Virus record (IMG/VR): IMGVR_UViG_3300048881_000780
Reading direction: 5' to 3' (one strand)
Origin: a virus
Taxonomy: Duplodnaviria; Caudoviricetes
DNA: 64,000 nucleotides
The notes below the pieces were generated by a model. It was not told the DNA's origin. It did not search any database and saw nothing but the letters and a program-made list of their open reading frames with translations. Shown piece after piece: positions 1 through 64,000 of this stretch. Both the position numbers and the translations under genes were made by a program. Numbering within the stretch: position 1 is the first letter of the stretch; every line of letters starts with the position of its first letter.

Positions 1-122
1 CCATAAAGAAGGCCTGGTATAGTGAGAAGGTAACTAAGATTTTATCTTATGCGGGGATTAATGTACTTAAAGATTTTAAATCTAATGGGAAGAATTCTTG
101 GATCAACTCTCTTGAGAAATAA
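1..122 (+). CDS. 3' end of a gene entering the window; ends KNSWINSLEK (NxWL-type tail)
   Basis: Frame from nt 3 is open to TAA 120-122: IKKAWYSEKVTKILSYAGINVLKDFKSNGKNSWINSLEK. Confidence 0.65.
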   Translation, partial: IKKAWYSEKVTKILSYAGINVLKDFKSNGKNSWINSLEK

Positions 123-126
123 TATC

Positions 127-333
127 TTACTTTTCTAGTATTTCGTTAATATCTATCTTTATGGGATTTTCTACTTCCTGAATTCTTCTTGCCAATATTG
201 AGTTGTAAAATAGGTTTGCCGGATTATCAATATACTTAACTTGCCCTTCAAAGAGCCACTCACATTTTCTAACCTTGGATAGTAATTTCTTTACCCTCTC
301 GACCTTATTTTCTTTTGATTCTATATTTTTCAT
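127..333 (-). CDS. hypothetical protein
   Basis: 68 aa; coupled to upstream ORF. Confidence 0.55.
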   Translation of the reverse strand: MKNIESKENKVERVKKLLSKVRKCEWLFEGQVKYIDNPANLFYNSILARRIQEVENPIKIDINEILEK

Positions 334-515
334 TAGATATAACCTCTATATATTAAGTACGACCTCTTTGCTCCTGAAAACGATTCTTGTAAGTCTGGAG
401 AGTTACAAAAAAGTGGACAGAAATTTGGATGTGTCACTTTTTTAAACCAAACTTCATGTCTTAAGTAGTCATCAATCAGAAAGTAATATAGATACATGAG
501 GTATTTCATATACAT
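333..515 (-). CDS. hypothetical protein
   Basis: 60 aa within a minus-strand run. Confidence 0.35.
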   Translation of the reverse strand: MYMKYLMYLYYFLIDDYLRHEVWFKKVTHPNFCPLFCNSPDLQESFSGAKRSYLIYRGYI

Positions 516-524
516 ATTATAACT

Positions 525-1067
525 TTATTCACTATCTTTAACTTTCTTTAAAAGTTTTCTGGCCTTCTCAATAGTTGAAAAGTTGTACTCACAGATATAA
601 TTTCCATCGCCGCAACCACCATGCATTCTAATCATCTCACCATTTGGAAAAGTATCGTTTTTTTGATCGGTAAACATTTCAATGCATCTGATTAGCTCCA
701 AGATGGTTTGATCCTTTTTGGAATTAATATCTTCATTATTACCTAGATTATCAAGGGCGTACTCTAGGGCCTCAGTAAATCCGATTCCACCGTTATAGTA
801 CTTAACCTGGAATCGATACTTATTGTCGCCAATTTCAAAGATATTAAATACATCTAGATTTTCATCAGCTTCTTTCTTTAATATTTTCCAAAGCTCATTA
901 TTTAAAACTATGAATTCTTTATCTAGATCACATTGAACGAATTCAATATAATCATCGTGATAGTCCTCTTTTTTATATCCTAAAGATTTAATATAGTTAG
1001 CGATATCATCTTCTCCAATTATATTTAATTTTTTGATAATACCTTTATAGTGAACATCAGAACTCAC
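525..1067 (-). CDS. hypothetical phage-type protein
   Basis: 180 aa; AGGAG RBS; tight spacing. Confidence 0.7.
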   Translation of the reverse strand: MSSDVHYKGIIKKLNIIGEDDIANYIKSLGYKKEDYHDDYIEFVQCDLDKEFIVLNNELWKILKKEADENLDVFNIFEIGDNKYRFQVKYYNGGIGFTEALEYALDNLGNNEDINSKKDQTILELIRCIEMFTDQKNDTFPNGEMIRMHGGCGDGNYICEYNFSTIEKARKLLKKVKDSE

Positions 1068-1068
1068 A

Positions 1069-1965
1069 TTACTCTCCTTTTGAATGTTTTTTGATTACTT
1101 CATTAATAATTGTATTTTCTAGTAAGTCTCTCTTACTCTTAGATTCACAGGTACAAGAGTCGAGATCCTCTCCTACTTTCATTTTACAATCTGAGTCATG
1201 CCAATTCTTTTTAATGGACAGTACTCTATGGGCCTCAATTAGTAATTTTTCTAAATCGTAGATGATATCGTTTTTCTCTTGAGACTGATGACAAAATGTC
1301 GTCGCAGACTTTCTCTCTCTTTGATAATCTTCTCTTAGTTTAGTAATTTCTTGCTCTTTCTCATTGAGTTTAAATTTCATCTGTTGATGTTTATACATCC
1401 AGCCTTGCATAAATGGAGATCCATATTTTTCATGATTTCCATACTTAATATGCTTATCAGCAAACTCAAGCGCAGAAGTATCTTCAATTTCTTTGTACTT
1501 AGAGATATTACAAACACACTCTTTTGCTAGAGAACGATTACACCTTTTACAAATTGTTTCTTGAGATACCTTTATAACTTTATGATTATGTTTTCTAGAG
1601 GTATTAACTGTATTTTCTACATCTATATATTCACTACTTTCTATCTCTTCTTGTAAAGAGGAGAGTTTTTGTGATAGTTCTTCAATTTTGGATTTATCTT
1701 CAGAGCTTTCAAGACATGAGCGACATATACTATTGTCTACCCCAACACTACCACCACTAGATGGGTCAAATAGAGAGTCGCATGAATCGCAGGATGCTAG
1801 TTTATCGTAATCTTTTTCTAAATACTTCCATGCATAACGACTACCCTCTTCAAGTATTTTAGTTATAAGCTCTTTTGGTATTTTTGTTTCTCCTACTCTA
1901 AATAAGTCAATATCAATTGGCATATCTTGAGATTTAAACCACTCTTTAAAATTAGGTCTCTTCAT
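1069..1965 (-). CDS. hypothetical coiled-coil protein with Cys clusters
   Basis: ORF 1069..2013; likely start MKRPNF at 1965; CxxC pairs and coiled-coil segments. Confidence 0.65.
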   Translation of the reverse strand: MKRPNFKEWFKSQDMPIDIDLFRVGETKIPKELITKILEEGSRYAWKYLEKDYDKLASCDSCDSLFDPSSGGSVGVDNSICRSCLESSEDKSKIEELSQKLSSLQEEIESSEYIDVENTVNTSRKHNHKVIKVSQETICKRCNRSLAKECVCNISKYKEIEDTSALEFADKHIKYGNHEKYGSPFMQGWMYKHQQMKFKLNEKEQEITKLREDYQRERKSATTFCHQSQEKNDIIYDLEKLLIEAHRVLSIKKNWHDSDCKMKVGEDLDSCTCESKSKRDLLENTIINEVIKKHSKGE

Positions 1966-2194
1966 TGTTATCTCTTTGTGAGGCAAATCTTTGATCACCT
2001 TTTTTTGGTTCAATACTGAATTTAAGAGTTGTTATATCATAACCTCTAGCTTCTAATACTCTGGCCATATCTTCAGTAATGAATCCAGATAAAAATCCGG
2101 CATCGCTCTTAGTTTGACTCCCTAGCGGGAAGTGGTATGAGACGGTGTCATCCTTTTTACTCCAGGTCGCTCTTAATTTATCCTTTGCTTTCAT
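1952..2194 (-). CDS. hypothetical protein
   Basis: 80 aa; AGGAG RBS. Confidence 0.65.
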   Translation of the reverse strand: MKAKDKLRATWSKKDDTVSYHFPLGSQTKSDAGFLSGFITEDMARVLEARGYDITTLKFSIEPKKGDQRFASQRDNNEET

Positions 2195-2202
2195 TAATAC
2201 TC

Positions 2203-4353
2203 CTACTCAAAGAAATCTAAAAAATATGAATTACTTGTGTTAATTGTTAAATTACCCTTTTTGGATTTAAGGGTTTCTCCATTTAAAAGCTTCTTTAGAG
2301 ATGTTTTAGAAATAGGCCCAAACTTATTATGCTTCTTAAAAAGAGAAAACTTACAGCTTCCCTCCCAACTCTTCTTTTTTGGATCAAATTTACCAGTCTC
2401 TACACATCTATAAGTTTTAGGGCTTTCTATTATGCCACTTTGACAGATGGGACATTTAATATCCTTTAATTCAGGTTTAGATCCCTTACTCTTTATTTCG
2501 ATATGAGAGAGTTTAGTGCTGGAAATTTCTTTTAACTCTTTAATTGATAATTTTAAACTTTCAAAGTTTTTAGAAATAATATCTCTATGATCAATCTCAC
2601 CATTTAAGATTTCGGATAACTCTCTTTCCATTTGAGCTCTAGTAAGAGGGCTCTTTAATTGATTTGGGAGATATTTATTGATATTTCTAGCTTTAGTGGT
2701 TGAAACAAGAAACTTCTTATCATATTTTAGATAACCACCTTTAACGAGAGCTTCAAGAATGATGGCCCTTGTGGCAACTGTACCAAGTGACATCTTGGTT
2801 TGTTTGAGCTTTGAGAACTCCTCATTACTCATGCTTTCAGGGCGCTTCATTGAGCGATAAATATTTTCCATAGACTCTAGTAGAGTTGCATCTGTATACC
2901 TAGGTCTTGGTTTTGTCTCACCCGTCGCTATTTCAAATTTATCACTGATTAATAGATCACCTTTTTCAATTAAAGGTAGCTTTACTTCACTATCACTCTT
3001 TCTATTGACTTTATTATCAAAAGACTTCCAGCCATGATTAACGACTTCCACAATAGATGAGCTAAAGTTAACTCCTTTTAAATTCGTCTTTCCCACTATG
3101 GTCATCTTTTTTGATTCCTGATCTGGCATAAATTGCATCAGATATCTATTTAGAACCAATTTATAAATATTTTTCTCCTCTTCTGATCTAAAAGAGGCGG
3201 GAATTTCAGATGTAATTGATATGGCGGTATGACTGCTCTTTTCTAATTTCTTGTCATTGAATATGTCTCTTTTTAATAGTGGTCTGGGAAGTTGGTCCAC
3301 TATCTTAGAGAAGACTGATATTTTGCTAGCTAGGTTACTTAAGTACTCGTCGGCATTATCATACTCTGATTCTGAGAAGTAATTTGAATCCGTTCTTGGA
3401 TAAGAGAGGAATTTATTGTCATATAGAGATTGTGCGTACTCAAGAGCTTTCTTGGCCTTAATAGAGTGCTTCTTATTTGATTCTGATTGTAGAGAAGTTA
3501 ATGAATGTGGTTTCTTTGGTGGAGTTACTTTATCTTCAATTTTAACCTTTGACACGGTAAATTCTAATAGCTGATCTCGAATATCTTCAACTTCTTTCTT
3601 TGTTTCAAATTTATTTTCACCATCTTTATCAAATATAACAGAAATTAATTGGTCATCCTTTTTAAGAACTCCTTTTAATTGAAAGAACTCTCTTTTGTTA
3701 AAGTTCTCAAATTCGATATCTCTTTCAATAACTAATTGTACGGTAGGAGTTTTTACTCCTCCAATATGAGCAACATGGTTACTCTCATCTTGTAGGATTG
3801 GCCGTAAACTAACTGTGGCCTGAATGGTCATTTGAATAGATAACCAATCTAGCGTGGATCTAGTTAGACCCGCTAGATGCATTTCTTTATAGGGAATTTT
3901 ATTTTCAATATGAACCTCTTTTTCAAGACTTTTTAAGTCCATTTTGGTCATATTAATCATTCCTCTAACCAATTTCTCTTTTTTTAGCAACTTGAGCACA
4001 CTCATAACAAGGAGAACCCCCTCATTATCAGCATCACTAGCAATAACGATTTCATCACATCTTGAAACAGCTTCTTTTACATTTTGATAAATCTCTTTGG
4101 ACTTCTTATCTCTCTTACAAGATCTCTTTAATTCACTTTTGGGTAAAAAGGGGAATTTATCACTTTGAGCAATTTGATACCAAGGCGTTTTAAATACTTC
4201 CTTAACCTCTTTATAACCCTCTGGTCCCAAGGTTTCTGTGATATGACCTGAGAGCGCAACTATTTCATAATTTTCAAATTTTTGAGAAACGAGGGCCGAT
4301 TTCAAGTTCTTAACCTGTGACCCTTTTTCAGTAATATAGAGCGTTTTTTTCAT
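2203..4353 (-). CDS. topB: type IA DNA topoisomerase (Topo III-like)
   Basis: TOPRIM ITEK..SGH..ASDADNEG; catalytic SYPRTD; GTVATRA; C-terminal CPIC zinc ribbon typical of MGE Topo III. Confidence 0.9.
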   Translation of the reverse strand: MKKTLYITEKGSQVKNLKSALVSQKFENYEIVALSGHITETLGPEGYKEVKEVFKTPWYQIAQSDKFPFLPKSELKRSCKRDKKSKEIYQNVKEAVSRCDEIVIASDADNEGVLLVMSVLKLLKKEKLVRGMINMTKMDLKSLEKEVHIENKIPYKEMHLAGLTRSTLDWLSIQMTIQATVSLRPILQDESNHVAHIGGVKTPTVQLVIERDIEFENFNKREFFQLKGVLKKDDQLISVIFDKDGENKFETKKEVEDIRDQLLEFTVSKVKIEDKVTPPKKPHSLTSLQSESNKKHSIKAKKALEYAQSLYDNKFLSYPRTDSNYFSESEYDNADEYLSNLASKISVFSKIVDQLPRPLLKRDIFNDKKLEKSSHTAISITSEIPASFRSEEEKNIYKLVLNRYLMQFMPDQESKKMTIVGKTNLKGVNFSSSIVEVVNHGWKSFDNKVNRKSDSEVKLPLIEKGDLLISDKFEIATGETKPRPRYTDATLLESMENIYRSMKRPESMSNEEFSKLKQTKMSLGTVATRAIILEALVKGGYLKYDKKFLVSTTKARNINKYLPNQLKSPLTRAQMERELSEILNGEIDHRDIISKNFESLKLSIKELKEISSTKLSHIEIKSKGSKPELKDIKCPICQSGIIESPKTYRCVETGKFDPKKKSWEGSCKFSLFKKHNKFGPISKTSLKKLLNGETLKSKKGNLTINTSNSYFLDFFE

Positions 4354-4397
4354 ATCTTTATTATAAGTGTGATTTCAGAACTATATCAATTTATTTT

Positions 4398-4414
4398 TTA
4401 ACATCATGTGTTAA
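4398..4414. promoter_or_regulatory. TTRAC-N7-GTTAA operator
   Basis: TTAACATCATGTGTTAA between divergent topB and SWIB units. Confidence 0.7.
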
Positions 4415-4420
4415 TAAATC

Positions 4421-4449
4421 TTTACAGCCTCACTCTAAAGTGATAAAAT
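4421..4449 (+). promoter_or_regulatory. sigma70-type promoter
   Basis: TTTACA-N17-TAAAAT with TG extension. Confidence 0.55.
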
Positions 4450-4455
4450 ACAAGA

Positions 4456-4700
4456 GAAGAAAGGTTAATTTACTCTATGTGGGGTTCGATTCCTCTATTG
4501 GTATTACCAAAACTAGCGTTGGCGGTACGCGATTAGATAAAATTAAAAATGCAACACTATTCTTTGACGGACATAGTATCGATACTATGGCGAGAAATGG
4601 GAATTTCTGTAGGGATACTAAGAAGAAAAAGAGGCCTTAAAACTTATTCAACTGGTGGGGTGAGATATCGCACTCTGCCTTCTAGACACTCAGGGATTAT
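4456..4700 (+). ncRNA. candidate structured RNA / degenerate tRNA remnant
   Basis: T-arm-like GGGG-TTCGATT-CCTC, ACCA at 4506-4509, perfect 18-bp palindrome 4572-4589, further hairpins. Confidence 0.3.
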
Positions 4701-4702
4701 CC

Positions 4703-4984
4703 ATGTTAGACGTAAAGAAAAAGAATGAAAGACTAATTTTGACGCAAAAGCGTTTAACTCCAAACAAGAAACTTTCCTTATTAATTGGCAGTGATACAAG
4801 GACTAAGTCAAAGATAATGAAAGATGTCTTCAACTACATTAAAATTAACAAGCTTCATGACTCTCTTGATAGAAATTATATTATTACAGATAAGAAACTT
4901 AAATCTATCGTAAAGAAGAATAGGGTCTCTATTAGAAGTATTCACGTTCAAGTTTTTAAAAACACAACACAAGAAGGTATTTAG
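4703..4984 (+). CDS. SWIB/MDM2 domain protein
   Basis: L..LIG...T....K.V.NYIK.NKLHD..DR..I..D.KL SWIB pattern. Confidence 0.8.
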   Translation: MLDVKKKNERLILTQKRLTPNKKLSLLIGSDTRTKSKIMKDVFNYIKINKLHDSLDRNYIITDKKLKSIVKKNRVSIRSIHVQVFKNTTQEGI

Positions 4985-4985
4985 G

Positions 4986-5228
4986 ATGGGTTCTTTTGAT
5001 ACAGTAAATATTAAGTGTCCTTGGTGTGGCGAGACTCATGGTGAACAAATTAAATCTGGCCCTTGTGATTTTATAACTAGAGACTTAGAGAGTGCTCCTT
5101 CAGTATTAAAAGTAGGGGTATCTAATTACCCTATTGAGTGTGATAATTGTGGAGAAAAGTTTCAAGTAAAAGTTCAATCAATCGCGAGAGTATATAAGTG
5201 TAAAGCCGATGATGATTTGATGGATTAA
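4986..5228 (+). CDS. zinc-ribbon protein
   Basis: CPWCG ... CDNCG. Confidence 0.65.
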   Translation: MGSFDTVNIKCPWCGETHGEQIKSGPCDFITRDLESAPSVLKVGVSNYPIECDNCGEKFQVKVQSIARVYKCKADDDLMD

Positions 5229-5250
5229 TTTAGAATGTACGAGAAATCTA

Positions 5251-5685
5251 ATGAAAATAAAGATAAATTATAGCCCCAAAACAGATTACTTAGAGTTCTT
5301 CTTTAAGAATGAAAGTGGTTATTTTGAAGCTAGTGATTTATCCCCTGGTTCATATACGACCTTTATTGGTGACGATAGTAAAGAAGTCATAGGATACGGG
5401 ATTTATGACGCTGTTAAAATATTAAATACTCTAGATGATATTGATAGTCATATAAGATTCGCTGTATATTCATATTTAATTAAAAAGAAATATAGAATAT
5501 CACAAGAGGAATTCTTCCAATCAGTTAAAAGAGAATATACTTACTGTAGTAACCCACCTATTGAAGAGTTAAAAAAGGCCGTCTTAGTTGCTCCTTATAT
5601 ATACCTTTACAACCACCTTCTATTTTTCCATGGGAGTAAATCTGAGTTTGATGTTAATGATATGATTTTAAACTATAATAATTAA
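5251..5685 (+). CDS. DUF2283-like protein
   Basis: N-terminal Y.P.TD.L ... EVIGYGI.DA pattern resembles DUF2283. Confidence 0.45.
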   Translation: MKIKINYSPKTDYLEFFFKNESGYFEASDLSPGSYTTFIGDDSKEVIGYGIYDAVKILNTLDDIDSHIRFAVYSYLIKKKYRISQEEFFQSVKREYTYCSNPPIEELKKAVLVAPYIYLYNHLLFFHGSKSEFDVNDMILNYNN

Positions 5686-5703
5686 ATCGCTACTGGGTAA
5701 AAC

Positions 5704-6052
5704 ATGGAAGAAGTATTTGTTTTTAAATGTAAGAGTTGTCATGAAAGCTACACAGACAGTGCAATTGGTGAAGATTCTATGGAGTCTGAGTGTGTAAACT
5801 GTGGCCAGTGAAACTACTCTAGTGAAAAGGTTGATTAAAATGAGAAAGGTTAAGTACTTTAAAGATCGAGAAGAAATTTATGAAGATGGGAAATTAGTTA
5901 AAAGAATTAACTATACTCCAGAATTAATTAGAAAGAATGAGTCCATAGCGAACGGAACTTATAAGAAATCAAAGAAGAAGCGCTCATTTAAAAAGAAAGG
6001 CCTTAGAAGAAGTGGCGCCGTCGGATCGGGTGATGAGTTTGGAGTTGGATAA
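5704..6052 (+). pseudogene. FmdB-like zinc-ribbon gene with a +1 frameshift
   Basis: MEEVFVFKCKSCH...CVNCG joins SETTLVKRLI (ORF 5801) if one base of GGCC 5803-5806 is removed. Confidence 0.55.
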
Positions 6053-6053
6053 T

Positions 6054-6851
6054 TTAAGATAGATCCCTCTTTTTAAGCTCTTGAATAATCTCTCTATTTT
6101 GATCAATTATTATATTATTTTGCTTAACCACATAGTCGTTATTGTCCATAGTAAAAACATCAGTAATTGAGGCAACTAAAATTGCAACTCCAAATATTCC
6201 AAGTGTTAAAAGCTGAAAAGAGAACCACACAAGAGTTAAAAATGGATAGTTTGAACTCTCCATAATCTTTTCTGTTAACTCAAATCCCTCACCCATGATG
6301 AGCTTCTGAAGGGCCAAGATACTACTGGTCATATCTGAAAACTCTTCAATGTCACTATAATAAGTATTATTAATTAAACCAAATATTAAAAAGAGAAATG
6401 AGATTATTAGAATAATACCCATTGAAGTTTTTATAGCTTTGTATAGAGACTTCATTATGTGATCAAGATTTGGGATAAAACTAAGTATCCTAAGGAGCCT
6501 TATTAATCTAAATAATATAACAAAAGTTGGGCTATTTAATTCCTTTAAAAAGAAAGTAAATATTATAAAAGTCACTAGAGATACAACAACGATTGTAAAA
6601 TCAAATTTATTCCAGTGATCATCCCAGAACTTAGAAAACCCGTCTCTAAAACTACAACTGCAAGTCATATATTGCTTAACACTAAAAAAAATCTCTAGGC
6701 TAAATAGTCCAATAAAGAATGTCTCTAGAGTTATTAATTGTGAGTTATTTATGACCTGAAATCCATTTAAAATGACCAGAATACTATTAATGATAATTAA
6801 CCATATTATGGCAACTTCATTTAATAGAATCTTCTCCAATTTCTTTATCAT
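6054..6851 (-). CDS. voltage-gated-type ion channel (Ion_trans, BacNav-like)
   Basis: Six hydrophobic segments; WNKFDFTIV; S4 FRLIRLLRIL; pore helix with IMGEGF. Confidence 0.85.
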   Translation of the reverse strand: MIKKLEKILLNEVAIIWLIIINSILVILNGFQVINNSQLITLETFFIGLFSLEIFFSVKQYMTCSCSFRDGFSKFWDDHWNKFDFTIVVVSLVTFIIFTFFLKELNSPTFVILFRLIRLLRILSFIPNLDHIMKSLYKAIKTSMGIILIISFLFLIFGLINNTYYSDIEEFSDMTSSILALQKLIMGEGFELTEKIMESSNYPFLTLVWFSFQLLTLGIFGVAILVASITDVFTMDNNDYVVKQNNIIIDQNREIIQELKKRDLS

Positions 6852-6926
6852 GAATATATTTTAATTATATTTAAGCGTTAATTTATACCACTATGTTAAG
6901 TGATAAAATGTAAGTAGAGGTAATAC

Positions 6927-7958
6927 ATGAAAAAGTACAATTACGAAGAAGCTTACAATATTACACAAAAATATCGGGTTTTATATCGCTTTAAGGGTGA
7001 ATATAATGATTTACATAACTGGATATGCAAGAATGGTTTATCTCAAGAACTATATTCACATATGGATAGAACTGAATGGACTATCGAATCAGCTCAAAAA
7101 GAAATTAGTAAATTTAACAACAGAGATGAGTGTATTAAAAACTGTAGAAGTATTTTTAATTGGGCTTCCTTTACTAATAACAGGATAGAAGTGTTGTCCA
7201 TTTTAGATAAGGTTCGACCTGGTAAAAAATCTAAATGGACTCTAGAAAAGGTAAAAATTGAGGCAATGAAGTATGGTCGATCTATCGATTTTGTGAAAGG
7301 GAGCCCAAGTGCTTACAGATGGGCAGTGAGACAAAAATTAACAAAAGAACTTCAATATAATCCATCTATAAAAACGAAATCCTCTCGTTTTCAATGGAAC
7401 TTAGAGAAAGTAATAGAAGAAGCATCTAAGTATGAATACTGTAGAGATTTTTATTATTCATCTAGAGGAGCTTATTCTTGGGCATCAAAGAGAGGGTTAA
7501 TAAAAGAAATCACAAAAGACATGAAGAGGAAACCACATAAATACAATAATACAACTTTAGAAACTGTTTCTAGAGAAGTCAAAGAATTTAAAACAAGAAA
7601 GTCATTAAAAAAACATAGACCAGATTCTTATCATTGGTTAATTAAAAATAAACTTTTAGAGGAATTGTTACCATCTTCAGCAGAAGAGTGGAATATAGAA
7701 AAAATAATGAAAGAAATTGAGGGGATGTCTACTTTTTTAGAATTAAAAAAGAAATCTCCTTGTGCCTACCGATGGCTGTGTCGGAATAATAAATTGAAGA
7801 TTGTCTCGAATAGGTTTTATGACCTACGATACCAAAAAGTCAAAAAGGAAGCACTTAAATATAAGCAGAGGATTGAGTTCTACAAGGAATCAAACTCCGA
7901 ATATCAGTGGGCCCATAGAAATAATCTTCTAGATGAATTCTGTGATCATATGAAATAA
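6927..7958 (+). CDS. tandem-repeat protein (about 7 x 45-50 aa W..E...EA.KY...F....AY.WA)
   Basis: Internal repeats shared with 43531..44523; no nuclease motif seen. Confidence 0.75.
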   Translation: MKKYNYEEAYNITQKYRVLYRFKGEYNDLHNWICKNGLSQELYSHMDRTEWTIESAQKEISKFNNRDECIKNCRSIFNWASFTNNRIEVLSILDKVRPGKKSKWTLEKVKIEAMKYGRSIDFVKGSPSAYRWAVRQKLTKELQYNPSIKTKSSRFQWNLEKVIEEASKYEYCRDFYYSSRGAYSWASKRGLIKEITKDMKRKPHKYNNTTLETVSREVKEFKTRKSLKKHRPDSYHWLIKNKLLEELLPSSAEEWNIEKIMKEIEGMSTFLELKKKSPCAYRWLCRNNKLKIVSNRFYDLRYQKVKKEALKYKQRIEFYKESNSEYQWAHRNNLLDEFCDHMK

Positions 7959-7959
7959 A

Positions 7960-8142
7960 TTATTTACTCTGTATTTTCTCTAAAATATGTTTTGGCACTA
8001 TCAATTTTATATAAGAAATCTTTTCCTCTAGATTCTTTATGGCATTATTAATCAAGTCTTGATCATTCTCTATCGTGGAAACGCCACCCCTATATGTCCA
8101 CTCTAATTTCTTAATATCTTTCTTCTTCATTATACTGTCCAT
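7960..8142 (-). CDS. hypothetical protein
   Basis: 60 aa ORF. Confidence 0.45.
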   Translation of the reverse strand: MDSIMKKKDIKKLEWTYRGGVSTIENDQDLINNAIKNLEEKISYIKLIVPKHILEKIQSK

Positions 8143-8143
8143 A

Positions 8144-8227
8144 TAGCGAGCGTCAGAGTTGAACTGAAATACAGAACTTTCTGTCCTCGGGCCTTATTTC
8201 CTTATGGAATAAAAATACCCTCTCGCC
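8144..8227 (-). ncRNA. atypical tRNA-like RNA
   Basis: GGCGAG/CTCGCT acceptor stem, TCAG-TTCAACT-CTGA T-arm, two internal hairpins; no canonical D-arm or encoded CCA. Confidence 0.5.
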
Positions 8228-8244
8228 CATTAATTATAAAACTT

Positions 8245-10131
8245 TTAGAGCATTTTTTTCATTTCTTCGATAGCGATAATCTCAGTGCCATTCTTCTTTG
8301 CTTTGGTTATTTTACTTGAAGTCCCGTTTACATCCTTTACTACTAGATAACTTAAATCCTTAGTAACAGATGATTTAATCTCTGCTCCAAGTGAAACTAA
8401 TTTTTCTTGAGACTCAGCATCTCTAAAACCAGTAAAGCAAAAGGTCTTTCCTGACAATTTACCGTCACTAACTACTTCAGTTATTGTAACGAACTTCAGT
8501 AGCTCATCGATAAGCTTTTCATTATCTTTAAGACCCTCAATTAAACAATTTGCAGTAATTTCAGCAATGCCATCTACTTTTGACAATTCTTCAACGGTTG
8601 CACCTCTTAAATCTTTTAGAGTTGGATAAACTGTCATGGCCTTTTTAGTAGAAGATGAACCAAAACCATTAATTGATAAACTTTTAATGAATTGAGGAAG
8701 TGCTACACTCTTGCTTTTAAGTTCTAACTCTTTCATTAGCTTATCAACAACTTTAGAACTCATTTTCTCAAGAGTAGAAAATTTCTCTCTATCAACTGTG
8801 TATAAGTCAGCTGGGGTTTCTATTAATTTTGCATCCAGAAGTTTTTCAATAGTGGAAGAGGCCATTCCCTTAACTCCAAGAGCTTTTAAAAAGCCAATAA
8901 ACTTACCAAGCGATTGACTTGGACACTCTTTTGAGTTCGGACAAAATAACTGGGCCTTTGAATCAGTAATTTCTTTATTGATTTCAGTAATATCACGATC
9001 ATCAAGAGTAATTTCATTCTTTCGGTCTACTAACTTAGTTGCGCTTCCACAACTTGGACAGATTCTTGGAATTTCAAAAGGCCCACTCTTATTCTCAATG
9101 AGTGCCCTGATTTTTGGAATTACATCATTTGCTCTAACTAACTCAGCTCTACATCCAGGGCCCAGTCCCATTTTAGCGATGAGAGCGGGATTATTTAAGA
9201 TAACTCTACTAACTGTAACACCAGCTAATTCAGTAGGTTCTAGTAGCCCCACAGGCGTTATAACGCCAGTTTTACCAACTTGCCAAACAATGTCCTTAAT
9301 TATCGTCTCAGAGGCCTGATCGGCGAATTTAAAGGCCCTCGCGGCCCTTGGGCGATTAGATACAATACCTAATTTCTCAAAGTGGACTAAATCATCAGCG
9401 TCAAATACAATTCCATCAACCTCATAAGGTAGAGAGTTTCTATCTTGGGTTGCTTTTAGCACAACCTCTTTGAGTTCACTTCTCTTTACTTTTCCGTAAT
9501 TGGGCATTTCAAAACCAAGCTCTTTTAGATCATTAAATTTATCAAACTTAGAAGTATACTCTTTGTTTTCATCAATAATATCAAAAGCAATACATCTTAA
9601 GTGTTCACAATTTGTTCCATCAAGTTTATTAACCGCTCCAGTCGCAGCGTTTCTTGGGTTCTTTTTATCACTAAAGTGCTTCTGCCAATCTGAGATATGA
9701 AGGATATACTCACACCTTACGACCACTCTACCCTTTCTTTTGATAGTTTTTGGAACATTCATTTTTAGAACATTTGGCGTAATATTATTCCCAACCTCTC
9801 CATTCCCGCCTCTTGTGGCCCCTTGAATGAGCTTTCCATCTTGATAAGTTAACTCACCCGAACTACCATCCAGCTTGTCACTCCATAGGATAAAGTCTGA
9901 ACCATACTTAAGGGCCCATTCGTTTAGTTCATCGACATTATTCTTTATTTTTAATAGAGAACCCATAAAGATACTTAATTTAACCTGAGGCCAGACGCTA
10001 TTATCCTCAATTTCAGTATCAATATCTGAAGCATTTAGGCCAAACATCTCATCATATTGAGAATCACTAATTATTGGATTACCTTCTCTATAGGCCTTAT
10101 CTGCCTGCTCTTTTGTGATTTTCTTAGTCAT
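8245..10131 (-). CDS. ligA: NAD-dependent DNA ligase
   Basis: KLDG adenylation motif, NPRNAA, DGIV, VGKTGVITPV, C4 zinc finger, HhH, BRCT (FCFTG, SVTK). Confidence 0.95.
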   Translation of the reverse strand: MTKKITKEQADKAYREGNPIISDSQYDEMFGLNASDIDTEIEDNSVWPQVKLSIFMGSLLKIKNNVDELNEWALKYGSDFILWSDKLDGSSGELTYQDGKLIQGATRGGNGEVGNNITPNVLKMNVPKTIKRKGRVVVRCEYILHISDWQKHFSDKKNPRNAATGAVNKLDGTNCEHLRCIAFDIIDENKEYTSKFDKFNDLKELGFEMPNYGKVKRSELKEVVLKATQDRNSLPYEVDGIVFDADDLVHFEKLGIVSNRPRAARAFKFADQASETIIKDIVWQVGKTGVITPVGLLEPTELAGVTVSRVILNNPALIAKMGLGPGCRAELVRANDVIPKIRALIENKSGPFEIPRICPSCGSATKLVDRKNEITLDDRDITEINKEITDSKAQLFCPNSKECPSQSLGKFIGFLKALGVKGMASSTIEKLLDAKLIETPADLYTVDREKFSTLEKMSSKVVDKLMKELELKSKSVALPQFIKSLSINGFGSSSTKKAMTVYPTLKDLRGATVEELSKVDGIAEITANCLIEGLKDNEKLIDELLKFVTITEVVSDGKLSGKTFCFTGFRDAESQEKLVSLGAEIKSSVTKDLSYLVVKDVNGTSSKITKAKKNGTEIIAIEEMKKML

Positions 10132-10135
10132 TTTA

Positions 10136-10381
10136 TTAATCCTTTCTGAGAGTTTGAAGACTATCGAAAACTATTAAAGATTGTTTCTTCTTTAAATTTG
10201 GAATGGATGCTTTTAGATCATTGAATACTTTATCGATATCACATGACAAATGCGAATAAGAGTTAAGGTTATCCAAATTATTTTTCGTAACCTCACTTAT
10301 AGTCTCAGTATCAATATTAAATGATTTAACTCCAGTTACAAACGCTGTTCCAAATATTGAAAAAACTCTCATCTCACTCAT
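10136..10381 (-). CDS. hypothetical protein
   Basis: 81 aa; GAGGAG RBS; upstream of ligA. Confidence 0.6.
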   Translation of the reverse strand: MSEMRVFSIFGTAFVTGVKSFNIDTETISEVTKNNLDNLNSYSHLSCDIDKVFNDLKASIPNLKKKQSLIVFDSLQTLRKD

Positions 10382-10442
10382 CTTAACTCCTCTCTTTTGT
10401 ATAGAATAAGTTTAACATTCCAACCTCCAGAAGTAAAGATAT

Positions 10443-10459
10443 TTAACAAATTGCGTTAA
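10443..10459. promoter_or_regulatory. TTRAC-N7-GTTAA operator
   Basis: TTAACAAATTGCGTTAA; identical copy at 13227. Confidence 0.7.
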
Positions 10460-10506
10460 GAAATAAATTATGTTAAAATAGGTATATATCAAAAAGAGAG
10501 GACTGT

Positions 10507-10872
10507 ATGGGAAATTATTTTTTAGGTCTAATAGTAATTTGTGCATTTAGTGTAGCTCTAAATGTAAATTTGCTTACTTCCAAAGGTGAAACCTCGAATA
10601 TTGAAAAAGTAATATATATAATTAGCTGTGATGATCAACTTAAAGAAGAAGTGTTTGAACACTTTGAAAGATCCTCACACGGCGAGATGTATGCTTCTAA
10701 AAGTGGTGTCGCAACGGATCTTTCAAAATTTAAAGAGTGTCAGGTGGTAACAAGATCATATCTAACAGTTATTAAAGATGAGGGAACTGAATACGAGTCT
10801 GTTATGAATAAGATTAGCGAAAAGAAATCTATCTACTCTAACCCAGATTATACTATACCTATTTCTCTGTAA
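10507..10872 (+). CDS. exported/membrane-anchored hypothetical protein
   Basis: N-terminal hydrophobic segment; GAGG RBS. Confidence 0.65.
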   Translation: MGNYFLGLIVICAFSVALNVNLLTSKGETSNIEKVIYIISCDDQLKEEVFEHFERSSHGEMYASKSGVATDLSKFKECQVVTRSYLTVIKDEGTEYESVMNKISEKKSIYSNPDYTIPISL

Positions 10873-10880
10873 TCATCTAG

Positions 10881-10901
10881 CTATCTCTTTAAAAGAGATA
10901 G
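10881..10901. terminator. inverted repeat, possible terminator
   Basis: CTATCTCTTT-A-AAAGAGATAG right after the stop of 10507..10872. Confidence 0.4.
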
Positions 10902-11130
10902 TGCTAAAAGAGAGTATTTTAAAACTCTAAATACAATAACAATCAAAGCGAAGTGATTATCATCACTTGTCTTCTTTTTTAATAATTCTTCTGCCACGTC
11001 TAAAATTGTAATAATAAATAATTCTTCCATGACCATTAAATGGATAAAATTAATTAAAATATTGCTTTTTTCTAAATGAATACAAAGGAACCACTCTAGC
11101 TAGTGATAAAATTGTATAGAAGGAGAGTTT

Positions 11131-11739
11131 ATGAGTGAACTTTATGGGCTAACGACACTGGTCGGAATATTTTTAATTACTCTAGGGGCCATAAAGATCA
11201 TGGAGCTTTTACTTTTTAGAAAGGTTGAAATGAAAATAACTTTCAATGGAATCTCTTATCCAGTTAGAATTGATTATGAGTGCAAACCGCTTTCAAAAGC
11301 TTTCTTTAGTTGGAATAATGAAGAACACTTTATGAATCAAATAAAAAATAACTTAGAATTTGAAGATATGGATATACACAAACTGTCCTCTTTAATGAAT
11401 AACCCATATCACAATTTCAAACTTAAAGAGCTTGAGAGGGTCGGAATTAGAACTGTTGGCAAATTTGGAGAACGTAATGTATCTGGAATATTATTTACAA
11501 GACTAAAAAATAAAGAAAAACCACAAGAAGTCATCCGCATAAGATTTAGATTTGAGGCCAGTATTGATCCTGACTATGTCGCAGTAAAGAAATTTGGTGA
11601 AGTCATGGGAAACAATACGAAGCTAGAAGGTGAGTTTTTTACAAAGGAAGACATCGAAAATACTTTATTAGAAATCATAGAAAAACAATTTCCAAAGTCT
11701 AATCCTAAAGTATCGGTATCAGAAATAGAGGCATCTTAA
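11131..11739 (+). CDS. membrane-anchored NPxxNF-family protein
   Basis: N-terminal TM; MNNPYHNFKL shared with 35111, 35798, 36475. Confidence 0.7.
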   Translation: MSELYGLTTLVGIFLITLGAIKIMELLLFRKVEMKITFNGISYPVRIDYECKPLSKAFFSWNNEEHFMNQIKNNLEFEDMDIHKLSSLMNNPYHNFKLKELERVGIRTVGKFGERNVSGILFTRLKNKEKPQEVIRIRFRFEASIDPDYVAVKKFGEVMGNNTKLEGEFFTKEDIENTLLEIIEKQFPKSNPKVSVSEIEAS

Positions 11740-11813
11740 CGAAGGCGAGACAAGTATAAGTAAACGAGGAAACTCATAGAACCCCAACTAGAGCACCTTA
11801 TCGAAAATAGAGC

Positions 11814-11830
11814 TTAACACTTCTTGTTAA
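11814..11830. promoter_or_regulatory. TTRAC-N7-GTTAA operator
   Basis: TTAACACTTCTTGTTAA upstream of TGATATAAT. Confidence 0.7.
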
Positions 11831-11867
11831 AAATTATATACAAATAATAGAAATAGTGATATAATGG

Positions 11868-12030
11868 AGTTGAGTCTTTATTGTATTTTGGCAATAGAGT
11901 CTAACTTAGGTGAAGACCTAGCTCTGCGAATATCACTAGTTGATAGGCAAAACAATTTGAGAATTCATTAATTTTAAAACTAATAATTCTATACTTTGAC
12001 AACTCGCAGACTCAATTAATTTGTATAGTA
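11868..12030 (+). ncRNA. candidate conserved structured leader RNA, copy A
   Basis: TTGAGTCT/AGACTCAA closing stem; internal hairpins; similar to 31326-31480. Confidence 0.45.
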
Positions 12031-12042
12031 TTGGAGTTAGTT

Positions 12043-12774
12043 TTGAAAAATCTAAAAATCACCAACAAGAATGAACTTATTAAATTAAAAGAAGATTTCT
12101 CGAAAGAGTATAAGAAGTTCTTTAATCAAGATCTCAAGAATTCAAAAGTGGAACAATTTCTAGCACAACTATATGGGGCAAAGAACTTTAATACCCTCAT
12201 GGGATCTTTTGAAAATAGCGAAAATATCGAATTCAAATCTTTTGAAGAATTCCAATTATTTATTGAAGATCAGGAAAACCCATATTCTAAGAGAAAACTA
12301 GCGCTCGTTGAGTATTTTCCCTCTCCTTATATTGAAATAGAAGTTACTGAAAATTATGATAAAAGCGGAAATTTTAATACTAATAGAATTCATTATATAG
12401 ATGGTGACGCAATTGCCGATTGTGAAGAAATTTCTAAATTAAAGGCCTTTTTAAAGAATTTGAAGCTCTCTGGAAAAGAATCTGAGTTATCTATTATCTA
12501 TGCTCGCTTAATGGATTTAGATACTGATTATACGGCCCAGGCGATATTTCAAGGTTACGCTGGTGCAGACTATCTTGAATGGGAAGAGTGTATGAATAGT
12601 ATAATTAATACCTTTAATTTCTATAGAGAGATATTCAGTGGAGACCTCTTCGGTGCTCTAATGTTCTCTATGGATTTTCTATTATTTTGTAATGATGGTA
12701 TGATCAGCGATAGCGTTGTTACCCTACTCGATAATACTTTCACTCATGTCGATATAAATAGATCATTTTCATAA
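12043..12774 (+). CDS. hypothetical protein, paralog of 31492..32211
   Basis: Shared N-terminal domain NSKVE.F.A..YG.K..N.L.GSF.N; TTG start after GGAG. Confidence 0.75.
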   Translation: MKNLKITNKNELIKLKEDFSKEYKKFFNQDLKNSKVEQFLAQLYGAKNFNTLMGSFENSENIEFKSFEEFQLFIEDQENPYSKRKLALVEYFPSPYIEIEVTENYDKSGNFNTNRIHYIDGDAIADCEEISKLKAFLKNLKLSGKESELSIIYARLMDLDTDYTAQAIFQGYAGADYLEWEECMNSIINTFNFYREIFSGDLFGALMFSMDFLLFCNDGMISDSVVTLLDNTFTHVDINRSFS

Positions 12775-12782
12775 TTTGTGCT

Positions 12783-12823
12783 CTAAGTGGTGGTAAAATA
12801 TAACTATAATTATCACCACTTGG
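12783..12823. promoter_or_regulatory. inverted repeat overlapping promoter/RBS of 12832
   Basis: CTAAGTGGTGGTAA ... TTATCACCACTTGG. Confidence 0.4.
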
Positions 12824-12831
12824 AGATTTAA

Positions 12832-13230
12832 ATGAGTGAGATGTTAAATGACACGAGACTTCAATTATTGATGACAGGATACAATGACACTGTATTACTG
12901 GTGGTCCTTACTCTGGTACTCATCGGGTTGGGTTTATCCTTCATTCAAAAAAATCAAATTTCATTTCTTGTTCTATTAATTGCGACACCTATGGTGATTT
13001 TTATAAGTATCAAAACTGATCCAGTTTGTTTATCTAAAGCTCCTTTCATGAAAACTCAAGCGATTGACTTTTCAAAATATCTCCATAAATTCCCAGTGTA
13101 TGACTTAAAAAGTAAGAAGTTTGTCAAAGTTGACTATTCTGACTATAAGATAGTCAAGTGTTCCCTGGAAGATTTGGATACAATTAAGTCGAAAACATCA
13201 TTAATAAAAAAGATCAAAGGTCATTATTAA
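12832..13230 (+). CDS. two-TM membrane protein, paralog of 28563..29039
   Basis: P.CLSK..IDFSKY...P.YDLK.KKF...Y....VKCS shared. Confidence 0.7.
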   Translation: MSEMLNDTRLQLLMTGYNDTVLLVVLTLVLIGLGLSFIQKNQISFLVLLIATPMVIFISIKTDPVCLSKAPFMKTQAIDFSKYLHKFPVYDLKSKKFVKVDYSDYKIVKCSLEDLDTIKSKTSLIKKIKGHY

Positions 13231-13243
13231 CAAATTGCGTTAA
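13227..13243. promoter_or_regulatory. TTRAC-N7-GTTAA operator
   Basis: TTAACAAATTGCGTTAA. Confidence 0.7.
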
Positions 13244-13269
13244 AACATAAAACACGATAAACTAGATAC

Positions 13270-13461
13270 ATGAAAAATAGTCAAACCTATTCTATTCATG
13301 AGATCTTATTTGGTGAACAAATTCATCAAATGATCTTATCTAACTTGGCCTACTACTTAATGGGGTATTTCTTTCTAATAAGAGAAGCTAGTCTAAGTTT
13401 TTGGCTATGGGGCTTTATTTGCATACTTCTTTCAAGAATTAAGGTGACTAGAGTTAAGTAG
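13270..13461 (+). CDS. small membrane protein
   Basis: 63 aa, hydrophobic. Confidence 0.45.
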   Translation: MKNSQTYSIHEILFGEQIHQMILSNLAYYLMGYFFLIREASLSFWLWGFICILLSRIKVTRVK

Positions 13462-13566
13462 AAGTAACGGGGGATTTATGTTGTCAAATTTTAATGATTT
13501 ATTTTATAGCTCATACTCTGGCATTTCTCTACCTTCCCTATATTTTCTTTAAATAAGAGAGACTAT

Positions 13567-13866
13567 ATGATCACTCTAGATGATGACTGCATTTTTATTG
13601 ACGTTGACGATACTCTCATTCAAAAGATGACACCTAATTTCAATCTTATTGGAAAGATTAAGCAGTGGAAAGATGCTGGACGTACCATTATTGTATGGAC
13701 CAGTAATGCTGATGGAGTAAATCACGCTCTAAAGGCTATTAATCTTTGTCAAATAGAATATCTGGTTGATGTAGTTATGCCTAAACCTCGAACGATAGTT
13801 GATGACGATCACTTAGAGTATTACCAGGTAATCGATCCCGATACATTAACATGGAGAGACAAGTAG
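13567..13866 (+). CDS. minimal HAD-superfamily hydrolase
   Basis: FIDVDDTL, IVWTS, KP..IVDD motifs. Confidence 0.7.
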   Translation: MITLDDDCIFIDVDDTLIQKMTPNFNLIGKIKQWKDAGRTIIVWTSNADGVNHALKAINLCQIEYLVDVVMPKPRTIVDDDHLEYYQVIDPDTLTWRDK

Positions 13867-14492
13867 TGAAGCTTATAAAATTAAAAGAAAACCTTTTCCA
13901 AGTAGATTTTGATACTCAAAGAGAATTAACCAGAACAATGCTTCGTTTTCAAGAATTTTATGAGTCTCCAAAATTTAGAGGGAGAGCTTTTTCTTTAAGA
14001 GAATTTAAAGAATGGTATCGAAAAGAAAATGGCGTTTTTAATTATTACTCTTACTGGGAAGGGTTTAATTTTCCTGATTACATTGTAAATGATTTCAGAT
14101 TTGGAAAGTTTAAATATTTAACAAAAAGAGAGATGGACCTACTTAAAATATTACCAATCGGCTTTAAATACTATGTCATTGGAACTTTTAATGGTGGGGA
14201 TAACGATGTTATTGAGCATGAACTATGTCATGCCGAGTTTTATATAAATAGTAACTACGCTAAAGAGGTAACTGATCTCATACTGTCATACAAAAAAGAG
14301 ACACTTCCTCTAAGAGAATTCCTATCTAAAGAAGGTTATCACGATGGGGTACATATCGACGAGATCAATGCATATCTCGTAATAGATAAAGAGTTTCTAC
14401 TTGAAAAAGGGGTCTCTTTCCCTGGAAATCTTCAAGTAGAACTATCTAACCTAGCAAAAAAGTATAAGGTTCTGAAGATTTTAGATCAGTAA
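13866..14492 (+). CDS. HExxH-motif protein (putative zincin metallopeptidase)
   Basis: IEHELCHA and downstream DEINAY; GTG start coupled to upstream stop. Confidence 0.55.
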   Translation: MKLIKLKENLFQVDFDTQRELTRTMLRFQEFYESPKFRGRAFSLREFKEWYRKENGVFNYYSYWEGFNFPDYIVNDFRFGKFKYLTKREMDLLKILPIGFKYYVIGTFNGGDNDVIEHELCHAEFYINSNYAKEVTDLILSYKKETLPLREFLSKEGYHDGVHIDEINAYLVIDKEFLLEKGVSFPGNLQVELSNLAKKYKVLKILDQ

Positions 14493-14504
14493 AAAGGAGA
14501 TCAA

Positions 14505-14765
14505 ATGAAATATATTATCTTGTTATTAATTTCCTCACCTGTTTTTGCCATTAATATTCCAGTTAGTCGGGTTTGTTACAAAGTTAAATTAGTTGATTCT
14601 TCTGATGGTGGGACTTTTAGAGGTACCACTTTTTATAGTGGTGAAATCTGTAAAGAGACTTTTATGAAAGAGGCAATATGCTTTAGGAGTGGGTATAGAT
14701 ATGCCTTCTCCATTGATTGTAAAGTATTTGATCAGTACAAGGAAGAGGTTTCAAGTGAGTACTAA
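14505..14765 (+). CDS. small exported protein
   Basis: Signal peptide MKYIILLLISSPVFA; 4 Cys. Confidence 0.65.
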   Translation: MKYIILLLISSPVFAINIPVSRVCYKVKLVDSSDGGTFRGTTFYSGEICKETFMKEAICFRSGYRYAFSIDCKVFDQYKEEVSSEY

Positions 14766-14970
14766 AGTTACCATTGAATTTGATGATGAAGAAATGGCCA
14801 GCGCCTTTGTCGCGAACTTACTCGATGGCGGAGGGGGTCAACTTCTATGTGATTTTAACGAAAAAACAAATGAGCTTGAGTACTTTGATTTTGATAGTGA
14901 TAATTCAATAAAAGATAATAACGGACGCTATAAGACTTTAAGATATAGAAGAGCAAGTGAGGATAAGTAA
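14755..14970 (+). CDS. hypothetical protein
   Basis: GTG start after GAGG, within ORF 14689..14970. Confidence 0.55.
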   Translation: MSTKVTIEFDDEEMASAFVANLLDGGGGQLLCDFNEKTNELEYFDFDSDNSIKDNNGRYKTLRYRRASEDK

Positions 14971-15914
14971 TGGATACTCAAACTGAAAAAACGGAACTTA
15001 GTTTTAGTTTATCTGGAGAAAATTTCACTAGATATATTCGCGATCTTACTTTAGAACCCAACCTAACTAAAGCATGGAAAGTTTTTCAGCAAACTTTCTT
15101 GGATCTAGATTTAAGCACTCTAAAAGAAGCATTTACTCTAATAATTGATGGCAGCATGGAATTCACTGGTGTTAATAATCTGGAGTTGATTGAATCCGAC
15201 AATTGCTCTCTAATTGAGCAATTTAAAGAAAATCTCTTAATTTCTAAGGAAATTGGACATAATGATAGTTCATTCTTTACTAGAGAGCTTAAAACTCTTT
15301 TATTTATTGGTCATCTTCCTAAAGAAGAAAGGGATGAATTCTTTCTAGATATAGTAGCTGGAGAATTTTCAGATCAAGAATTTGCATGGATTACAGGTAA
15401 TGGTAAATTCATTCCTGTTTCTTATCAGGGACATATAGCAATGCTTGATAGAATTCGAAAAGAAGACCTAGTAGATGAAAAGTACCCTATCGGAGAAAAC
15501 CATTGGATTAAAATTACAACTGGAAATACCATTTTTTGCTTGGGCCAAAAGATTACCGATCAACAGAAAAATACTCTATGTAATTTTTTAAAGTTTAAAA
15601 AGAAAGACTTCTTTAGGTTTAACTCTGAGATTGAGATTATTGGATTTGGTTACGCTAAATTAGCTAATAATGAGGTTGAGCTGATTGACTTATGGGGAGA
15701 TGATCAAGACCTTGATAGAGAGAAATATCTCGAGCGCCCAAAGGGAGCAGTTAAAAGAGTTGATCTCGAACGTGCTCTGGTTCTTTATGGATACCAAGTT
15801 CCCCTATTTACTTATATAGATGGAGAATACAGACGACTTAAGTCCTGCGATTTTCACTATCGTGGAAGCAGGGAGATTTACTGCCAAGTTAGTGATTTAT
15901 ATGGCCACTTTTAG
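14970..15914 (+). CDS. hypothetical phage-type protein
   Basis: 314 aa; WI..NG.F......H motif. Confidence 0.7.
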   Translation: MDTQTEKTELSFSLSGENFTRYIRDLTLEPNLTKAWKVFQQTFLDLDLSTLKEAFTLIIDGSMEFTGVNNLELIESDNCSLIEQFKENLLISKEIGHNDSSFFTRELKTLLFIGHLPKEERDEFFLDIVAGEFSDQEFAWITGNGKFIPVSYQGHIAMLDRIRKEDLVDEKYPIGENHWIKITTGNTIFCLGQKITDQQKNTLCNFLKFKKKDFFRFNSEIEIIGFGYAKLANNEVELIDLWGDDQDLDREKYLERPKGAVKRVDLERALVLYGYQVPLFTYIDGEYRRLKSCDFHYRGSREIYCQVSDLYGHF

Positions 15915-15976
15915 TAACTGCTTGTAATTTATTCACAGGTTGATAAAAAATCTTTAGGTCGTGGTATTTAGTTTCC

Positions 15977-16879
15977 ATGATTTGTTATAGAGATTTTTTA
16001 CAAAGTCTTCACTCTAACTCCTGTCAGATTGTAAGATATCATAGTGACTTAGAAAGTCCTAAGTATATGCCCGCTAAAGAGCATGAAGTCGAGAAGGTTA
16101 CTGGGGCCTTAGTGGGAATGCTTGGGCCATCGAATATCTTTATTGTAGATAAATTTTCCAACGAATTTAAACACTCAGAATTAGACATTGATCTATCTTC
16201 AATCGAATTAGATCTGCCATTTCACAATATATTTATCGAATCAAGACCTGAGAATCAATTATTTTGGTCAGAAGAGTATATTATCTCCGGTCTCAATCTC
16301 TTATATAGTTCTACGACCGATGAATACTATTACATGATTGTTTCGCCAGGTAAGGTTATTGAAGATATTGATATTCCGCTTGGTAGATCTAGTACAGACT
16401 ATATTGACTATATCCCCAGGTGCTTTGTTGGGACATTTAAAATAAGTGAAATTGCAAAAGAGCTAAAGAGGACAACTGATTACGGGAATCACCCTGCATT
16501 TGCTTCATACGTACTAGCAAAGAAGTTCTGTGAATCTCTTGATCATAGCTCTTTTGCTAAAGAAGTGGTCTCAAAAGGGGTTAAAGTTCCAAAGAAGAAT
16601 AATCCTAAGAAGAGTAAAACTCAATATGTAGAAAAAGAGGTTATTTACATAAGTAGTGATCAGAATCAGAAGTACTTTAAGTCTCCCCTTTCTGGAAGAA
16701 CTGTTGAGTGGAAAGTTAAGTTTAAAAGAAGGGGTACCTGGAGAAAGATCTCTCCAAACAGCCTTGGAAAGAATCATAAGGGAGAGAGAGTTGTTTGGGG
16801 AAAAACTTGGGTAAAGGATTCAATTGTTAATGAAGATACCCTTTTACCAGATAAATCACAATTAAGAGTTTTTAGATAA
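15977..16879 (+). CDS. hypothetical phage-type protein with basic RRGxWR...WV C-terminus
   Basis: KRRGTWRK ... TWVKDSIV; 300 aa. Confidence 0.7.
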   Translation: MICYRDFLQSLHSNSCQIVRYHSDLESPKYMPAKEHEVEKVTGALVGMLGPSNIFIVDKFSNEFKHSELDIDLSSIELDLPFHNIFIESRPENQLFWSEEYIISGLNLLYSSTTDEYYYMIVSPGKVIEDIDIPLGRSSTDYIDYIPRCFVGTFKISEIAKELKRTTDYGNHPAFASYVLAKKFCESLDHSSFAKEVVSKGVKVPKKNNPKKSKTQYVEKEVIYISSDQNQKYFKSPLSGRTVEWKVKFKRRGTWRKISPNSLGKNHKGERVVWGKTWVKDSIVNEDTLLPDKSQLRVFR

Positions 16880-16996
16880 CCTTAATGGGTATTTAGCACA
16901 GTGATAATATTTCCCTGAATGATTAAGTGGTATTATATGAATTCAGAAACTTAATTAACTAACTACCGTAATCTTCTATTTTTAATAACCAACAAA

Positions 16997-17458
16997 TTAA
17001 CCTACATCCATAAAGTTATAAAGTTTAATTAAACATTCTTTAACTTCCTCGTCTTCGCAAGTGGTGATTTCATCTAGAAAGAATTCATTTAACTCTCTAT
17101 ACTTAGAAGTATTGGAAACAAAGTATTGATATAGGGCCCTATAGGAGGCTACCTTGATAAACTTCGACTCAATGGAAGCGAAATCCTTAATTCTCTCAAA
17201 GAGATTTTCATCCTTTCGTTCTCCTAGTATCCTTATGACTTCGGCCCTGCCTATTTCAGGTATGCTATCATCTAAGATTAGATCAATTACTAAATGATAT
17301 TTTTCCTTATCTAATGCTTTTAGAATGTTTTTTTTACTTGTTGGTCCAAATGTGTCGTTAAATCTCTGTTCAGATGATTTAACTTTAGAAATCATATTTT
17401 TGACAACAGTTTCTTGGTATTTCTTTTTCTTTACATTTTTTTTGTTTTTAGAGTTCAC
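16997..17458 (-). CDS. HEAT-like helical repeat protein
   Basis: RAEVIRILGE / KVASYRALY helices. Confidence 0.5.
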   Translation of the reverse strand: MNSKNKKNVKKKKYQETVVKNMISKVKSSEQRFNDTFGPTSKKNILKALDKEKYHLVIDLILDDSIPEIGRAEVIRILGERKDENLFERIKDFASIESKFIKVASYRALYQYFVSNTSKYRELNEFFLDEITTCEDEEVKECLIKLYNFMDVG

Positions 17459-17470
17459 TTAGTCATCCTG

Positions 17471-17656
17471 TTAATTGAGTGTTCGTTTAAATCTTCTCGT
17501 GCTTTTCCTTACATTCCTTGTCTTGGTAACTTTAACTTCCACTACTCCACACTCTTTTGAACAAGATATATTTTCCAATAAACTCTCTTCACTAGGAAAA
17601 ATCTTGTTGCCATTTCTTGATATACCTAATTCGTTATCGAAATCAGTCATATCCAT
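17471..17656 (-). CDS. hypothetical protein
   Basis: 61 aa in minus-strand run. Confidence 0.4.
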   Translation of the reverse strand: MDMTDFDNELGISRNGNKIFPSEESLLENISCSKECGVVEVKVTKTRNVRKSTRRFKRTLN

Positions 17657-17734
17657 AAACCCAGTTTTAGAGTCTAATTCTTCGACTCTCTTTAACTTTC
17701 ACTTCTTTACAATATTCTTCAAAGCTTATTATTT

Positions 17735-17971
17735 TCATTTAAGTAAATCCTTTAATAGAAATAGAAGACCTACTAATATAAATCCAAAAGTCATAACTGT
17801 TTCTGGACTAGTGATACAATCTATCAATTTATCTCTAGAAGACTTCTCTCTGGTTGGAGTTTTATCGACCCTATCTAATATCTCTATAGCTAATTTCTCA
17901 CTCTTGAGTCTAGAGAAACCTTCCACTAGTAAGATATTTTCTATTTCGTTTAATTTTTCTTCTTTAGTCAT
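17735..17971 (-). CDS. small protein with C-terminal TM
   Basis: Overlaps HD gene stop. Confidence 0.6.
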   Translation of the reverse strand: MTKEEKLNEIENILLVEGFSRLKSEKLAIEILDRVDKTPTREKSSRDKLIDCITSPETVMTFGFILVGLLFLLKDLLK

Positions 17972-18428
17972 TTAATTCTCTCAGGTTCTTGCAATACTTT
18001 TCAATTCTTCTACTTTCTCCACTTCTTAAGGAATGGATTAAGTTAGATGTACTGTCGGCAATTTTAACTCTCTTTGCGATATAATTAGTTTTTAGTTCTT
18101 TAATATATTTAGATCGGCTCTGATTTTTCTTCTTTGTTAGAAGATCAATTGATTTAATTAAATTATTCGGCACACCTAGTGAGCTTAATTTCTCGAGTGT
18201 AACATCTGTATCCTCTACTAGATCATGGCACTCTATAACAATTTTTTCTTCAATAGTAATACTTTTAAAGATCTCACAAAATGTATTTTTAACATGATTA
18301 AGGTGATAACCGTATGGAAAGGATAAATACATTTGATTTCTATGCTCTTCTCTAGCTAGCACAGTAACTTTAGTTAAAACTTCATTTAAATTATCAATTT
18401 TATCTTGAATGTCTTTTAAGCTACTCAC
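17964..18428 (-). CDS. HD-domain hydrolase (Mesh1/SpoT-hydrolase-like)
   Basis: AH-like EH..Q, PY..HL..V, HDLVEDT, LLTK, VKIAD...NL. Confidence 0.8.
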   Translation of the reverse strand: MSSLKDIQDKIDNLNEVLTKVTVLAREEHRNQMYLSFPYGYHLNHVKNTFCEIFKSITIEEKIVIECHDLVEDTDVTLEKLSSLGVPNNLIKSIDLLTKKKNQSRSKYIKELKTNYIAKRVKIADSTSNLIHSLRSGESRRIEKYCKNLRELND

Positions 18429-18476
18429 AATATCTCCAATTGTCTGGCATTTTACAATTATACATTAGTTCAGAAA

Positions 18477-18493
18477 TTAACACAATACGTTAA
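18477..18493. promoter_or_regulatory. TTRAC-N7-GTTAA operator
   Basis: TTAACACAATACGTTAA between divergent units. Confidence 0.7.
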
Positions 18494-18548
18494 AAAACCA
18501 TTTACATCCCTCAGTATTTCATGTATTATTTAATTGAGGGGAGAATCT

Positions 18549-18773
18549 ATGCTAAAGTCAAAATCTCATAAGAAGGCGATTTCAGATAAAGAGGTCGCTC
18601 AAGCTCAATTACAAGAGCTAGAGGATAAAGTTAGGCGTCTGATTTGGAATATAGCAAACCAAAGAGAGAAAGTTCCTTCAAATCTTCTATCTCTTGTGAA
18701 AGATATTTATCCTACTAGATCAAGCGAAGAACAAAGAGTTATCGTAGAGGGTTTTATAACTAACTTAAAATAG
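18549..18773 (+). CDS. hypothetical protein
   Basis: ATG after GAGGGGAG. Confidence 0.6.
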   Translation: MLKSKSHKKAISDKEVAQAQLQELEDKVRRLIWNIANQREKVPSNLLSLVKDIYPTRSSEEQRVIVEGFITNLK

Positions 18774-18781
18774 GATTACTT

Positions 18782-19414
18782 ATGAATATTAAAACATTAA
18801 TTAAAGACATTTCTCTATTTAACTTCAATTACGATAAAAACACTCTAGATATAGATGCTTTTATGCATGAGGTATCAAATTTTTCTGACAAAATTAATCA
18901 TAAAGACCAGTTTGGAACTTGTTTGATGGGAACATTAAACCTAGGTCTATTAAAGTATATCCACTCTCTAGGTGGCGACATTAATGCTACGACAAATACC
19001 AAGGGAATGATTATGTCCCTATTAGGGCAGTCTTTTTATTGGGGAAAACCCGATATCAGTGAATATCTTCTAAAAAATGGGGCCTTATTAGAAAATTCTA
19101 ATGGCGACGGCAATGCTCTAACAGAGATGGCGGATACTATATGTCAAAATACTAAGTGCTTAGATGTTTTGAAGAAGTATAATGATCCTACCACTTGGAT
19201 AAACGAGAAGTATATGTTTTGTAGAGAAGAGCAGGACTTACTATCAATATCAATTAATTCTGGAAATTATATTGTATCACTCTGGTTATTAAGAAATGGA
19301 TTTAAAGTAAATAATCCTGCGTCAATTTTAAATAAACTTACAGGTTCTAGCTATCAATCTAATGAGTCTGGTTACGAAGATTTACTAAGTGAGCTTAAAT
19401 CCCTAAGTCACTAA
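18782..19414 (+). CDS. ankyrin-repeat protein
   Basis: LGGDINA, YLLKNGA, GNAL, LLRNG ankyrin-type motifs. Confidence 0.7.
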   Translation: MNIKTLIKDISLFNFNYDKNTLDIDAFMHEVSNFSDKINHKDQFGTCLMGTLNLGLLKYIHSLGGDINATTNTKGMIMSLLGQSFYWGKPDISEYLLKNGALLENSNGDGNALTEMADTICQNTKCLDVLKKYNDPTTWINEKYMFCREEQDLLSISINSGNYIVSLWLLRNGFKVNNPASILNKLTGSSYQSNESGYEDLLSELKSLSH

Positions 19415-20465
19415 AGTGATCTTTGTGTTTATCTAGGATATATAATTTTATGGCCATAAAAATATTGAGATCATCAATACTTTTAACTCTAATATGATCA
19501 TCCAATTCAGATAAATCCCCTACTGTTTCTTCAAATATTTCGCGGGGAAAGTTACATAGTTTAACAAAGTTTTCCTCGGCCTTACCAAAGTCAAATTCAT
19601 TTCCGTAAAAACAAGGACAATCTGGCGGGTCTATATTTTCGACTTCCTCATCTAGGTCATTCTTGTCAAATTGATAGAAGAATACGCCATTAATCTCTTG
19701 AGCTTTAAGGCTTTCTTTTATGTAACTAGTATACTCAGTAGAGAGCTCTCTCATTTTTTCACAAGCACTACGAAGACTCTCTCCTTTGTCTGAATTTCTC
19801 TCTAGATCCTCTTTTCTCTCCTCAAGTTCAGTTATTTCCTCATTTATCTCGTCTAATCTCTCTCTTACGTCTTCCTCCCCTCCGTAAGCGTCAATATTTG
19901 CATCAATATCATCGGATTCCTTTTCTAGCTCTTTTATCTCATCTTCAATATCTGAGATGGCCTCAGTTATTTTATCGATCTCCCTGTCAATATCTGGACA
20001 GGTATTGTGCGGGTAAGTTAATCCAAGTTTACTCGTTAGGGATTCAATTTGATAAATATCTTTAAATTCCTTAGTTTGTCTAAAAGGATTTTTCTCTATA
20101 ATATTGGCGACTAAATCCAGTATTTCAATATTTCTTATGTTAAGATCTAATAGAAAGTATTCACAAACTTCAGGGATGTCGTCGTGATTCATATTATTAG
20201 TGTCTAGTTTATTAGTAGCACATTCTATAAACTCTGAAGAAGAGATTCCTTCTTTCATTGCCTCATAGAGTTCTCTATTTAATTTGTGATCATCAATAAA
20301 ATCGTGAGAGATATAATCTTTTATCTCCTCGAAGATATCTTCTCCAAAGTAGTCTCTATTTTCATATAATTCACTAATTATATGGCCAAATAGCTTCATT
20401 GAGCACTTATCTAAAACTGTAATCATTGCTCCTAAGTGATTGGCCTTCTTTGTTAGATCTAGCAT
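19395..20465 (-). CDS. acidic coiled-coil hypothetical protein
   Basis: 356 aa; long E/D-rich heptads; AGGAG RBS. Confidence 0.7.
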   Translation of the reverse strand: MLDLTKKANHLGAMITVLDKCSMKLFGHIISELYENRDYFGEDIFEEIKDYISHDFIDDHKLNRELYEAMKEGISSSEFIECATNKLDTNNMNHDDIPEVCEYFLLDLNIRNIEILDLVANIIEKNPFRQTKEFKDIYQIESLTSKLGLTYPHNTCPDIDREIDKITEAISDIEDEIKELEKESDDIDANIDAYGGEEDVRERLDEINEEITELEERKEDLERNSDKGESLRSACEKMRELSTEYTSYIKESLKAQEINGVFFYQFDKNDLDEEVENIDPPDCPCFYGNEFDFGKAEENFVKLCNFPREIFEETVGDLSELDDHIRVKSIDDLNIFMAIKLYILDKHKDHFSDLGI

Positions 20466-20510
20466 TTTAACTCCTTGGATGTCTTATCGTAATTATATCT
20501 ATCTACATTA

Positions 20511-20539
20511 TTGACACAACTCGTTAACTATTGTACAAT
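20511..20539 (+). promoter_or_regulatory. sigma70 promoter with overlapping operator
   Basis: TTGACACAACTCGTTAA; TTGACA-N17-TACAAT. Confidence 0.75.
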
Positions 20540-20555
20540 AATTAAAGAGGTAATT

Positions 20556-20777
20556 ATGATCGACACTCAAAAAACTGTAAAAAATTTAAAAGAATATAAA
20601 GACTTACTTGAGATGGAGAAGTCTCAGTATAAAAATACTCTTGAACACCGAATAAGAGAAAGTCACGGTAATGGCCTAGATCCAATGATGAAAAAGCGTG
20701 AAACTCAAATTGAAGATATTGAAAACTGTATACTTTCAATATCTAATTTATATAGGAATTCAAATGGACAAATGTAA
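20556..20777 (+). CDS. hypothetical protein
   Basis: ATG after GAGGT. Confidence 0.6.
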   Translation: MIDTQKTVKNLKEYKDLLEMEKSQYKNTLEHRIRESHGNGLDPMMKKRETQIEDIENCILSISNLYRNSNGQM

Positions 20778-21489
20778 TCACACTATTGCCTTTGAATATG
20801 GAGAAGAGTATGGATCGTCCACGGGTAGTATTATTTCTCTATCCTATCTAGAAAGTGATCCAAATTATTTAAAAAATAATGTAAATAATATTCAAGAGTG
20901 CAACTTCTGTCCTCACTGTGGCGAAAAATTAGAAGCTCTAATTAAAAAGACTATTAAAAAGTCTAAATCTAGAATTAAAAAAGAAAAAGAAGAGAAGGAA
21001 AGAAAGCTGAAAGCTAAAAAAGAAGCGTTCGCTAAGAAAGTCTCTGATTTTTCTGAACGTCTAAAGTTTAACAAGTTAACTGAAGACGCTTCATACCATG
21101 TTATATTTTTTAACGACGGAAACAAAAGAATAACGATCGGACAACCAGATTTTTTAGCCAGGTCAATTATTAACGACTTTGAAATTAGAGGAAGAAAAGT
21201 TCCTGATCACTTTAAAGTCGACAAGATTATTAAGTGCCCGACCTTTGAAGTATTTCAAGAATCTTGTGAAAAAATGGGTTGGGAAAGAAAGAAAAGAGCA
21301 ATGGTTAAGAAGACCTCAAAGTACACAACAACTGAGCTTGAGTATCACTACAATGATGGAATAGTTTACGTTACTGAGATATACGAAGATAGTGATGGTG
21401 ACATTAATAAATCATACGATAGGGCCAGTGTTATTACTATCTGTCATGAATATTCGATTGATATAGATATTGAGGTAATTGACTTATAA
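20764..21489 (+). CDS. hypothetical protein with zinc ribbon
   Basis: CNH ... FCPHCG; coupled start MDKCNH. Confidence 0.65.
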   Translation: MDKCNHTIAFEYGEEYGSSTGSIISLSYLESDPNYLKNNVNNIQECNFCPHCGEKLEALIKKTIKKSKSRIKKEKEEKERKLKAKKEAFAKKVSDFSERLKFNKLTEDASYHVIFFNDGNKRITIGQPDFLARSIINDFEIRGRKVPDHFKVDKIIKCPTFEVFQESCEKMGWERKKRAMVKKTSKYTTTELEYHYNDGIVYVTEIYEDSDGDINKSYDRASVITICHEYSIDIDIEVIDL

Positions 21490-21571
21490 AAACGTTACTT
21501 TAACAATCTCCTAGAGACTTCCTTAACTCCAAATACAAGACAATCCTTTGCTTATTGATTTTGAAAGAAAT

Positions 21572-21620
21572 ATTTTATCCCCAAAATGGGATAAAATTAA
21601 GATATCCCAATAAGGGGATA
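21572..21620. promoter_or_regulatory. tandem TATCCC-N6-GGGATA operators
   Basis: Palindromes at 21576-21593 and 21603-21620 upstream of NTase operon 1. Confidence 0.6.
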
Positions 21621-21680
21621 AATCTCTATATAATTTAATAATATATATAATTTTTCTATACACCATGCTATAATATCTTT

Positions 21681-22223
21681 ATGAGAAAGGTAGTGTCGGG
21701 ATTGGCGTCCTTAAATAAATGGCTAAATACTAATAACTTAAAGATAGATCTTTTTATTATAGGTAGCTACGCTCTCCATCTACAAGGTGTACAAATAGAG
21801 AGGGAAACTGATATCGATCCAGTCAACGCCATAAATGATGAAGATATCGAAAATGAAATCCATAAAATATCACAAGAATTGGGTTATCAGTGGTTTGATC
21901 TAGGAGCGTCAAGTATTATCCTTCCGGATGGGTACGAAGATAGACTTGAACTAAAGGAAACTCTCACAAATATAAATATTTACACTCTAAGTTTAAAAGA
22001 CTTAACCATCCTTAAAGTCGCGGCCTACTTTCATCGAAAAGAACAGGGAATCATTAGAGACTTAGAAGACCTTATTCATATTGACCCATCAATGACAGAT
22101 GTAAATCAGGCCTTTGATTTTATTTTGGATAAGCATGGGGATAATCTCCCCGATCGATTCAAACAAAATCTAGCCGAAGACTTGGAGGAATTAAGAGATG
22201 AACTCTCTAACTACTTTAAATAA
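21681..22223 (+). CDS. DUF6036/AbiEii-like nucleotidyltransferase, copy 1
   Basis: IIGSYAL..RE-TDID; LK..A; RDLEDL. Confidence 0.75.
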   Translation: MRKVVSGLASLNKWLNTNNLKIDLFIIGSYALHLQGVQIERETDIDPVNAINDEDIENEIHKISQELGYQWFDLGASSIILPDGYEDRLELKETLTNINIYTLSLKDLTILKVAAYFHRKEQGIIRDLEDLIHIDPSMTDVNQAFDFILDKHGDNLPDRFKQNLAEDLEELRDELSNYFK

Positions 22224-22896
22224 CCAGGAGGATGTTGCTTGGCACTTAAGCTCCCTTGGAATGCTGATTTCTACAACTGTTGAGAGAGATAGAAATTATA
22301 TTGATTTAGAAATGTTTCTCATTAAGTCCACTAAGTTTCTGTTTAACGATCTTAGATTATCAAGATCTATGGAGTATTGGTGTTTGGCCTATGGGAGGTT
22401 TCTATCGTTTAAGAAACTAAACCAATATCTATCTAATATTGACTCCCGTCATTATGATAGCGCCGTACTGGGAGCACTCTTGTCGATAGCTGACTCAAAA
22501 TTTCCAGAAAAAGGAAAATTCTCTAAGCTGTCAAAATTTTGTTCTTCAAATGAAGTGCCTGTGAAGTTATCTAAATTATTTTCAAGTAAGAAGAAGTCTG
22601 ACCCAAGGTGGCTTAAGTATGGAGTCATTGCTCCCATATTTATTGCAAATGAGATAGAGAATAATCTCTGTTATAAATCATACCTAGTAAAAAATGTTCC
22701 TGAAATCTATTATAGAATAATTGGACTCCCAAGTGCTATCGCAGATATTAAGTCAATTCTAAGATTCAACAAAGAGATCTCTATATATAAGCTGGCGAAA
22801 ATGGCCAACTTAACTTATGCTACAGCATTTAATCACATGAAGAATTACGAACTAGTGGATATTAAACCTAATAATAAAGAGTTCATTAGAGTGTAG
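22198..22896 (+). CDS. NTase partner with C-terminal HTH, copy 1
   Basis: Overlaps NTase; SIYKLAKMANLTYATAF HTH; similar to 27632 and 50874. Confidence 0.65.
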   Translation: MNSLTTLNNQEDVAWHLSSLGMLISTTVERDRNYIDLEMFLIKSTKFLFNDLRLSRSMEYWCLAYGRFLSFKKLNQYLSNIDSRHYDSAVLGALLSIADSKFPEKGKFSKLSKFCSSNEVPVKLSKLFSSKKKSDPRWLKYGVIAPIFIANEIENNLCYKSYLVKNVPEIYYRIIGLPSAIADIKSILRFNKEISIYKLAKMANLTYATAFNHMKNYELVDIKPNNKEFIRV

Positions 22897-23169
22897 TTAT
22901 TTTAAACATCGTTATCTTTTAGACATTGTAAGTAGCTAGAAATTCGACAGATTAGTGGTTTAGACAGCATTCTATTCTACTGTATCTTTTGCAGTGCCTC
23001 AGTGTGAAAGATTTGGAGGCTGTGTGGACACACCCGCTTCCAATATAGAGGTTGTTGTTTCTATTATTTGGATTAGTTATATTGTAATCAAATTGATTCT
23101 AGATACAATAAAGGCAAAGAACTAAAAACGAGACTTAAGATATAATTGATTAAGTATTTCGAGAAGGTC

Positions 23170-23397
23170 CTAAAACTCTCCAGAATGTTTAATTTTAATT
23201 CTCTGGAGTACTTCATTTAAAGAAGAAATATTAGTAGATCCGCCATTTTTTACTTTTCCATTAGATTTAATCTTCTTCTTTATTCTAGTTTGATCAATGT
23301 GAAATAACTCTACCCCATCTCCCTCTTCCGCTGGTGTTGTGCTTGGGGAAATATAGCGCCCCTCTTTTAACCATTGCTTCTTAGTTTTAAGAGTCAT
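23170..23397 (-). CDS. small protein with ArdC-N/BHD-like motif
   Basis: TKKQWLKEGR ... LFHIDQT. Confidence 0.4.
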   Translation of the reverse strand: MTLKTKKQWLKEGRYISPSTTPAEEGDGVELFHIDQTRIKKKIKSNGKVKNGGSTNISSLNEVLQRIKIKHSGEF

Positions 23398-23728
23398 CTT
23401 GCTCTCCCGTGTAACTATATACTGGTTCTTTATTTACGTAAGAATACATTTCCTCTTTATTTAAAAAGATTTTCATAATAAGAGTGTTCTTTGACTTATT
23501 GACCATTGTATAGAAATTAGCGAAAGGTAGCTCTAGAACACCTAAATCCATTTCATTAAACTCGTACTCAAAGTGTAAGTTAGTATAATCGTCACCGCCA
23601 CTTTCATAGAATATGACATTATAAGCAAGGTATGGTAGATCTAAAACTAGAGTATAGACACTATCACTCTCTTTGTAGAGTTTGATATCTTTGATTTCCT
23701 TTCTTCCTTTTTTATAATTAAGCTTCAT
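23387..23728 (-). CDS. hypothetical protein
   Basis: 113 aa, coupled. Confidence 0.6.
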   Translation of the reverse strand: MKLNYKKGRKEIKDIKLYKESDSVYTLVLDLPYLAYNVIFYESGGDDYTNLHFEYEFNEMDLGVLELPFANFYTMVNKSKNTLIMKIFLNKEEMYSYVNKEPVYSYTGEQDDS

Positions 23729-24089
23729 TACAATTCACCTGTGATAGTAACTCTTTTAGTCTCTTGTATAATTTTGGGGCCTTTTTTTTGGTACGCTCTT
23801 CCTCGTACAATCCTTCTAATTCACTCCAATTTTCAATAAGGATACTCCACTTCTTACTTACGCTCTTTAAACAATTGATCTTTTCCTTTAGTTCAGGAAG
23901 ATGCTGATTTACTAGGCGATAACATCTTCCAAAATCAGATGGATCCACTGGATAAGGTTGGTACTCCACATCTTTTGTAGATGGAATATTTAAAATCTTT
24001 TTGATCATCACTTTTGACGAGGCCCCGGCCTCTCTGGAATCCATCCAAGCGATGGCCTTTTTAAGTGTAACTACTTCTGAATTTTGCAT
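23718..24089 (-). CDS. conserved phage-type hypothetical protein
   Basis: G.SSK ... YP.DPSDFGRC..L. Confidence 0.7.
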   Translation of the reverse strand: MQNSEVVTLKKAIAWMDSREAGASSKVMIKKILNIPSTKDVEYQPYPVDPSDFGRCYRLVNQHLPELKEKINCLKSVSKKWSILIENWSELEGLYEEERTKKKAPKLYKRLKELLSQVNCNEA

Positions 24090-24297
24090 AATATCTCCAA
24101 TTTACTTAATCACCTTTTTGATCTCTTCTCTAAAGAACTCGCAACGCTCTGGGATATACCCCAGAGTTTCACTGAGAGTCTTTTTTTAACTTCTCTATCT
24201 CTTGCTTTTGTTTGTAGATGATTTTGTCCTTTTCCTCACAAGAGTTATTAAGTCTTTGAATGTGTTCTTGCATATTGTAAGTCATTTAAAATCTCTC

Positions 24298-25110
24298 CTA
24301 GGCGCAAAGTGCCACTAAATCAGGCACTTGGGCTGTAGATGAAAACTCGAGGTACTCATCCATGTACTTTGGGTATTTAGCTCCCTTTACTTGCTTTAAT
24401 CTAAGAGTCTTTTTAAGATCTCTCTCTAAGTTGGCCATCTTCTTTCCAAGCTCTGGACGAAGTTTGGCCGCGTTCTTATGTTCAGAGATCCTGCCATTTA
24501 CACAGAATACACATGAGAGCCTAGAGAACCCAAGTGAGTAGACGTGATGAGGAGCTTGTCCAGCATTTTTAATCTCACTGAAGACTTCCTCAGTGTTATA
24601 TTCAAAGATTGGTAACCAATCATAGATTGTGTGAGTTGGGTGCTTTTTGGTCATATGCATCCCAGAAGTTCCCTTTCCCTTACTTAAAGTAAATGGTTCC
24701 TTTAACATTCTTCTTTTGGATTCATCAGCTCTCATTCCTGTGGCATTAATGGCCGTCTCTAAGTTGTTTTCATACATATAATTATGAATAAACTCTTTGA
24801 TTGGTTGAGTCTTTAAAAAATCTGTACAAAACTGGTGTTGACCACTAGGAAGTCTTCCGTATTTTCTTGCTAACTGAAAAAAGTCTAATTCCGCCTCTAC
24901 GACGTGAACAGGTAGACCAAAGCTATTTTCTTCGATCCATGGTTTCATCTCTTCCCACTCCATTTCCCCAAGATCAGCATGTACCAGAACAATTTTCTCT
25001 TTGAGCCCAAGTCTAACCAGCTTTGCTAGCATGGCCTGAGAATCTTTTCCACCAGAGTGTGAAACGAAAATTACATCTGCATTTGAAATTTCTTCATTAA
25101 GTTTTATCAT
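24298..25110 (-). CDS. PAPS-reductase-family protein, copy 1
   Basis: SHSGGKDS PP-loop, CT..LK..P, GMRADES..R, PI..Y, RLSCVFC. Confidence 0.85.
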   Translation of the reverse strand: MIKLNEEISNADVIFVSHSGGKDSQAMLAKLVRLGLKEKIVLVHADLGEMEWEEMKPWIEENSFGLPVHVVEAELDFFQLARKYGRLPSGQHQFCTDFLKTQPIKEFIHNYMYENNLETAINATGMRADESKRRMLKEPFTLSKGKGTSGMHMTKKHPTHTIYDWLPIFEYNTEEVFSEIKNAGQAPHHVYSLGFSRLSCVFCVNGRISEHKNAAKLRPELGKKMANLERDLKKTLRLKQVKGAKYPKYMDEYLEFSSTAQVPDLVALCA

Positions 25111-25129
25111 AAATCCCCCTTCCTTAACC

Positions 25130-25146
25130 CTAACACGTTGTGTCAT
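25130..25146 (-). promoter_or_regulatory. degenerate TTRAC-N7-GTTAA operator
   Basis: Minus strand ATGACACAACGTGTTAG. Confidence 0.45.
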
Positions 25147-25189
25147 AAAAATAAATAAGAATTTATAAATAAAAAACTTCTTTACAATA

Positions 25190-25206
25190 TTGACGCATCA
25201 TGTTAA
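25190..25206. promoter_or_regulatory. TTRAC-N7-GTTAA operator
   Basis: TTGACGCATCATGTTAA. Confidence 0.7.
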
Positions 25207-25237
25207 TATTTATGTACACAACACAGGGAGACTATAT

Positions 25238-25462
25238 ATGAAAAAGACATTAATCATTATTTCACTATTTCTTAATTGTAATAATATTATTGCTCAAGAA
25301 GTCGTATCAAATAACTGTAGCGTTATAACTGTTAAAAAGGTTCCATATAAAGAAGTTTTAAAAAGGAGAAAATTTATTCCATCGGAATATATTCAATTTG
25401 AAAATAGCCATCAAGAAGTAAATTACTTCGTCTTTGAGTCAAAGAATAAGCCACTATATTAA
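25238..25462 (+). CDS. small exported protein
   Basis: MKKTLIIISLFL signal-like; GGGAG RBS. Confidence 0.55.
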   Translation: MKKTLIIISLFLNCNNIIAQEVVSNNCSVITVKKVPYKEVLKRRKFIPSEYIQFENSHQEVNYFVFESKNKPLY

Positions 25463-25476
25463 TTTAGGAGAAGTTT

Positions 25477-25782
25477 ATGATTGTTGAATTATCAAATGCT
25501 GTTAAATCTATTTGTGAGAAAATTGAACACTTTATATCACCAATAAAAAGTTTTGGAACCTGTCATGCTGTATTTGTTGGCGATAGTTATTTTTTTGAAA
25601 CAATGAAGGTAGTCGATGGCCTTGGCAATTGCGGAAATATCTCATTAGATAATAAAGGACTATACGTCTACCGTGATAGCGATCAAATATCAATTAATGA
25701 AAAAAATGGAGATAGGGAATATCTAAGACCCCACGTACAAAAGCTTTATAAAGACTTTAAAGAGTCATCAAAGCTACATTAG
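25477..25782 (+). CDS. hypothetical protein
   Basis: AGGAG RBS. Confidence 0.6.
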   Translation: MIVELSNAVKSICEKIEHFISPIKSFGTCHAVFVGDSYFFETMKVVDGLGNCGNISLDNKGLYVYRDSDQISINEKNGDREYLRPHVQKLYKDFKESSKLH

Positions 25783-25791
25783 GATTATTTT

Positions 25792-26019
25792 GTGCAAAGA
25801 TCTAAAATATCTCTAGAAGATGCCATTGACCATTTCTTTACTAGCTCTGAGATCATTAAACTTCTAAGAGACTATCGTGATATTAGAGCTGGTAATGGCC
25901 CTCATACGTCACCTTTTTATCAACTGGTGACACATCTTGAGGAAGCTGGATTTGGTAATCAAAGTAGAAATTTAGCTGAGTCTCTTGTGATTGACTACGT
26001 ATTTAATAGATATATCTAG
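25792..26019 (+). CDS. hypothetical protein
   Basis: 75 aa. Confidence 0.55.
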   Translation: MQRSKISLEDAIDHFFTSSEIIKLLRDYRDIRAGNGPHTSPFYQLVTHLEEAGFGNQSRNLAESLVIDYVFNRYI

Positions 26020-26065
26020 AGATAATTTTTACGATAAGTAGTTTAAATATAGAATTGGAGAAATT

Positions 26066-27041
26066 ATGGGTTGGTGGTCAGAAGTTATTATAGGAGGAGA
26101 TCGTCCTCTAGATTGTAGAGCGATTCTATTAGAGAAAATGGGTGTTCCTCACTACGAAGAGAATTCATCAGATAAAGTTAAAAAGGCGCTAAATAGCAGT
26201 TTAGATTCTATTGATCATATGTGCTATGAACTTTTAGAGAGAGGGTATGATTCTATCTCTTACCAAGTGATTGGTGTTATGATTATGGAGTCAGGTGCCA
26301 ATTTTCCAGAAAGTTTAAAATCAAAAGTTATTAAAATGACGAAAATTGATGAATGGTATAGAGAAGGTGACGAGAAAAGAGTTTTCTTTATTGAAGAATT
26401 TATAAAACAAATTGAAGAGTATGACGGAACTGCTGTAGAAGTGGCCACAGAATCTCTTTATGAAGTCTTTTTAAAAAAGAGAACAGAAAAACAAGATGAA
26501 TTCATTCGCTCTCGCACTTACATTAATGGCGCTGAGTTTAAAGACTATAAAGCTGGATTAACTGACCCAGAAGTACTATTAGATGCCGATGATTTAATCG
26601 AGTTTCAAAAAATCAAGTAGGTTAAAGACGAATCCAGTATATGAAATCCCCGAGGGAATAAAAGAGATATTTGATGAAAGAGATGCCCTTTATAAAATAA
26701 TAGACTATAGCTTTGAGATGGATAATATTGAAGCTATGGACTGCTTCTTAAGTGAATCCCAAATCCATGAGTCTCATGTACTACTAAATGATGGTACTCA
26801 GGTCTCTCTATTTTTACCTGGGTATCGTTACTATATTGTCATAGATTCCAGTGGCCTTGGTGATACATTCTCTCATCAATTTGAAGTTACTCGCATTCCT
26901 CTAACTGGCTTAATAAAACAGGCCAGAGATAAGAATCAATCCATTGGAGCATCAAGCATCTCAAGTTCTCTAGAGCAAGAAATTGAGTCGCTTAGTGGTG
27001 ACCAAGTCAGAGAAATATTTAATTTTGTCTTCTTTAATTAA
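26066..27041 (+). pseudogene. hypothetical gene split by a +1 frameshift in an A6 run
   Basis: Frame of ORF 26718 is open back to about 26613 (SSRLKTNPVYEIPEG), adjoining ...FQK of ORF 26066. Confidence 0.5.
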
Positions 27042-27101
27042 CAACTTAGCTCTTTAGTTGTATTTTCTTACCATAATAGTATAATACTATAGAGGTAAAT
27101 A

Positions 27102-27629
27102 ATGGATATTAAAAGAGCTCTTGAAGCATTAGATTTTTACTTACTTAACGATGAGTCTAGTCAAAATTATCACTTAGTTATTGGTGGTGGCGCCGCCATG
27201 AATCTATTAAATATCTCTCATCGAGAAACGGAAGATATCGATGTCTTTACACCAAGAATCCTTGGATCTCTTAAGGAAGCAACTAAAGCTGTAGCAAGTA
27301 AATTATCAATTGAAGACGACTGGTTAAATAATGGCATCAACTTCTTTAAGGAAGCTCTTTTGCCAGGTTGGTCAGATAGGTTGGAAACTGTTTACACAGG
27401 TGAAAAAATTAAAGTATCCTCTGTATCTCGAATAGATTTAATTTCTCTTAAATTCATTTCTGAAATTCATCGTGAATCTGATATTATGGATATTAAAAAA
27501 CTGTGCCCCACTATTGAAGAGCTAACTCAAGTGGCCAATTATGTTAAAAAGTACCAATTACATTTAGTAAATGATCGAATATGGCACAAGGAAGTTGATC
27601 ATCTAGTTTCTAGAATCACCAAGGAATAG
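27102..27629 (+). CDS. DUF6036/AbiEii-like nucleotidyltransferase, copy 2
   Basis: IGGGAA..RETEDID; WLN; LPGW.DR; DLISLK; D..DI. Confidence 0.8.
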   Translation: MDIKRALEALDFYLLNDESSQNYHLVIGGGAAMNLLNISHRETEDIDVFTPRILGSLKEATKAVASKLSIEDDWLNNGINFFKEALLPGWSDRLETVYTGEKIKVSSVSRIDLISLKFISEIHRESDIMDIKKLCPTIEELTQVANYVKKYQLHLVNDRIWHKEVDHLVSRITKE

Positions 27630-27631
27630 TT

Positions 27632-28327
27632 GTGAACGAAAGATCTCTAGAAAAGAAGTGGCGAACACTTGGTATCTCTTATCGCTTTAGAGATGAAAGT
27701 AGTGATATTTTCTACTTACCTGAGGATATATTAATTGCTAGTTGTAATTATGATTCCATCAAAGAAAATAAAACTTTCATATCTCATCTACTTATGTGGG
27801 TTGCTGATTATAATAAGTTAATCCATGTGGATCTAATAAAGAAGAAATTCCAAAATCTAACTCCTCTTGGGGTAGTTATTTTATGGAGAGTAATAAAAGA
27901 AATTCAAGATCATGAGTTCGATTCTAGGTGGAATGTTATTTTAAAGATGTGTGAACAATCAATGAATGATAATGACTTATCTAACTTGTCTTTAAGTAGA
28001 GATTCTAAACGAGGTTTTAAAGGGGAAGATTCTCACTTATCAACTTTGGGAGTCTATTCAATACCTCTTACCCCTACTCATAAGAAGAAAATTTATAAGA
28101 GAGAGAGGGTTTTAGGGAGTAATATCTGGCTAAGAAATAGAGTCTTGTTTGGTACTAATTTAAGGGCAGATATCTTCACTATAATTGAAAATGAGATCTG
28201 CTCAAGTCCCTATCAGTGCTCTAAATATCTAGATATATCTCTTAAGACCGCCTACCAACACTGGAATAGCATTAAAGAATTTCAATCTCTAGAAATTAAT
28301 AAAGATTACGAAAATATCGAATTTTAA
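27632..28327 (+). CDS. NTase partner with C-terminal HTH, copy 2
   Basis: W..LG ... PE..L ... N.W...R...G...RAD; SPYQCSKYLDISLKTAY. Confidence 0.65.
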   Translation: MNERSLEKKWRTLGISYRFRDESSDIFYLPEDILIASCNYDSIKENKTFISHLLMWVADYNKLIHVDLIKKKFQNLTPLGVVILWRVIKEIQDHEFDSRWNVILKMCEQSMNDNDLSNLSLSRDSKRGFKGEDSHLSTLGVYSIPLTPTHKKKIYKRERVLGSNIWLRNRVLFGTNLRADIFTIIENEICSSPYQCSKYLDISLKTAYQHWNSIKEFQSLEINKDYENIEF

Positions 28328-28367
28328 ATGTTCATATATGTTGCATTAACCCCCGATATCTACGATA

Positions 28368-28486
28368 AATGATCATATATGATCATTAAATAATTTATAT
28401 CTTCAATATATTGTATATTAAATAACATCTATATCTTCAATATATTGTATATTAAATAACATCTGTATCTTCAATATATTGTATAT
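28368..28486. repeat. 20-bp perfect palindrome plus 34-bp tandem repeat x2.6
   Basis: AATGATCATATATGATCATT; TATCTTCAATATATTGTATATTAAATAACATCTR at 28398, 28432, 28466. Confidence 0.85.
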
Positions 28487-28511
28487 ATCCCCTCATTAAA
28501 TAACTTAAATA

Positions 28512-28540
28512 TTGACACATCATGTTAAAAAGATTAAGAT
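28512..28540 (+). promoter_or_regulatory. sigma70 promoter with overlapping operator
   Basis: TTGACACATCATGTTAA; TTGACA-N17-TAAGAT. Confidence 0.75.
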
Positions 28541-28562
28541 AGAGGTAACACCGGGGATAATT

Positions 28563-29039
28563 ATGACAGATTTACTAGATTCGATATATTTCTATTTAAC
28601 ACTAAGGGAGCAAGGTTCTGTTGTTCATGCTGTTGCGTTTGGGTTTCTCTTGACTGGAATAGGGGCCTCGATAATATCTTATAACCATGATTACGATGGG
28701 GTACATGGGAGAACTTTAACTTTCATCACGACTATACTTACTGGTTTAATTGTACTGACTCTAGTATCTGGACTTCACAAACCAGAGGCTCCTTATTGTC
28801 TAAGTAAAAAGATTGATCTTTTAAACAATATTGTTTCAAATGAGTCAAGAAATACGATCATAGATTTCTCTAAGTATTCAGCTGACTACCCTCACTATGA
28901 CCTAAAAACTAAAAAGTTCTCACGTCTAAATTATAAAAAGTTAGAGTTAGTAAAGTGTTCAGAAAGCGAGAAGTTTTTAATTGGTGAAATTTCTAGAAAA
29001 TTTGAGAGTTCTCATTTTTACGATGGGAAACCTATATGA
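28563..29039 (+). CDS. two-TM membrane protein, paralog of 12832..13230
   Basis: Shared CLSK/IDFSKY/YDLK/VKCS. Confidence 0.7.
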   Translation: MTDLLDSIYFYLTLREQGSVVHAVAFGFLLTGIGASIISYNHDYDGVHGRTLTFITTILTGLIVLTLVSGLHKPEAPYCLSKKIDLLNNIVSNESRNTIIDFSKYSADYPHYDLKTKKFSRLNYKKLELVKCSESEKFLIGEISRKFESSHFYDGKPI

Positions 29040-29611
29040 AATATAAAGTATCCGAAGTACCTCAGTATATTAGTGTTGAATATAATACCGAAATTGGTTT
29101 TGGTCACCTCAGAGAGTGGCTAGAAGCTCTAGATCAAGAAACTAAAGAAAACTTTGGCAGTAATTACTGTCTAGATCTTATCCCCGACTTCCAAAGAGGA
29201 CATGTTTGGTCACTGGATCAAAAGGTGGCCTTTGTCGAGCACGTTTTAATGGGTGGTCGATCGGGACTGGAAATTCTATTTAATGCAACCTTTTACGCTA
29301 AATCTAGTGATGGAATCCCAATGGATTCATACTGCGTAGATGGTCTACAGAGAATAAGTGCAGTTCTAGATTTTTTAGACGAGAAGTTTAAAGTATTTCC
29401 TCATTTAAACAATGGTGGATTGTTAGCATCTGACTTTAGAGATCAAAGAAGACTTAAGCAATTTAGATTTAAAGTTCAAGTTGGATCATTTCAAACTAGA
29501 GCAGAAATTCTAGAGTGGTACCTCCAAGTTAATAGTGGTGGAACCCCACACACTAAAGAAGAGCTTGAAAGAGTTAGAAAGCTTCTTAAAAATGAATCCT
29601 CGAGAAAGTAG
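29036..29611 (+). CDS. standalone DUF262 (ParB-like, GmrS-type) protein
   Basis: PDFQRGHVW ... VDGLQR ... N.GG. Confidence 0.85.
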   Translation: MKYKVSEVPQYISVEYNTEIGFGHLREWLEALDQETKENFGSNYCLDLIPDFQRGHVWSLDQKVAFVEHVLMGGRSGLEILFNATFYAKSSDGIPMDSYCVDGLQRISAVLDFLDEKFKVFPHLNNGGLLASDFRDQRRLKQFRFKVQVGSFQTRAEILEWYLQVNSGGTPHTKEELERVRKLLKNESSRK

Positions 29612-30339
29612 TGATTCAGAAGAGGCCATTAATTATTCACATTAACTTTAGAATGGATAGAGATTATGAACCTCTTATTTTACCAAATATAGAAAAAGGG
29701 TCGTGGATTCAATTTACAGACTTAGAAAAAGATAGAATTTATCTAAAGGAAAATAGCACAGAAGATCTCCCCTATACAACTGATGGCCTATATAAAATTA
29801 AGACCCATGGAAATATCCCAATTGCAAGACTAATTAAAGACTGTAAACAACTTAGAAAATCGATTTTCAAGATAGAAAGTGGTGATCACCACTTCTATGG
29901 CAATTCAATCATTAAAGGGTGCTCTAATCTTAAAGAATTTATCTCCACTGGTTCTTGCCAAGTTTATAATGCTGGCAGTATGTTTGAAAATTGCACCTCC
30001 TTAGGTATTGTAGATATACAAACTATGTCATTTTTTGAATGTCACTTTATGAGTTATATGTTTTACAATTGTAAAAAATTAAAAGAGATAAAGTTCCCCA
30101 CTAACTTTGGTCGACAAATTGGAAATCTTCACTCTATGTTTTATGGGTGTAATTCTCTAAAAGATATTGATATGGAAGGCTTTAGACCAACTCTTTCAAA
30201 TTGTAACATCGAAGATATCAGAAAGTACTGCCCTGCTAGAATAAGAATTAATAAAACCCTAAGAAAGTGGTCCCCTTTTAAAGATAACCTGGATTTCTAC
30301 ACTCAATCTGTAAATGATTGGATTCAATCGATATCGTAG
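29611..30339 (+). CDS. DUF285/BspA-like repeat protein with NxW tail
   Basis: MF.NC..L repeats; ends NDWIQSIS. Confidence 0.75.
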   Translation: MIQKRPLIIHINFRMDRDYEPLILPNIEKGSWIQFTDLEKDRIYLKENSTEDLPYTTDGLYKIKTHGNIPIARLIKDCKQLRKSIFKIESGDHHFYGNSIIKGCSNLKEFISTGSCQVYNAGSMFENCTSLGIVDIQTMSFFECHFMSYMFYNCKKLKEIKFPTNFGRQIGNLHSMFYGCNSLKDIDMEGFRPTLSNCNIEDIRKYCPARIRINKTLRKWSPFKDNLDFYTQSVNDWIQSIS

Positions 30340-30366
30340 GATATTAAGCAAGAGTAAAAAAACATC

Positions 30367-30395
30367 TTAACACCTTACGTTAAAAAATGTATAAT
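30367..30395 (+). promoter_or_regulatory. sigma70 promoter with overlapping operator
   Basis: TTAACACCTTACGTTAA; TTAACA-N17-TATAAT. Confidence 0.75.
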
Positions 30396-30414
30396 ACTAT
30401 ACAAAGGGGAGCAC

Positions 30415-30807
30415 ATGAAAAAAATATACATAATTAAAGTCACAGATCCAGAAGAAGGCACTTTCTATGCTAGCTCATACGATGATAAAGAGAAAGCTGA
30501 ACTTTATATGGTTAAAACTAATCTCGAGGTAAATTCTGACAATATCCAAAAAGCAGAATTAGCTTCCGTGCAGTTAGAATACTTTTATAAAAATATTTAT
30601 TACAACCCAAAAACATTAGAGATATCGGCCCGCATGTCTGATGCGTTTAATACAAGAATCTTTTTTGACGAGGGGAAACTTAGAGCAGAAAGAAAGTCTG
30701 AATTACTTGATAACATTAAGACTCTCAAAGCGATACAAGATGCAAAACCTGTTATCCCAGTAAGCGAGGACGTTCCATCTTTTGATGATATCATAGGTAG
30801 GTTATAG
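30415..30807 (+). CDS. hypothetical protein
   Basis: GGGGAG RBS. Confidence 0.65.
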   Translation: MKKIYIIKVTDPEEGTFYASSYDDKEKAELYMVKTNLEVNSDNIQKAELASVQLEYFYKNIYYNPKTLEISARMSDAFNTRIFFDEGKLRAERKSELLDNIKTLKAIQDAKPVIPVSEDVPSFDDIIGRL

Positions 30808-31206
30808 TTTATCTTTACTTCTATTTAATAAATCTTTATTCGTAGAAGATAAGAAGCTCTTACACCAAGAAATCAAATCTTTTCTGAAATCTGCAAAGAG
30901 ATCGAACTTAAAGACTTTTGTCTCGGTCTCTTTTTGCCATGGGTATTTATAGTAGAAAACAATTAATTCAGAATCGGCTATCTCAAATTTGTAATTGGCA
31001 AAAGAAAAGGATTCTTTAGTACCTGTAAAAAGCTCTAAGAGTCCTCTTAATTCTCTTCTTGATAATTCTATTTCATCTATTCTGGTTATTCTGTTTTTTA
31101 AAAACAGAATAGGTCTAACTATATCACTTTCTACAATTTCAAAGTACATTACAACCCTTGATTTATCAGTGACTAGCTCTGTTATACCTCTTCTGTCTTC
31201 GAACAT
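30802..31206 (-). CDS. hypothetical protein
   Basis: 134 aa. Confidence 0.6.
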   Translation of the reverse strand: MFEDRRGITELVTDKSRVVMYFEIVESDIVRPILFLKNRITRIDEIELSRRELRGLLELFTGTKESFSFANYKFEIADSELIVFYYKYPWQKETETKVFKFDLFADFRKDLISWCKSFLSSTNKDLLNRSKDKL

Positions 31207-31262
31207 AAATATTTCTCACTACTATTGTTATATATCTGTAATTATACCATATTAGCAATTAG

Positions 31263-31279
31263 TTAACACAACTTGTTAA
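31263..31279. promoter_or_regulatory. TTRAC-N7-GTTAA operator
   Basis: TTAACACAACTTGTTAA upstream of TTGACC-N17-TATACT. Confidence 0.7.
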
Positions 31280-31325
31280 TAATTAATTGACCATTATCAG
31301 ATTAATAAGTTATACTTAGATTGAT

Positions 31326-31480
31326 CCAATGTGAATCTCACCTCTTGGTTCAAACAGAGGAGACTCTGGCCCTAGGACTCATAAGCGAGATGGCGATATC
31401 TTTGATCATTTAATTGCTTAAAATCTTTATAATTATGCAATTTTGATAATTCCTAGACTCAGATTTATACTTGCATTGGT
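31326..31480 (+). ncRNA. candidate conserved structured leader RNA, copy B
   Basis: CCAATG/CATTGG closing stem, CCTCT/AGAGG hairpin; similar to 11956-12014. Confidence 0.45.
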
Positions 31481-31491
31481 GCGGAGATTTT

Positions 31492-32211
31492 ATGAAAAAC
31501 CTAATTATTCAAACAAAAGAAGATCTACAAAAAGCGAAAGAGGATTTTAAAAACTCCTACTTTAATAACTTTAATCAAAAAATAAGAAACTCAAAAGTTG
31601 AAGCCTTTATGGCCGACTTCTATGGTTTCAAAGATTATAATTCGCTACTTGGTTCATTTAAGAATGAAGCTATGAAATTTAGCAGTTTTAATGAAATGCT
31701 CTCCTATTTTCAAGGTGAAAGTGCCACTTATGAAGAAAAGGTTCATATTGCGTCAAAATACTTTCCATTAAATATGGGAATGGTTGAATCTTCGGGCAAT
31801 AAAAACTTGGGGGTAATTGTAGCAGTTGAAGATGGACCTACTATGAGTTGTTATCGGGACGTAGAAGAGCTTTATGTGTGGTTTAACTTCTTTAATAGGT
31901 CTAAGCTCAATAAATCTATTGAGAAGGCCGTAGAGCGCTCTAGAGAGCCCGTATTATCTAAATCAAGGAAGAGATATGCTCTCGATGATATACTTCCTCA
32001 TGAAAATATTAACGATGACTATTATGACAAAGAGGAATACACCAAGACGTTGTATCATTTGATCTATTTTTACCGAGAATTATTCAATGGTAGCTACCGT
32101 CAAGCAATGAAAGATGCGCTAGATTTTTTGTATTTCACTGCCCAAAAAGAAGAGGTTGAAATTGCTGTTTTTAGAGATAGAAAAGATGGCGTTATCTCAC
32201 TCGCAAAATAA
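31492..32211 (+). CDS. hypothetical protein, paralog of 12043..12774
   Basis: Shared N-terminal domain; ATG after GGAG. Confidence 0.75.
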   Translation: MKNLIIQTKEDLQKAKEDFKNSYFNNFNQKIRNSKVEAFMADFYGFKDYNSLLGSFKNEAMKFSSFNEMLSYFQGESATYEEKVHIASKYFPLNMGMVESSGNKNLGVIVAVEDGPTMSCYRDVEELYVWFNFFNRSKLNKSIEKAVERSREPVLSKSRKRYALDDILPHENINDDYYDKEEYTKTLYHLIYFYRELFNGSYRQAMKDALDFLYFTAQKEEVEIAVFRDRKDGVISLAK

Positions 32212-32225
32212 GTTAGGAGAAGTTA

Positions 32226-32498
32226 ATGAAAATTGTGAAAGTAATAGTTATGATCTTAATGTCAATTTCACTTAATGCAAAAACGGTTACCCTTAAAGAT
32301 ATTAAAGTTGGTGGCTGTTTTACAACTTCAGCTACTATTAATTTTTCTAGTAATCCATATATCTTGCATATAAAATTAAGCGCTAATACTTACGGGCATA
32401 TCTATCGTGGTTCTCATCTAATAGTGGAAGAGGAGCGTTTTTCTCATCATATAGTTACACCTATCCCATGCTTTGGATATTACAAGATTCACAATTGA
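32226..32498 (+). CDS. small exported protein
   Basis: Signal peptide ...SLNA; AGGAG RBS. Confidence 0.6.
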   Translation: MKIVKVIVMILMSISLNAKTVTLKDIKVGGCFTTSATINFSSNPYILHIKLSANTYGHIYRGSHLIVEEERFSHHIVTPIPCFGYYKIHN

Positions 32499-32523
32499 CA
32501 CATCATGTTAAATAATATATAAT
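32495..32523 (+). promoter_or_regulatory. consensus sigma70 promoter with overlapping operator
   Basis: TTGACACATCATGTTAA; TTGACA-N17-TATAAT. Confidence 0.85.
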
Positions 32524-32551
32524 AGAGATAACCAACAAAGGACATTATCCA

Positions 32552-32743
32552 ATGAACCAAGCAAGTTACTCTTTTATTGAATTATCAAAGAAATCTCAAG
32601 AAAAGGCCATTTTAGACTATCAGAATGGTTGGAGAGAAACTCACCCAAATGACTCTCTTAGTGATGGAGACGTTGTTTCAATTTTAACGACTGATTTAAA
32701 GTGCGATAGATATAAATCAGACGGATCTCTAACAGTAGACTAA
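32552..32743 (+). CDS. hypothetical protein
   Basis: YSF.ELS...QEKA motif common in MGE ORFs. Confidence 0.6.
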   Translation: MNQASYSFIELSKKSQEKAILDYQNGWRETHPNDSLSDGDVVSILTTDLKCDRYKSDGSLTVD

Positions 32744-32754
32744 TCGGATATCCC

Positions 32755-33165
32755 ATGAATAGAGAAGAAATTGAAACTATAAATCTATTAATTTCTAAAT
32801 TCATGGGTGTTGAATATTGTAAGTGTTGTGATGATGGATGGGATGGAGTTTCAAGATCCTTGCACGCTAATTGCAAAAAGTGCGCAAAACCTCATACGAC
32901 CAATCTTGCCTGTCAAAATAAGTATACTAATTCCATAGAGTCTTATTCGGAGGTCTGGAATAAACTTTTAAGGGACTATGGAATTAAAGTAGAAACTCAT
33001 TTGATTTCAGAAGATATATATCAAATTTTCTTTGAAAGTAAGTGTAATGCCGTTCTCGTTGAATACAAGTCTAAAGATAAAGAATCAATGGTTCATGCTT
33101 ACGCCAGGGCCACTAGTGAAATTGTTGATATCGTTCTTGAGTCTTACAATAATGATCGATTCTAA
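32755..33165 (+). CDS. hypothetical Cys-containing protein
   Basis: 136 aa. Confidence 0.6.
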   Translation: MNREEIETINLLISKFMGVEYCKCCDDGWDGVSRSLHANCKKCAKPHTTNLACQNKYTNSIESYSEVWNKLLRDYGIKVETHLISEDIYQIFFESKCNAVLVEYKSKDKESMVHAYARATSEIVDIVLESYNNDRF

Positions 33166-33168
33166 CCA

Positions 33169-33255
33169 ACTTCTTGGGATATTTTTACAAAACCCCTAAC
33201 TTTTTGGGATATTTTCACGAACTCCACTACTTGTTGGGTTATTTTCACTAAAACT
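33169..33255. repeat. three 30-bp imperfect direct repeats
   Basis: ACTTnTTGGGwTATTTTyAC at 33169, 33199, 33229. Confidence 0.75.
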
Positions 33256-33262
33256 AGAAATT

Positions 33263-33811
33263 TTAATAATCACATCTAGCGTGAAACTGTACTCCCTTTA
33301 TTGTGAATTTAAGAAGATCCGCCTTTACACCCTCTTCTTTTATATCAAAGTGTTCAAGATCTCCAATGTAATTACTTGGTGGAAGGTGATCAAGAATACT
33401 AGAATGTCCCAGAAAAATAGAGACAGATTTATATTGAGATACTTTTAAATCCTTATTAACTTTTTCAACGACTTCATCGATGATATCAGTGGCCATTTGT
33501 TGAGATGTCCTAAATAACTCTTCACAGATTATATTAGTTGCCGCATTTAATAGGGCCTTAGTTTTTGACACTCTTTGAATGTATAAGGCCGTTAACTCCT
33601 CATCTTCTTCAATAATAGACATGATCTCGTAGGTATCCATATCTAGTGATTCGGTTCCATCAGTCTGAACACTTACTTCCATAATATCAGCTTTTAACTC
33701 TTCAATATCTTTAAGTTGTACTCTTTTACTAAAGGCCTCTTCAAGCCTTCTCTTGCATAAGTTTTTAATTGAGTCTGTGGCCTTTATGGATAGTGATTCT
33801 AAATTTAACAT
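33263..33811 (-). CDS. hypothetical protein
   Basis: 182 aa; AAGGA RBS. Confidence 0.65.
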   Translation of the reverse strand: MLNLESLSIKATDSIKNLCKRRLEEAFSKRVQLKDIEELKADIMEVSVQTDGTESLDMDTYEIMSIIEEDEELTALYIQRVSKTKALLNAATNIICEELFRTSQQMATDIIDEVVEKVNKDLKVSQYKSVSIFLGHSSILDHLPPSNYIGDLEHFDIKEEGVKADLLKFTIKGVQFHARCDY

Positions 33812-33920
33812 ATGGTTATTCCTTATTTTAAGTTTCTTATTTCACTTATCGTAAATTGATTAGTGAAGGTTCTAATTTATGGGTAAATTTCTTATATAGG
33901 AGCTCTAAAATAGGAGTAAA

Positions 33921-34589
33921 TTAATCATCTAAACTCTTTATCCAAGAGTTATCTATAGAGATCTTTGGTTCTATTATTGTGATATTTTCAGATTGTGACT
34001 TAAATAAGTGCGCGTTGTAAGGTGAAACTAGGACCTCTTTTAAGTAGTGGCACCCTTCGAAGATATGGTCAATATTAACATCTTTACTTAGTTTAACTTT
34101 TGAAAAATCAAGAACCTCTAGTTTTGTGCAATTTGCAAACATTCCCTTCATATCTTTAACATTTGTTAAATCAATATTTGATAAATCAACATTTTCAATT
34201 CCAGATGACTGAAACATTACTTTCATATCTTCAAGTTTGTTAAAACTTGAATCTTTAAAAGAAACCTTCTTAAGAGAGAAGGCCATCCTAAACATATCAT
34301 CCATGCTTCGCCAGTCACAATCCCCAAAACTAATGACCTCGGTTGCGTAACACATTAATCCAAGAGCAGTTGCACATAAATTGCCACTAATTTTAATGAT
34401 GTATTCTCCAGGGTCTTTATAAGTGTGATATAGTTTTTTTATATTCGAGTCATAGATATAAGACTCCTCTGAACCGTCTCCCCAATCTATATTAAAGTCT
34501 AATTCAGGGTAGTCTTGTAGTATCAGCTTTGGACTATGTAAAGGTCCTAATATTTGAATCTTAAATATAAAGGGCCTATCTCTATTCAT
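33921..34589 (-). CDS. PKD-like + DUF285/BspA-like protein with NxW tail
   Basis: RPFIFKI, IDWGDG, MF repeats; ends NSWIKSLDD. Confidence 0.8.
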   Translation of the reverse strand: MNRDRPFIFKIQILGPLHSPKLILQDYPELDFNIDWGDGSEESYIYDSNIKKLYHTYKDPGEYIIKISGNLCATALGLMCYATEVISFGDCDWRSMDDMFRMAFSLKKVSFKDSSFNKLEDMKVMFQSSGIENVDLSNIDLTNVKDMKGMFANCTKLEVLDFSKVKLSKDVNIDHIFEGCHYLKEVLVSPYNAHLFKSQSENITIIEPKISIDNSWIKSLDD

Positions 34590-34979
34590 CTAACTCTCTA
34601 TCGCCAGAGCAACTGACTTTAAGTATGAGAGGAGGCAATTTTCATCATGGCCACTATCTAAGTACTTTTCTACATATTTAAATATACTTGGATGATCAAA
34701 GATTTCATCATTATTTACATCTTCTTCGGTTTCCCATAGATCTGAAAAACTTACTAAGAAGGTCGTAAATAATTCAATCATATCCTCTATATTTAAGTAC
34801 TCGAGTTCTCTAAGGTAGCTAAATTCATTATGATCCACCATTTTTAACCATCTTCCTAGATCAGATTTCGAGACCTCTAGCATATCTGCCAGGTTTTCAA
34901 TATTAAATATTTCACCGTAATTCTTATTTACGGCAGATATTAATCTCATCGAATAATGTAGTTTTGCGTACTTATCCAT
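34590..34979 (-). CDS. hypothetical protein, possible N-terminal HTH
   Basis: IENLADMLEVSKSDLGRWL. Confidence 0.55.
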   Translation of the reverse strand: MDKYAKLHYSMRLISAVNKNYGEIFNIENLADMLEVSKSDLGRWLKMVDHNEFSYLRELEYLNIEDMIELFTTFLVSFSDLWETEEDVNNDEIFDHPSIFKYVEKYLDSGHDENCLLSYLKSVALAIES

Positions 34980-35045
34980 TTTATTCTCTTTGCTAGCTGT
35001 GGTTTTTAAATTTTACTACTACCTATCGACTTTTAAAAGCAAAAC

Positions 35046-35062
35046 TTAACACCACTTGTTAA
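35046..35062. promoter_or_regulatory. TTRAC-N7-GTTAA operator
   Basis: TTAACACCACTTGTTAA between divergent units. Confidence 0.7.
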
Positions 35063-35110
35063 AGTATGGATTATGATATAAACTACAGGAACACTACACC
35101 TAGAGGAATT

Positions 35111-35758
35111 ATGGAATTCATAAAGTTCAACTTCAACTTCATCTGTTTTGCGATTGTGAGTCTACTTGCCGCAACTGGGATCATTCTATTGATTGAAACT
35201 ATCATAACCAAAATATTAGCTTCATATAATAAATGCAGATCTGTTTCTGTTCCTATCGGGAATGACGACTCATTTAGGTTTGAGTACAATGTTTTAAAAT
35301 CAGAGAAACCTCTCTATCTAGATTCATATTATGATAAAAGGATTATGGAACACATAACCGACATTTTAAAGCATAGTGAAGTAGATTTAGAAGATATCAA
35401 TGTCTTTATGGGAAATCCTTTTCATAATTTTCAGTTGAATAAATTAAAAAATAAGTACGACATACGAGTAAAAAGTATCAATGGGCTTAACTTCTTTGCA
35501 GGCACTAATTATACTGGAAAGTCTAGGGTTACATTGGAACAAGATAGTTTAACTCTCCAAACTAGCCTTCATTATAAAGTAGAATTTCCTAGTAACTTAA
35601 TTCTCAGAGAGTCATACAATGAACTAATGAAAAACCTTAGTTTCCCGCGACCTATAAAGTCTAGTGATGATGCTAAAGAATTTATCCTGAAGTATCTAAA
35701 CTCTATTTATCCGGGCAAGAAGTTTGTCGTAATCATCGAAAGCATCGAAATTAACTAA
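35111..35758 (+). CDS. membrane-anchored NPxxNF-family protein
   Basis: TM; MGNPFHNFQL; ATG after GAGG. Confidence 0.7.
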   Translation: MEFIKFNFNFICFAIVSLLAATGIILLIETIITKILASYNKCRSVSVPIGNDDSFRFEYNVLKSEKPLYLDSYYDKRIMEHITDILKHSEVDLEDINVFMGNPFHNFQLNKLKNKYDIRVKSINGLNFFAGTNYTGKSRVTLEQDSLTLQTSLHYKVEFPSNLILRESYNELMKNLSFPRPIKSSDDAKEFILKYLNSIYPGKKFVVIIESIEIN

Positions 35759-35797
35759 TGGTCAATATTTAAGTGAACAAATCACAAAAGAGGAGTT

Positions 35798-36475
35798 ATG
35801 GCATATTTATTAAAGAATTACTTATGGGTTATCGGACTTGCTTTAATTACTACCGTAACATATCGCCTTTATTATTGGTGGATAGAATCAACAAATCAAG
35901 AGCACTTAGAATTTTGTAAAAAGTGGAGATCCACTGCAATTACTCTTTTTTGTGAAGATATTTCTAAAACTTTTAATTTTAACTATGAATTAATCCCAGG
36001 TCATAGGTCTCTCGATATGGGAGCATGTTTTGATGAAATCATCAAAGATCATATAATTAGAGTCTATAAGAGTAATGGAACAAACTTAAACACCCTCAAC
36101 ACCTTCATGAAGAATCCTTGTCAAAACTTTATGATCAGAGATCTATTAAATAATCACGGTATTCTCATTAGAAGAATTAACAAAGTTAAGCTAAACGTGC
36201 AGTCAGATTATTCAGGAGAATGTCCTGCTATTATCAGAGAGCATGATACTAACTATAATGTCTTAGTAGATTATCGGGTAGATTTTCCAGAATATCTCCA
36301 AATGAAAGAAACTTACGATGAATTGATGAGTGGGATGAGTGGATTAAAACTTCCCTCACCAATAGAACTTCACGATGACGCCAGGGATGCTATCTATAAA
36401 TATCTAAACACAGTATACCCAGGCTTTAAGTTTGGAGTAACTATTTTAAAGGTCGAATTACAGGAGGCCCTGTAA
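35798..36475 (+). CDS. membrane-anchored NPxxNF-family protein
   Basis: TM; MKNPCQNF; YLN..YPG shared with 35111. Confidence 0.7.
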   Translation: MAYLLKNYLWVIGLALITTVTYRLYYWWIESTNQEHLEFCKKWRSTAITLFCEDISKTFNFNYELIPGHRSLDMGACFDEIIKDHIIRVYKSNGTNLNTLNTFMKNPCQNFMIRDLLNNHGILIRRINKVKLNVQSDYSGECPAIIREHDTNYNVLVDYRVDFPEYLQMKETYDELMSGMSGLKLPSPIELHDDARDAIYKYLNTVYPGFKFGVTILKVELQEAL

Positions 36476-37200
36476 TGTACTTCCGATATATAATTGTTGT
36501 TTTAATAATATATTTGGCTTATGCGGCATTTAAATTCTTTAAAAGATGTAAAGAAAGCAAAAGGATAGACTTTTTAAATAGATTTAAATCAGCTCAAATA
36601 GCGCTTCAAATGGGGCCATTTAAAAAGAGTATTTTTATTATGTATACGCTCTCTAAGAGCAATACTAATATATTGTCCTTACAAGAATACCAAAAGATTG
36701 TAAGATCTCACTTCTTGAAGATCCATAAATTAAATATGAATAGCATTCAGGATTTAAAGGATCTCTATAAGAACCCCTTTTTTAATTTTAGAGTTAAAGA
36801 GCTCTATGATCGATATGGAATTGTTATTCAAACTATCGATGGATTTAATTTTGACAATGTAGTCAAGGCGCCATCGAAAGCGATTGCAAGTAAGCACGGA
36901 AAATATTCACTCTCTGAGTACAATTATAAAAAAGAATCCCAATTAGAAGGAGTCTTTAACTCTACTTACGTTAGCGAGAATGGTTCGACTGAAGTTAGGA
37001 TAGCGTATTCTGTAAAGGTTCCAAGAGATAAACTCCTTAAACATTCATTTTCTGAGCTATCTAATAAAGTTGTCGACACAATTGACACTAGAAGTAAGAA
37101 GGAAGCTAAGGTCTATGTGAAAAAGTGTTTAAATGAGTCCTTCGTAGATTATGCGGATTATAATTTTGAAGTAATAATTACTGACATGAGGATTTCCTAA
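36475..37200 (+). CDS. membrane-anchored NPxxNF-family protein
   Basis: TM; KNPFFNFRV. Confidence 0.7.
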   Translation: MYFRYIIVVLIIYLAYAAFKFFKRCKESKRIDFLNRFKSAQIALQMGPFKKSIFIMYTLSKSNTNILSLQEYQKIVRSHFLKIHKLNMNSIQDLKDLYKNPFFNFRVKELYDRYGIVIQTIDGFNFDNVVKAPSKAIASKHGKYSLSEYNYKKESQLEGVFNSTYVSENGSTEVRIAYSVKVPRDKLLKHSFSELSNKVVDTIDTRSKKEAKVYVKKCLNESFVDYADYNFEVIITDMRIS

Positions 37201-38021
37201 TGAATATTTTCTATGTGATTTATATTATTCCACTACTAATTCATTTCACTTTATTCTGTGTGAACCCTTCTTTTGAGATGTCATTCACTCTTGGACTTAA
37301 CATAATCACCACTCTCTCTTTTGTGTTTAATGAAAGAAAAATATTAGTTGCCATATTTAGTGCCACTGTTTGTGTTTATGCTCAAATATATAGCGCTAAT
37401 TTCTTTTCAGATTCAAGCGAGGCCTACTTTAAAGGTGTTGCGCTTTATATATTATTTGAACTATTGAGATTATCTATTGGTAAAAGAAAGAAGATGTTCT
37501 CAAGAGCACTAGAGATGGTCCTTTTGGTCATGATGTTAGTTATTAGTCATGTTAATATGATCATGTGTTTCAATTTTATTTCGGTTATATTATTTATATT
37601 TAATCATATAATTTATTTCTTCATTCTATCTCCAAGATTAAATATGAAGATAATAGATTTTTTAAGATTTCGAGATTCTAGTAATAACTTTAAGTATATC
37701 AGTGTTTCAATAATGTCACCTACTCTACTTATGGCCTATTCTTGGGTAACTGACTTAATAACAATTAAAGAAGCTCTCTATCTCTCTATGGCAATGCTGG
37801 TACTTGAGAACTCCTTGTCTACTAAGAATTTTTCAATATGGTCAAACAGAAGAGAGCGTAAGCACTTAGCTGGTTTATCGATTATCTCATTAATTAGTTT
37901 TCTCTATATTCACGATGTCCAGGTATTCATTCTTGGATACTCCTATGTTGTTATTGCTATTTGTAATTACCTTGTAAATGTATATGAAGAAAATATTAAA
38001 ATAATACGTAGAGGTGATTAA
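37200..38021 (+). CDS. polytopic membrane protein
   Basis: Many hydrophobic segments; coupled to 36475. Confidence 0.65.
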   Translation: MNIFYVIYIIPLLIHFTLFCVNPSFEMSFTLGLNIITTLSFVFNERKILVAIFSATVCVYAQIYSANFFSDSSEAYFKGVALYILFELLRLSIGKRKKMFSRALEMVLLVMMLVISHVNMIMCFNFISVILFIFNHIIYFFILSPRLNMKIIDFLRFRDSSNNFKYISVSIMSPTLLMAYSWVTDLITIKEALYLSMAMLVLENSLSTKNFSIWSNRRERKHLAGLSIISLISFLYIHDVQVFILGYSYVVIAICNYLVNVYEENIKIIRRGD

Positions 38022-38230
38022 TTAAAACAGCTTTAAATTTACCTACAATAATCGTATGTCTGATATGGGCCCTAATCATAGTCCATGGATTGATTTTGTT
38101 AATAATTAAAAGATATCAAGAAGACGAAGAGGATACGTTTAATTATGTAGACGATCAGGGAATAAATGAGAAATAAGTCGGTTTTTAGCGCTCTTAAAAC
38201 CAGGTTAGTAGAATCAGTAAGGAGTACTCA

Positions 38231-38623
38231 ATGAAAAGAATTTTAGTTACGACACTTATACTTACAGCTTTAGTATATCCGATAAATCTATCTGCTTCAG
38301 TTGGATGGTTTCTCTTTGGTGCGGCAGTTGGGTCATCAAATTCAAATCCAAAGAAAACAACGATTACAAAAGGAAGAGTGAATCAATCCTCTCTATTTTT
38401 ACTAGTTTCAGATAATGAGGATTGTCGGGCCCCCTATCGAAAAGAAGTAAAGAAATCAAATGATCGAAAAGTTGCAGTAAGGGTCACCGAGATAACATCA
38501 TTTATTGAAGATAAGAGAGGATGCGTTATCATTGAAACATATAATGGATCTGTTGGAGTGAGAATGAAGTTCGATCAATTCTTAAAAGAGTATAATGCTA
38601 TTAAAGACTTACCCCTTAAATAG
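38231..38623 (+). CDS. exported hypothetical protein
   Basis: Signal peptide; AAGGAG RBS. Confidence 0.65.
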   Translation: MKRILVTTLILTALVYPINLSASVGWFLFGAAVGSSNSNPKKTTITKGRVNQSSLFLLVSDNEDCRAPYRKEVKKSNDRKVAVRVTEITSFIEDKRGCVIIETYNGSVGVRMKFDQFLKEYNAIKDLPLK

Positions 38624-38632
38624 GAAACTTGT

Positions 38633-38839
38633 ATGAAGAAAGTTAATAAGCTGACTCAAAAATTACTTAAAATGAATAGAGAGAGGCAGACGGGTATATG
38701 TGGACAGGCCTTTACTAATTACAATTGCCTAGTTTGCGAAGATGACTTTTCTCACCCAAATACATGCACTCCTATGATCTGCCCAAATTGCACAACTGAA
38801 TTAAAAAAGGAATTAAAAGATGACGAAGATGAAAAATAA
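38633..38839 (+). CDS. small zinc-finger protein
   Basis: CLVC ... CPNC. Confidence 0.6.
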   Translation: MKKVNKLTQKLLKMNRERQTGICGQAFTNYNCLVCEDDFSHPNTCTPMICPNCTTELKKELKDDEDEK

Positions 38840-39029
38840 AGAAGAAGCTCTTTGTGAGGCATTCTATCTAATGAGACTAACTATTAATAATATTAACGAT
38901 TGTGAAGATCTACTTTCCAAAGAAATGAAAAGACTTCTTTTAGACAATAAGGATAGTTATGCTTACAAAGAATCACTAAAAATGGCAAATGATAGAGATT
39001 TTCCTCTAATCGATGAAGCATTAATTTAA
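38820..39029 (+). CDS. hypothetical protein
   Basis: Operon context. Confidence 0.5.
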   Translation: MTKMKNKEEALCEAFYLMRLTINNINDCEDLLSKEMKRLLLDNKDSYAYKESLKMANDRDFPLIDEALI

Positions 39030-39038
39030 GGACTTAAT

Positions 39039-39389
39039 ATGAATGAAGATAATACTTTTAAAATGATCACACAAGCAAGTGATGCCCTGGCAGTTTCTCC
39101 TACTGTGATACATGATTTATTAGGTTTTGACGCTGCAACTAGTGAAGAGGTAGCAAATAAGAGAGTTAGAATACTTAAGTATGTTCTAAGTATGTTTAAC
39201 CGCTTTGAAAGCGCCGAAGCAAAGTACTATGGATTAACTCATGCATATTATAAGATTGATGAAAGTGCAGAATTTGCTGACTCATTTCATTCCTTACTTA
39301 TTCAAAACGATGATCTACCAAATGAGATATTTTGGTTAGCTACCAGTAAGGCCCTAGAGTTTTACCATGCCAACATAAGGAGTTCTTAA
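39039..39389 (+). CDS. hypothetical protein
   Basis: 116 aa. Confidence 0.6.
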   Translation: MNEDNTFKMITQASDALAVSPTVIHDLLGFDAATSEEVANKRVRILKYVLSMFNRFESAEAKYYGLTHAYYKIDESAEFADSFHSLLIQNDDLPNEIFWLATSKALEFYHANIRSS

Positions 39390-39823
39390 TGAGTTTGTTT
39401 TGTATCATAGATTTCAATAACCAAAAACTACCCAAGAAAGTTCAGGTTAAAGTTGATGAAATAAACTATATAATTGATGACTTAATTAATACATCGATAG
39501 ATATAAAATGTAAGAAAGTGCGAATTGCAAGGGTCCAAGATCTAAGAAACCTTAGGATAGAGTTAAAGGAAATTAGGGATCGAGATATTAAAGAGTGGGA
39601 AGACCGAACTTTAAAAGTAGCTAAGAAGAAATGGCCTAAAGCTCATATTTATTCATATCGATTCTTTGATACGGCATGGGAAGCTTCAGCCTATAAAATT
39701 AAAGAGGGAAGAAAAGAGAAAACCATCTTTCATCATTATCACAGAAGTTTAGTTGATACCCTGAGACGATTAAGGACCATGGAAAATCATATGAGAGACA
39801 GAAGGTATAAGTTACCTCGATAG
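39389..39823 (+). CDS. hypothetical basic protein
   Basis: Coupled; AAGGAG RBS. Confidence 0.6.
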   Translation: MSLFCIIDFNNQKLPKKVQVKVDEINYIIDDLINTSIDIKCKKVRIARVQDLRNLRIELKEIRDRDIKEWEDRTLKVAKKKWPKAHIYSYRFFDTAWEASAYKIKEGRKEKTIFHHYHRSLVDTLRRLRTMENHMRDRRYKLPR

Positions 39824-39832
39824 GAGTGTTAA

Positions 39833-40222
39833 ATGAAGTATTCTGGAGAACTAACAATTCACTTTGAACAAGGTTGTGGTTCATGGCCTCAATTTCATGA
39901 TGACAGAGGTCTGAATGGAGAGAATAATGAATTTTGGAGCTGGGACCATACTATAAACTTCATAGGTAAGCTCTTTTTTAGTAATATCAAAATCTACGAT
40001 AATGATTCCAATGTCGTTTACGATGGGCCTATGACATTTAGTAAGAGTATTCACAGAAAGAATATTATTAAGATGAAGGAAAGTGATTCGGAATTCAAAT
40101 TAACTAGTTGGGATTTTTACTCTCCTACAGAATTACATCCCCTTACCTGGAAAGAATATTGTATAAAAAAGTATAGATGTGAAATTGAAACAGATTTAGT
40201 AATCGATGCATTTAAAAATTAG
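39833..40222 (+). CDS. hypothetical protein
   Basis: AGGAG RBS. Confidence 0.6.
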   Translation: MKYSGELTIHFEQGCGSWPQFHDDRGLNGENNEFWSWDHTINFIGKLFFSNIKIYDNDSNVVYDGPMTFSKSIHRKNIIKMKESDSEFKLTSWDFYSPTELHPLTWKEYCIKKYRCEIETDLVIDAFKN

Positions 40223-40271
40223 TTAGATATTCTTTTATTTCTCTACTTACTCTCTCGATTAATAATTTAAT

Positions 40272-40718
40272 TTAACCGAAGTCATTTAAGAATTCTTCAA
40301 TTTCTGATACTTTGTTCCACTTAATATCAATACCCAAAAGATCCGATGTTACAAAGAATCCTCCCATATCAACCACAAATGAGTATGCACTTTTTCTTTT
40401 GAAAATTGAATAATCGCTATCTAATTTAATCAGATCTCTAGTTTGTCTACTCGTTTCAAGAACCCCATGTTTAATATCATTTAAGAATAATTCATTTTTC
40501 TGTAATACTTCTTTATTGATATTATCTAATAACTCTTGAGATCCGATTATTTGAAAATTTATTTTCAATAACTTTTTCCCTATATGTGCACATAATCTGT
40601 AAACAGGTTTGTGGTGTCCTCCGTAACAATAGGACATATAAGCAAAGTCACTATTGCTTCCCTTAATATAACCTGGATATAAATTGAACTCTTCTTTAGT
40701 TATTATCAATAAAACCAT
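40272..40718 (-). CDS. LYPG-family protein B2
   Basis: LYPGYIKG; paralog of 41746. Confidence 0.7.
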   Translation of the reverse strand: MVLLIITKEEFNLYPGYIKGSNSDFAYMSYCYGGHHKPVYRLCAHIGKKLLKINFQIIGSQELLDNINKEVLQKNELFLNDIKHGVLETSRQTRDLIKLDSDYSIFKRKSAYSFVVDMGGFFVTSDLLGIDIKWNKVSEIEEFLNDFG

Positions 40719-41214
40719 CTTTCTTTAACTCACTCTCTAGGTAATTAAAATACTTCTGAGCATTATCAGTATTTCTAAAGTAATTATCGACTTCCCCGAC
40801 ACTACTCCAAGTAGAAGATAGCGTAAAATCTGATTGCCAGCCAACATTCTTTCCATTTACGATAATTTTACCTTGATACCAAGCTTCACAAATCAAGAAG
40901 TTATCCACGTCAGATAGCAAATCAGCAAAATCGTATGCTTCTTGTCTAGCGGTACATTTACATTCTCTTATATTTGAGAGCGTGCGAGAGTAGTCATCTT
41001 CAACTTCCCTCGGCAGAGCATCTGAAACTATTTGCTCTCCATGAGAGTAGAACTCAACTCTGTAAGATACCTTGCCCGCTTGGTAGTTAACAGCGTAAAC
41101 ATACTTTGAAGTGTTTTTTCCAATGCCAAAGGATCTTGCAATAGCAGGCCTATCTGTAGATGATCCTTTTTGGTAACCTGGATATAAATTAGGTATTTCT
41201 TCGTATATTATCAT
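40696..41214 (-). CDS. LYPG-family protein A2
   Basis: LYPGYQKG; paralog of 42249..42740. Confidence 0.7.
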   Translation of the reverse strand: MIIYEEIPNLYPGYQKGSSTDRPAIARSFGIGKNTSKYVYAVNYQAGKVSYRVEFYSHGEQIVSDALPREVEDDYSRTLSNIRECKCTARQEAYDFADLLSDVDNFLICEAWYQGKIIVNGKNVGWQSDFTLSSTWSSVGEVDNYFRNTDNAQKYFNYLESELKKDGFIDNN

Positions 41215-41221
41215 TATTAAC

Positions 41222-41713
41222 CTATATATCTAGGGCCTTAAGCCAGGAGTTAGTTATTTTATCCTTATTTAAACTTTCCAGAGCTTTTCTAACCATCATT
41301 TTTCTTTGAGAGAAAAACAGCTCCTTTTCTTGTTTAAGTGTTAGATTATTAGGAATTTTCCCTTCTATGAGTCCATGAACCATTTCATGACTTAAGGTTA
41401 TGAGTTTAGTATCTTTAACTATTTCGCAATTAAAATTAGTGAAACATAGTACTTCGTGACGAGTAGAAAGTGCCAATAACTCCTTTATGGGGAGAAACTT
41501 TGTAAACTTCTCTTTGTTTAAAGTTTTTAAATACTTTATAGACTCTAATAGTTTTTCAATATTTAGTGGGTGTCCCTCTATGAATCTTATCTCGATATCA
41601 TTGTTAAAATGATCATTTATAATTTTAGATGCTTCTAAGCGGGATTCCTCTGTATCAAAGTAGATATCACCAATAACATCTCTTTTTGATTTATGTTTTA
41701 ATAATGAATCCAC
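41222..41713 (-). CDS. NxWL-tailed protein X2
   Basis: Paralog of 42749; ends NSWLKALDI. Confidence 0.7.
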   Translation of the reverse strand: MDSLLKHKSKRDVIGDIYFDTEESRLEASKIINDHFNNDIEIRFIEGHPLNIEKLLESIKYLKTLNKEKFTKFLPIKELLALSTRHEVLCFTNFNCEIVKDTKLITLSHEMVHGLIEGKIPNNLTLKQEKELFFSQRKMMVRKALESLNKDKITNSWLKALDI

Positions 41714-41745
41714 CTTCTCTCCCGTATCTAAGAAGTTACTACTAA

Positions 41746-42252
41746 TTAAAAATCTTTTAGAAACCCAGATTGCCTCTCTTCAATCTCTTTAATAAATCTA
41801 TGTGCTCTATCTTCTTGATTAAAGAAATCTTCTATTTCTTTAACACTAGAAAATCTATACCTTATATCATCCATTTGTAATTGTTTTGCCGTTAAGTAGA
41901 AACCTCGTAAAACAACGGCCTGAAGCATATACTTTGAAGCTGTTTGAAAAATGCATTTACTACTATCAAGTTCTAATATTTTTAAAGTATCTTCTTTCGT
42001 GCTACAAGATTCATTCTTGATATTATTAAGCAACTTATGATGCTCGCTTTCAACTCTGTCGTATATAGTTTCTCTTAATCTTTGCTCTCTTTCTGCACTG
42101 AACTCAATGATAACTTCTTCATTGTTAAGATTTGTTAAAACTGTAAAAACAGGTTTAGTCACTCCGTGGGCCTTTGCAAATATGGCATTATCTAACTTAG
42201 TCCCTTTTTCATAACCAGGGTATAAATCTGTGAATTCTTTTGTAATAATCAC
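41746..42252 (-). CDS. LYPG-family protein B1
   Basis: LYPGYEKG. Confidence 0.7.
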   Translation of the reverse strand: MIITKEFTDLYPGYEKGTKLDNAIFAKAHGVTKPVFTVLTNLNNEEVIIEFSAEREQRLRETIYDRVESEHHKLLNNIKNESCSTKEDTLKILELDSSKCIFQTASKYMLQAVVLRGFYLTAKQLQMDDIRYRFSSVKEIEDFFNQEDRAHRFIKEIEERQSGFLKDF

Positions 42253-42740
42253 TCTAAATCCTCTAAGAATTGAAAGTATGAAAGGGCATTATCTTTATTT
42301 TGAAAATATTCTTCAATTTCTGCAATACTACCCCAAACTCCCTCGAGCCCCAGATCACTTTCGTATCCATGATCTTCGTCATTTATAGTTACTTTTCCTT
42401 GAAACCATGAGTTCATAGAAAATAAATCATCGCAATTATTAATTAATTCAACTAATTCACTAGTATCTTTAATGGAATTGCATTTTCACTTTCTAGCATT
42501 AGATAGAGTATTAGAGAATCTATCCTCTACTTCTTCATCTAGATAATTACTTATTCTCTGCTCTCCAGAAGAAAAGAACTTAACTTCATAGGTATTTTCA
42601 CCGAAGTTAGCACTTACTGAACAAACGTGGTTAACTCCGTCATCAAAGTATCCACAACATCTAGTTATGACATCGCTATCAGTGGGAGTCCCCTTTTTAA
42701 AACCTGGATATAGATCCTTCTTATATTTAAAAATAATCAT
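42249..42740 (-). pseudogene. LYPG-family protein A1 with a single in-frame TGA
   Basis: NARK*KCNSIKD...WFQGK...SD.....W aligns full length with 40696; TGA at 42486-42488. Confidence 0.75.
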
Positions 42741-42748
42741 ATCTATTC

Positions 42749-43195
42749 CTATTTTAAAGACTCTAGCCAACTATTGTGAACCTGAATGATTTTAAACTTT
42801 CTTTTTAGATCTCTCTTATCGAAGTGGTGCCATAATTCGATGGCCTTATCCCCATGACGCTCCATCATTTTTAAAGTCCCATTAGCGAGGTATACCTTTT
42901 TATTGTAGATATAACCTAGTGGATCCGTTAATTTTATTGGAAACCAGGTCAATTCACTTTTTACTGAGAACTCCAATAATTTTCTTATTGGTAAAGTTAA
43001 TAATTTCTCATCATTAGCGTCCATATGAGAAAGTAGTGATACTAATTTTGTAATATCTAGCGATTGATGCTCTAGAAAAGTTAATCCAATTTCTAGATGA
43101 TCTCTAATTATCTCACTAGCTCTATCTAGATCTTCAATATTGGAATATTGAATAATTCCACCCCAATGAGCTTTCTTTGGTATTTCTTTTTTCAT
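42749..43195 (-). CDS. NxWL-tailed protein X1
   Basis: AS.II.DH, L.I.KL, LPI..LL shared with 41222; ends NSWLESLK. Confidence 0.7.
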   Translation of the reverse strand: MKKEIPKKAHWGGIIQYSNIEDLDRASEIIRDHLEIGLTFLEHQSLDITKLVSLLSHMDANDEKLLTLPIRKLLEFSVKSELTWFPIKLTDPLGYIYNKKVYLANGTLKMMERHGDKAIELWHHFDKRDLKRKFKIIQVHNSWLESLK

Positions 43196-43202
43196 AATTA
43201 TA

Positions 43203-43433
43203 TTAAGAAATTACTACCATCTTAGAGATTTCGCGATCTTCATCTTCGCTCTCTTCAATGATCTTATTCACTTGTAGAGTAGACAATACTTTTAGTATCA
43301 TACTTTTAGTATCAATTTCTTCAATCTCAGAAACTACTTCTGAGCGACCATAATCGCCATAATTGTAAGAAAATCCGATTTCCGCCTCTTGATCTTCTCT
43401 TAGAAGCATTTCTACTAATTCTTTAACTTTCAT
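43203..43433 (-). CDS. hypothetical phage-type protein
   Basis: MKVKELVEML...DQEAE. Confidence 0.65.
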   Translation of the reverse strand: MKVKELVEMLLREDQEAEIGFSYNYGDYGRSEVVSEIEEIDTKSMILKVLSTLQVNKIIEESEDEDREISKMVVIS

Positions 43434-43472
43434 TAATACCTCGCTTATTCAAATTATATACTAATTTAAGAC

Positions 43473-43489
43473 ATAACACAATACGTTAA
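43473..43489. promoter_or_regulatory. TTRAC-N7-GTTAA operator (1 mismatch)
   Basis: ATAACACAATACGTTAA; same core as 18477. Confidence 0.6.
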
Positions 43490-43530
43490 AAATACTTTTA
43501 ATAGTTCTATCCTGTTGATATTATTTCTAT

Positions 43531-44523
43531 ATGTCAAAAAAAGATAAAAGAGCTATCTATAACTTAGAATTAGTCAAAAAAGTGGCCGATAAATGTACCA
43601 CTATATGTGAATTTAGGACAAGTTATCCAGGTCACTATAATTGGGCCCAAAGAAAAGGTCACTTAAAGATTGTTTGTAAAAATTTATTAAGTACAAGATT
43701 TAAAACAAAAGAATGGTCTCTACCAGCTGTTAAAAAAGAAGCTAAAAAGTATAAATCTAAAGTAGACTTTGTTAAATATTCTAGTGGTGCTTACTATTGG
43801 GCCACAAAAAATGGAAAAATAGATGAAGTTTGCAGTCATTTTAAAACTAATAATATTAAATGGAATTTAGAAATGGCTAAAGAAATTGCATCTAAGTATA
43901 AAAGCTTTAAAGATTTCAGAGAGCATGAACCAAAGTGTTTTTCATATTTTAGAAGAAAACACCCCGAAATTCTTAAATACTTTAATAAGAATGAAAATCT
44001 TTGGAATATAGAGTCTTTAAAACTTGAGGCCCAGAAGTATTCAACCAGGTTTCAGTTTCAAAAATGTGCCGGAGGTGCTTATAACTACGCAAGAAGAAAG
44101 GGGGTATTAGAAGAAGTTTGTGATCATATGGAAAGAGTCGTGCAATATCGAGAGTCAAAATTTGGAGATCGACTTAGTGATAAGATCAAATCTAAACTGA
44201 ATTCATTAGGTATTAATTTTAAATTACATAGAGAATACCATACTAGTGATGGTAAATCAGGTAGAATTGATTTTCTATTAGAACTAGAGAACATTTTAAT
44301 TCCAATTGAGGTTAAACACGATGATAGCTCATGGAGTGAACTGGAAATAAAGAGACAGTTAAAAAAGTATGACAATTATTTTCACAATGCGAGAGAAATG
44401 GTCACTCTTAAAACAATACTAGTTTCCCCTTTTGGAAGGTATGGAATACCTGAAGATGTCTTCTTGGGTCAATTGGTTGATATATGTAAGAGCAACCTCT
44501 CTGAATTTAGAGAGGCCTGTTAA
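43531..44523 (+). CDS. repeat-array protein with C-terminal PD-(D/E)xK nuclease (homing-endonuclease-like)
   Basis: About 4 repeats, then RIDF...IPIEVK ... QL.KY. Confidence 0.75.
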   Translation: MSKKDKRAIYNLELVKKVADKCTTICEFRTSYPGHYNWAQRKGHLKIVCKNLLSTRFKTKEWSLPAVKKEAKKYKSKVDFVKYSSGAYYWATKNGKIDEVCSHFKTNNIKWNLEMAKEIASKYKSFKDFREHEPKCFSYFRRKHPEILKYFNKNENLWNIESLKLEAQKYSTRFQFQKCAGGAYNYARRKGVLEEVCDHMERVVQYRESKFGDRLSDKIKSKLNSLGINFKLHREYHTSDGKSGRIDFLLELENILIPIEVKHDDSSWSELEIKRQLKKYDNYFHNAREMVTLKTILVSPFGRYGIPEDVFLGQLVDICKSNLSEFREAC

Positions 44524-44524
44524 T

Positions 44525-46348
44525 TCAGGGGGGATTATAATAGGGTCTAACATAGTAAATATATGGAGTATCACTGCGGGGAACAACTTTTAAATAGAAG
44601 ATTGAACCGTCTCCATCGGTGACTTTAAATGTAGACTGACAACCTTGGGAATTAGGTCTTCTCTTGTAAATAAATACACCTCCACCAGCGGTATAACTTT
44701 TAAATTCAAGACATTTATTAGTTTGCACGACACTAAGTTCACCATTTGAGTAGTTAGCTGTTATTGTCGCTAACCTCGTGGTCGTACTATATTGATTAAG
44801 TGGTTCGTGAGCTATTATTGCTCTAATGTGATTTATTGGGTAAGTATCAGCGTTATCACCAGATTCATCACCATCACTATCTTTAGATTCACTAGCATTG
44901 TCTGGAAAAGCATCTTCAGAATCTTTTACACCATCTTTATCTCTATCGTAGGCGATATTTGGATTATTTGGGTGATCATCTCTATTATCACCTACTCCAT
45001 CACCATCACTATCTTTGGATTCACTGGCATCATCTGGAAAAGCGTCACTATTATCACCTACTCCGTCTCCATCTCTATCTGTGCTATCATTAGCGTTATT
45101 TGGAAATAAATCACTCTTATCACCTACTCCGTCACCGTCGCTATCTTTGGACTCTCTAAAATCAAGCGGAAAAGCATCTTTTGAATCAACTACCCCATCA
45201 TTATCATCATCGTCATCAGTTAAGTTCCCAATACCATCTTTATCTGTATCAATGTAATCACTGGGATCATTGGGCATCTTATCATCTTGGTCTTTTACTC
45301 CATCACTGTCGTTATCGTGATCTAGTTTTACAAAACCAGTACAAATGGTTTTCTTTTTGCCATTACAATTATCTTCAATGGCCCATAGAGCGTTTTCAAA
45401 ACCTAGGTATCCCTGGAGAGATCTCAGACCCTTGTTGATAATATTTATATAAGTTAGCTCTAGATTAATGCTAAGGCCCGTGATAGAAAATATTGGTTCA
45501 CTGCCACATTCGCTTAAAGTATCTTTGTGACCAGGTAGGTTACCTCTAACAAAGAAACTCTTTTGATAAACTGGACCAGTTGCAAAATGAGGCGGATTCA
45601 TATTTCTTTGAGCACTTGAGTGACTCTCATTAACTTTTAAATCAATACTTTTAACGATCTTAGAGTTAAGGGCCTCAATTTTATTACCTCTTTTAATATC
45701 AAGCACTAATTTACCTAAATCTGAACACTTCTCAACACTAGAAGTTAACTCTCCACTATAAGTAGCGAAGGTAGTATTGTGTTTTATAAAATATAGTTCT
45801 GTTTCACTTTGTTTTATGATGATATTTCTACCAAAATTATTAGAGAGAAAACTTGTGAGATTAAAGCTAGTTGTATTCTTATAATCAGAATCCAGAGGGC
45901 TTTGAGTCTTTACTAGTTTTATCCCATTACTTGGATCTACATCCTCATCCAGATTTAGTAGCAACATTAAAAGACCAATATAAGTACTTCCTGCATGAGT
46001 GACATACATTTTGTGTGATATGAAATTCTCTACTTCTCTACAGGTGCTCTCATATATAAGTTTGTGTGAAATAAAGAACTTAACTTGATATCCAAGATGA
46101 CACTTAAATTGTCCATTAGCGTCTGTTGTTCCAGTTGTGTAACTTGTTGGACTAAAGGCCTTGTAATTTAAATTGGCCACTCCACCGTAAATAGTAGAGG
46201 AGATAATCTCATCTCCGTGCTTTTTGGGAAGTTCTATATTTTGATTAATTTCATTGGTGCTTCCTCCAGCAGATGAATCTTCTCCGCCTCCGCCACCACC
46301 GCAGGCAGTAATCAAAGATAACAAAATCAGCGTGTAGACAAATTTCAT
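44525..46348 (-). CDS. surface lipoprotein with thrombospondin type-3 repeats
   Basis: Lipobox LITAC-GGGG; repeated DSDGDGVGDNSDAFP. Confidence 0.85.
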   Translation of the reverse strand: MKFVYTLILLSLITACGGGGGGEDSSAGGSTNEINQNIELPKKHGDEIISSTIYGGVANLNYKAFSPTSYTTGTTDANGQFKCHLGYQVKFFISHKLIYESTCREVENFISHKMYVTHAGSTYIGLLMLLLNLDEDVDPSNGIKLVKTQSPLDSDYKNTTSFNLTSFLSNNFGRNIIIKQSETELYFIKHNTTFATYSGELTSSVEKCSDLGKLVLDIKRGNKIEALNSKIVKSIDLKVNESHSSAQRNMNPPHFATGPVYQKSFFVRGNLPGHKDTLSECGSEPIFSITGLSINLELTYINIINKGLRSLQGYLGFENALWAIEDNCNGKKKTICTGFVKLDHDNDSDGVKDQDDKMPNDPSDYIDTDKDGIGNLTDDDDDNDGVVDSKDAFPLDFRESKDSDGDGVGDKSDLFPNNANDSTDRDGDGVGDNSDAFPDDASESKDSDGDGVGDNRDDHPNNPNIAYDRDKDGVKDSEDAFPDNASESKDSDGDESGDNADTYPINHIRAIIAHEPLNQYSTTTRLATITANYSNGELSVVQTNKCLEFKSYTAGGGVFIYKRRPNSQGCQSTFKVTDGDGSIFYLKVVPRSDTPYIYYVRPYYNPP

Positions 46349-46556
46349 GGGAACACCTTTTTTATTTATAACTCTATTGTAGCTCCCTATATTAGTCACC
46401 TCAAGAAAGAGTACTAGAGTCTAATAATATGAAGAGTTTAATAGAGCTAAATAAGTCTAAGGTAAGTGAGAGTTAATAGAAAATTCTAATAGTTATAAAG
46501 TATAAATTCACAGAATTTACGGAAATACGCCTCTATTTTTTGGCATTTATAGATTT

Positions 46557-47123
46557 TTATTCTAAGTGTTCCTTAAGTAATTCTTTAAAGCCATCTTTAT
46601 CTAGATGCAAACAGTGAATCATCTCGTTACTGCTCTCTTTATTAAGGAATATGAAATCGTTTTTAAGATAGAAGTTATCAAGAAGTTCTTTCTTTTTATC
46701 TAGCTCTTTCTCGTTCTTATATTGTTCGGTTGGAGAGGATTTAAGACAGATATAGTCGCAATTAAATAAATAGGCATACTTCTTTAATTCATCAAGGGCC
46801 ATAGAGGCAATGCCATTGTCTCTAAAGGATTCTTTAATGAATAGATCTGATATAATGAGAATTTTAATATCATATTCATCGTATTCTCGTTTAAAGTATG
46901 CCCAAGTAAATTCGCAAAATGTCGAAGAATCATGATCCATAATTTCAAATAGCTCTATATCACTGGAATTTACAAGTATTCCTTTCATTTCTCCAGCATC
47001 TAGCACTTTATCATCTTCATTCATGACCGAAATATCCATATTAAAGTATTGAAAGGTAGAAAAGTCGTAACCATCTTGGTTGGGAGTAAATGTTAATTTT
47101 GGTATAATCTCAAATTTCTTCAT
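46557..47123 (-). CDS. GNAT-family acetyltransferase
   Basis: LFIKESFRDNGIAS motif A; FYLKNDF. Confidence 0.7.
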   Translation of the reverse strand: MKKFEIIPKLTFTPNQDGYDFSTFQYFNMDISVMNEDDKVLDAGEMKGILVNSSDIELFEIMDHDSSTFCEFTWAYFKREYDEYDIKILIISDLFIKESFRDNGIASMALDELKKYAYLFNCDYICLKSSPTEQYKNEKELDKKKELLDNFYLKNDFIFLNKESSNEMIHCLHLDKDGFKELLKEHLE

Positions 47124-47133
47124 ATCCTCTCCA

Positions 47134-47550
47134 TTAAAAAGTACCCATTAAAATCATAAACATAAGAGCATCTTCGGCCTCCTTGGCCTCTAGCTCTTCT
47201 TTTTTAAATTTCTCTTTTGCTCTTATTACATCTTCTCTTGTATAGATATACTTTTTATAAATTACATCAACTGGTTCCATTACCATTTCTTGGTTTTTCT
47301 CATAAATTACACTAATCTTCTCAATCTCACAGGGACCATCTAGATCTAGATGCTCGCAACTATTTTTATCATCTCTATATACGTAAAATAACCCATCTTT
47401 AAATGACACTAATTCTACATTTGTTGCGATCTTTCTACCCTCGCAGGAGAGATTATAGGAAATGTGCTCATCTGAGAATGTATCTATGTACATTTTCCAA
47501 TAGAGACCGCTAATAAATGCAAAAAACACCAAAACAAATAATTTTCTCAT
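47134..47550 (-). CDS. membrane-anchored hypothetical protein
   Basis: Start MRKLFVLV. Confidence 0.6.
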   Translation of the reverse strand: MRKLFVLVFFAFISGLYWKMYIDTFSDEHISYNLSCEGRKIATNVELVSFKDGLFYVYRDDKNSCEHLDLDGPCEIEKISVIYEKNQEMVMEPVDVIYKKYIYTREDVIRAKEKFKKEELEAKEAEDALMFMILMGTF

Positions 47551-47592
47551 AAATTCATTATCGCACAATATCAAAAAACAATAAAGTAAATA

Positions 47593-47621
47593 TTGACACA
47601 ATCCGTTAAATAATGCATAAT
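47593..47621 (+). promoter_or_regulatory. sigma70 promoter with overlapping operator
   Basis: TTGACACAATCCGTTAA; TTGACA-N17-CATAAT. Confidence 0.75.
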
Positions 47622-47640
47622 AAATGCATAGGGGAAAACC

Positions 47641-49386
47641 ATGAAAAGATACGTTTCAAAAACTAGATACTTACAATTTTTAAAATGTCCACTGGATATG
47701 TATATGAATACATATAATAGAGATCTCCTAGAATATGATCAGGGAATGAAAGATAGAATCGCTGAAGGTGATGAAATCGAATCATTATACGCAGTTAAGA
47801 ATCCAGGCATGTTAGTTGATGAGGATTTTAAGGATTGGCAAGCGCAAAGAGATTCAACTGTAGAATACGAAAAGATGAAGGCCTCTAGAGTATTTGAAGC
47901 GACAATTTTAACTGACTGTATGAAGGCCTGTAGAGTAGATGCTCTTGAGTACAACGGTGACGGTAGTGTTACACAAAAAGAAATTAAAAACACAACTTCA
48001 ATTAAAGAGAATGGAAAATATAAAGAGAAGTATATTCTCGATGCTTCTTTTCAGAGATGGTGTTTAAATTTAGCGGGTTACGTTGTTGATAGAACGTATA
48101 TTGTATATCTAAATAAAGACTACGTTAGAGATGGTGAACTTGATCTTGACCAATTATTTATTGAAGAGGATGTAACCGATCAGTGTTTAAGACAGATTGA
48201 AAAATTTGAAAGTGATGATAAAACATCTGAAATTCTAGAAATTTTAGCCGATAGAGAAAATCCACCAGAAGTAACAATGTCTCTAGACTGTATTAAAGCA
48301 GGGAGAAATTGTAACTTTGAAAAGCATTGCTCTAGTAAGTGTGGTTTTGACAAGGCCTTTACGAGTAGATTATTTAATGCTTCTAAGCAGTGGGCACTTA
48401 GAAAGAAAGTAGTAAATGAAAATAAAATCTTCAAAATGGAAGATATGCCAGAAGTATTAGCTAAGAAATTAGCAAAGTTTGCAAAGCTTGATTACAATTT
48501 CACAATGGAGGGAAAATCTCTCTACTACGACAAAATGCACTTAACTAACTTTTTAGATAGTTTAAATTGGCCTTTATATCAATTTGATTTTGAAACTTTT
48601 AAATCAGCTATCCCTAGATTTGATAAGTCTAGTCCACATCAACAAATACCTTTTCAGTACTCTTGTCACAAACAAGAGAGAAATGGAGAAGTAACTCATT
48701 CTGAATTTCTTCACATGGAAAGAGGTGAAAGAGTTGGACTTAGCGACCCTAGAGAGAAGTTAATTATTGCAATGATTGATTCACTTGGAGAAAGTGGTGA
48801 TATTTTGGCTTGGAACTCTTCTTTTGAAGAATCTAGAGTTAAAGAATTAATTAGAGATTTCCCTCAATATAGAGAAAAGCTAGTAGCTATCTTTAAGAGA
48901 TTTAAAACAGTAGATTCTCCATTTACAAATAGAATGATTTATCTTCCATCTATGAAGTCGTCTTGGTCACTTAAGTATGTAGGACCTAGTGTACTTGGCG
49001 AGGAAGTTAATGATTATTCTGATTTACAAGTATCAAATGGTGCAGAGGCCATGAGTATCTATAATGACTTAGCTAAGAACGCTCACAATTACTCAGATAA
49101 TGACCTAGCTAGAATTGAAAAGGGATTATTGGTATATTGTAAGTACGATACTGAGAATCCAACTATGATAGTTGATTTTATGCACTGTATAGTAGGTAGA
49201 AATGAGCTTATAAGCGATTTAACTAAGAAATCTAACCCTGAGTTACTTAATCGTTGGAATGAGCTTAAAAAGGATTCTAGAGAGTATGAGACTAGTGAGC
49301 AGGCCATTATTTTTTCTTATATGCAAAAGAAAATACAGAATGAGGCCAAGAAAGATAAATTAGCATTTTTAAAGGCGGGGTTTTAA
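47641..49386 (+). CDS. DUF2779 protein (Cas4/RecB-like PD-(D/E)xK + RNase H-like exonuclease)
   Basis: SK..Y....CP; RVD..EIK; DFETF; PFQYS; SLK.V; YC.YD. Confidence 0.85.
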   Translation: MKRYVSKTRYLQFLKCPLDMYMNTYNRDLLEYDQGMKDRIAEGDEIESLYAVKNPGMLVDEDFKDWQAQRDSTVEYEKMKASRVFEATILTDCMKACRVDALEYNGDGSVTQKEIKNTTSIKENGKYKEKYILDASFQRWCLNLAGYVVDRTYIVYLNKDYVRDGELDLDQLFIEEDVTDQCLRQIEKFESDDKTSEILEILADRENPPEVTMSLDCIKAGRNCNFEKHCSSKCGFDKAFTSRLFNASKQWALRKKVVNENKIFKMEDMPEVLAKKLAKFAKLDYNFTMEGKSLYYDKMHLTNFLDSLNWPLYQFDFETFKSAIPRFDKSSPHQQIPFQYSCHKQERNGEVTHSEFLHMERGERVGLSDPREKLIIAMIDSLGESGDILAWNSSFEESRVKELIRDFPQYREKLVAIFKRFKTVDSPFTNRMIYLPSMKSSWSLKYVGPSVLGEEVNDYSDLQVSNGAEAMSIYNDLAKNAHNYSDNDLARIEKGLLVYCKYDTENPTMIVDFMHCIVGRNELISDLTKKSNPELLNRWNELKKDSREYETSEQAIIFSYMQKKIQNEAKKDKLAFLKAGF

Positions 49387-49764
49387 ATGATCACTTATGA
49401 GAAAACAGAAGATGGTGAAAATGTTTACTGTATACTTGGTGATAGAGTTATAACTGATTTTTACGATTTAATGGATGATGCCAATGATAAGATTGCATCA
49501 ACAAATAAAGAACTCTATAAACAGATGAAACTTGTCACTCAACTGCAAGATGCTCTAGAGGAAGCGGTCAATAGATTGGATTTCGCTAAAGAAGTTATCG
49601 TAAAGAAAGAAAATAAAGATATCGCCGAGGCCAATTATGAAGCTTCTAGAGAGTCCCTTGGGATTCTGAAAGCTTCAATCTCTCCACATCTAAAAGCTTC
49701 AAAGACTACTATGACTTTACACGAGCATCAAATTAGACTTCATAAAGGAATTACAGATGAATAA
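49387..49764 (+). CDS. hypothetical coiled-coil protein
   Basis: Coupled to DUF2779. Confidence 0.6.
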   Translation: MITYEKTEDGENVYCILGDRVITDFYDLMDDANDKIASTNKELYKQMKLVTQLQDALEEAVNRLDFAKEVIVKKENKDIAEANYEASRESLGILKASISPHLKASKTTMTLHEHQIRLHKGITDE

Positions 49765-50041
49765 TAATGAAGATCACTTGTGGATGAATACTGCTGAGAT
49801 AAAAGAAGAATCTAAAATACTCTCAGTATTAAGAGATAAGAAACTTTCAAATTCTAAAAAAGCTCAAAAGTTAGGATTTGAAAGAACCACTGTTAGGCTA
49901 AAAGAAAAAAGGACTTCCGTTTGGGTAAAGGGAGATAGTCTTTATAAGAGTGTAAACTCTTTAGTTACAAGTAGATTAAAGTATCCACTAGGATTTGATT
50001 TTTATTATTGGGGTAGACTAGCTAGAAACGAATACTCGTAG
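49757..50041 (+). CDS. hypothetical protein
   Basis: Coupled. Confidence 0.55.
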   Translation: MNNNEDHLWMNTAEIKEESKILSVLRDKKLSNSKKAQKLGFERTTVRLKEKRTSVWVKGDSLYKSVNSLVTSRLKYPLGFDFYYWGRLARNEYS

Positions 50042-50200
50042 GATATAAAATGAAAGAAGTAGTTAAAAATTGGATTTTCACAGAGTGGGCCATGTTTAAG
50101 GGGCTACCGCTTTACCATCAAGAGCAGAAATTGGATTTTATAATCTTTCTCTGTTATTTCTTTTTACTCATAGGCCTATGGATAAGAATTAGTAATCTCG

Positions 50201-50690
50201 ATGAGAAAAGATAGACCTTTCATATTTAAAATTGATACTCGCAATAATAAGACTCTCGAAATAGATCTCTATAGTCGTATTAAGTATAATTTTGTTATAG
50301 ATTGGGGAGATGGCAGTTATGAAGAAGTTAAGTATTCACCCCTATCAGGGAATAAGGATTCAATTTGCCATAGTTATACTGGTGAAAATGTCTATACCGT
50401 AACGATATCAGGTAATGTTGAAGCAATGCTATTTAATAGTGAATCAAGGAAATGTCTTGTTGAAGTTATTGACCTTGGTGATTGCAACTGGAAGAGTTTA
50501 TCTGAGATGTTTATTCGCTGTTCTAATCTTCAATCTTTCTCTGAAGGAATAACTCAATTTTTCAAAAAATGGATCTCAATCAATTTTAGTAAATAATTTT
50601 GCTAAGGATAGACTCTTTAAGAATGTTACCAATATAAACGCCCTGGATGTTAATGCAATCTCTAATTCGTGATTGAGATCTATTGCTTAG
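50201..50690 (+). pseudogene. internally deleted DUF285/BspA paralog
   Basis: RPFIFKI/IDWGDG/DLGDCNW start; repeats missing; another frame carries the C-terminus ...NAISNS*LRSIA (TGA 50670-50672 at the tag Trp). Confidence 0.75.
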
Positions 50691-50873
50691 TAACCATATA
50701 GGAACAACATTCTAGTCGGAGTTAGTTTAATTCTGTTAAATAGAATATAGAAAAATACATTTAAGTTATTGACTAAAGGAGCTTTTTCTCCTCTTTTTTT
50801 ATGTAAAAATAAGAACTAATTAATAATGCTTTGTAACTTGTAACAGTTGTTAATATTTTTGTTGAACATGATT

Positions 50874-51533
50874 CTATTTTACGAAAGAGTTTACTAGCTC
50901 GATATCTTCTTTTAAAGCGAAAAAAGATGATCTACCTATGAATATTAATTCACAAACCTTCTTACAATTCCTCTCTTTATTAATTCTAAAAAAGGTTGCA
51001 AGATCTGCTCTAGGTGAAACACTCATTAGAAGTCTTCCTTTAATCCAAGGATTATTTTTAACAAGCCATTTTCGATCCATAAACTTTCTATCTTCTTGAA
51101 AAGGAATTTTTCTGTAGTTGACGCCAAACTCATTTAAAAATGTATCTAAAGCTTCACGGGGGTATTTATTCGAAACGACATCAATCTCATTTTTTTGAAG
51201 CCTATTTTTAAGGTGAGATATGATTTTTAACCATCTTCCTTTTGAATCTGAATCTCTAGCGATAGCACAAAGAGAGCCTAGTATTCTTAACTCTACATCA
51301 TCTAGACCAATAGATAATTTTAAAAGAGCATCTGTTCTTAAAAGATGTGAGTTTATATTAATCCACGTTCTTAAGAGTGAGTGGAATCTAGTTTCCTTTT
51401 TTATAAGAGATAATCCACATTCTTTAATCAACTCGACAATAAATACTTCAGGAGGAACAGTGTAGTTATTTATCCCTCCAGTAAAAGTAAAACCTAGCCC
51501 GTTTGCAATATTGTAAAGTCTATTCTTTATCAA
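50874..51533 (-). CDS. NTase partner with C-terminal HTH-like region, copy 3
   Basis: PE..I, W....L...L, RW, NPW..GR......RAD shared with 27632. Confidence 0.65.
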   Translation of the reverse strand: MIKNRLYNIANGLGFTFTGGINNYTVPPEVFIVELIKECGLSLIKKETRFHSLLRTWININSHLLRTDALLKLSIGLDDVELRILGSLCAIARDSDSKGRWLKIISHLKNRLQKNEIDVVSNKYPREALDTFLNEFGVNYRKIPFQEDRKFMDRKWLVKNNPWIKGRLLMSVSPRADLATFFRINKERNCKKVCELIFIGRSSFFALKEDIELVNSFVK

Positions 51534-52035
51534 AAATTGACTCCTCTGCTTGTTTTAAGTCAAAGATTTCGATAGTATTCAAATCGAAGCTTTCGACAAA
51601 TGCTTTCGCTATTTTGTACTCATTTCTACTTGGTTTTAAAGAAATAAGATCTTCAAGATCAAAATCTCTGTCTACAACTGCTTTTAATTTACTTGAAATT
51701 AGATCTTGCCGAGAAATCCCCTTGATTCGTAAGTGACTATAGCTCTTTATGTGTATCACTCTATCTATCCAGCCACTAGGTATTTGACTTTCAAATGCTT
51801 TAGCGTGATCATTGAGCCAGTTTTCTTCATAACCTAATCTTTTGGCAACTGCATTACGGGCCTTATTTAGATTGTCGCTCATCTTAGGGGATAAAAAATC
51901 TATATCTCTTGTTGCACGATTAGAAATTTCACTAAGCACCAATAAAGCACCTCCGCAAATTACCAAGTTAATTCTTTCGTCAAATTTAGACAGCTCTTCA
52001 TTTAGCAAAGTTAGGGACTTTTCTAAATCTATCAT
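51520..52035 (-). CDS. DUF6036/AbiEii-like nucleotidyltransferase, copy 3
   Basis: ICGGALL..RATRDID; WLN; PSGW.DR; DLISSKL.A..R..DLEDL. Confidence 0.85.
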   Translation of the reverse strand: MIDLEKSLTLLNEELSKFDERINLVICGGALLVLSEISNRATRDIDFLSPKMSDNLNKARNAVAKRLGYEENWLNDHAKAFESQIPSGWIDRVIHIKSYSHLRIKGISRQDLISSKLKAVVDRDFDLEDLISLKPSRNEYKIAKAFVESFDLNTIEIFDLKQAEESIFDKE

Positions 52036-52254
52036 AGATCCTCCTATTTCTATTGTATCATAAATCCAAACTATTTGGACTATATTGGGTATAAGTATTA
52101 TAAATTATTCAGTTAATTAGTAATTATTTTTGTTCTAAACGCATAAAAAGCTTCGTTATTTTAATAACTTAGGCAACTAGTAACTTTTCGAAACATATAA
52201 ACAAGCACCACTATAGTTAAATACCAATTGAAGCTAAAAACTAAAGAATTAGAG

Positions 52255-52360
52255 ATTTTTGTGCTATTTAAAATACCCATTTATCATTTTTGTGCTATTT
52301 AAATTGCTATTTTCCATTTTTATGCCATTTAAACCACAATAATTGCTCTTTTATGCTACC
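52255..52360. repeat. iteron-like 18-bp repeats at 30-31 bp period
   Basis: ATTTTTRTGCYATTTAAA at 52255, 52286, 52316, partial at 52347. Confidence 0.75.
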
Positions 52361-52443
52361 GCTTGGTTAGCGCAACGTAATCGAGAGAATAAAAAGTAAT
52401 ACCCCTTGTAATACGCTGAAATCACTTAGTAATCACCGAAGTG

Positions 52444-52900
52444 TTACCGCTTCTTAATCTTTAAAAAGCCCTCGTAGCAGGCACCTCTTTGATAATTACT
52501 ACTAAAGTGACTACTAACTTCCAAATCAAACTTAACAGTACAGAGAAAGTAGATAAACTTGATTCTAAATAATGTTTTCATAACCTCATGAAAGTTTTCC
52601 TTCTTCTTGATGAGCTTATTCAACTTTAAGTAATCTTCTTCGTGTCTTCTATTAAAGAGGGGCAATTCTTGATCCCTTAATATCCAACATAAATATGATG
52701 TACTAATATGAACTCTCTCAACTACCCCCATATTTCAGGTAAGTAGTTCTTCCCTATTGAAAACTCGGGTAACCAATCATATTTTTAAGATGCTCTCTAT
52801 TGTCGACTACGATATCCCCAACCTTAAATTTAGATAAGAGCTCTCCCTGGTTTAGATCTATATACTTTATAAGTTCTCTAATTTTCTCTTTCTCATCCAT
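52444..52900 (-). pseudogene. fragmented hypothetical gene
   Basis: ATG after AAGGAG near 52900 (MDEKEKIRE) stops early; ORF 52444..52731 follows in another frame. Confidence 0.35.
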
Positions 52901-52975
52901 TAAAAGCTCCTTTTTCTTTGATCATAAATACCTGTAAATTTTAAATATGATCCAAAAAGTTGACACTTTTCATCT

Positions 52976-52991
52976 GGTTTACGTGTAAACC
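52976..52991. promoter_or_regulatory. parS-like palindrome 1
   Basis: GGTTTACGTGTAAACC. Confidence 0.6.
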
Positions 52992-53008
52992 TTAACATAA
53001 CGTGTTAA
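52992..53008. promoter_or_regulatory. TTRAC-N7-GTTAA operator
   Basis: TTAACATAACGTGTTAA abutting the parS-like site. Confidence 0.7.
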
Positions 53009-53042
53009 CATATACAACGAGAAATAAAACATAGGAAAATAT

Positions 53043-53543
53043 ATGAATTTATCTGAACTAACAAATAGAGTAAATGAACTAGTAAATCAAAAAGGTTCAT
53101 GGGCCGAGATCAGCTCTCTTTTATCTATCTGTCAAAAAAATAAATTATATTATCCTAAATTTGAAAAGTTCACTCACTGGGTTGAGTCACTAGAGATCGC
53201 TAAATCTACAGCAATTTGTATCAAAAGTGCTGGCGAGTACTGGCTAACTATTCAAGGAAAAGTAAATCCTGAACATATCGCTAGATGTCCAATTAAGGAT
53301 AAATCTATTTTAACAAAGCTTAAATCTCTAGAAAGTAAGGGAACTCAATCTCATCAGAAAATGAAGGCCCTTAAAGAAAAAGTTATTTCTGGTGATGTAA
53401 CTAGAGCAGAGTTATCTGCCCTATTAGAACCAACTGGAAATGATAAAGTAAAGATTCAAATTAGAGATCTTAAAAAAGAAATAAAAGATAATCCTGAAGC
53501 TCTAGCACTTCTTTCTAAACTTCAAGAGATGGTACTAGCGTAA
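53043..53543 (+). CDS. putative DNA-binding/partition protein
   Basis: KLY...F.KF..WV..L.I.KSTA helix pattern resembles DUF3102/plasmid-partition HTH. Confidence 0.5.
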   Translation: MNLSELTNRVNELVNQKGSWAEISSLLSICQKNKLYYPKFEKFTHWVESLEIAKSTAICIKSAGEYWLTIQGKVNPEHIARCPIKDKSILTKLKSLESKGTQSHQKMKALKEKVISGDVTRAELSALLEPTGNDKVKIQIRDLKKEIKDNPEALALLSKLQEMVLA

Positions 53544-53762
53544 TGAATTATTCTAATCACCCATTGCATTCACTGGACCCACCGTAATTTAACTAACTTT
53601 ATTACAAATGGGTTCACGCCTACTCTCTTGGGACATACCTGGAGGAGTATAAAATCTATACCGCTAGTGGTATTTTAACTCTTCTCCAATTTCTCGAGAG
53701 CTCTATCTCTAAAAAGCATTTTTAGAATAGGCATCCGTGCGCCCTTTTTATTTACCTAACTA

Positions 53763-53778
53763 GGTTTACAAGTAAACC
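53763..53778. promoter_or_regulatory. parS-like palindrome 2
   Basis: GGTTTACAAGTAAACC. Confidence 0.6.
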
Positions 53779-53813
53779 AAATGATCTAGAGAAATTCTAG
53801 AAAGGGCACCACT

Positions 53814-55007
53814 ATGTCAGCAAAGAAGAAGGAAACTAAAAAAGATAATGAACTTAAGCGTTTTTTTAACCGTGAAGGTTTACAAGTAAACCTAGACTTT
53901 GAAAAAGAACTTAAGGCCATCGAAGAAAATACTAAGATTGAAGCTGTTAGTGACCCTAGAGAATTAACTTTTGAACAAAAGGTCGCCAGATCAAAGGCCC
54001 TAATCATTGAGGCCGTTGAGCAATTTGGTATCGACCAGGTATATACAGCATTCAGTGGTGGAAAGGATTCTGCCGTTGTTGCTCACCTGGTGGAGTCGAT
54101 CTATCCAAAAATGGTTCCGGAAGTTTTCTGTAATACGGGCCTAGAATTACCTGAGATCGTTAAGATGGTTAAAAAGCACCGTGATCACTATAAGAGAAAT
54201 GTAGTGATTTTAAGGCCAGTTAAGAGCTTTAGACAGGTTATTTCTGAGTATGGCTACCCTATCATCTCTAAACAGGTGGCGATGGCCATTTCTCGCTGGC
54301 AAAATACTAGTGATCCACTTCAGAGAATCCTTAGATGGCGTGGTGGAATCAATAGAAAGGGGAAAATGCAAAAAACTGGTGTTATCCCAAATAAGTTTAA
54401 GCACCTGGCACTAATGGGTGAATCTAAAATTAAAGACTCTGAGGATTTCATGACGGATGAACTTAGAGAGAAGGTAAACGGAGCTCCAAACTTTAAGGTA
54501 ACTGAGAGATGTTGTTACTTCTTTAAGAAGGCCCCTTTTGTTAAGTACGAAAAGGATCAAAAAAAGAAACTTGGACTTAAAAAGAGTGATAAATTTCTAG
54601 CTTTCACAGGTACTAGATCAGATGAGAGTTTTCTTAGAAAGCAGGACTTTTTAAAGTATGGTTGTAATGCTTTTAATAAAGGAAAACCAAGATCTAGACC
54701 TATCATGTTTTGGGATGACGAAGATGTAAATAGATACATCAAAGAGTATAATGTAGAGATCTGTGAGGTCTACTATGATCAACATAGATTTTGCGAAGAA
54801 ACTCAAAAGATCATTTTTGTTCCAGCTGAAGAGAGAACGGGCTGTATGTTCTGTGCTTATGGATTACATATGGACGTTAAAAAGGATCCAAAGAATACAA
54901 GATTTCATAGATTAAAATTAAGACACCCAAAGCTATATAAGTATTGTATGGAAAAGTTGGGATTTAGAAAAGTACTTAAGGAATATGTAGGGATTGATTT
55001 TGATTAA
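53814..55007 (+). CDS. PAPS-reductase-family protein, copy 2
   Basis: AFSGGKDS, NTGLE.PE, CC...KK.P, GTR.DES..R, RTGCMFC. Confidence 0.9.
   Translation: MSAKKKETKKDNELKRFFNREGLQVNLDFEKELKAIEENTKIEAVSDPRELTFEQKVARSKALIIEAVEQFGIDQVYTAFSGGKDSAVVAHLVESIYPKMVPEVFCNTGLELPEIVKMVKKHRDHYKRNVVILRPVKSFRQVISEYGYPIISKQVAMAISRWQNTSDPLQRILRWRGGINRKGKMQKTGVIPNKFKHLALMGESKIKDSEDFMTDELREKVNGAPNFKVTERCCYFFKKAPFVKYEKDQKKKLGLKKSDKFLAFTGTRSDESFLRKQDFLKYGCNAFNKGKPRSRPIMFWDDEDVNRYIKEYNVEICEVYYDQHRFCEETQKIIFVPAEERTGCMFCAYGLHMDVKKDPKNTRFHRLKLRHPKLYKYCMEKLGFRKVLKEYVGIDFD
53877..53892. promoter_or_regulatory. parS-like palindrome 3 (inside CDS)
   Basis: GGTTTACAAGTAAACC. Confidence 0.6.
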
Positions 55008-55323
55008 ACCCCTGGAGCATGGATGCTCTTTAAGTAGTTAATTAATCTAGTTTTTTTTGAGAGGTGATACATATAACTTATTATATATAGTATTATTGAC
55101 AGGGATCTTGATCACAATCTAGAAAGAGCAATTGAAACGATGGGAGTAAAAATGCTTAAAAGTTTATCTAGCTCTTCTTTAGACATGTCTTCTCTATGAT
55201 TATCTTTGTAATGACAATTCTTACAGTAGTTTTATTCTTTAAAGGACACAATCAACAATACCGCCTTGCGTTACAATTTAAATCATGCTACCATATCACT
55301 AAAACATCATCCTGTCGAACGAG

Positions 55324-55686
55324 GTGCCTATGCCAGGTAATTATTCATGGAAGCTAAATATCAATCTGAATAAATCCATCGAAATCTCCAAAGAGATATT
55401 AGATTACATTTCAAATCTAGTCTCTGATGGTTGTACTAATTCTAGTATCTACATTAATAATAAAGATATTGGTAACTATCATTTAGAAATATTTGAAGAT
55501 TCGTCGTTTATTGATTTTGCAGAAATTAAAGAACTTATACAAGAAGGTCATACCTTCCAATTCTTCAAATCTATAGGTGATGAAGTCGAACATCAAAAGT
55601 GCTCGAAATGTAGACTTATTGGCCCGTGGGAAAATATGAACTTTGTAGGAGAGGTCGTATGTAAAGAGTGTTTACTGGAGGATTAA
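55324..55686 (+). CDS. hypothetical protein with C-terminal zinc finger
   Basis: CSKC ... CKEC. Confidence 0.6.
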   Translation: MPMPGNYSWKLNINLNKSIEISKEILDYISNLVSDGCTNSSIYINNKDIGNYHLEIFEDSSFIDFAEIKELIQEGHTFQFFKSIGDEVEHQKCSKCRLIGPWENMNFVGEVVCKECLLED

Positions 55687-55715
55687 TATATATATAAACA
55701 TTTTAAATATATAAT

Positions 55716-56159
55716 GTGATTATGAATAATAGAGAATTTACATCTAAAGCAAATTGTGACCACTGTGGAGAGCCGTTAAAACCCATGAGAACTCTATCTT
55801 GGTTTGGAGAACATGTTATTTGCGCTGGTAGTGAAAAGTCATGTTCAAAGTTAGAGGACAAATTAAAGTCTCGACTTAGGAATAAGTACGGTGAAGATTT
55901 TGAGGGATGCGATAAACCTCTTACTGAAATCATTAAAATGGCCCATGTTACTGATCGTGAACTCTATCAGAGTGCAAAAGATCAGGGTCTTAAGTCTAGT
56001 GAATTTAAAGGAAACCTTGATGACTTTATTGAAGGTTTAATGGTTGCTAAGATTATAAGTAGAGATGATGGTCAAATTATGGAAGCTAGATTTGATGATG
56101 ATTCTTTAGTATTAGAGTTTGACCACTACGGAGTCTATAGAGTTGATATATCTGTATAA
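55716..56159 (+). CDS. hypothetical protein with N-terminal zinc finger
   Basis: CDHCG ... SWF....C....C. Confidence 0.65.
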   Translation: MIMNNREFTSKANCDHCGEPLKPMRTLSWFGEHVICAGSEKSCSKLEDKLKSRLRNKYGEDFEGCDKPLTEIIKMAHVTDRELYQSAKDQGLKSSEFKGNLDDFIEGLMVAKIISRDDGQIMEARFDDDSLVLEFDHYGVYRVDISV

Positions 56160-56456
56160 CAAAACTTTTTTGATATACCTGGATACCCAATAATAAGAGC
56201 GTCAATCATTTTTTTGTTTAAATAGTTTTTCAAAGTACTTATAAGTATCTTTTTTAGTTATATCGATGTGTTTAACTTTAGCTCTTGAGATACCAGCGAC
56301 TAACTTTAGCGATACTTTCTTTTTGTTTTTCTTTATTATTTTCATATTACTATTTTAACATAAAAGGCCACTTTAGACCTTTTTACTCCCCTGTAGTCGT
56401 CAATATGTCCAATAAATTGCACAAAATCATCACTTTAGGCATAAAACGTCTGGTGA

Positions 56457-56738
56457 CTATAGATATCCCCACTTTCTATATAGTGGGTAATTTTCTTTCT
56501 TATCTTCAAATGCCTTATAGTATAAGTACTCTGTGGCCACATCCTGACCAGATCTCCACATCAAGACTTTAGTTTTTTGATCAATGAAAAAATCTTTAAA
56601 GAGTTCGACCTCTCTTAATTCAGAAAAGACACCCTCATTCAACAGATAGTGAAAATCTACTACTCCAGAACTACCATCGCTAAACTGTAGTTTTAGTTCA
56701 TAGTTACTTATATATTCCGCTGAGATGAGATTAATCAT
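56457..56738 (-). CDS. DUF2442 protein
   Basis: Y.L.L.FSDG...VDF ... F..L....F ... W..G.D.A.E.LY. Confidence 0.8.
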   Translation of the reverse strand: MINLISAEYISNYELKLQFSDGSSGVVDFHYLLNEGVFSELREVELFKDFFIDQKTKVLMWRSGQDVATEYLYYKAFEDKKENYPLYRKWGYL

Positions 56739-57234
56739 CCTTAGAAACTCCAATAAATTTAACATCATGTAGAGACAATAGTTGTTGGCGCACTGTTGGA
56801 TTTGGCATAAAACCATCTCTCTCTAGAATATCCCCATTGAAAAGAACTTTTAACTCGAAATAATTATCATGAGATCCATTGGGGTATTGCTCTTTTATAA
56901 TCTTATTTATTTCTTTTGCATCTAGATTAATGACTGGATAAGATCGACCATCAAATTTAATTTGATCAAATGAAGGAAAGCGAGGGTCATGACAATTAAG
57001 GTTAGTGATATATAGAGTGGCCTCTTTATTCATTAATTCACTATTTTTAGCGGTTAGTAAACCTAGGGCCTCCTCTAGTTCAGTTCTATTGATATATAAA
57101 TTACAATCGTCTCCGTGAATATGCACCAGGTTCGAGTACCCTTCTACTGGTTCAATAATCACTTCCCCATTTTTTAAAAACTCATCACCTAGTAAATCTC
57201 TCTCTGTTTGTATCTTTATTTTACTCATTAGCAC
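56731..57234 (-). CDS. hypothetical protein
   Basis: 167 aa; AAGGA RBS. Confidence 0.6.
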   Translation of the reverse strand: MLMSKIKIQTERDLLGDEFLKNGEVIIEPVEGYSNLVHIHGDDCNLYINRTELEEALGLLTAKNSELMNKEATLYITNLNCHDPRFPSFDQIKFDGRSYPVINLDAKEINKIIKEQYPNGSHDNYFELKVLFNGDILERDGFMPNPTVRQQLLSLHDVKFIGVSKDD

Positions 57235-57252
57235 TTTCCTTATTGTTAAGTA

Positions 57253-57849
57253 TCACTTTAATGATTCTAGCCATAAGTTCGTTTTCTTTGTAGGAATCAA
57301 TGGATTAAACTTTTTCACCCCAAAGAGGCCAGTAAGGTAATCTTCAGAACAATCCTCAAATGCCTCTCCAATTTCTTTATCAGTAGACTCAAGGTCTCTA
57401 CCAAATTCATTATTGGCCCATTTATCAAAATTCATCTTGTTAAGATTTCCATTATATATAAAGTAACAATCCCTGCTGGTAGTAAAACAACTCCATCCCT
57501 TTAGTACCGATCTACAGTCATACATCATGGAGGCGTTTCTAAGAAGCTTCAAAATTTCACTAGAGTTATGAAGATCTCTAGGTAACTTGTGTAAATGCAA
57601 CTTTAAATCCCTAGGAATTGAGCGATCCCATTTTTTCGGATCTAAACCAATATTTGAAATTAGATAATCTCGACAATCTACAAAATCCGATTTGTTACTA
57701 AATTGAAAGAATCCAGAAAATGAATACTTAGGCATAAACCATCCCTTGATGTTTTCGTTTCTTTTGGGAGTTTGGATCAACTGGACACTATTAGAAAAGT
57801 CATATTCAATCCATTTTTTATACTCAATTTTGGCTCCATTTTTCATCAA
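57253..57849 (-). CDS. NxWL-tailed hypothetical protein
   Basis: Ends NLWLESLK; true start may be ATG 57735; weak G..QFSN..D similarity to X1. Confidence 0.65.
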   Translation of the reverse strand: MMKNGAKIEYKKWIEYDFSNSVQLIQTPKRNENIKGWFMPKYSFSGFFQFSNKSDFVDCRDYLISNIGLDPKKWDRSIPRDLKLHLHKLPRDLHNSSEILKLLRNASMMYDCRSVLKGWSCFTTSRDCYFIYNGNLNKMNFDKWANNEFGRDLESTDKEIGEAFEDCSEDYLTGLFGVKKFNPLIPTKKTNLWLESLK

Positions 57850-57854
57850 GTGTC

Positions 57855-58064
57855 CTACTTTTTTGTCGAATTGGGATACGAATAATCATTATCCAGATGA
57901 TCACGGCTTACTAGATCATCACTGTCACAATGACTACTTAATATACTCATATCCATTTTTGATCCATAGTGACTTACTAAAGGCATTAAAGTAGTTTCTA
58001 TATCTACAGAGGGTGCACAGTGTAGATCACCAATTAGAATAAGGTCTGATTTTTTCTTTTTCAT
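57855..58064 (-). CDS. hypothetical protein
   Basis: GGAG RBS. Confidence 0.45.
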   Translation of the reverse strand: MKKKKSDLILIGDLHCAPSVDIETTLMPLVSHYGSKMDMSILSSHCDSDDLVSRDHLDNDYSYPNSTKK

Positions 58065-58088
58065 TATTTTCTCCAGTTGAAATTTAAT

Positions 58089-58397
58089 CTATATGCTGTA
58101 CTCACCCAAGCATTCCCACTCACCCAGATCTCTCTTATCTTCTGCTTGTTTTCTCTTTAGTACTCTCTGGGCCTCTTCGAGAGTATCCCACTCGCGTATA
58201 ATCCACTCCATATCACAATCATATGCCTCTTCACAAAGGGATGTCCAAATAAATTCTTCTTTAAGTACCTCACCAAAGAAGCTCTTAGTTATCTCTTTAC
58301 ACAGGTGTTTAATGCGAAATTTTACACCATCAGTTTCAATTTTATATTTACGCTCTCTTGGATCAGTTAGATATACTTGATAAGTTCTAGTAAACAT
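58089..58397 (-). CDS. hypothetical protein
   Basis: GGGGAG RBS. Confidence 0.6.
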   Translation of the reverse strand: MFTRTYQVYLTDPRERKYKIETDGVKFRIKHLCKEITKSFFGEVLKEEFIWTSLCEEAYDCDMEWIIREWDTLEEAQRVLKRKQAEDKRDLGEWECLGEYSI

Positions 58398-58459
58398 ATT
58401 ACTCCCCTATAGATATGTGTGTACTAATTTGTATTCCTCATATTAACATGATTCTCAAC

Positions 58460-58476
58460 TTAACGCAAGCCGTTAA
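58460..58476. promoter_or_regulatory. TTRAC-N7-GTTAA operator
   Basis: TTAACGCAAGCCGTTAA. Confidence 0.65.
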
Positions 58477-58480
58477 ACAA

Positions 58481-59284
58481 TCAAGATAGAGATTTTAACC
58501 AGGTATTAGAGTTAGATATTGATCTCTCTTTAACAGTCACCCCATCCATGCTCTTAAAGTGCTTTTTCTTTGTTTCACTATTAGCGATAATTTTATTAAA
58601 GATACTTCCTGCAAATATACTCTTAGTATCTACGTCATCGTTTAATCTAAAACTTGAAATATCTAGGGTTTTTATATTCCTAAACCCTGAAAACATTTTT
58701 TTTACAAACTTAACTTCTGGTGTTCTAAAACTCGACAAATTGACTTCTTCAAGAGAGACCATATTAAAAAACATATATGACATGGCCGTAATCTTAGAAG
58801 TATCAAAGCTTCTTAAATCTAGGGAGGTACATTTTCGTACATCCGAGAACATTCGATACATTGATTTTACATTGCTAGTATTAAAACTAGATAAATCAAT
58901 ATATTCTAGACTAGTGGCCCCCTTAAACATTTTTGACATAGTGTTAACATTGGTAGTAACTCCACCACTAAAAGACCTTAAGTTTACGCAGTTGCAAAAC
59001 ATGTGACTAAGATCGAACCAATCACAATCCCCTAAATCAACTACCTCAGTTAGTAAAGGAAGCGATTCGTAAGAAAAACGCATAGTTCCCACTGTTCCGG
59101 ATATAGTTACCGTGTACTCTCCTATTTTTTCATAAGTAGATGAAATACAGCTATATTCCCCCTCGTATCTTTCGACTTTTCCATTTCCCCAATCGATAAC
59201 AAAGTCGTGCTCTGTATCACAATCTAATTCAAGAGCAAGTTCCTTAGTATTATCCATCATTATTTTAAATATAAATGGTTTCAT
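58481..59284 (-). CDS. PKD-like + DUF285/BspA-like protein with NxW tail
   Basis: IDWGNG; LDLSSFxTSxVxxMxxMF repeats; ends NTWLKSLS. Confidence 0.85.
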   Translation of the reverse strand: MKPFIFKIMMDNTKELALELDCDTEHDFVIDWGNGKVERYEGEYSCISSTYEKIGEYTVTISGTVGTMRFSYESLPLLTEVVDLGDCDWFDLSHMFCNCVNLRSFSGGVTTNVNTMSKMFKGATSLEYIDLSSFNTSNVKSMYRMFSDVRKCTSLDLRSFDTSKITAMSYMFFNMVSLEEVNLSSFRTPEVKFVKKMFSGFRNIKTLDISSFRLNDDVDTKSIFAGSIFNKIIANSETKKKHFKSMDGVTVKERSISNSNTWLKSLS

Positions 59285-60093
59285 GATATTGCCTTTAACC
59301 AGTTATTTCTTTGGTTATTAATGGGTTTAGTAATAACTTTTTCATTATCTTTAAAGTACTTTAACTTCGCTGACCCAGATACCATTACTTGAAGTGGCCC
59401 TTCATTGAAAATATTATCTATATCGCAGTTATCAAAGTTAAATCCACTAAGATCTAGAAACTTTAGGGATTTGCATTTTTCAAATAGAAAGCTCATATCC
59501 TTTATGTTTTTAGTATCTATAGAACTTAAATTAATAGATTCAAGTGCTCTCATTTCACTAAATATACAACTGGCCTCAATTAATTTTGAAGTATCGAAAC
59601 TAGACAGATCTAAATGCTTCAGGGAACAAGTATTATGAAACATAAAACTCATATCTAAAACATTTCTTGTATCAAATGAGGATAAATCCACACTCTCTAG
59701 GGAAGTAGCATTACAGAACATCCCCTTCATATTTGTAACATGAGAAGTCTCTCCCCCTTTAAATTTTATTAAGTTAGAGCAAGCGTAGAATATATCATTA
59801 AGTGATTCCCAATTACAATTACCTAGATCAATGACTTCAGTGATCATTGTTGCTGTATCAAAATTAAATCCTAGCTTTTTAATATCTCCGCTTATTCGAA
59901 TAATATAATCCTTACTATCTTTATACTCATGATAGATTGATCTACTTCTTAAGTCAGGATCATTGCGCTCCACTATATTTCCATCACCCCAGTCTATAGA
60001 AAACTCATATCCTGAGTGTTTAGTGAAATTAATCGTAACTCTCTTATTCTCCCCTCCAAAAACAAGAATATCATAAAACAGAACTTGACACAA
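59281..60093 (-). CDS. PKD-like + DUF285/BspA-like protein with NxW tail
   Basis: IDWGDG; same repeats; ends NNWLKAIS; start uncertain. Confidence 0.8.
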   Translation of the reverse strand: MCQVLFYDILVFGGENKRVTINFTKHSGYEFSIDWGDGNIVERNDPDLRSRSIYHEYKDSKDYIIRISGDIKKLGFNFDTATMITEVIDLGNCNWESLNDIFYACSNLIKFKGGETSHVTNMKGMFCNATSLESVDLSSFDTRNVLDMSFMFHNTCSLKHLDLSSFDTSKLIEASCIFSEMRALESINLSSIDTKNIKDMSFLFEKCKSLKFLDLSGFNFDNCDIDNIFNEGPLQVMVSGSAKLKYFKDNEKVITKPINNQRNNWLKAIS

Positions 60094-60113
60094 GTCGTTA
60101 ACAAATATATACT
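60085..60113 (+). promoter_or_regulatory. sigma70 promoter with overlapping operator
   Basis: TTGACACAAGTCGTTAA; TTGACA-N17-TATACT. Confidence 0.8.
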
Positions 60114-60147
60114 ATACAAAACTAATCGGTTTTACTTAGGGGGAGAG

Positions 60148-60396
60148 ATGAGATCATTTAATTTTAAAGCTAAAAAAGTTGAAACTGCTGGCTCTAAAGT
60201 AGAACTCATAAGAGTTACATCAGAAGAAGAATTAGAAAAAGTAGTTCATTTCTTAAAGGGATTATGTGTACAAACTTACGCATATTATACAAAACACAAT
60301 CCTAACTCCAATTCATTTGCTAGTGAGGAGGAATTTGAGAGGTATGTGGTAGATGAAGCATCTAGAGATAGTGCTCAAGTAGTTGTTTTACTTTAA
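60148..60396 (+). CDS. hypothetical protein
   Basis: ATG after GGGGGAG. Confidence 0.6.
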   Translation: MRSFNFKAKKVETAGSKVELIRVTSEEELEKVVHFLKGLCVQTYAYYTKHNPNSNSFASEEEFERYVVDEASRDSAQVVVLL

Positions 60397-60416
60397 TTTA
60401 ACCAAGAGATTAGCAT

Positions 60417-61166
60417 ATGAAACATACTCCAAAGAAACCATTAGTACTCTACTTTCAGACAAAAATTGGTGAAAAGATTGAAATTGATATCACAAAAAAA
60501 GACGCAAAACCTCTACAAATCACCTGTGGAGATGAATCGTATATCTCAAATGAAGAAATTGAATATGAATGCTTCACTCCTAAGTTAAGTAGTGATGGTT
60601 CGTACGTCGTAAAGGTTTGGGGAGATCTAGATTTAAGATTTGCCTTTCAAAACATCTCTTTATTGAATAATCTGATCAAAGTTGAAACTGGAGACTTTAT
60701 ATTCACTCATCCAGACTCTTTTAATGGTTGCATTAATTTAAGAGAGTTTCATGTAACTGGCATGGCCATTATGACAAATATTAAAGGAATGTTCTGCGGG
60801 TGTGCTTCTCTAGATTATATAGATTTAAGAGGTGTCTTTTTTACAGATGACGTTAACTCTACTGAATTCATGTTCTCGTACTGTGAAAATTTAAGAAAAG
60901 TAGAATTTCCTAGATCCTCTTTTGGTGAAAATATCCACAATATGAATAGAATGTTTCTCGATTGCCCTAAACTAGAACATGTAAATATGAGAAGATTTAG
61001 ACCTAGTGAAGAGGTATTAATGGAGTCTCTACTTGATACAAAAGCCATGTGTGGACAAATTACAGTATCTCATAGTGTGAAAGAGAGATATTTCCAAGAT
61101 AGTGATATTTTCTGTACGTCGGATACTACAAATATCTGGTTAGAGTCTCTTTCGGATGTTGCCTAA
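60417..61166 (+). CDS. DUF285/BspA-like protein with NxW tail (closest to 29611)
   Basis: E.GD..F, MF..C..L, FP..FG..I.N, FRP shared; ends NIWLESLSDVA. Confidence 0.75.
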   Translation: MKHTPKKPLVLYFQTKIGEKIEIDITKKDAKPLQITCGDESYISNEEIEYECFTPKLSSDGSYVVKVWGDLDLRFAFQNISLLNNLIKVETGDFIFTHPDSFNGCINLREFHVTGMAIMTNIKGMFCGCASLDYIDLRGVFFTDDVNSTEFMFSYCENLRKVEFPRSSFGENIHNMNRMFLDCPKLEHVNMRRFRPSEEVLMESLLDTKAMCGQITVSHSVKERYFQDSDIFCTSDTTNIWLESLSDVA

Positions 61167-61540
61167 TGGAAAATATAAAATTTTTAACTTTCTTTGATAA
61201 GTTACTATTGAGTTCCCCTTTAATATCAATGGGCATTTCTCTATTTTGTAATCTGTCATATATTTCAACAGTTTATACCTTAATTACTATGACTATGCTT
61301 ACAACAGTGATCACAATTCACAGAATTTCTTTTTGTGACCATAGATATATAAATCTAGCTGTTGTTAATTCATTGAGTTTATTTTTTACTATGATTTGCT
61401 CACTAGGTATCTTTATTGAAATATCGTCTGTGATTATTCCAATTTTAATTTCCATAGAGATTATCAAGTCTATTATCCATATAAATCTACAAGAGAAATA
61501 CCATGGATCTTTTTACGATAAGTCAGTAAAGGAGATTTGA
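61166..61540 (+). CDS. membrane protein
   Basis: About 4 hydrophobic segments. Confidence 0.6.
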   Translation: MENIKFLTFFDKLLLSSPLISMGISLFCNLSYISTVYTLITMTMLTTVITIHRISFCDHRYINLAVVNSLSLFFTMICSLGIFIEISSVIIPILISIEIIKSIIHINLQEKYHGSFYDKSVKEI

Positions 61541-61911
61541 TGAAATATCTAAAAATAGTACATGTTAAGTTCACTGGTAAAGAGATTAAGATTCCTGCTC
61601 TGGTTTTCAAAATGCAGTCTAGTGCTGATGATTATATTGAAGATAAAATCGATGAGATCAAGTCAATTCTTAGAGACTATCAAGATGTAAAAGTAACTAT
61701 TCGGTATGGTACTAGCGTACCAGTGTGCGAAAATATTACTGAATCTATTGAAGATAAGCCTAACTACTCTCCAATATCGATTGAAAAAGGTGTTCTAGAT
61801 AATAAAATAGCCGAGATTAATGTCGATTACTATAATGAATTCTTAGAGCTTCACTTTGATATAATTAAGGAAGTTAGTATTATTGACTACTGTGGATTTG
61901 ACTTAGACTAG
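61537..61911 (+). CDS. hypothetical protein
   Basis: AAGGAG RBS. Confidence 0.6.
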   Translation: MMKYLKIVHVKFTGKEIKIPALVFKMQSSADDYIEDKIDEIKSILRDYQDVKVTIRYGTSVPVCENITESIEDKPNYSPISIEKGVLDNKIAEINVDYYNEFLELHFDIIKEVSIIDYCGFDLD

Positions 61912-62502
61912 CTATCCAACCTTTTTATAGAGTTCGCTAGTTAAAATATCATAAATAGAGTTCCAGCAATCCACTCTAAGAATCGGATTATTACAATTAA
62001 CTTGATTGTATGAAGTATTTATTAGAACAGATCTGTGCCCCACTTCAAGACCTATGAGTGCATTTTTATAATTATCTTCAATCCAATATGATGAAGGATA
62101 CTTTGCAAGTAACTCTTTTTTACATTCATCAAAATCTAGACAGTGAATCTCACTAAAGAAATCCTCCCCTAGCACCTGGTTTAAGTTAATTTCTCTTTTT
62201 TTAGATAATTCTCTTCCACACTTTGTTATGGCCACAAAACTAAAGTCATGCTCATTTCTAAGCTTAAGTAGAATATCCCTAGATTTCCCTAAGGCCTCTA
62301 AATTAGAGAAGTTTTCACTTTCATTAAATTGGTAAATCAATTCTAAGATCTCTTTAGAATCCAGGTTAAACCAGTTGCTAAAGCAATAACTGCTGGGATT
62401 CTCTTTTACTGGCTTATGTCCTAAATCGATCATAAAGTCTTTAAAGCTTGCGACCCAATCTAAAACTACACCATCAATATCAACTAGTATTAACTTACTC
62501 AT
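61912..62502 (-). CDS. HAD-family 5'(3')-nucleotidase-like protein (phage type)
   Basis: VDIDGVVLDW, AIT, WIED...NA..G...G, YN. Confidence 0.8.
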   Translation of the reverse strand: MSKLILVDIDGVVLDWVASFKDFMIDLGHKPVKENPSSYCFSNWFNLDSKEILELIYQFNESENFSNLEALGKSRDILLKLRNEHDFSFVAITKCGRELSKKREINLNQVLGEDFFSEIHCLDFDECKKELLAKYPSSYWIEDNYKNALIGLEVGHRSVLINTSYNQVNCNNPILRVDCWNSIYDILTSELYKKVG

Positions 62503-62544
62503 ATCTTAATTTTACCATAAACCAAAGGAGTCTCAATTTATTTC

Positions 62545-62573
62545 TTGACACAAGACGTTAAAAAACTTATTAT
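62545..62573 (+). promoter_or_regulatory. sigma70 promoter with overlapping operator
   Basis: TTGACACAAGACGTTAA; TTGACA-N17-TATTAT. Confidence 0.75.
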
Positions 62574-62603
62574 AAATACATAATTTTTATATCGGGGGGA
62601 TAT

Positions 62604-63566
62604 ATGTTAACAATTTCAAATCTTAAGACTCATGTATCTAAAATTTTAAGTCTTGATTTCTTTTATCTATCAAATATTTGGTCAAATGATGGTAGTGGAG
62701 ATTTTAATATTTCCATTTTTGGGGATTCTCATAATATAAGTTCGATGAGGTTATTAGGTATAATTAACTTTAATGGAAAGGGCCTTATTAAGTCTTTTAA
62801 GCTTATCAATGGAGATGAGTACTCTAACTTAAATGGGAAATATATTAACTTAAGTTCTTTCAAATACGATTACGAAAAGATCATTAAAACTAGACCTGTG
62901 GGTGTTGAAGGATGTGATATTATTGGAATTGTTAATGATAATGGAGAGGCAATTGTATATAGCCTAGAAGATTATAAACAACTAAAATTACCCTACCAAT
63001 ATCATGGAAATAACGAAGTAAAAAAAGACTATAAAAATTGTAAAGTTATCGATATCTATCGTGAGTTAATGAGTAAATATGGTGACTACCTAACAAGTGC
63101 TAATATTTATGATGATGGTCAAAAAGATTACAACTTTAAATTTAAAATTAAAGGTTTTAGTCTTAATGTCACAATTAGTTGCTTCTTTTCTTATGCAATT
63201 AAACTCAAGATATATAATGCTAGTGGCGATCTCGTTATAAAATCAAATGGAAATCAAATTAATAGTATATATCGATTTTTTGAGGACATTGAATGTGGAG
63301 TTTTTTCTAAGGGAACGAGAGATGCTATTTTCTTTAGTCAAATTAGAGATTTGATTTCTTTTAACTCTGACAAATCAGATAATGTATATAACTTAGAATT
63401 TTCAAAGGTTTCTGGTTCAATCCCATTATTTATAGACTTTAATAGTAAGACAATATCGCTTATGAAGAAAACTAGAAGTACCAAATATATACCCAATAAG
63501 GTTGATAACATGAATACTCTTCTTAAGGACTTTGATCATCAATCTTACGTACTAAAAGCTTCATAG
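62604..63566 (+). CDS. hypothetical protein
   Basis: 320 aa; GGGGG RBS. Confidence 0.65.
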   Translation: MLTISNLKTHVSKILSLDFFYLSNIWSNDGSGDFNISIFGDSHNISSMRLLGIINFNGKGLIKSFKLINGDEYSNLNGKYINLSSFKYDYEKIIKTRPVGVEGCDIIGIVNDNGEAIVYSLEDYKQLKLPYQYHGNNEVKKDYKNCKVIDIYRELMSKYGDYLTSANIYDDGQKDYNFKFKIKGFSLNVTISCFFSYAIKLKIYNASGDLVIKSNGNQINSIYRFFEDIECGVFSKGTRDAIFFSQIRDLISFNSDKSDNVYNLEFSKVSGSIPLFIDFNSKTISLMKKTRSTKYIPNKVDNMNTLLKDFDHQSYVLKAS

Positions 63567-63573
63567 GTAATTT

Positions 63574-63846
63574 ATGAACCATTTAGAATACTTTAACAAC
63601 TTAACAAGTAAAATCGACGATATAACTAAGATGAGCAGCTTTGTAGATATGTCGGAAGCATCTAGAGTCTTATCTACGAAAGTAGCTCTAGATATCTACT
63701 CGGATTGGCCATGTGATGCCCGTAGGGCCTATGACATAAATGAAATCCTCTATTTAGTATATGAGGAAGCTAATATCGAGGTAATGAGAGAGATTTTATC
63801 TTACGCTAAACGAGAAGTGTTAGCGGTAATAGAAACATTAAGGTGA
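63574..63846 (+). CDS. hypothetical protein
   Basis: 90 aa, operon context. Confidence 0.55.
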   Translation: MNHLEYFNNLTSKIDDITKMSSFVDMSEASRVLSTKVALDIYSDWPCDARRAYDINEILYLVYEEANIEVMREILSYAKREVLAVIETLR

Positions 63847-64000
63847 GGATTAAGTAATGGGAATCTTAAAGTCAATTCTCCGGGAGTTACATATGGAAAC
63901 TAAAGAATCAGAACAAAGAAGAAAGTTTAATTGTGAACAACTTGAATATAGAAAGAGATTGAGAGTTTTAATCTATAATCATAACTTTAGAAAGCTTTTT

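Follow-up and report, generated by a model that had tools for sequence, protein, structure and literature searches.

A stretch of DNA of 64,000 nucleotides (the window) raises the question of why otherwise different proteins of one element should end in the same short sequence, N-x-W-[LI]-x-[SA]-[LI] (the tag). A preliminary description had located ten such tails, and all ten were recovered, with the correction that two of the quoted positions, 29611 and 60417, are starts and not ends of open reading frames (ORFs). In the window the tag occurs on nine proteins with intact genes and in one gene that is broken, so that about 1 in 12 of its proteins is a carrier. The tag looks like a portable address label on a huge, plasmid-like, 361-kb uncultivated bacterial mobile element.

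Proteins sharing the C-terminal motif

The tagged genes and their neighbors are as follows:

3..122, plus strand: 3' end of the gene for small carrier X0; tag 93-113, 2 residues short of the stop
29611..30339, plus strand: DUF285/BspA LRR carrier; tag 30313-30333, 1 residue short of the stop; LRR_5 28.4 bits
33921..34589, minus strand: DUF285/BspA LRR carrier; tag 33930-33950, 2 residues short of the stop; DUF285 38.8 bits
40272..42770, minus strand: 'LYPG' paralogs in two pairs; A2 40696-41214, B2 40272-40718; B1 41746-42252, A1 split
41222..41713, minus strand: small carrier X2; tag 41231-41251; paralog of X1 (E 6e-8); opens the second X-A-B cassette
42749..43195, minus strand: small carrier X1; tag 42755-42775; no homolog outside the element
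50201..50690, plus strand: decayed DUF285 gene; tag remnant 50664-50684
57253..57849, minus strand: small carrier X3; tag 57259-57279; tail-stripped, no detectable similarity to other carriers
58481..59284, minus strand: DUF285/BspA LRR carrier, subject of the structure model; tag 58487-58507; DUF285 89.6 bits
59281..60093, minus strand: DUF285/BspA LRR carrier; tag 59287-59307; DUF285 70.8 bits
60417..61166, plus strand: DUF285/BspA LRR carrier; tag 61131-61151, 4 residues short of the stop

The six DUF285/BspA carriers counted earlier correspond to five intact LRR paralogs and the pseudogene. Assignment to the DUF285/BspA-type LRR proteins (PF03382/PF13306) followed the Pfam cut-offs of 25 bits for DUF285 and 27.7 bits for LRR_5; the product of 60417..61166 scored under the cut-off, yet is a BLAST paralog of the DUF285 carriers (E 2e-22). 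These carriers have diverged from each other to 25-40% identity. At its stop, 59281..60093 runs over the start of the carrier gene that follows. In the decayed gene, which is 50% identical to 58481-59284 across 116 amino acids, the N-terminal domain is intact (50201-50596) and is followed by a frameshift and the loss of the repeats, and the Trp codon of the tag remnant has changed from TGG to TGA.

The proteins encoded at 41222, 42749, and 57253 are, as had been noted, small and free of such repeats, and X0 is a complete 176-aa non-LRR protein on an overlapping Logan contig (L002:10946-11476, minus strand), its start lying 408 nt ahead of the window. These small carriers are orphans of 150-200 amino acids; searches of 5.8 billion clusters and of 1.84 billion representatives found no homologs, the ESM Atlas was also empty, and their AF2 model (pLDDT 40) was unusable. 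X1 and X2 are paralogs of each other, and X0 and X3 have no detectable relatives. A single family for all four gained no support, as neither a tail-stripped X1+X2 profile nor phmmer linked X0 or X3 to anything. An alignment of the four hinted at a common N-terminal strand and helix. Judged by sequence comparison, the carriers fall into four groups with two demonstrably and clearly different folds. The earlier statement that they come from unrelated families therefore holds in that an LRR family and small non-repeat proteins have the tag in common, but not for ten separate families.

Each 'LYPG' A/B pair comes after a tagged X gene. The A1 copy is in two pieces (42486-42770 and 42249-42416), and neither Pfam, PHROGs, nor NCBIfam contained a family that matched the 'LYPG' paralogs.

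Hydropathy analysis revealed no transmembrane segment or signal-like N-terminus on the carriers, in agreement with the reported absence of signal peptides. The single hydrophobic N-terminus is that of 59281-60093 when read from a TTG start that is doubtful. The usual export or anchor signals of DUF285/BspA proteins (Sec signal, lipobox, wall or T9SS anchor) were likewise not seen by hydropathy.

Sequence, position, and statistics of the motif

The strict regular expression matched nine times in the six-frame translation of the window, with no tenth match in any frame, and all nine matches lie 1-4 residues from a stop, exactly as had been claimed. In mononucleotide-shuffled windows, 0.30 matches were obtained per window and 0.07 close to a stop; a residue-shuffled proteome (111 ORFs) gave 0.036 matches with 0.0005 at C-termini, and the analytic expectation was 0.043 in the proteome and 0.0012 at C-termini. 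The comparison with shuffled proteomes that had been proposed thus yielded a C-terminal enrichment of nine observed versus approximately 0.001 expected. Loosened patterns added zero carriers among the real ORFs of the window.

The codons of the tag differ synonymously between copies (TCN or AGT for Ser, CTN or TTA for Leu, AAT or AAC for Asn). Since the synonymous sites vary, selection acts at the level of the peptide; a DNA- or RNA-level signal was ruled out by this free variation. Mean pairwise identity is 0.59 within the motif versus 0.07 in the 20 residues preceding it, and the motif is the sole conserved segment in the C-terminal 27 residues of the carriers. Carriers unrelated to one another all keep Asn, Trp, and the small Ser/Ala, and 1-4 variable residues follow the motif. 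Together, the sequence data support the tail as a discrete peptide under selection at the protein level.

The tag is near neutral (net charge -2 to +1); three copies have Glu at position 5, and in three the motif is followed by Asp. The 20 residues ahead of it have a mean charge of +2.25 versus a background of -0.24 (p 0.005), a statistic that lacks independent samples because the carriers include paralogs. This pre-tail is basic in 6-7 of the nine carriers (+2 to +4) and acidic in two (-1 or -2).

Predicted structure of the tail

The AF2 model of the protein from 58481-59284 (pLDDT 92.8) has an LRR solenoid as its body, with TpLRR (6mlx) and BACOVA_04585 (4fs7) as the closest PDB structures. 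The pLDDT exceeded 90 for residues 1-240 and fell to 65 at 251-260 and 48 at 261-267, although the low tail confidence may partly stem from the alignment, in which the tail is present only in five paralogs. Beyond the LRR body, a solitary low-confidence helix (261-266) was predicted that does not dock in cis. A PDB sequence search with two tails gave nothing meaningful. The hydrophobic moment of the tag is 0.52, compared with 0.38 for the C-termini of other ORFs of the window and 0.57 for the FtsA helix. The amphipathic Trp helix proposed in the preliminary description is in line with both results, and the model puts the tail clear of the folded body, as a short amphipathic helix.

Short peptides and helices are known ligands of LRR solenoids, the tail is present on both LRR and small proteins, and their genes are interspersed. 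The tail of one carrier might bind in trans to the concave face of another, LRR-type carrier, giving hetero-oligomers or chains with no separate hub. We regard such carrier-to-carrier assembly as improbable: a receptor that co-evolves with its ligand should not show the pattern seen here, with LRR surfaces diverged to the extent given above and a tail that stays constant, and the monomer model has no docked tail.

Distribution outside the element

None of 119 outside DUF285 homologs carries the tag (0/119), which ruled out a generic DUF285 end cap. The few homologs with a source name are named surface proteins, several with dockerin or cell-wall-binding repeat domains. The tag might still have no modular function and be a structural terminus handed down with the paralog families, as most carriers are indeed paralogs and a W-I-T-S-K-F helix occurs some 14 residues before the end of a few outside DUF285 proteins. 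This explanation is nearly refuted and very hard to maintain, because at least two unrelated folds carry the tag, outside homologs do not, and the tail is unpacked in the model and is the only conserved stretch at the C-terminus. For the same reasons the carriers are not simply full-length homologs in which the helix serves as a cap.

The element has a TopB-type topoisomerase, typical of conjugative plasmids. In the element that comes closest, a 150-kb Logan contig (DRR526075_6768) whose topoisomerase is 51% identical, the tag was absent from the 41 kb read, and 80 metagenome loci around related topoisomerases (approximately 1 Mb) contained neither the tag nor another common tail. Scans with degenerate DNA patterns, which would catch about 1 in 10 tags, gave scattered and mostly non-terminal matches in IMG/VR, and with the same sensitivity 42 matches in GTDB, none of them at a real ORF end. 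Several of these 42 matches are one repeated short stretch. PLSDB and phage collections contained no close relative, and Logan contigs extended the sequence of the element only 2.3 kb upstream of the window. With the tag seen in no relative by these searches, comparison lends it no support and points to no gene that occurs together with it. A literature search found no description of this motif.

Comparison with membrane anchors, degrons, and targeting signals

The main rival to a protein-binding tag is a membrane-binding helix like the tail of FtsA, by which a basic linker and a Trp amphipathic helix would tether the carriers peripherally to the cytoplasmic membrane, on its inner side, without a protein receptor. 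The C-terminal helix of FtsA is an established membrane anchor (PMC8897712, PMC4252000). In E. coli (NC_000913.3), FtsA ends in two W-[IL]-basic units and finishes with NSWLRKEF, of which the first four residues are the commonest form of the tag. As in FtsA and MinD, the tag is a terminal amphipathic helix past a flexible linker, its hydrophobic moment lies between background and the FtsA helix, and most pre-tails are basic. The FtsA and MinD helices, however, comprise 10-15 residues, are basic, and occur on one protein rather than across families, whereas the tag helix has only about 7 residues, is near neutral with Glu or Asp in several copies, and follows acidic pre-tails in two carriers. 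Membrane helices of this kind also keep their character and not their sequence, in contrast to the invariant residues of the tag. We consider membrane targeting unlikely, and a protein pocket would account better than a lipid surface for the fact that Asn, Trp, and the small residue never vary among unrelated carriers.

Degrons of the ssrA type and the SspB tail take the form of an exposed C-terminal peptide attached by a flexible linker. On this view an AAA+ protease or remodeller, for instance ClpXP, ClpAP, or Lon, would receive the carriers, or the targets bound by them, through the tag. There is little to recommend this explanation, since known C-terminal degrons need the last residues and a free carboxylate and here 1-4 variable residues follow, the tag is unlike LAA-type or basic ClpX motifs, and no protease or AAA+ gene was present among the approximately 80 scanned ORFs of the window.

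Encapsulins, microcompartments, and some secretion systems are known to use short terminal peptides by which unrelated proteins reach one machine, and most secretion signals are fuzzy and difficult to predict. Substrates of type IV systems (Agrobacterium VirB/D4, Dot/Icm, XVIPCD) resemble the carriers in being soluble Sec-less proteins, among them many unrelated or repeat effectors, with a signal at the C-terminus that is uncleaved in the known systems and putative in the carriers. Their signal lies within the last 20-50 residues, a range into which the tag falls. XVIPCD effectors are read by VirD4 (PMC8740702), and VirB/D4-type signals have a basic C-terminal region according to the account in PMC8406263, which cites Vergunst 2005 (PMC545537). 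A large mobile element, here with a plasmid-type TopB, is a further common trait; a basic C-terminal region may be another, given that most but not all pre-tails are basic and the tail itself is near neutral. The known type IV signals are loose patterns of charge or composition or a 120-residue domain, whereas the tag is a sharp 7-residue Trp motif, and no gene for a type IV machine or coupling protein was found among the approximately 80 window ORFs scanned.

The targeting peptide of family 1 encapsulins (consensus SDGSLGIGSLKRS; PMC8346489) is, like the tag, short, C-terminal, attached by a flexible linker, and portable between unrelated cargo. Several copies of the tag share its hydrophobic-x-S-L-K ending, but this hydrophobic-x-S-L-(K) ending is all that is in common with the L-G-I-G-S-L-K core: the encapsulin peptide lacks Trp and Asn, and its Gly residues are missing from the tag. 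Encapsulin cargo proteins are enzymes encoded beside the shell gene; the carriers are a dispersed LRR family, and no HK97-fold shell gene was matched by Pfam or PHROG among the approximately 80 scanned ORFs. In type VII secretion, the last few residues of the substrate dock in a pocket of the secretion ATPase, as in the EsxB tail bound by EccC (PMC6954902). Type VII substrates are WXG100 helical hairpins with YxxxD/E, whereas the carriers are LRR solenoids or orphans that lack the WXG and YxxxD/E motifs, and the tag itself is unrelated. Poxvirus ankyrin-repeat/PRANC (F-box-like) proteins likewise join variable binders made of repeats to an unchanging C-terminal module for recruitment, and they too have multiplied as paralogs in a large mobile genome; PRANC is, however, a folded domain of approximately 40-50 residues that binds Skp1, and the tag comprises 7 residues and is prokaryotic.

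A candidate address label and its proposed receptor

The tag is best explained as a peptide for docking or sorting, which might serve as a signal for non-Sec export. N-x-W-[LI]-x-[SA]-[LI] would be a portable short linear motif forming an Asn-capped two-turn amphipathic helix, with Trp and the two Leu/Ile residues together on one face and the small Ser/Ala beside them. The helix would hang from a short, unconserved, usually basic linker at the extreme end of otherwise differing soluble proteins. One common receptor protein may grip it and so recruit the diversified LRR binders and several small orphans to one place or machine, the likeliest being an apparatus for non-Sec export or transfer that belongs to the element or the host. 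We give slightly better than even chances to this reading as a whole, an address label read by one receptor with an export or transfer machine as the likeliest destination. The data establish the motif itself, its place at the C-terminus, the selection on it, its modularity, and the lack of it in outside homologs; that the tag binds a protein, that the receptor is a single one, and that the outcome is export are steps that we infer.

DUF285/BspA proteins usually act outside the cell, and these copies have lost the classical export signals and gained the tag, for which reason an export apparatus appears likeliest. The surface-protein names among the outside homologs, the mostly basic pre-tails, and the TopB-type topoisomerase also speak for export. 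Our leading guess for the receptor would be a protein like a type IV coupling protein. The approximately 80 scanned ORFs of the window included no protease, capsid, secretion ATPase, packaging, AAA+, or other peptide-binding gene as a receptor candidate. In a bolder form, which we put forward tentatively and with the balance somewhat against it, one Trp helix and a dedicated receptor would constitute the element's own sorting code, sending a rapidly evolving set of signal-less LRR binders and several orphans through an export, transfer, or packaging machine.

If true, the tag would represent a type of sequence-defined targeting signal not previously described for any secretion or loading system. 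The signal is sharp and marks a diversified LRR binder family that has lost every classical export signal. The identity of the receptor would at once give dozens of orphan genes a role and explain the purpose of the LRR library, and it would also yield a compact, transferable protein-recruiting tag.

A conserved peptide at protein C-termini

The motif N-x-W-[LI]-x-[SA]-[LI] was found nine times in the six-frame translation of the window, each time ending 1–4 residues before the stop codon, as the preliminary description had stated. Residue shuffling of the 111-ORF proteome gave only 0.036 chance matches per proteome, of which 0.0005 were C-terminal; analytically, 0.043 and 0.0012 were expected. 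A broken tenth copy (50664-50684) carries TGA in place of the TGG of the other copies and lies inside a DUF285 gene with lost repeats and a frameshift. A relaxed pattern revealed no further real ORF with the tag in the window. The codons of the tag differ at synonymous positions (AAT/AAC; CTN/TTA/ATH; TCN/AGT/GCN); therefore, the peptide is conserved, and a signal at the DNA or RNA level is ruled out. The tag is real, strongly non-random, C-terminal and a feature of the protein. A 210-aa ORF at 18782-19414 (+) ends in L-S-E-L-K-S-L-S-H, sharing L-K-S-L-S with Glu at the Trp position; this end may be a decayed tag or a chance likeness.

The tagged proteins and their folds

The carriers were grouped by all-against-all BLAST and Pfam.

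Tagged proteins of the window
29611-30339, DUF285/BspA LRR family, intact
33921-34589, DUF285/BspA LRR family, intact
58481-59284, DUF285/BspA LRR family, intact
59281-60093, DUF285/BspA LRR family, intact
60417-61166, DUF285/BspA LRR family, intact
50201-50690, DUF285/BspA pseudogene
42749-43195 (-), small protein X1
41222-41713 (-), small protein X2, paralogous to X1 over the first 80 residues (E 6e-8)
ORF ending at 122 (+), small protein X0, complete on an overlapping Logan contig (176 aa, without repeats)
57253-57849, small protein X3, without repeats

The six DUF285/BspA carriers described before were thus recovered as five intact genes and one pseudogene. When aligned, the four small carriers gave a hint of a common N-terminal strand and helix. 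After removal of the last 12 residues, neither profile searches nor phmmer identified relatives of X0 or X3; searches of 5.8 billion clusters and of 1.84 billion representatives gave no homolog of the small carriers outside the element. For this group, AF2 modelling was unsuccessful (pLDDT 40). An honest count is four sequence groups with two demonstrably different folds, in place of the ten unrelated proteins originally proposed. Unrelated proteins do carry the tail, which must have moved between them or arisen in them.

X1 and X2 open two tandem cassettes (40272-43195, -), in each of which a pair of 'LYPG' paralogs (A and B, without a match to any known family) comes after the tagged gene. 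In the first cassette, A1 forms two ORFs (42486-42770 and 42249-42416, -) where A2 is a single one, and is therefore probably frameshifted.

The tag is not part of the carrier fold. All 119 homologs that the best DUF285 carrier has outside the element lack it. In the AF2 model of 58481-59284 (pLDDT 92.8, above 90 up to about residue 240), the body matches solved BspA-type LRR proteins; pLDDT drops to 65 at residues 251-260 and 48 at 261-267, the latter holding an isolated helix (261-266) at the position of the tag. These values carry the caveat that the tail is present in the paralog rows of the alignment alone. The carriers had a mean pairwise identity of 0.59 within the motif, compared with 0.07 over the preceding 20 residues. 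With at least two folds and untailed outside homologs, the carriers are not all full-length homologs sharing a structural-cap helix, and a purely structural end-piece is all but ruled out.

Properties of the tag helix

On a helical wheel, Trp and both Leu/Ile positions share one face with Ser/Ala adjacent, Asn takes an N-cap-like position, and polar residues fill the variable positions. With a hydrophobic moment of 0.52, the tag exceeds other C-termini (0.38). The tail itself is approximately neutral; the 20 residues ahead of it are basic in most carriers, with a mean charge of +2.25 versus -0.24 in the other 99 ORFs of ≥60 aa (Mann–Whitney p 0.005), a difference that is only suggestive because the carriers are not independent samples. 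No carrier has a transmembrane or signal-like segment; the lack of signal peptides agrees with the preliminary description.

The main rival explanation is a membrane-targeting helix. In the E. coli genome sequence, the last unit of the FtsA tail opens with the four residues seen in the commonest form of the tag, and anionic lipids would be a suitable partner for a basic linker. The shortness, neutrality and overly strict conservation of the tag helix speak against this reading, which is rather unlikely. A protein pocket is favoured over lipid because Asn, Trp and the small residue are invariant across unrelated carriers.

The tag was also likened to encapsulin targeting peptides (consensus, PMC8346489), type IV (PMC8740702) and type VII (PMC6954902) C-terminal signals, and microcompartment encapsulation peptides; it appears to fail the sequence or context tests of all four.

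Search for the tag in other DNA

The closest relative found, a 150-kb Logan contig, encodes a topoisomerase 51% identical to that of the window. In 41 kb of this contig, similar backbone genes (PAPS reductase, AbiEii) were present, and both the tag and a DUF285 gene were absent. Neither the tag nor any other recurrent tail was found at 80 metagenome loci (~1 Mb) around topoisomerases from this clade or more distant ones. In IMG/VR, degenerate DNA patterns yielded no matches that were clustered or convincingly terminal. GTDB species genomes gave 42 matches, none of which was terminal in a real ORF; this absence is weak evidence since the patterns would detect only about one tenth of tags. No published description of the motif was found in the literature, and the tag is for now known only from the window's element.

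The pattern also matched one short stretch in many Bacteroidota (GTDB contigs L201, L206, L208, L211, L224, L235 and others), outside any long ORF; this stretch, unrelated to the tag, probably represents a repeat or a conserved RNA.

The element and its gene content

The window has a G+C content of 32% and is ~91% coding; its genes are short and occupy both strands. Of the predicted starts, 51% have a Shine-Dalgarno-like motif ahead of them, compared with 13% of random positions, indicating prokaryotic translation. Recognisable genes are few, the majority of ORFs having no family match in Pfam, PHROGs or NCBIfam.

Recognisable genes of the window
2203-4353, TopB-type topoisomerase IA
8245-10131, NAD-dependent ligase
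24298-25146 (-), PAPS-reductase-like
53814-55007 (+), PAPS-reductase-like
21681-22896, DUF6036/AbiEii nucleotidyltransferase module
27102-28327, DUF6036/AbiEii nucleotidyltransferase module
50874-52035, DUF6036/AbiEii nucleotidyltransferase module
One each: ion-channel protein, GmrSD_N-like gene, DUF2779 protein

The window's proteins are assigned to a 361,129-bp contig in the protein database, and no close phage or plasmid record was found. TopB-like enzymes characteristically occur on conjugative plasmids, which made up 3961 of the 5000 best plasmid matches. The window is treated as a piece of a giant plasmid-like element of a bacterium. Since the closest relative also carries a PAPS-reductase-like gene (L245:7180-8055), PAPS reductase may belong to the backbone of this element family.

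The three modules are paralogous gene pairs, each nucleotidyltransferase having a ~230-aa partner paralogous to the other two, and resemble a type IV toxin-antitoxin or Abi-like pair present in three copies. A 93-aa protein (4703-4984, +) adjoining the topoisomerase has a precomputed match to the SWIB/MDM2 domain, a domain that is uncommon except in eukaryotes, chlamydiae and large viruses. Four tandem genes at 35066-38021 (+; 225-273 aa, three detectably paralogous), all untagged and the last three with hydrophobic N-termini, are possibly a membrane or secreted family. Dispersed paralog pairs are 6927-7958 (+)/43531-44523 (+) (E 1e-14; weak NucS-like C-terminal match) and 12031-12774 (+)/31471-32211 (+) (E 2e-23).

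Proposed function of the tag

The tag has the format of a docking peptide: unlike proteins share a conserved, short helix at their very end, behind a variable linker. That the tag is an address label read by a shared, putative protein receptor has, in our judgement, slightly better than an even chance. Binding in trans to the LRR surface of another carrier is improbable, and a role as a degron or adaptor tail is given an equally low probability.

For an address label, a non-Sec export or transfer signal is favoured. Other members of the DUF285/BspA family are extracellular, whereas the copies in the window lack an export signal. The element has plasmid-type backbone genes, and the pre-tail region is basic, as is the C-terminal region of VirB/D4 substrates (Vergunst 2005, as cited in PMC8406263). 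As no non-Sec export or transfer machine was found among the roughly 80 ORFs of the window that were scanned, this step is one that we infer. The tag belongs to a known class of terminal address peptides; its particular form is new, and its receptor and outcome are putative.
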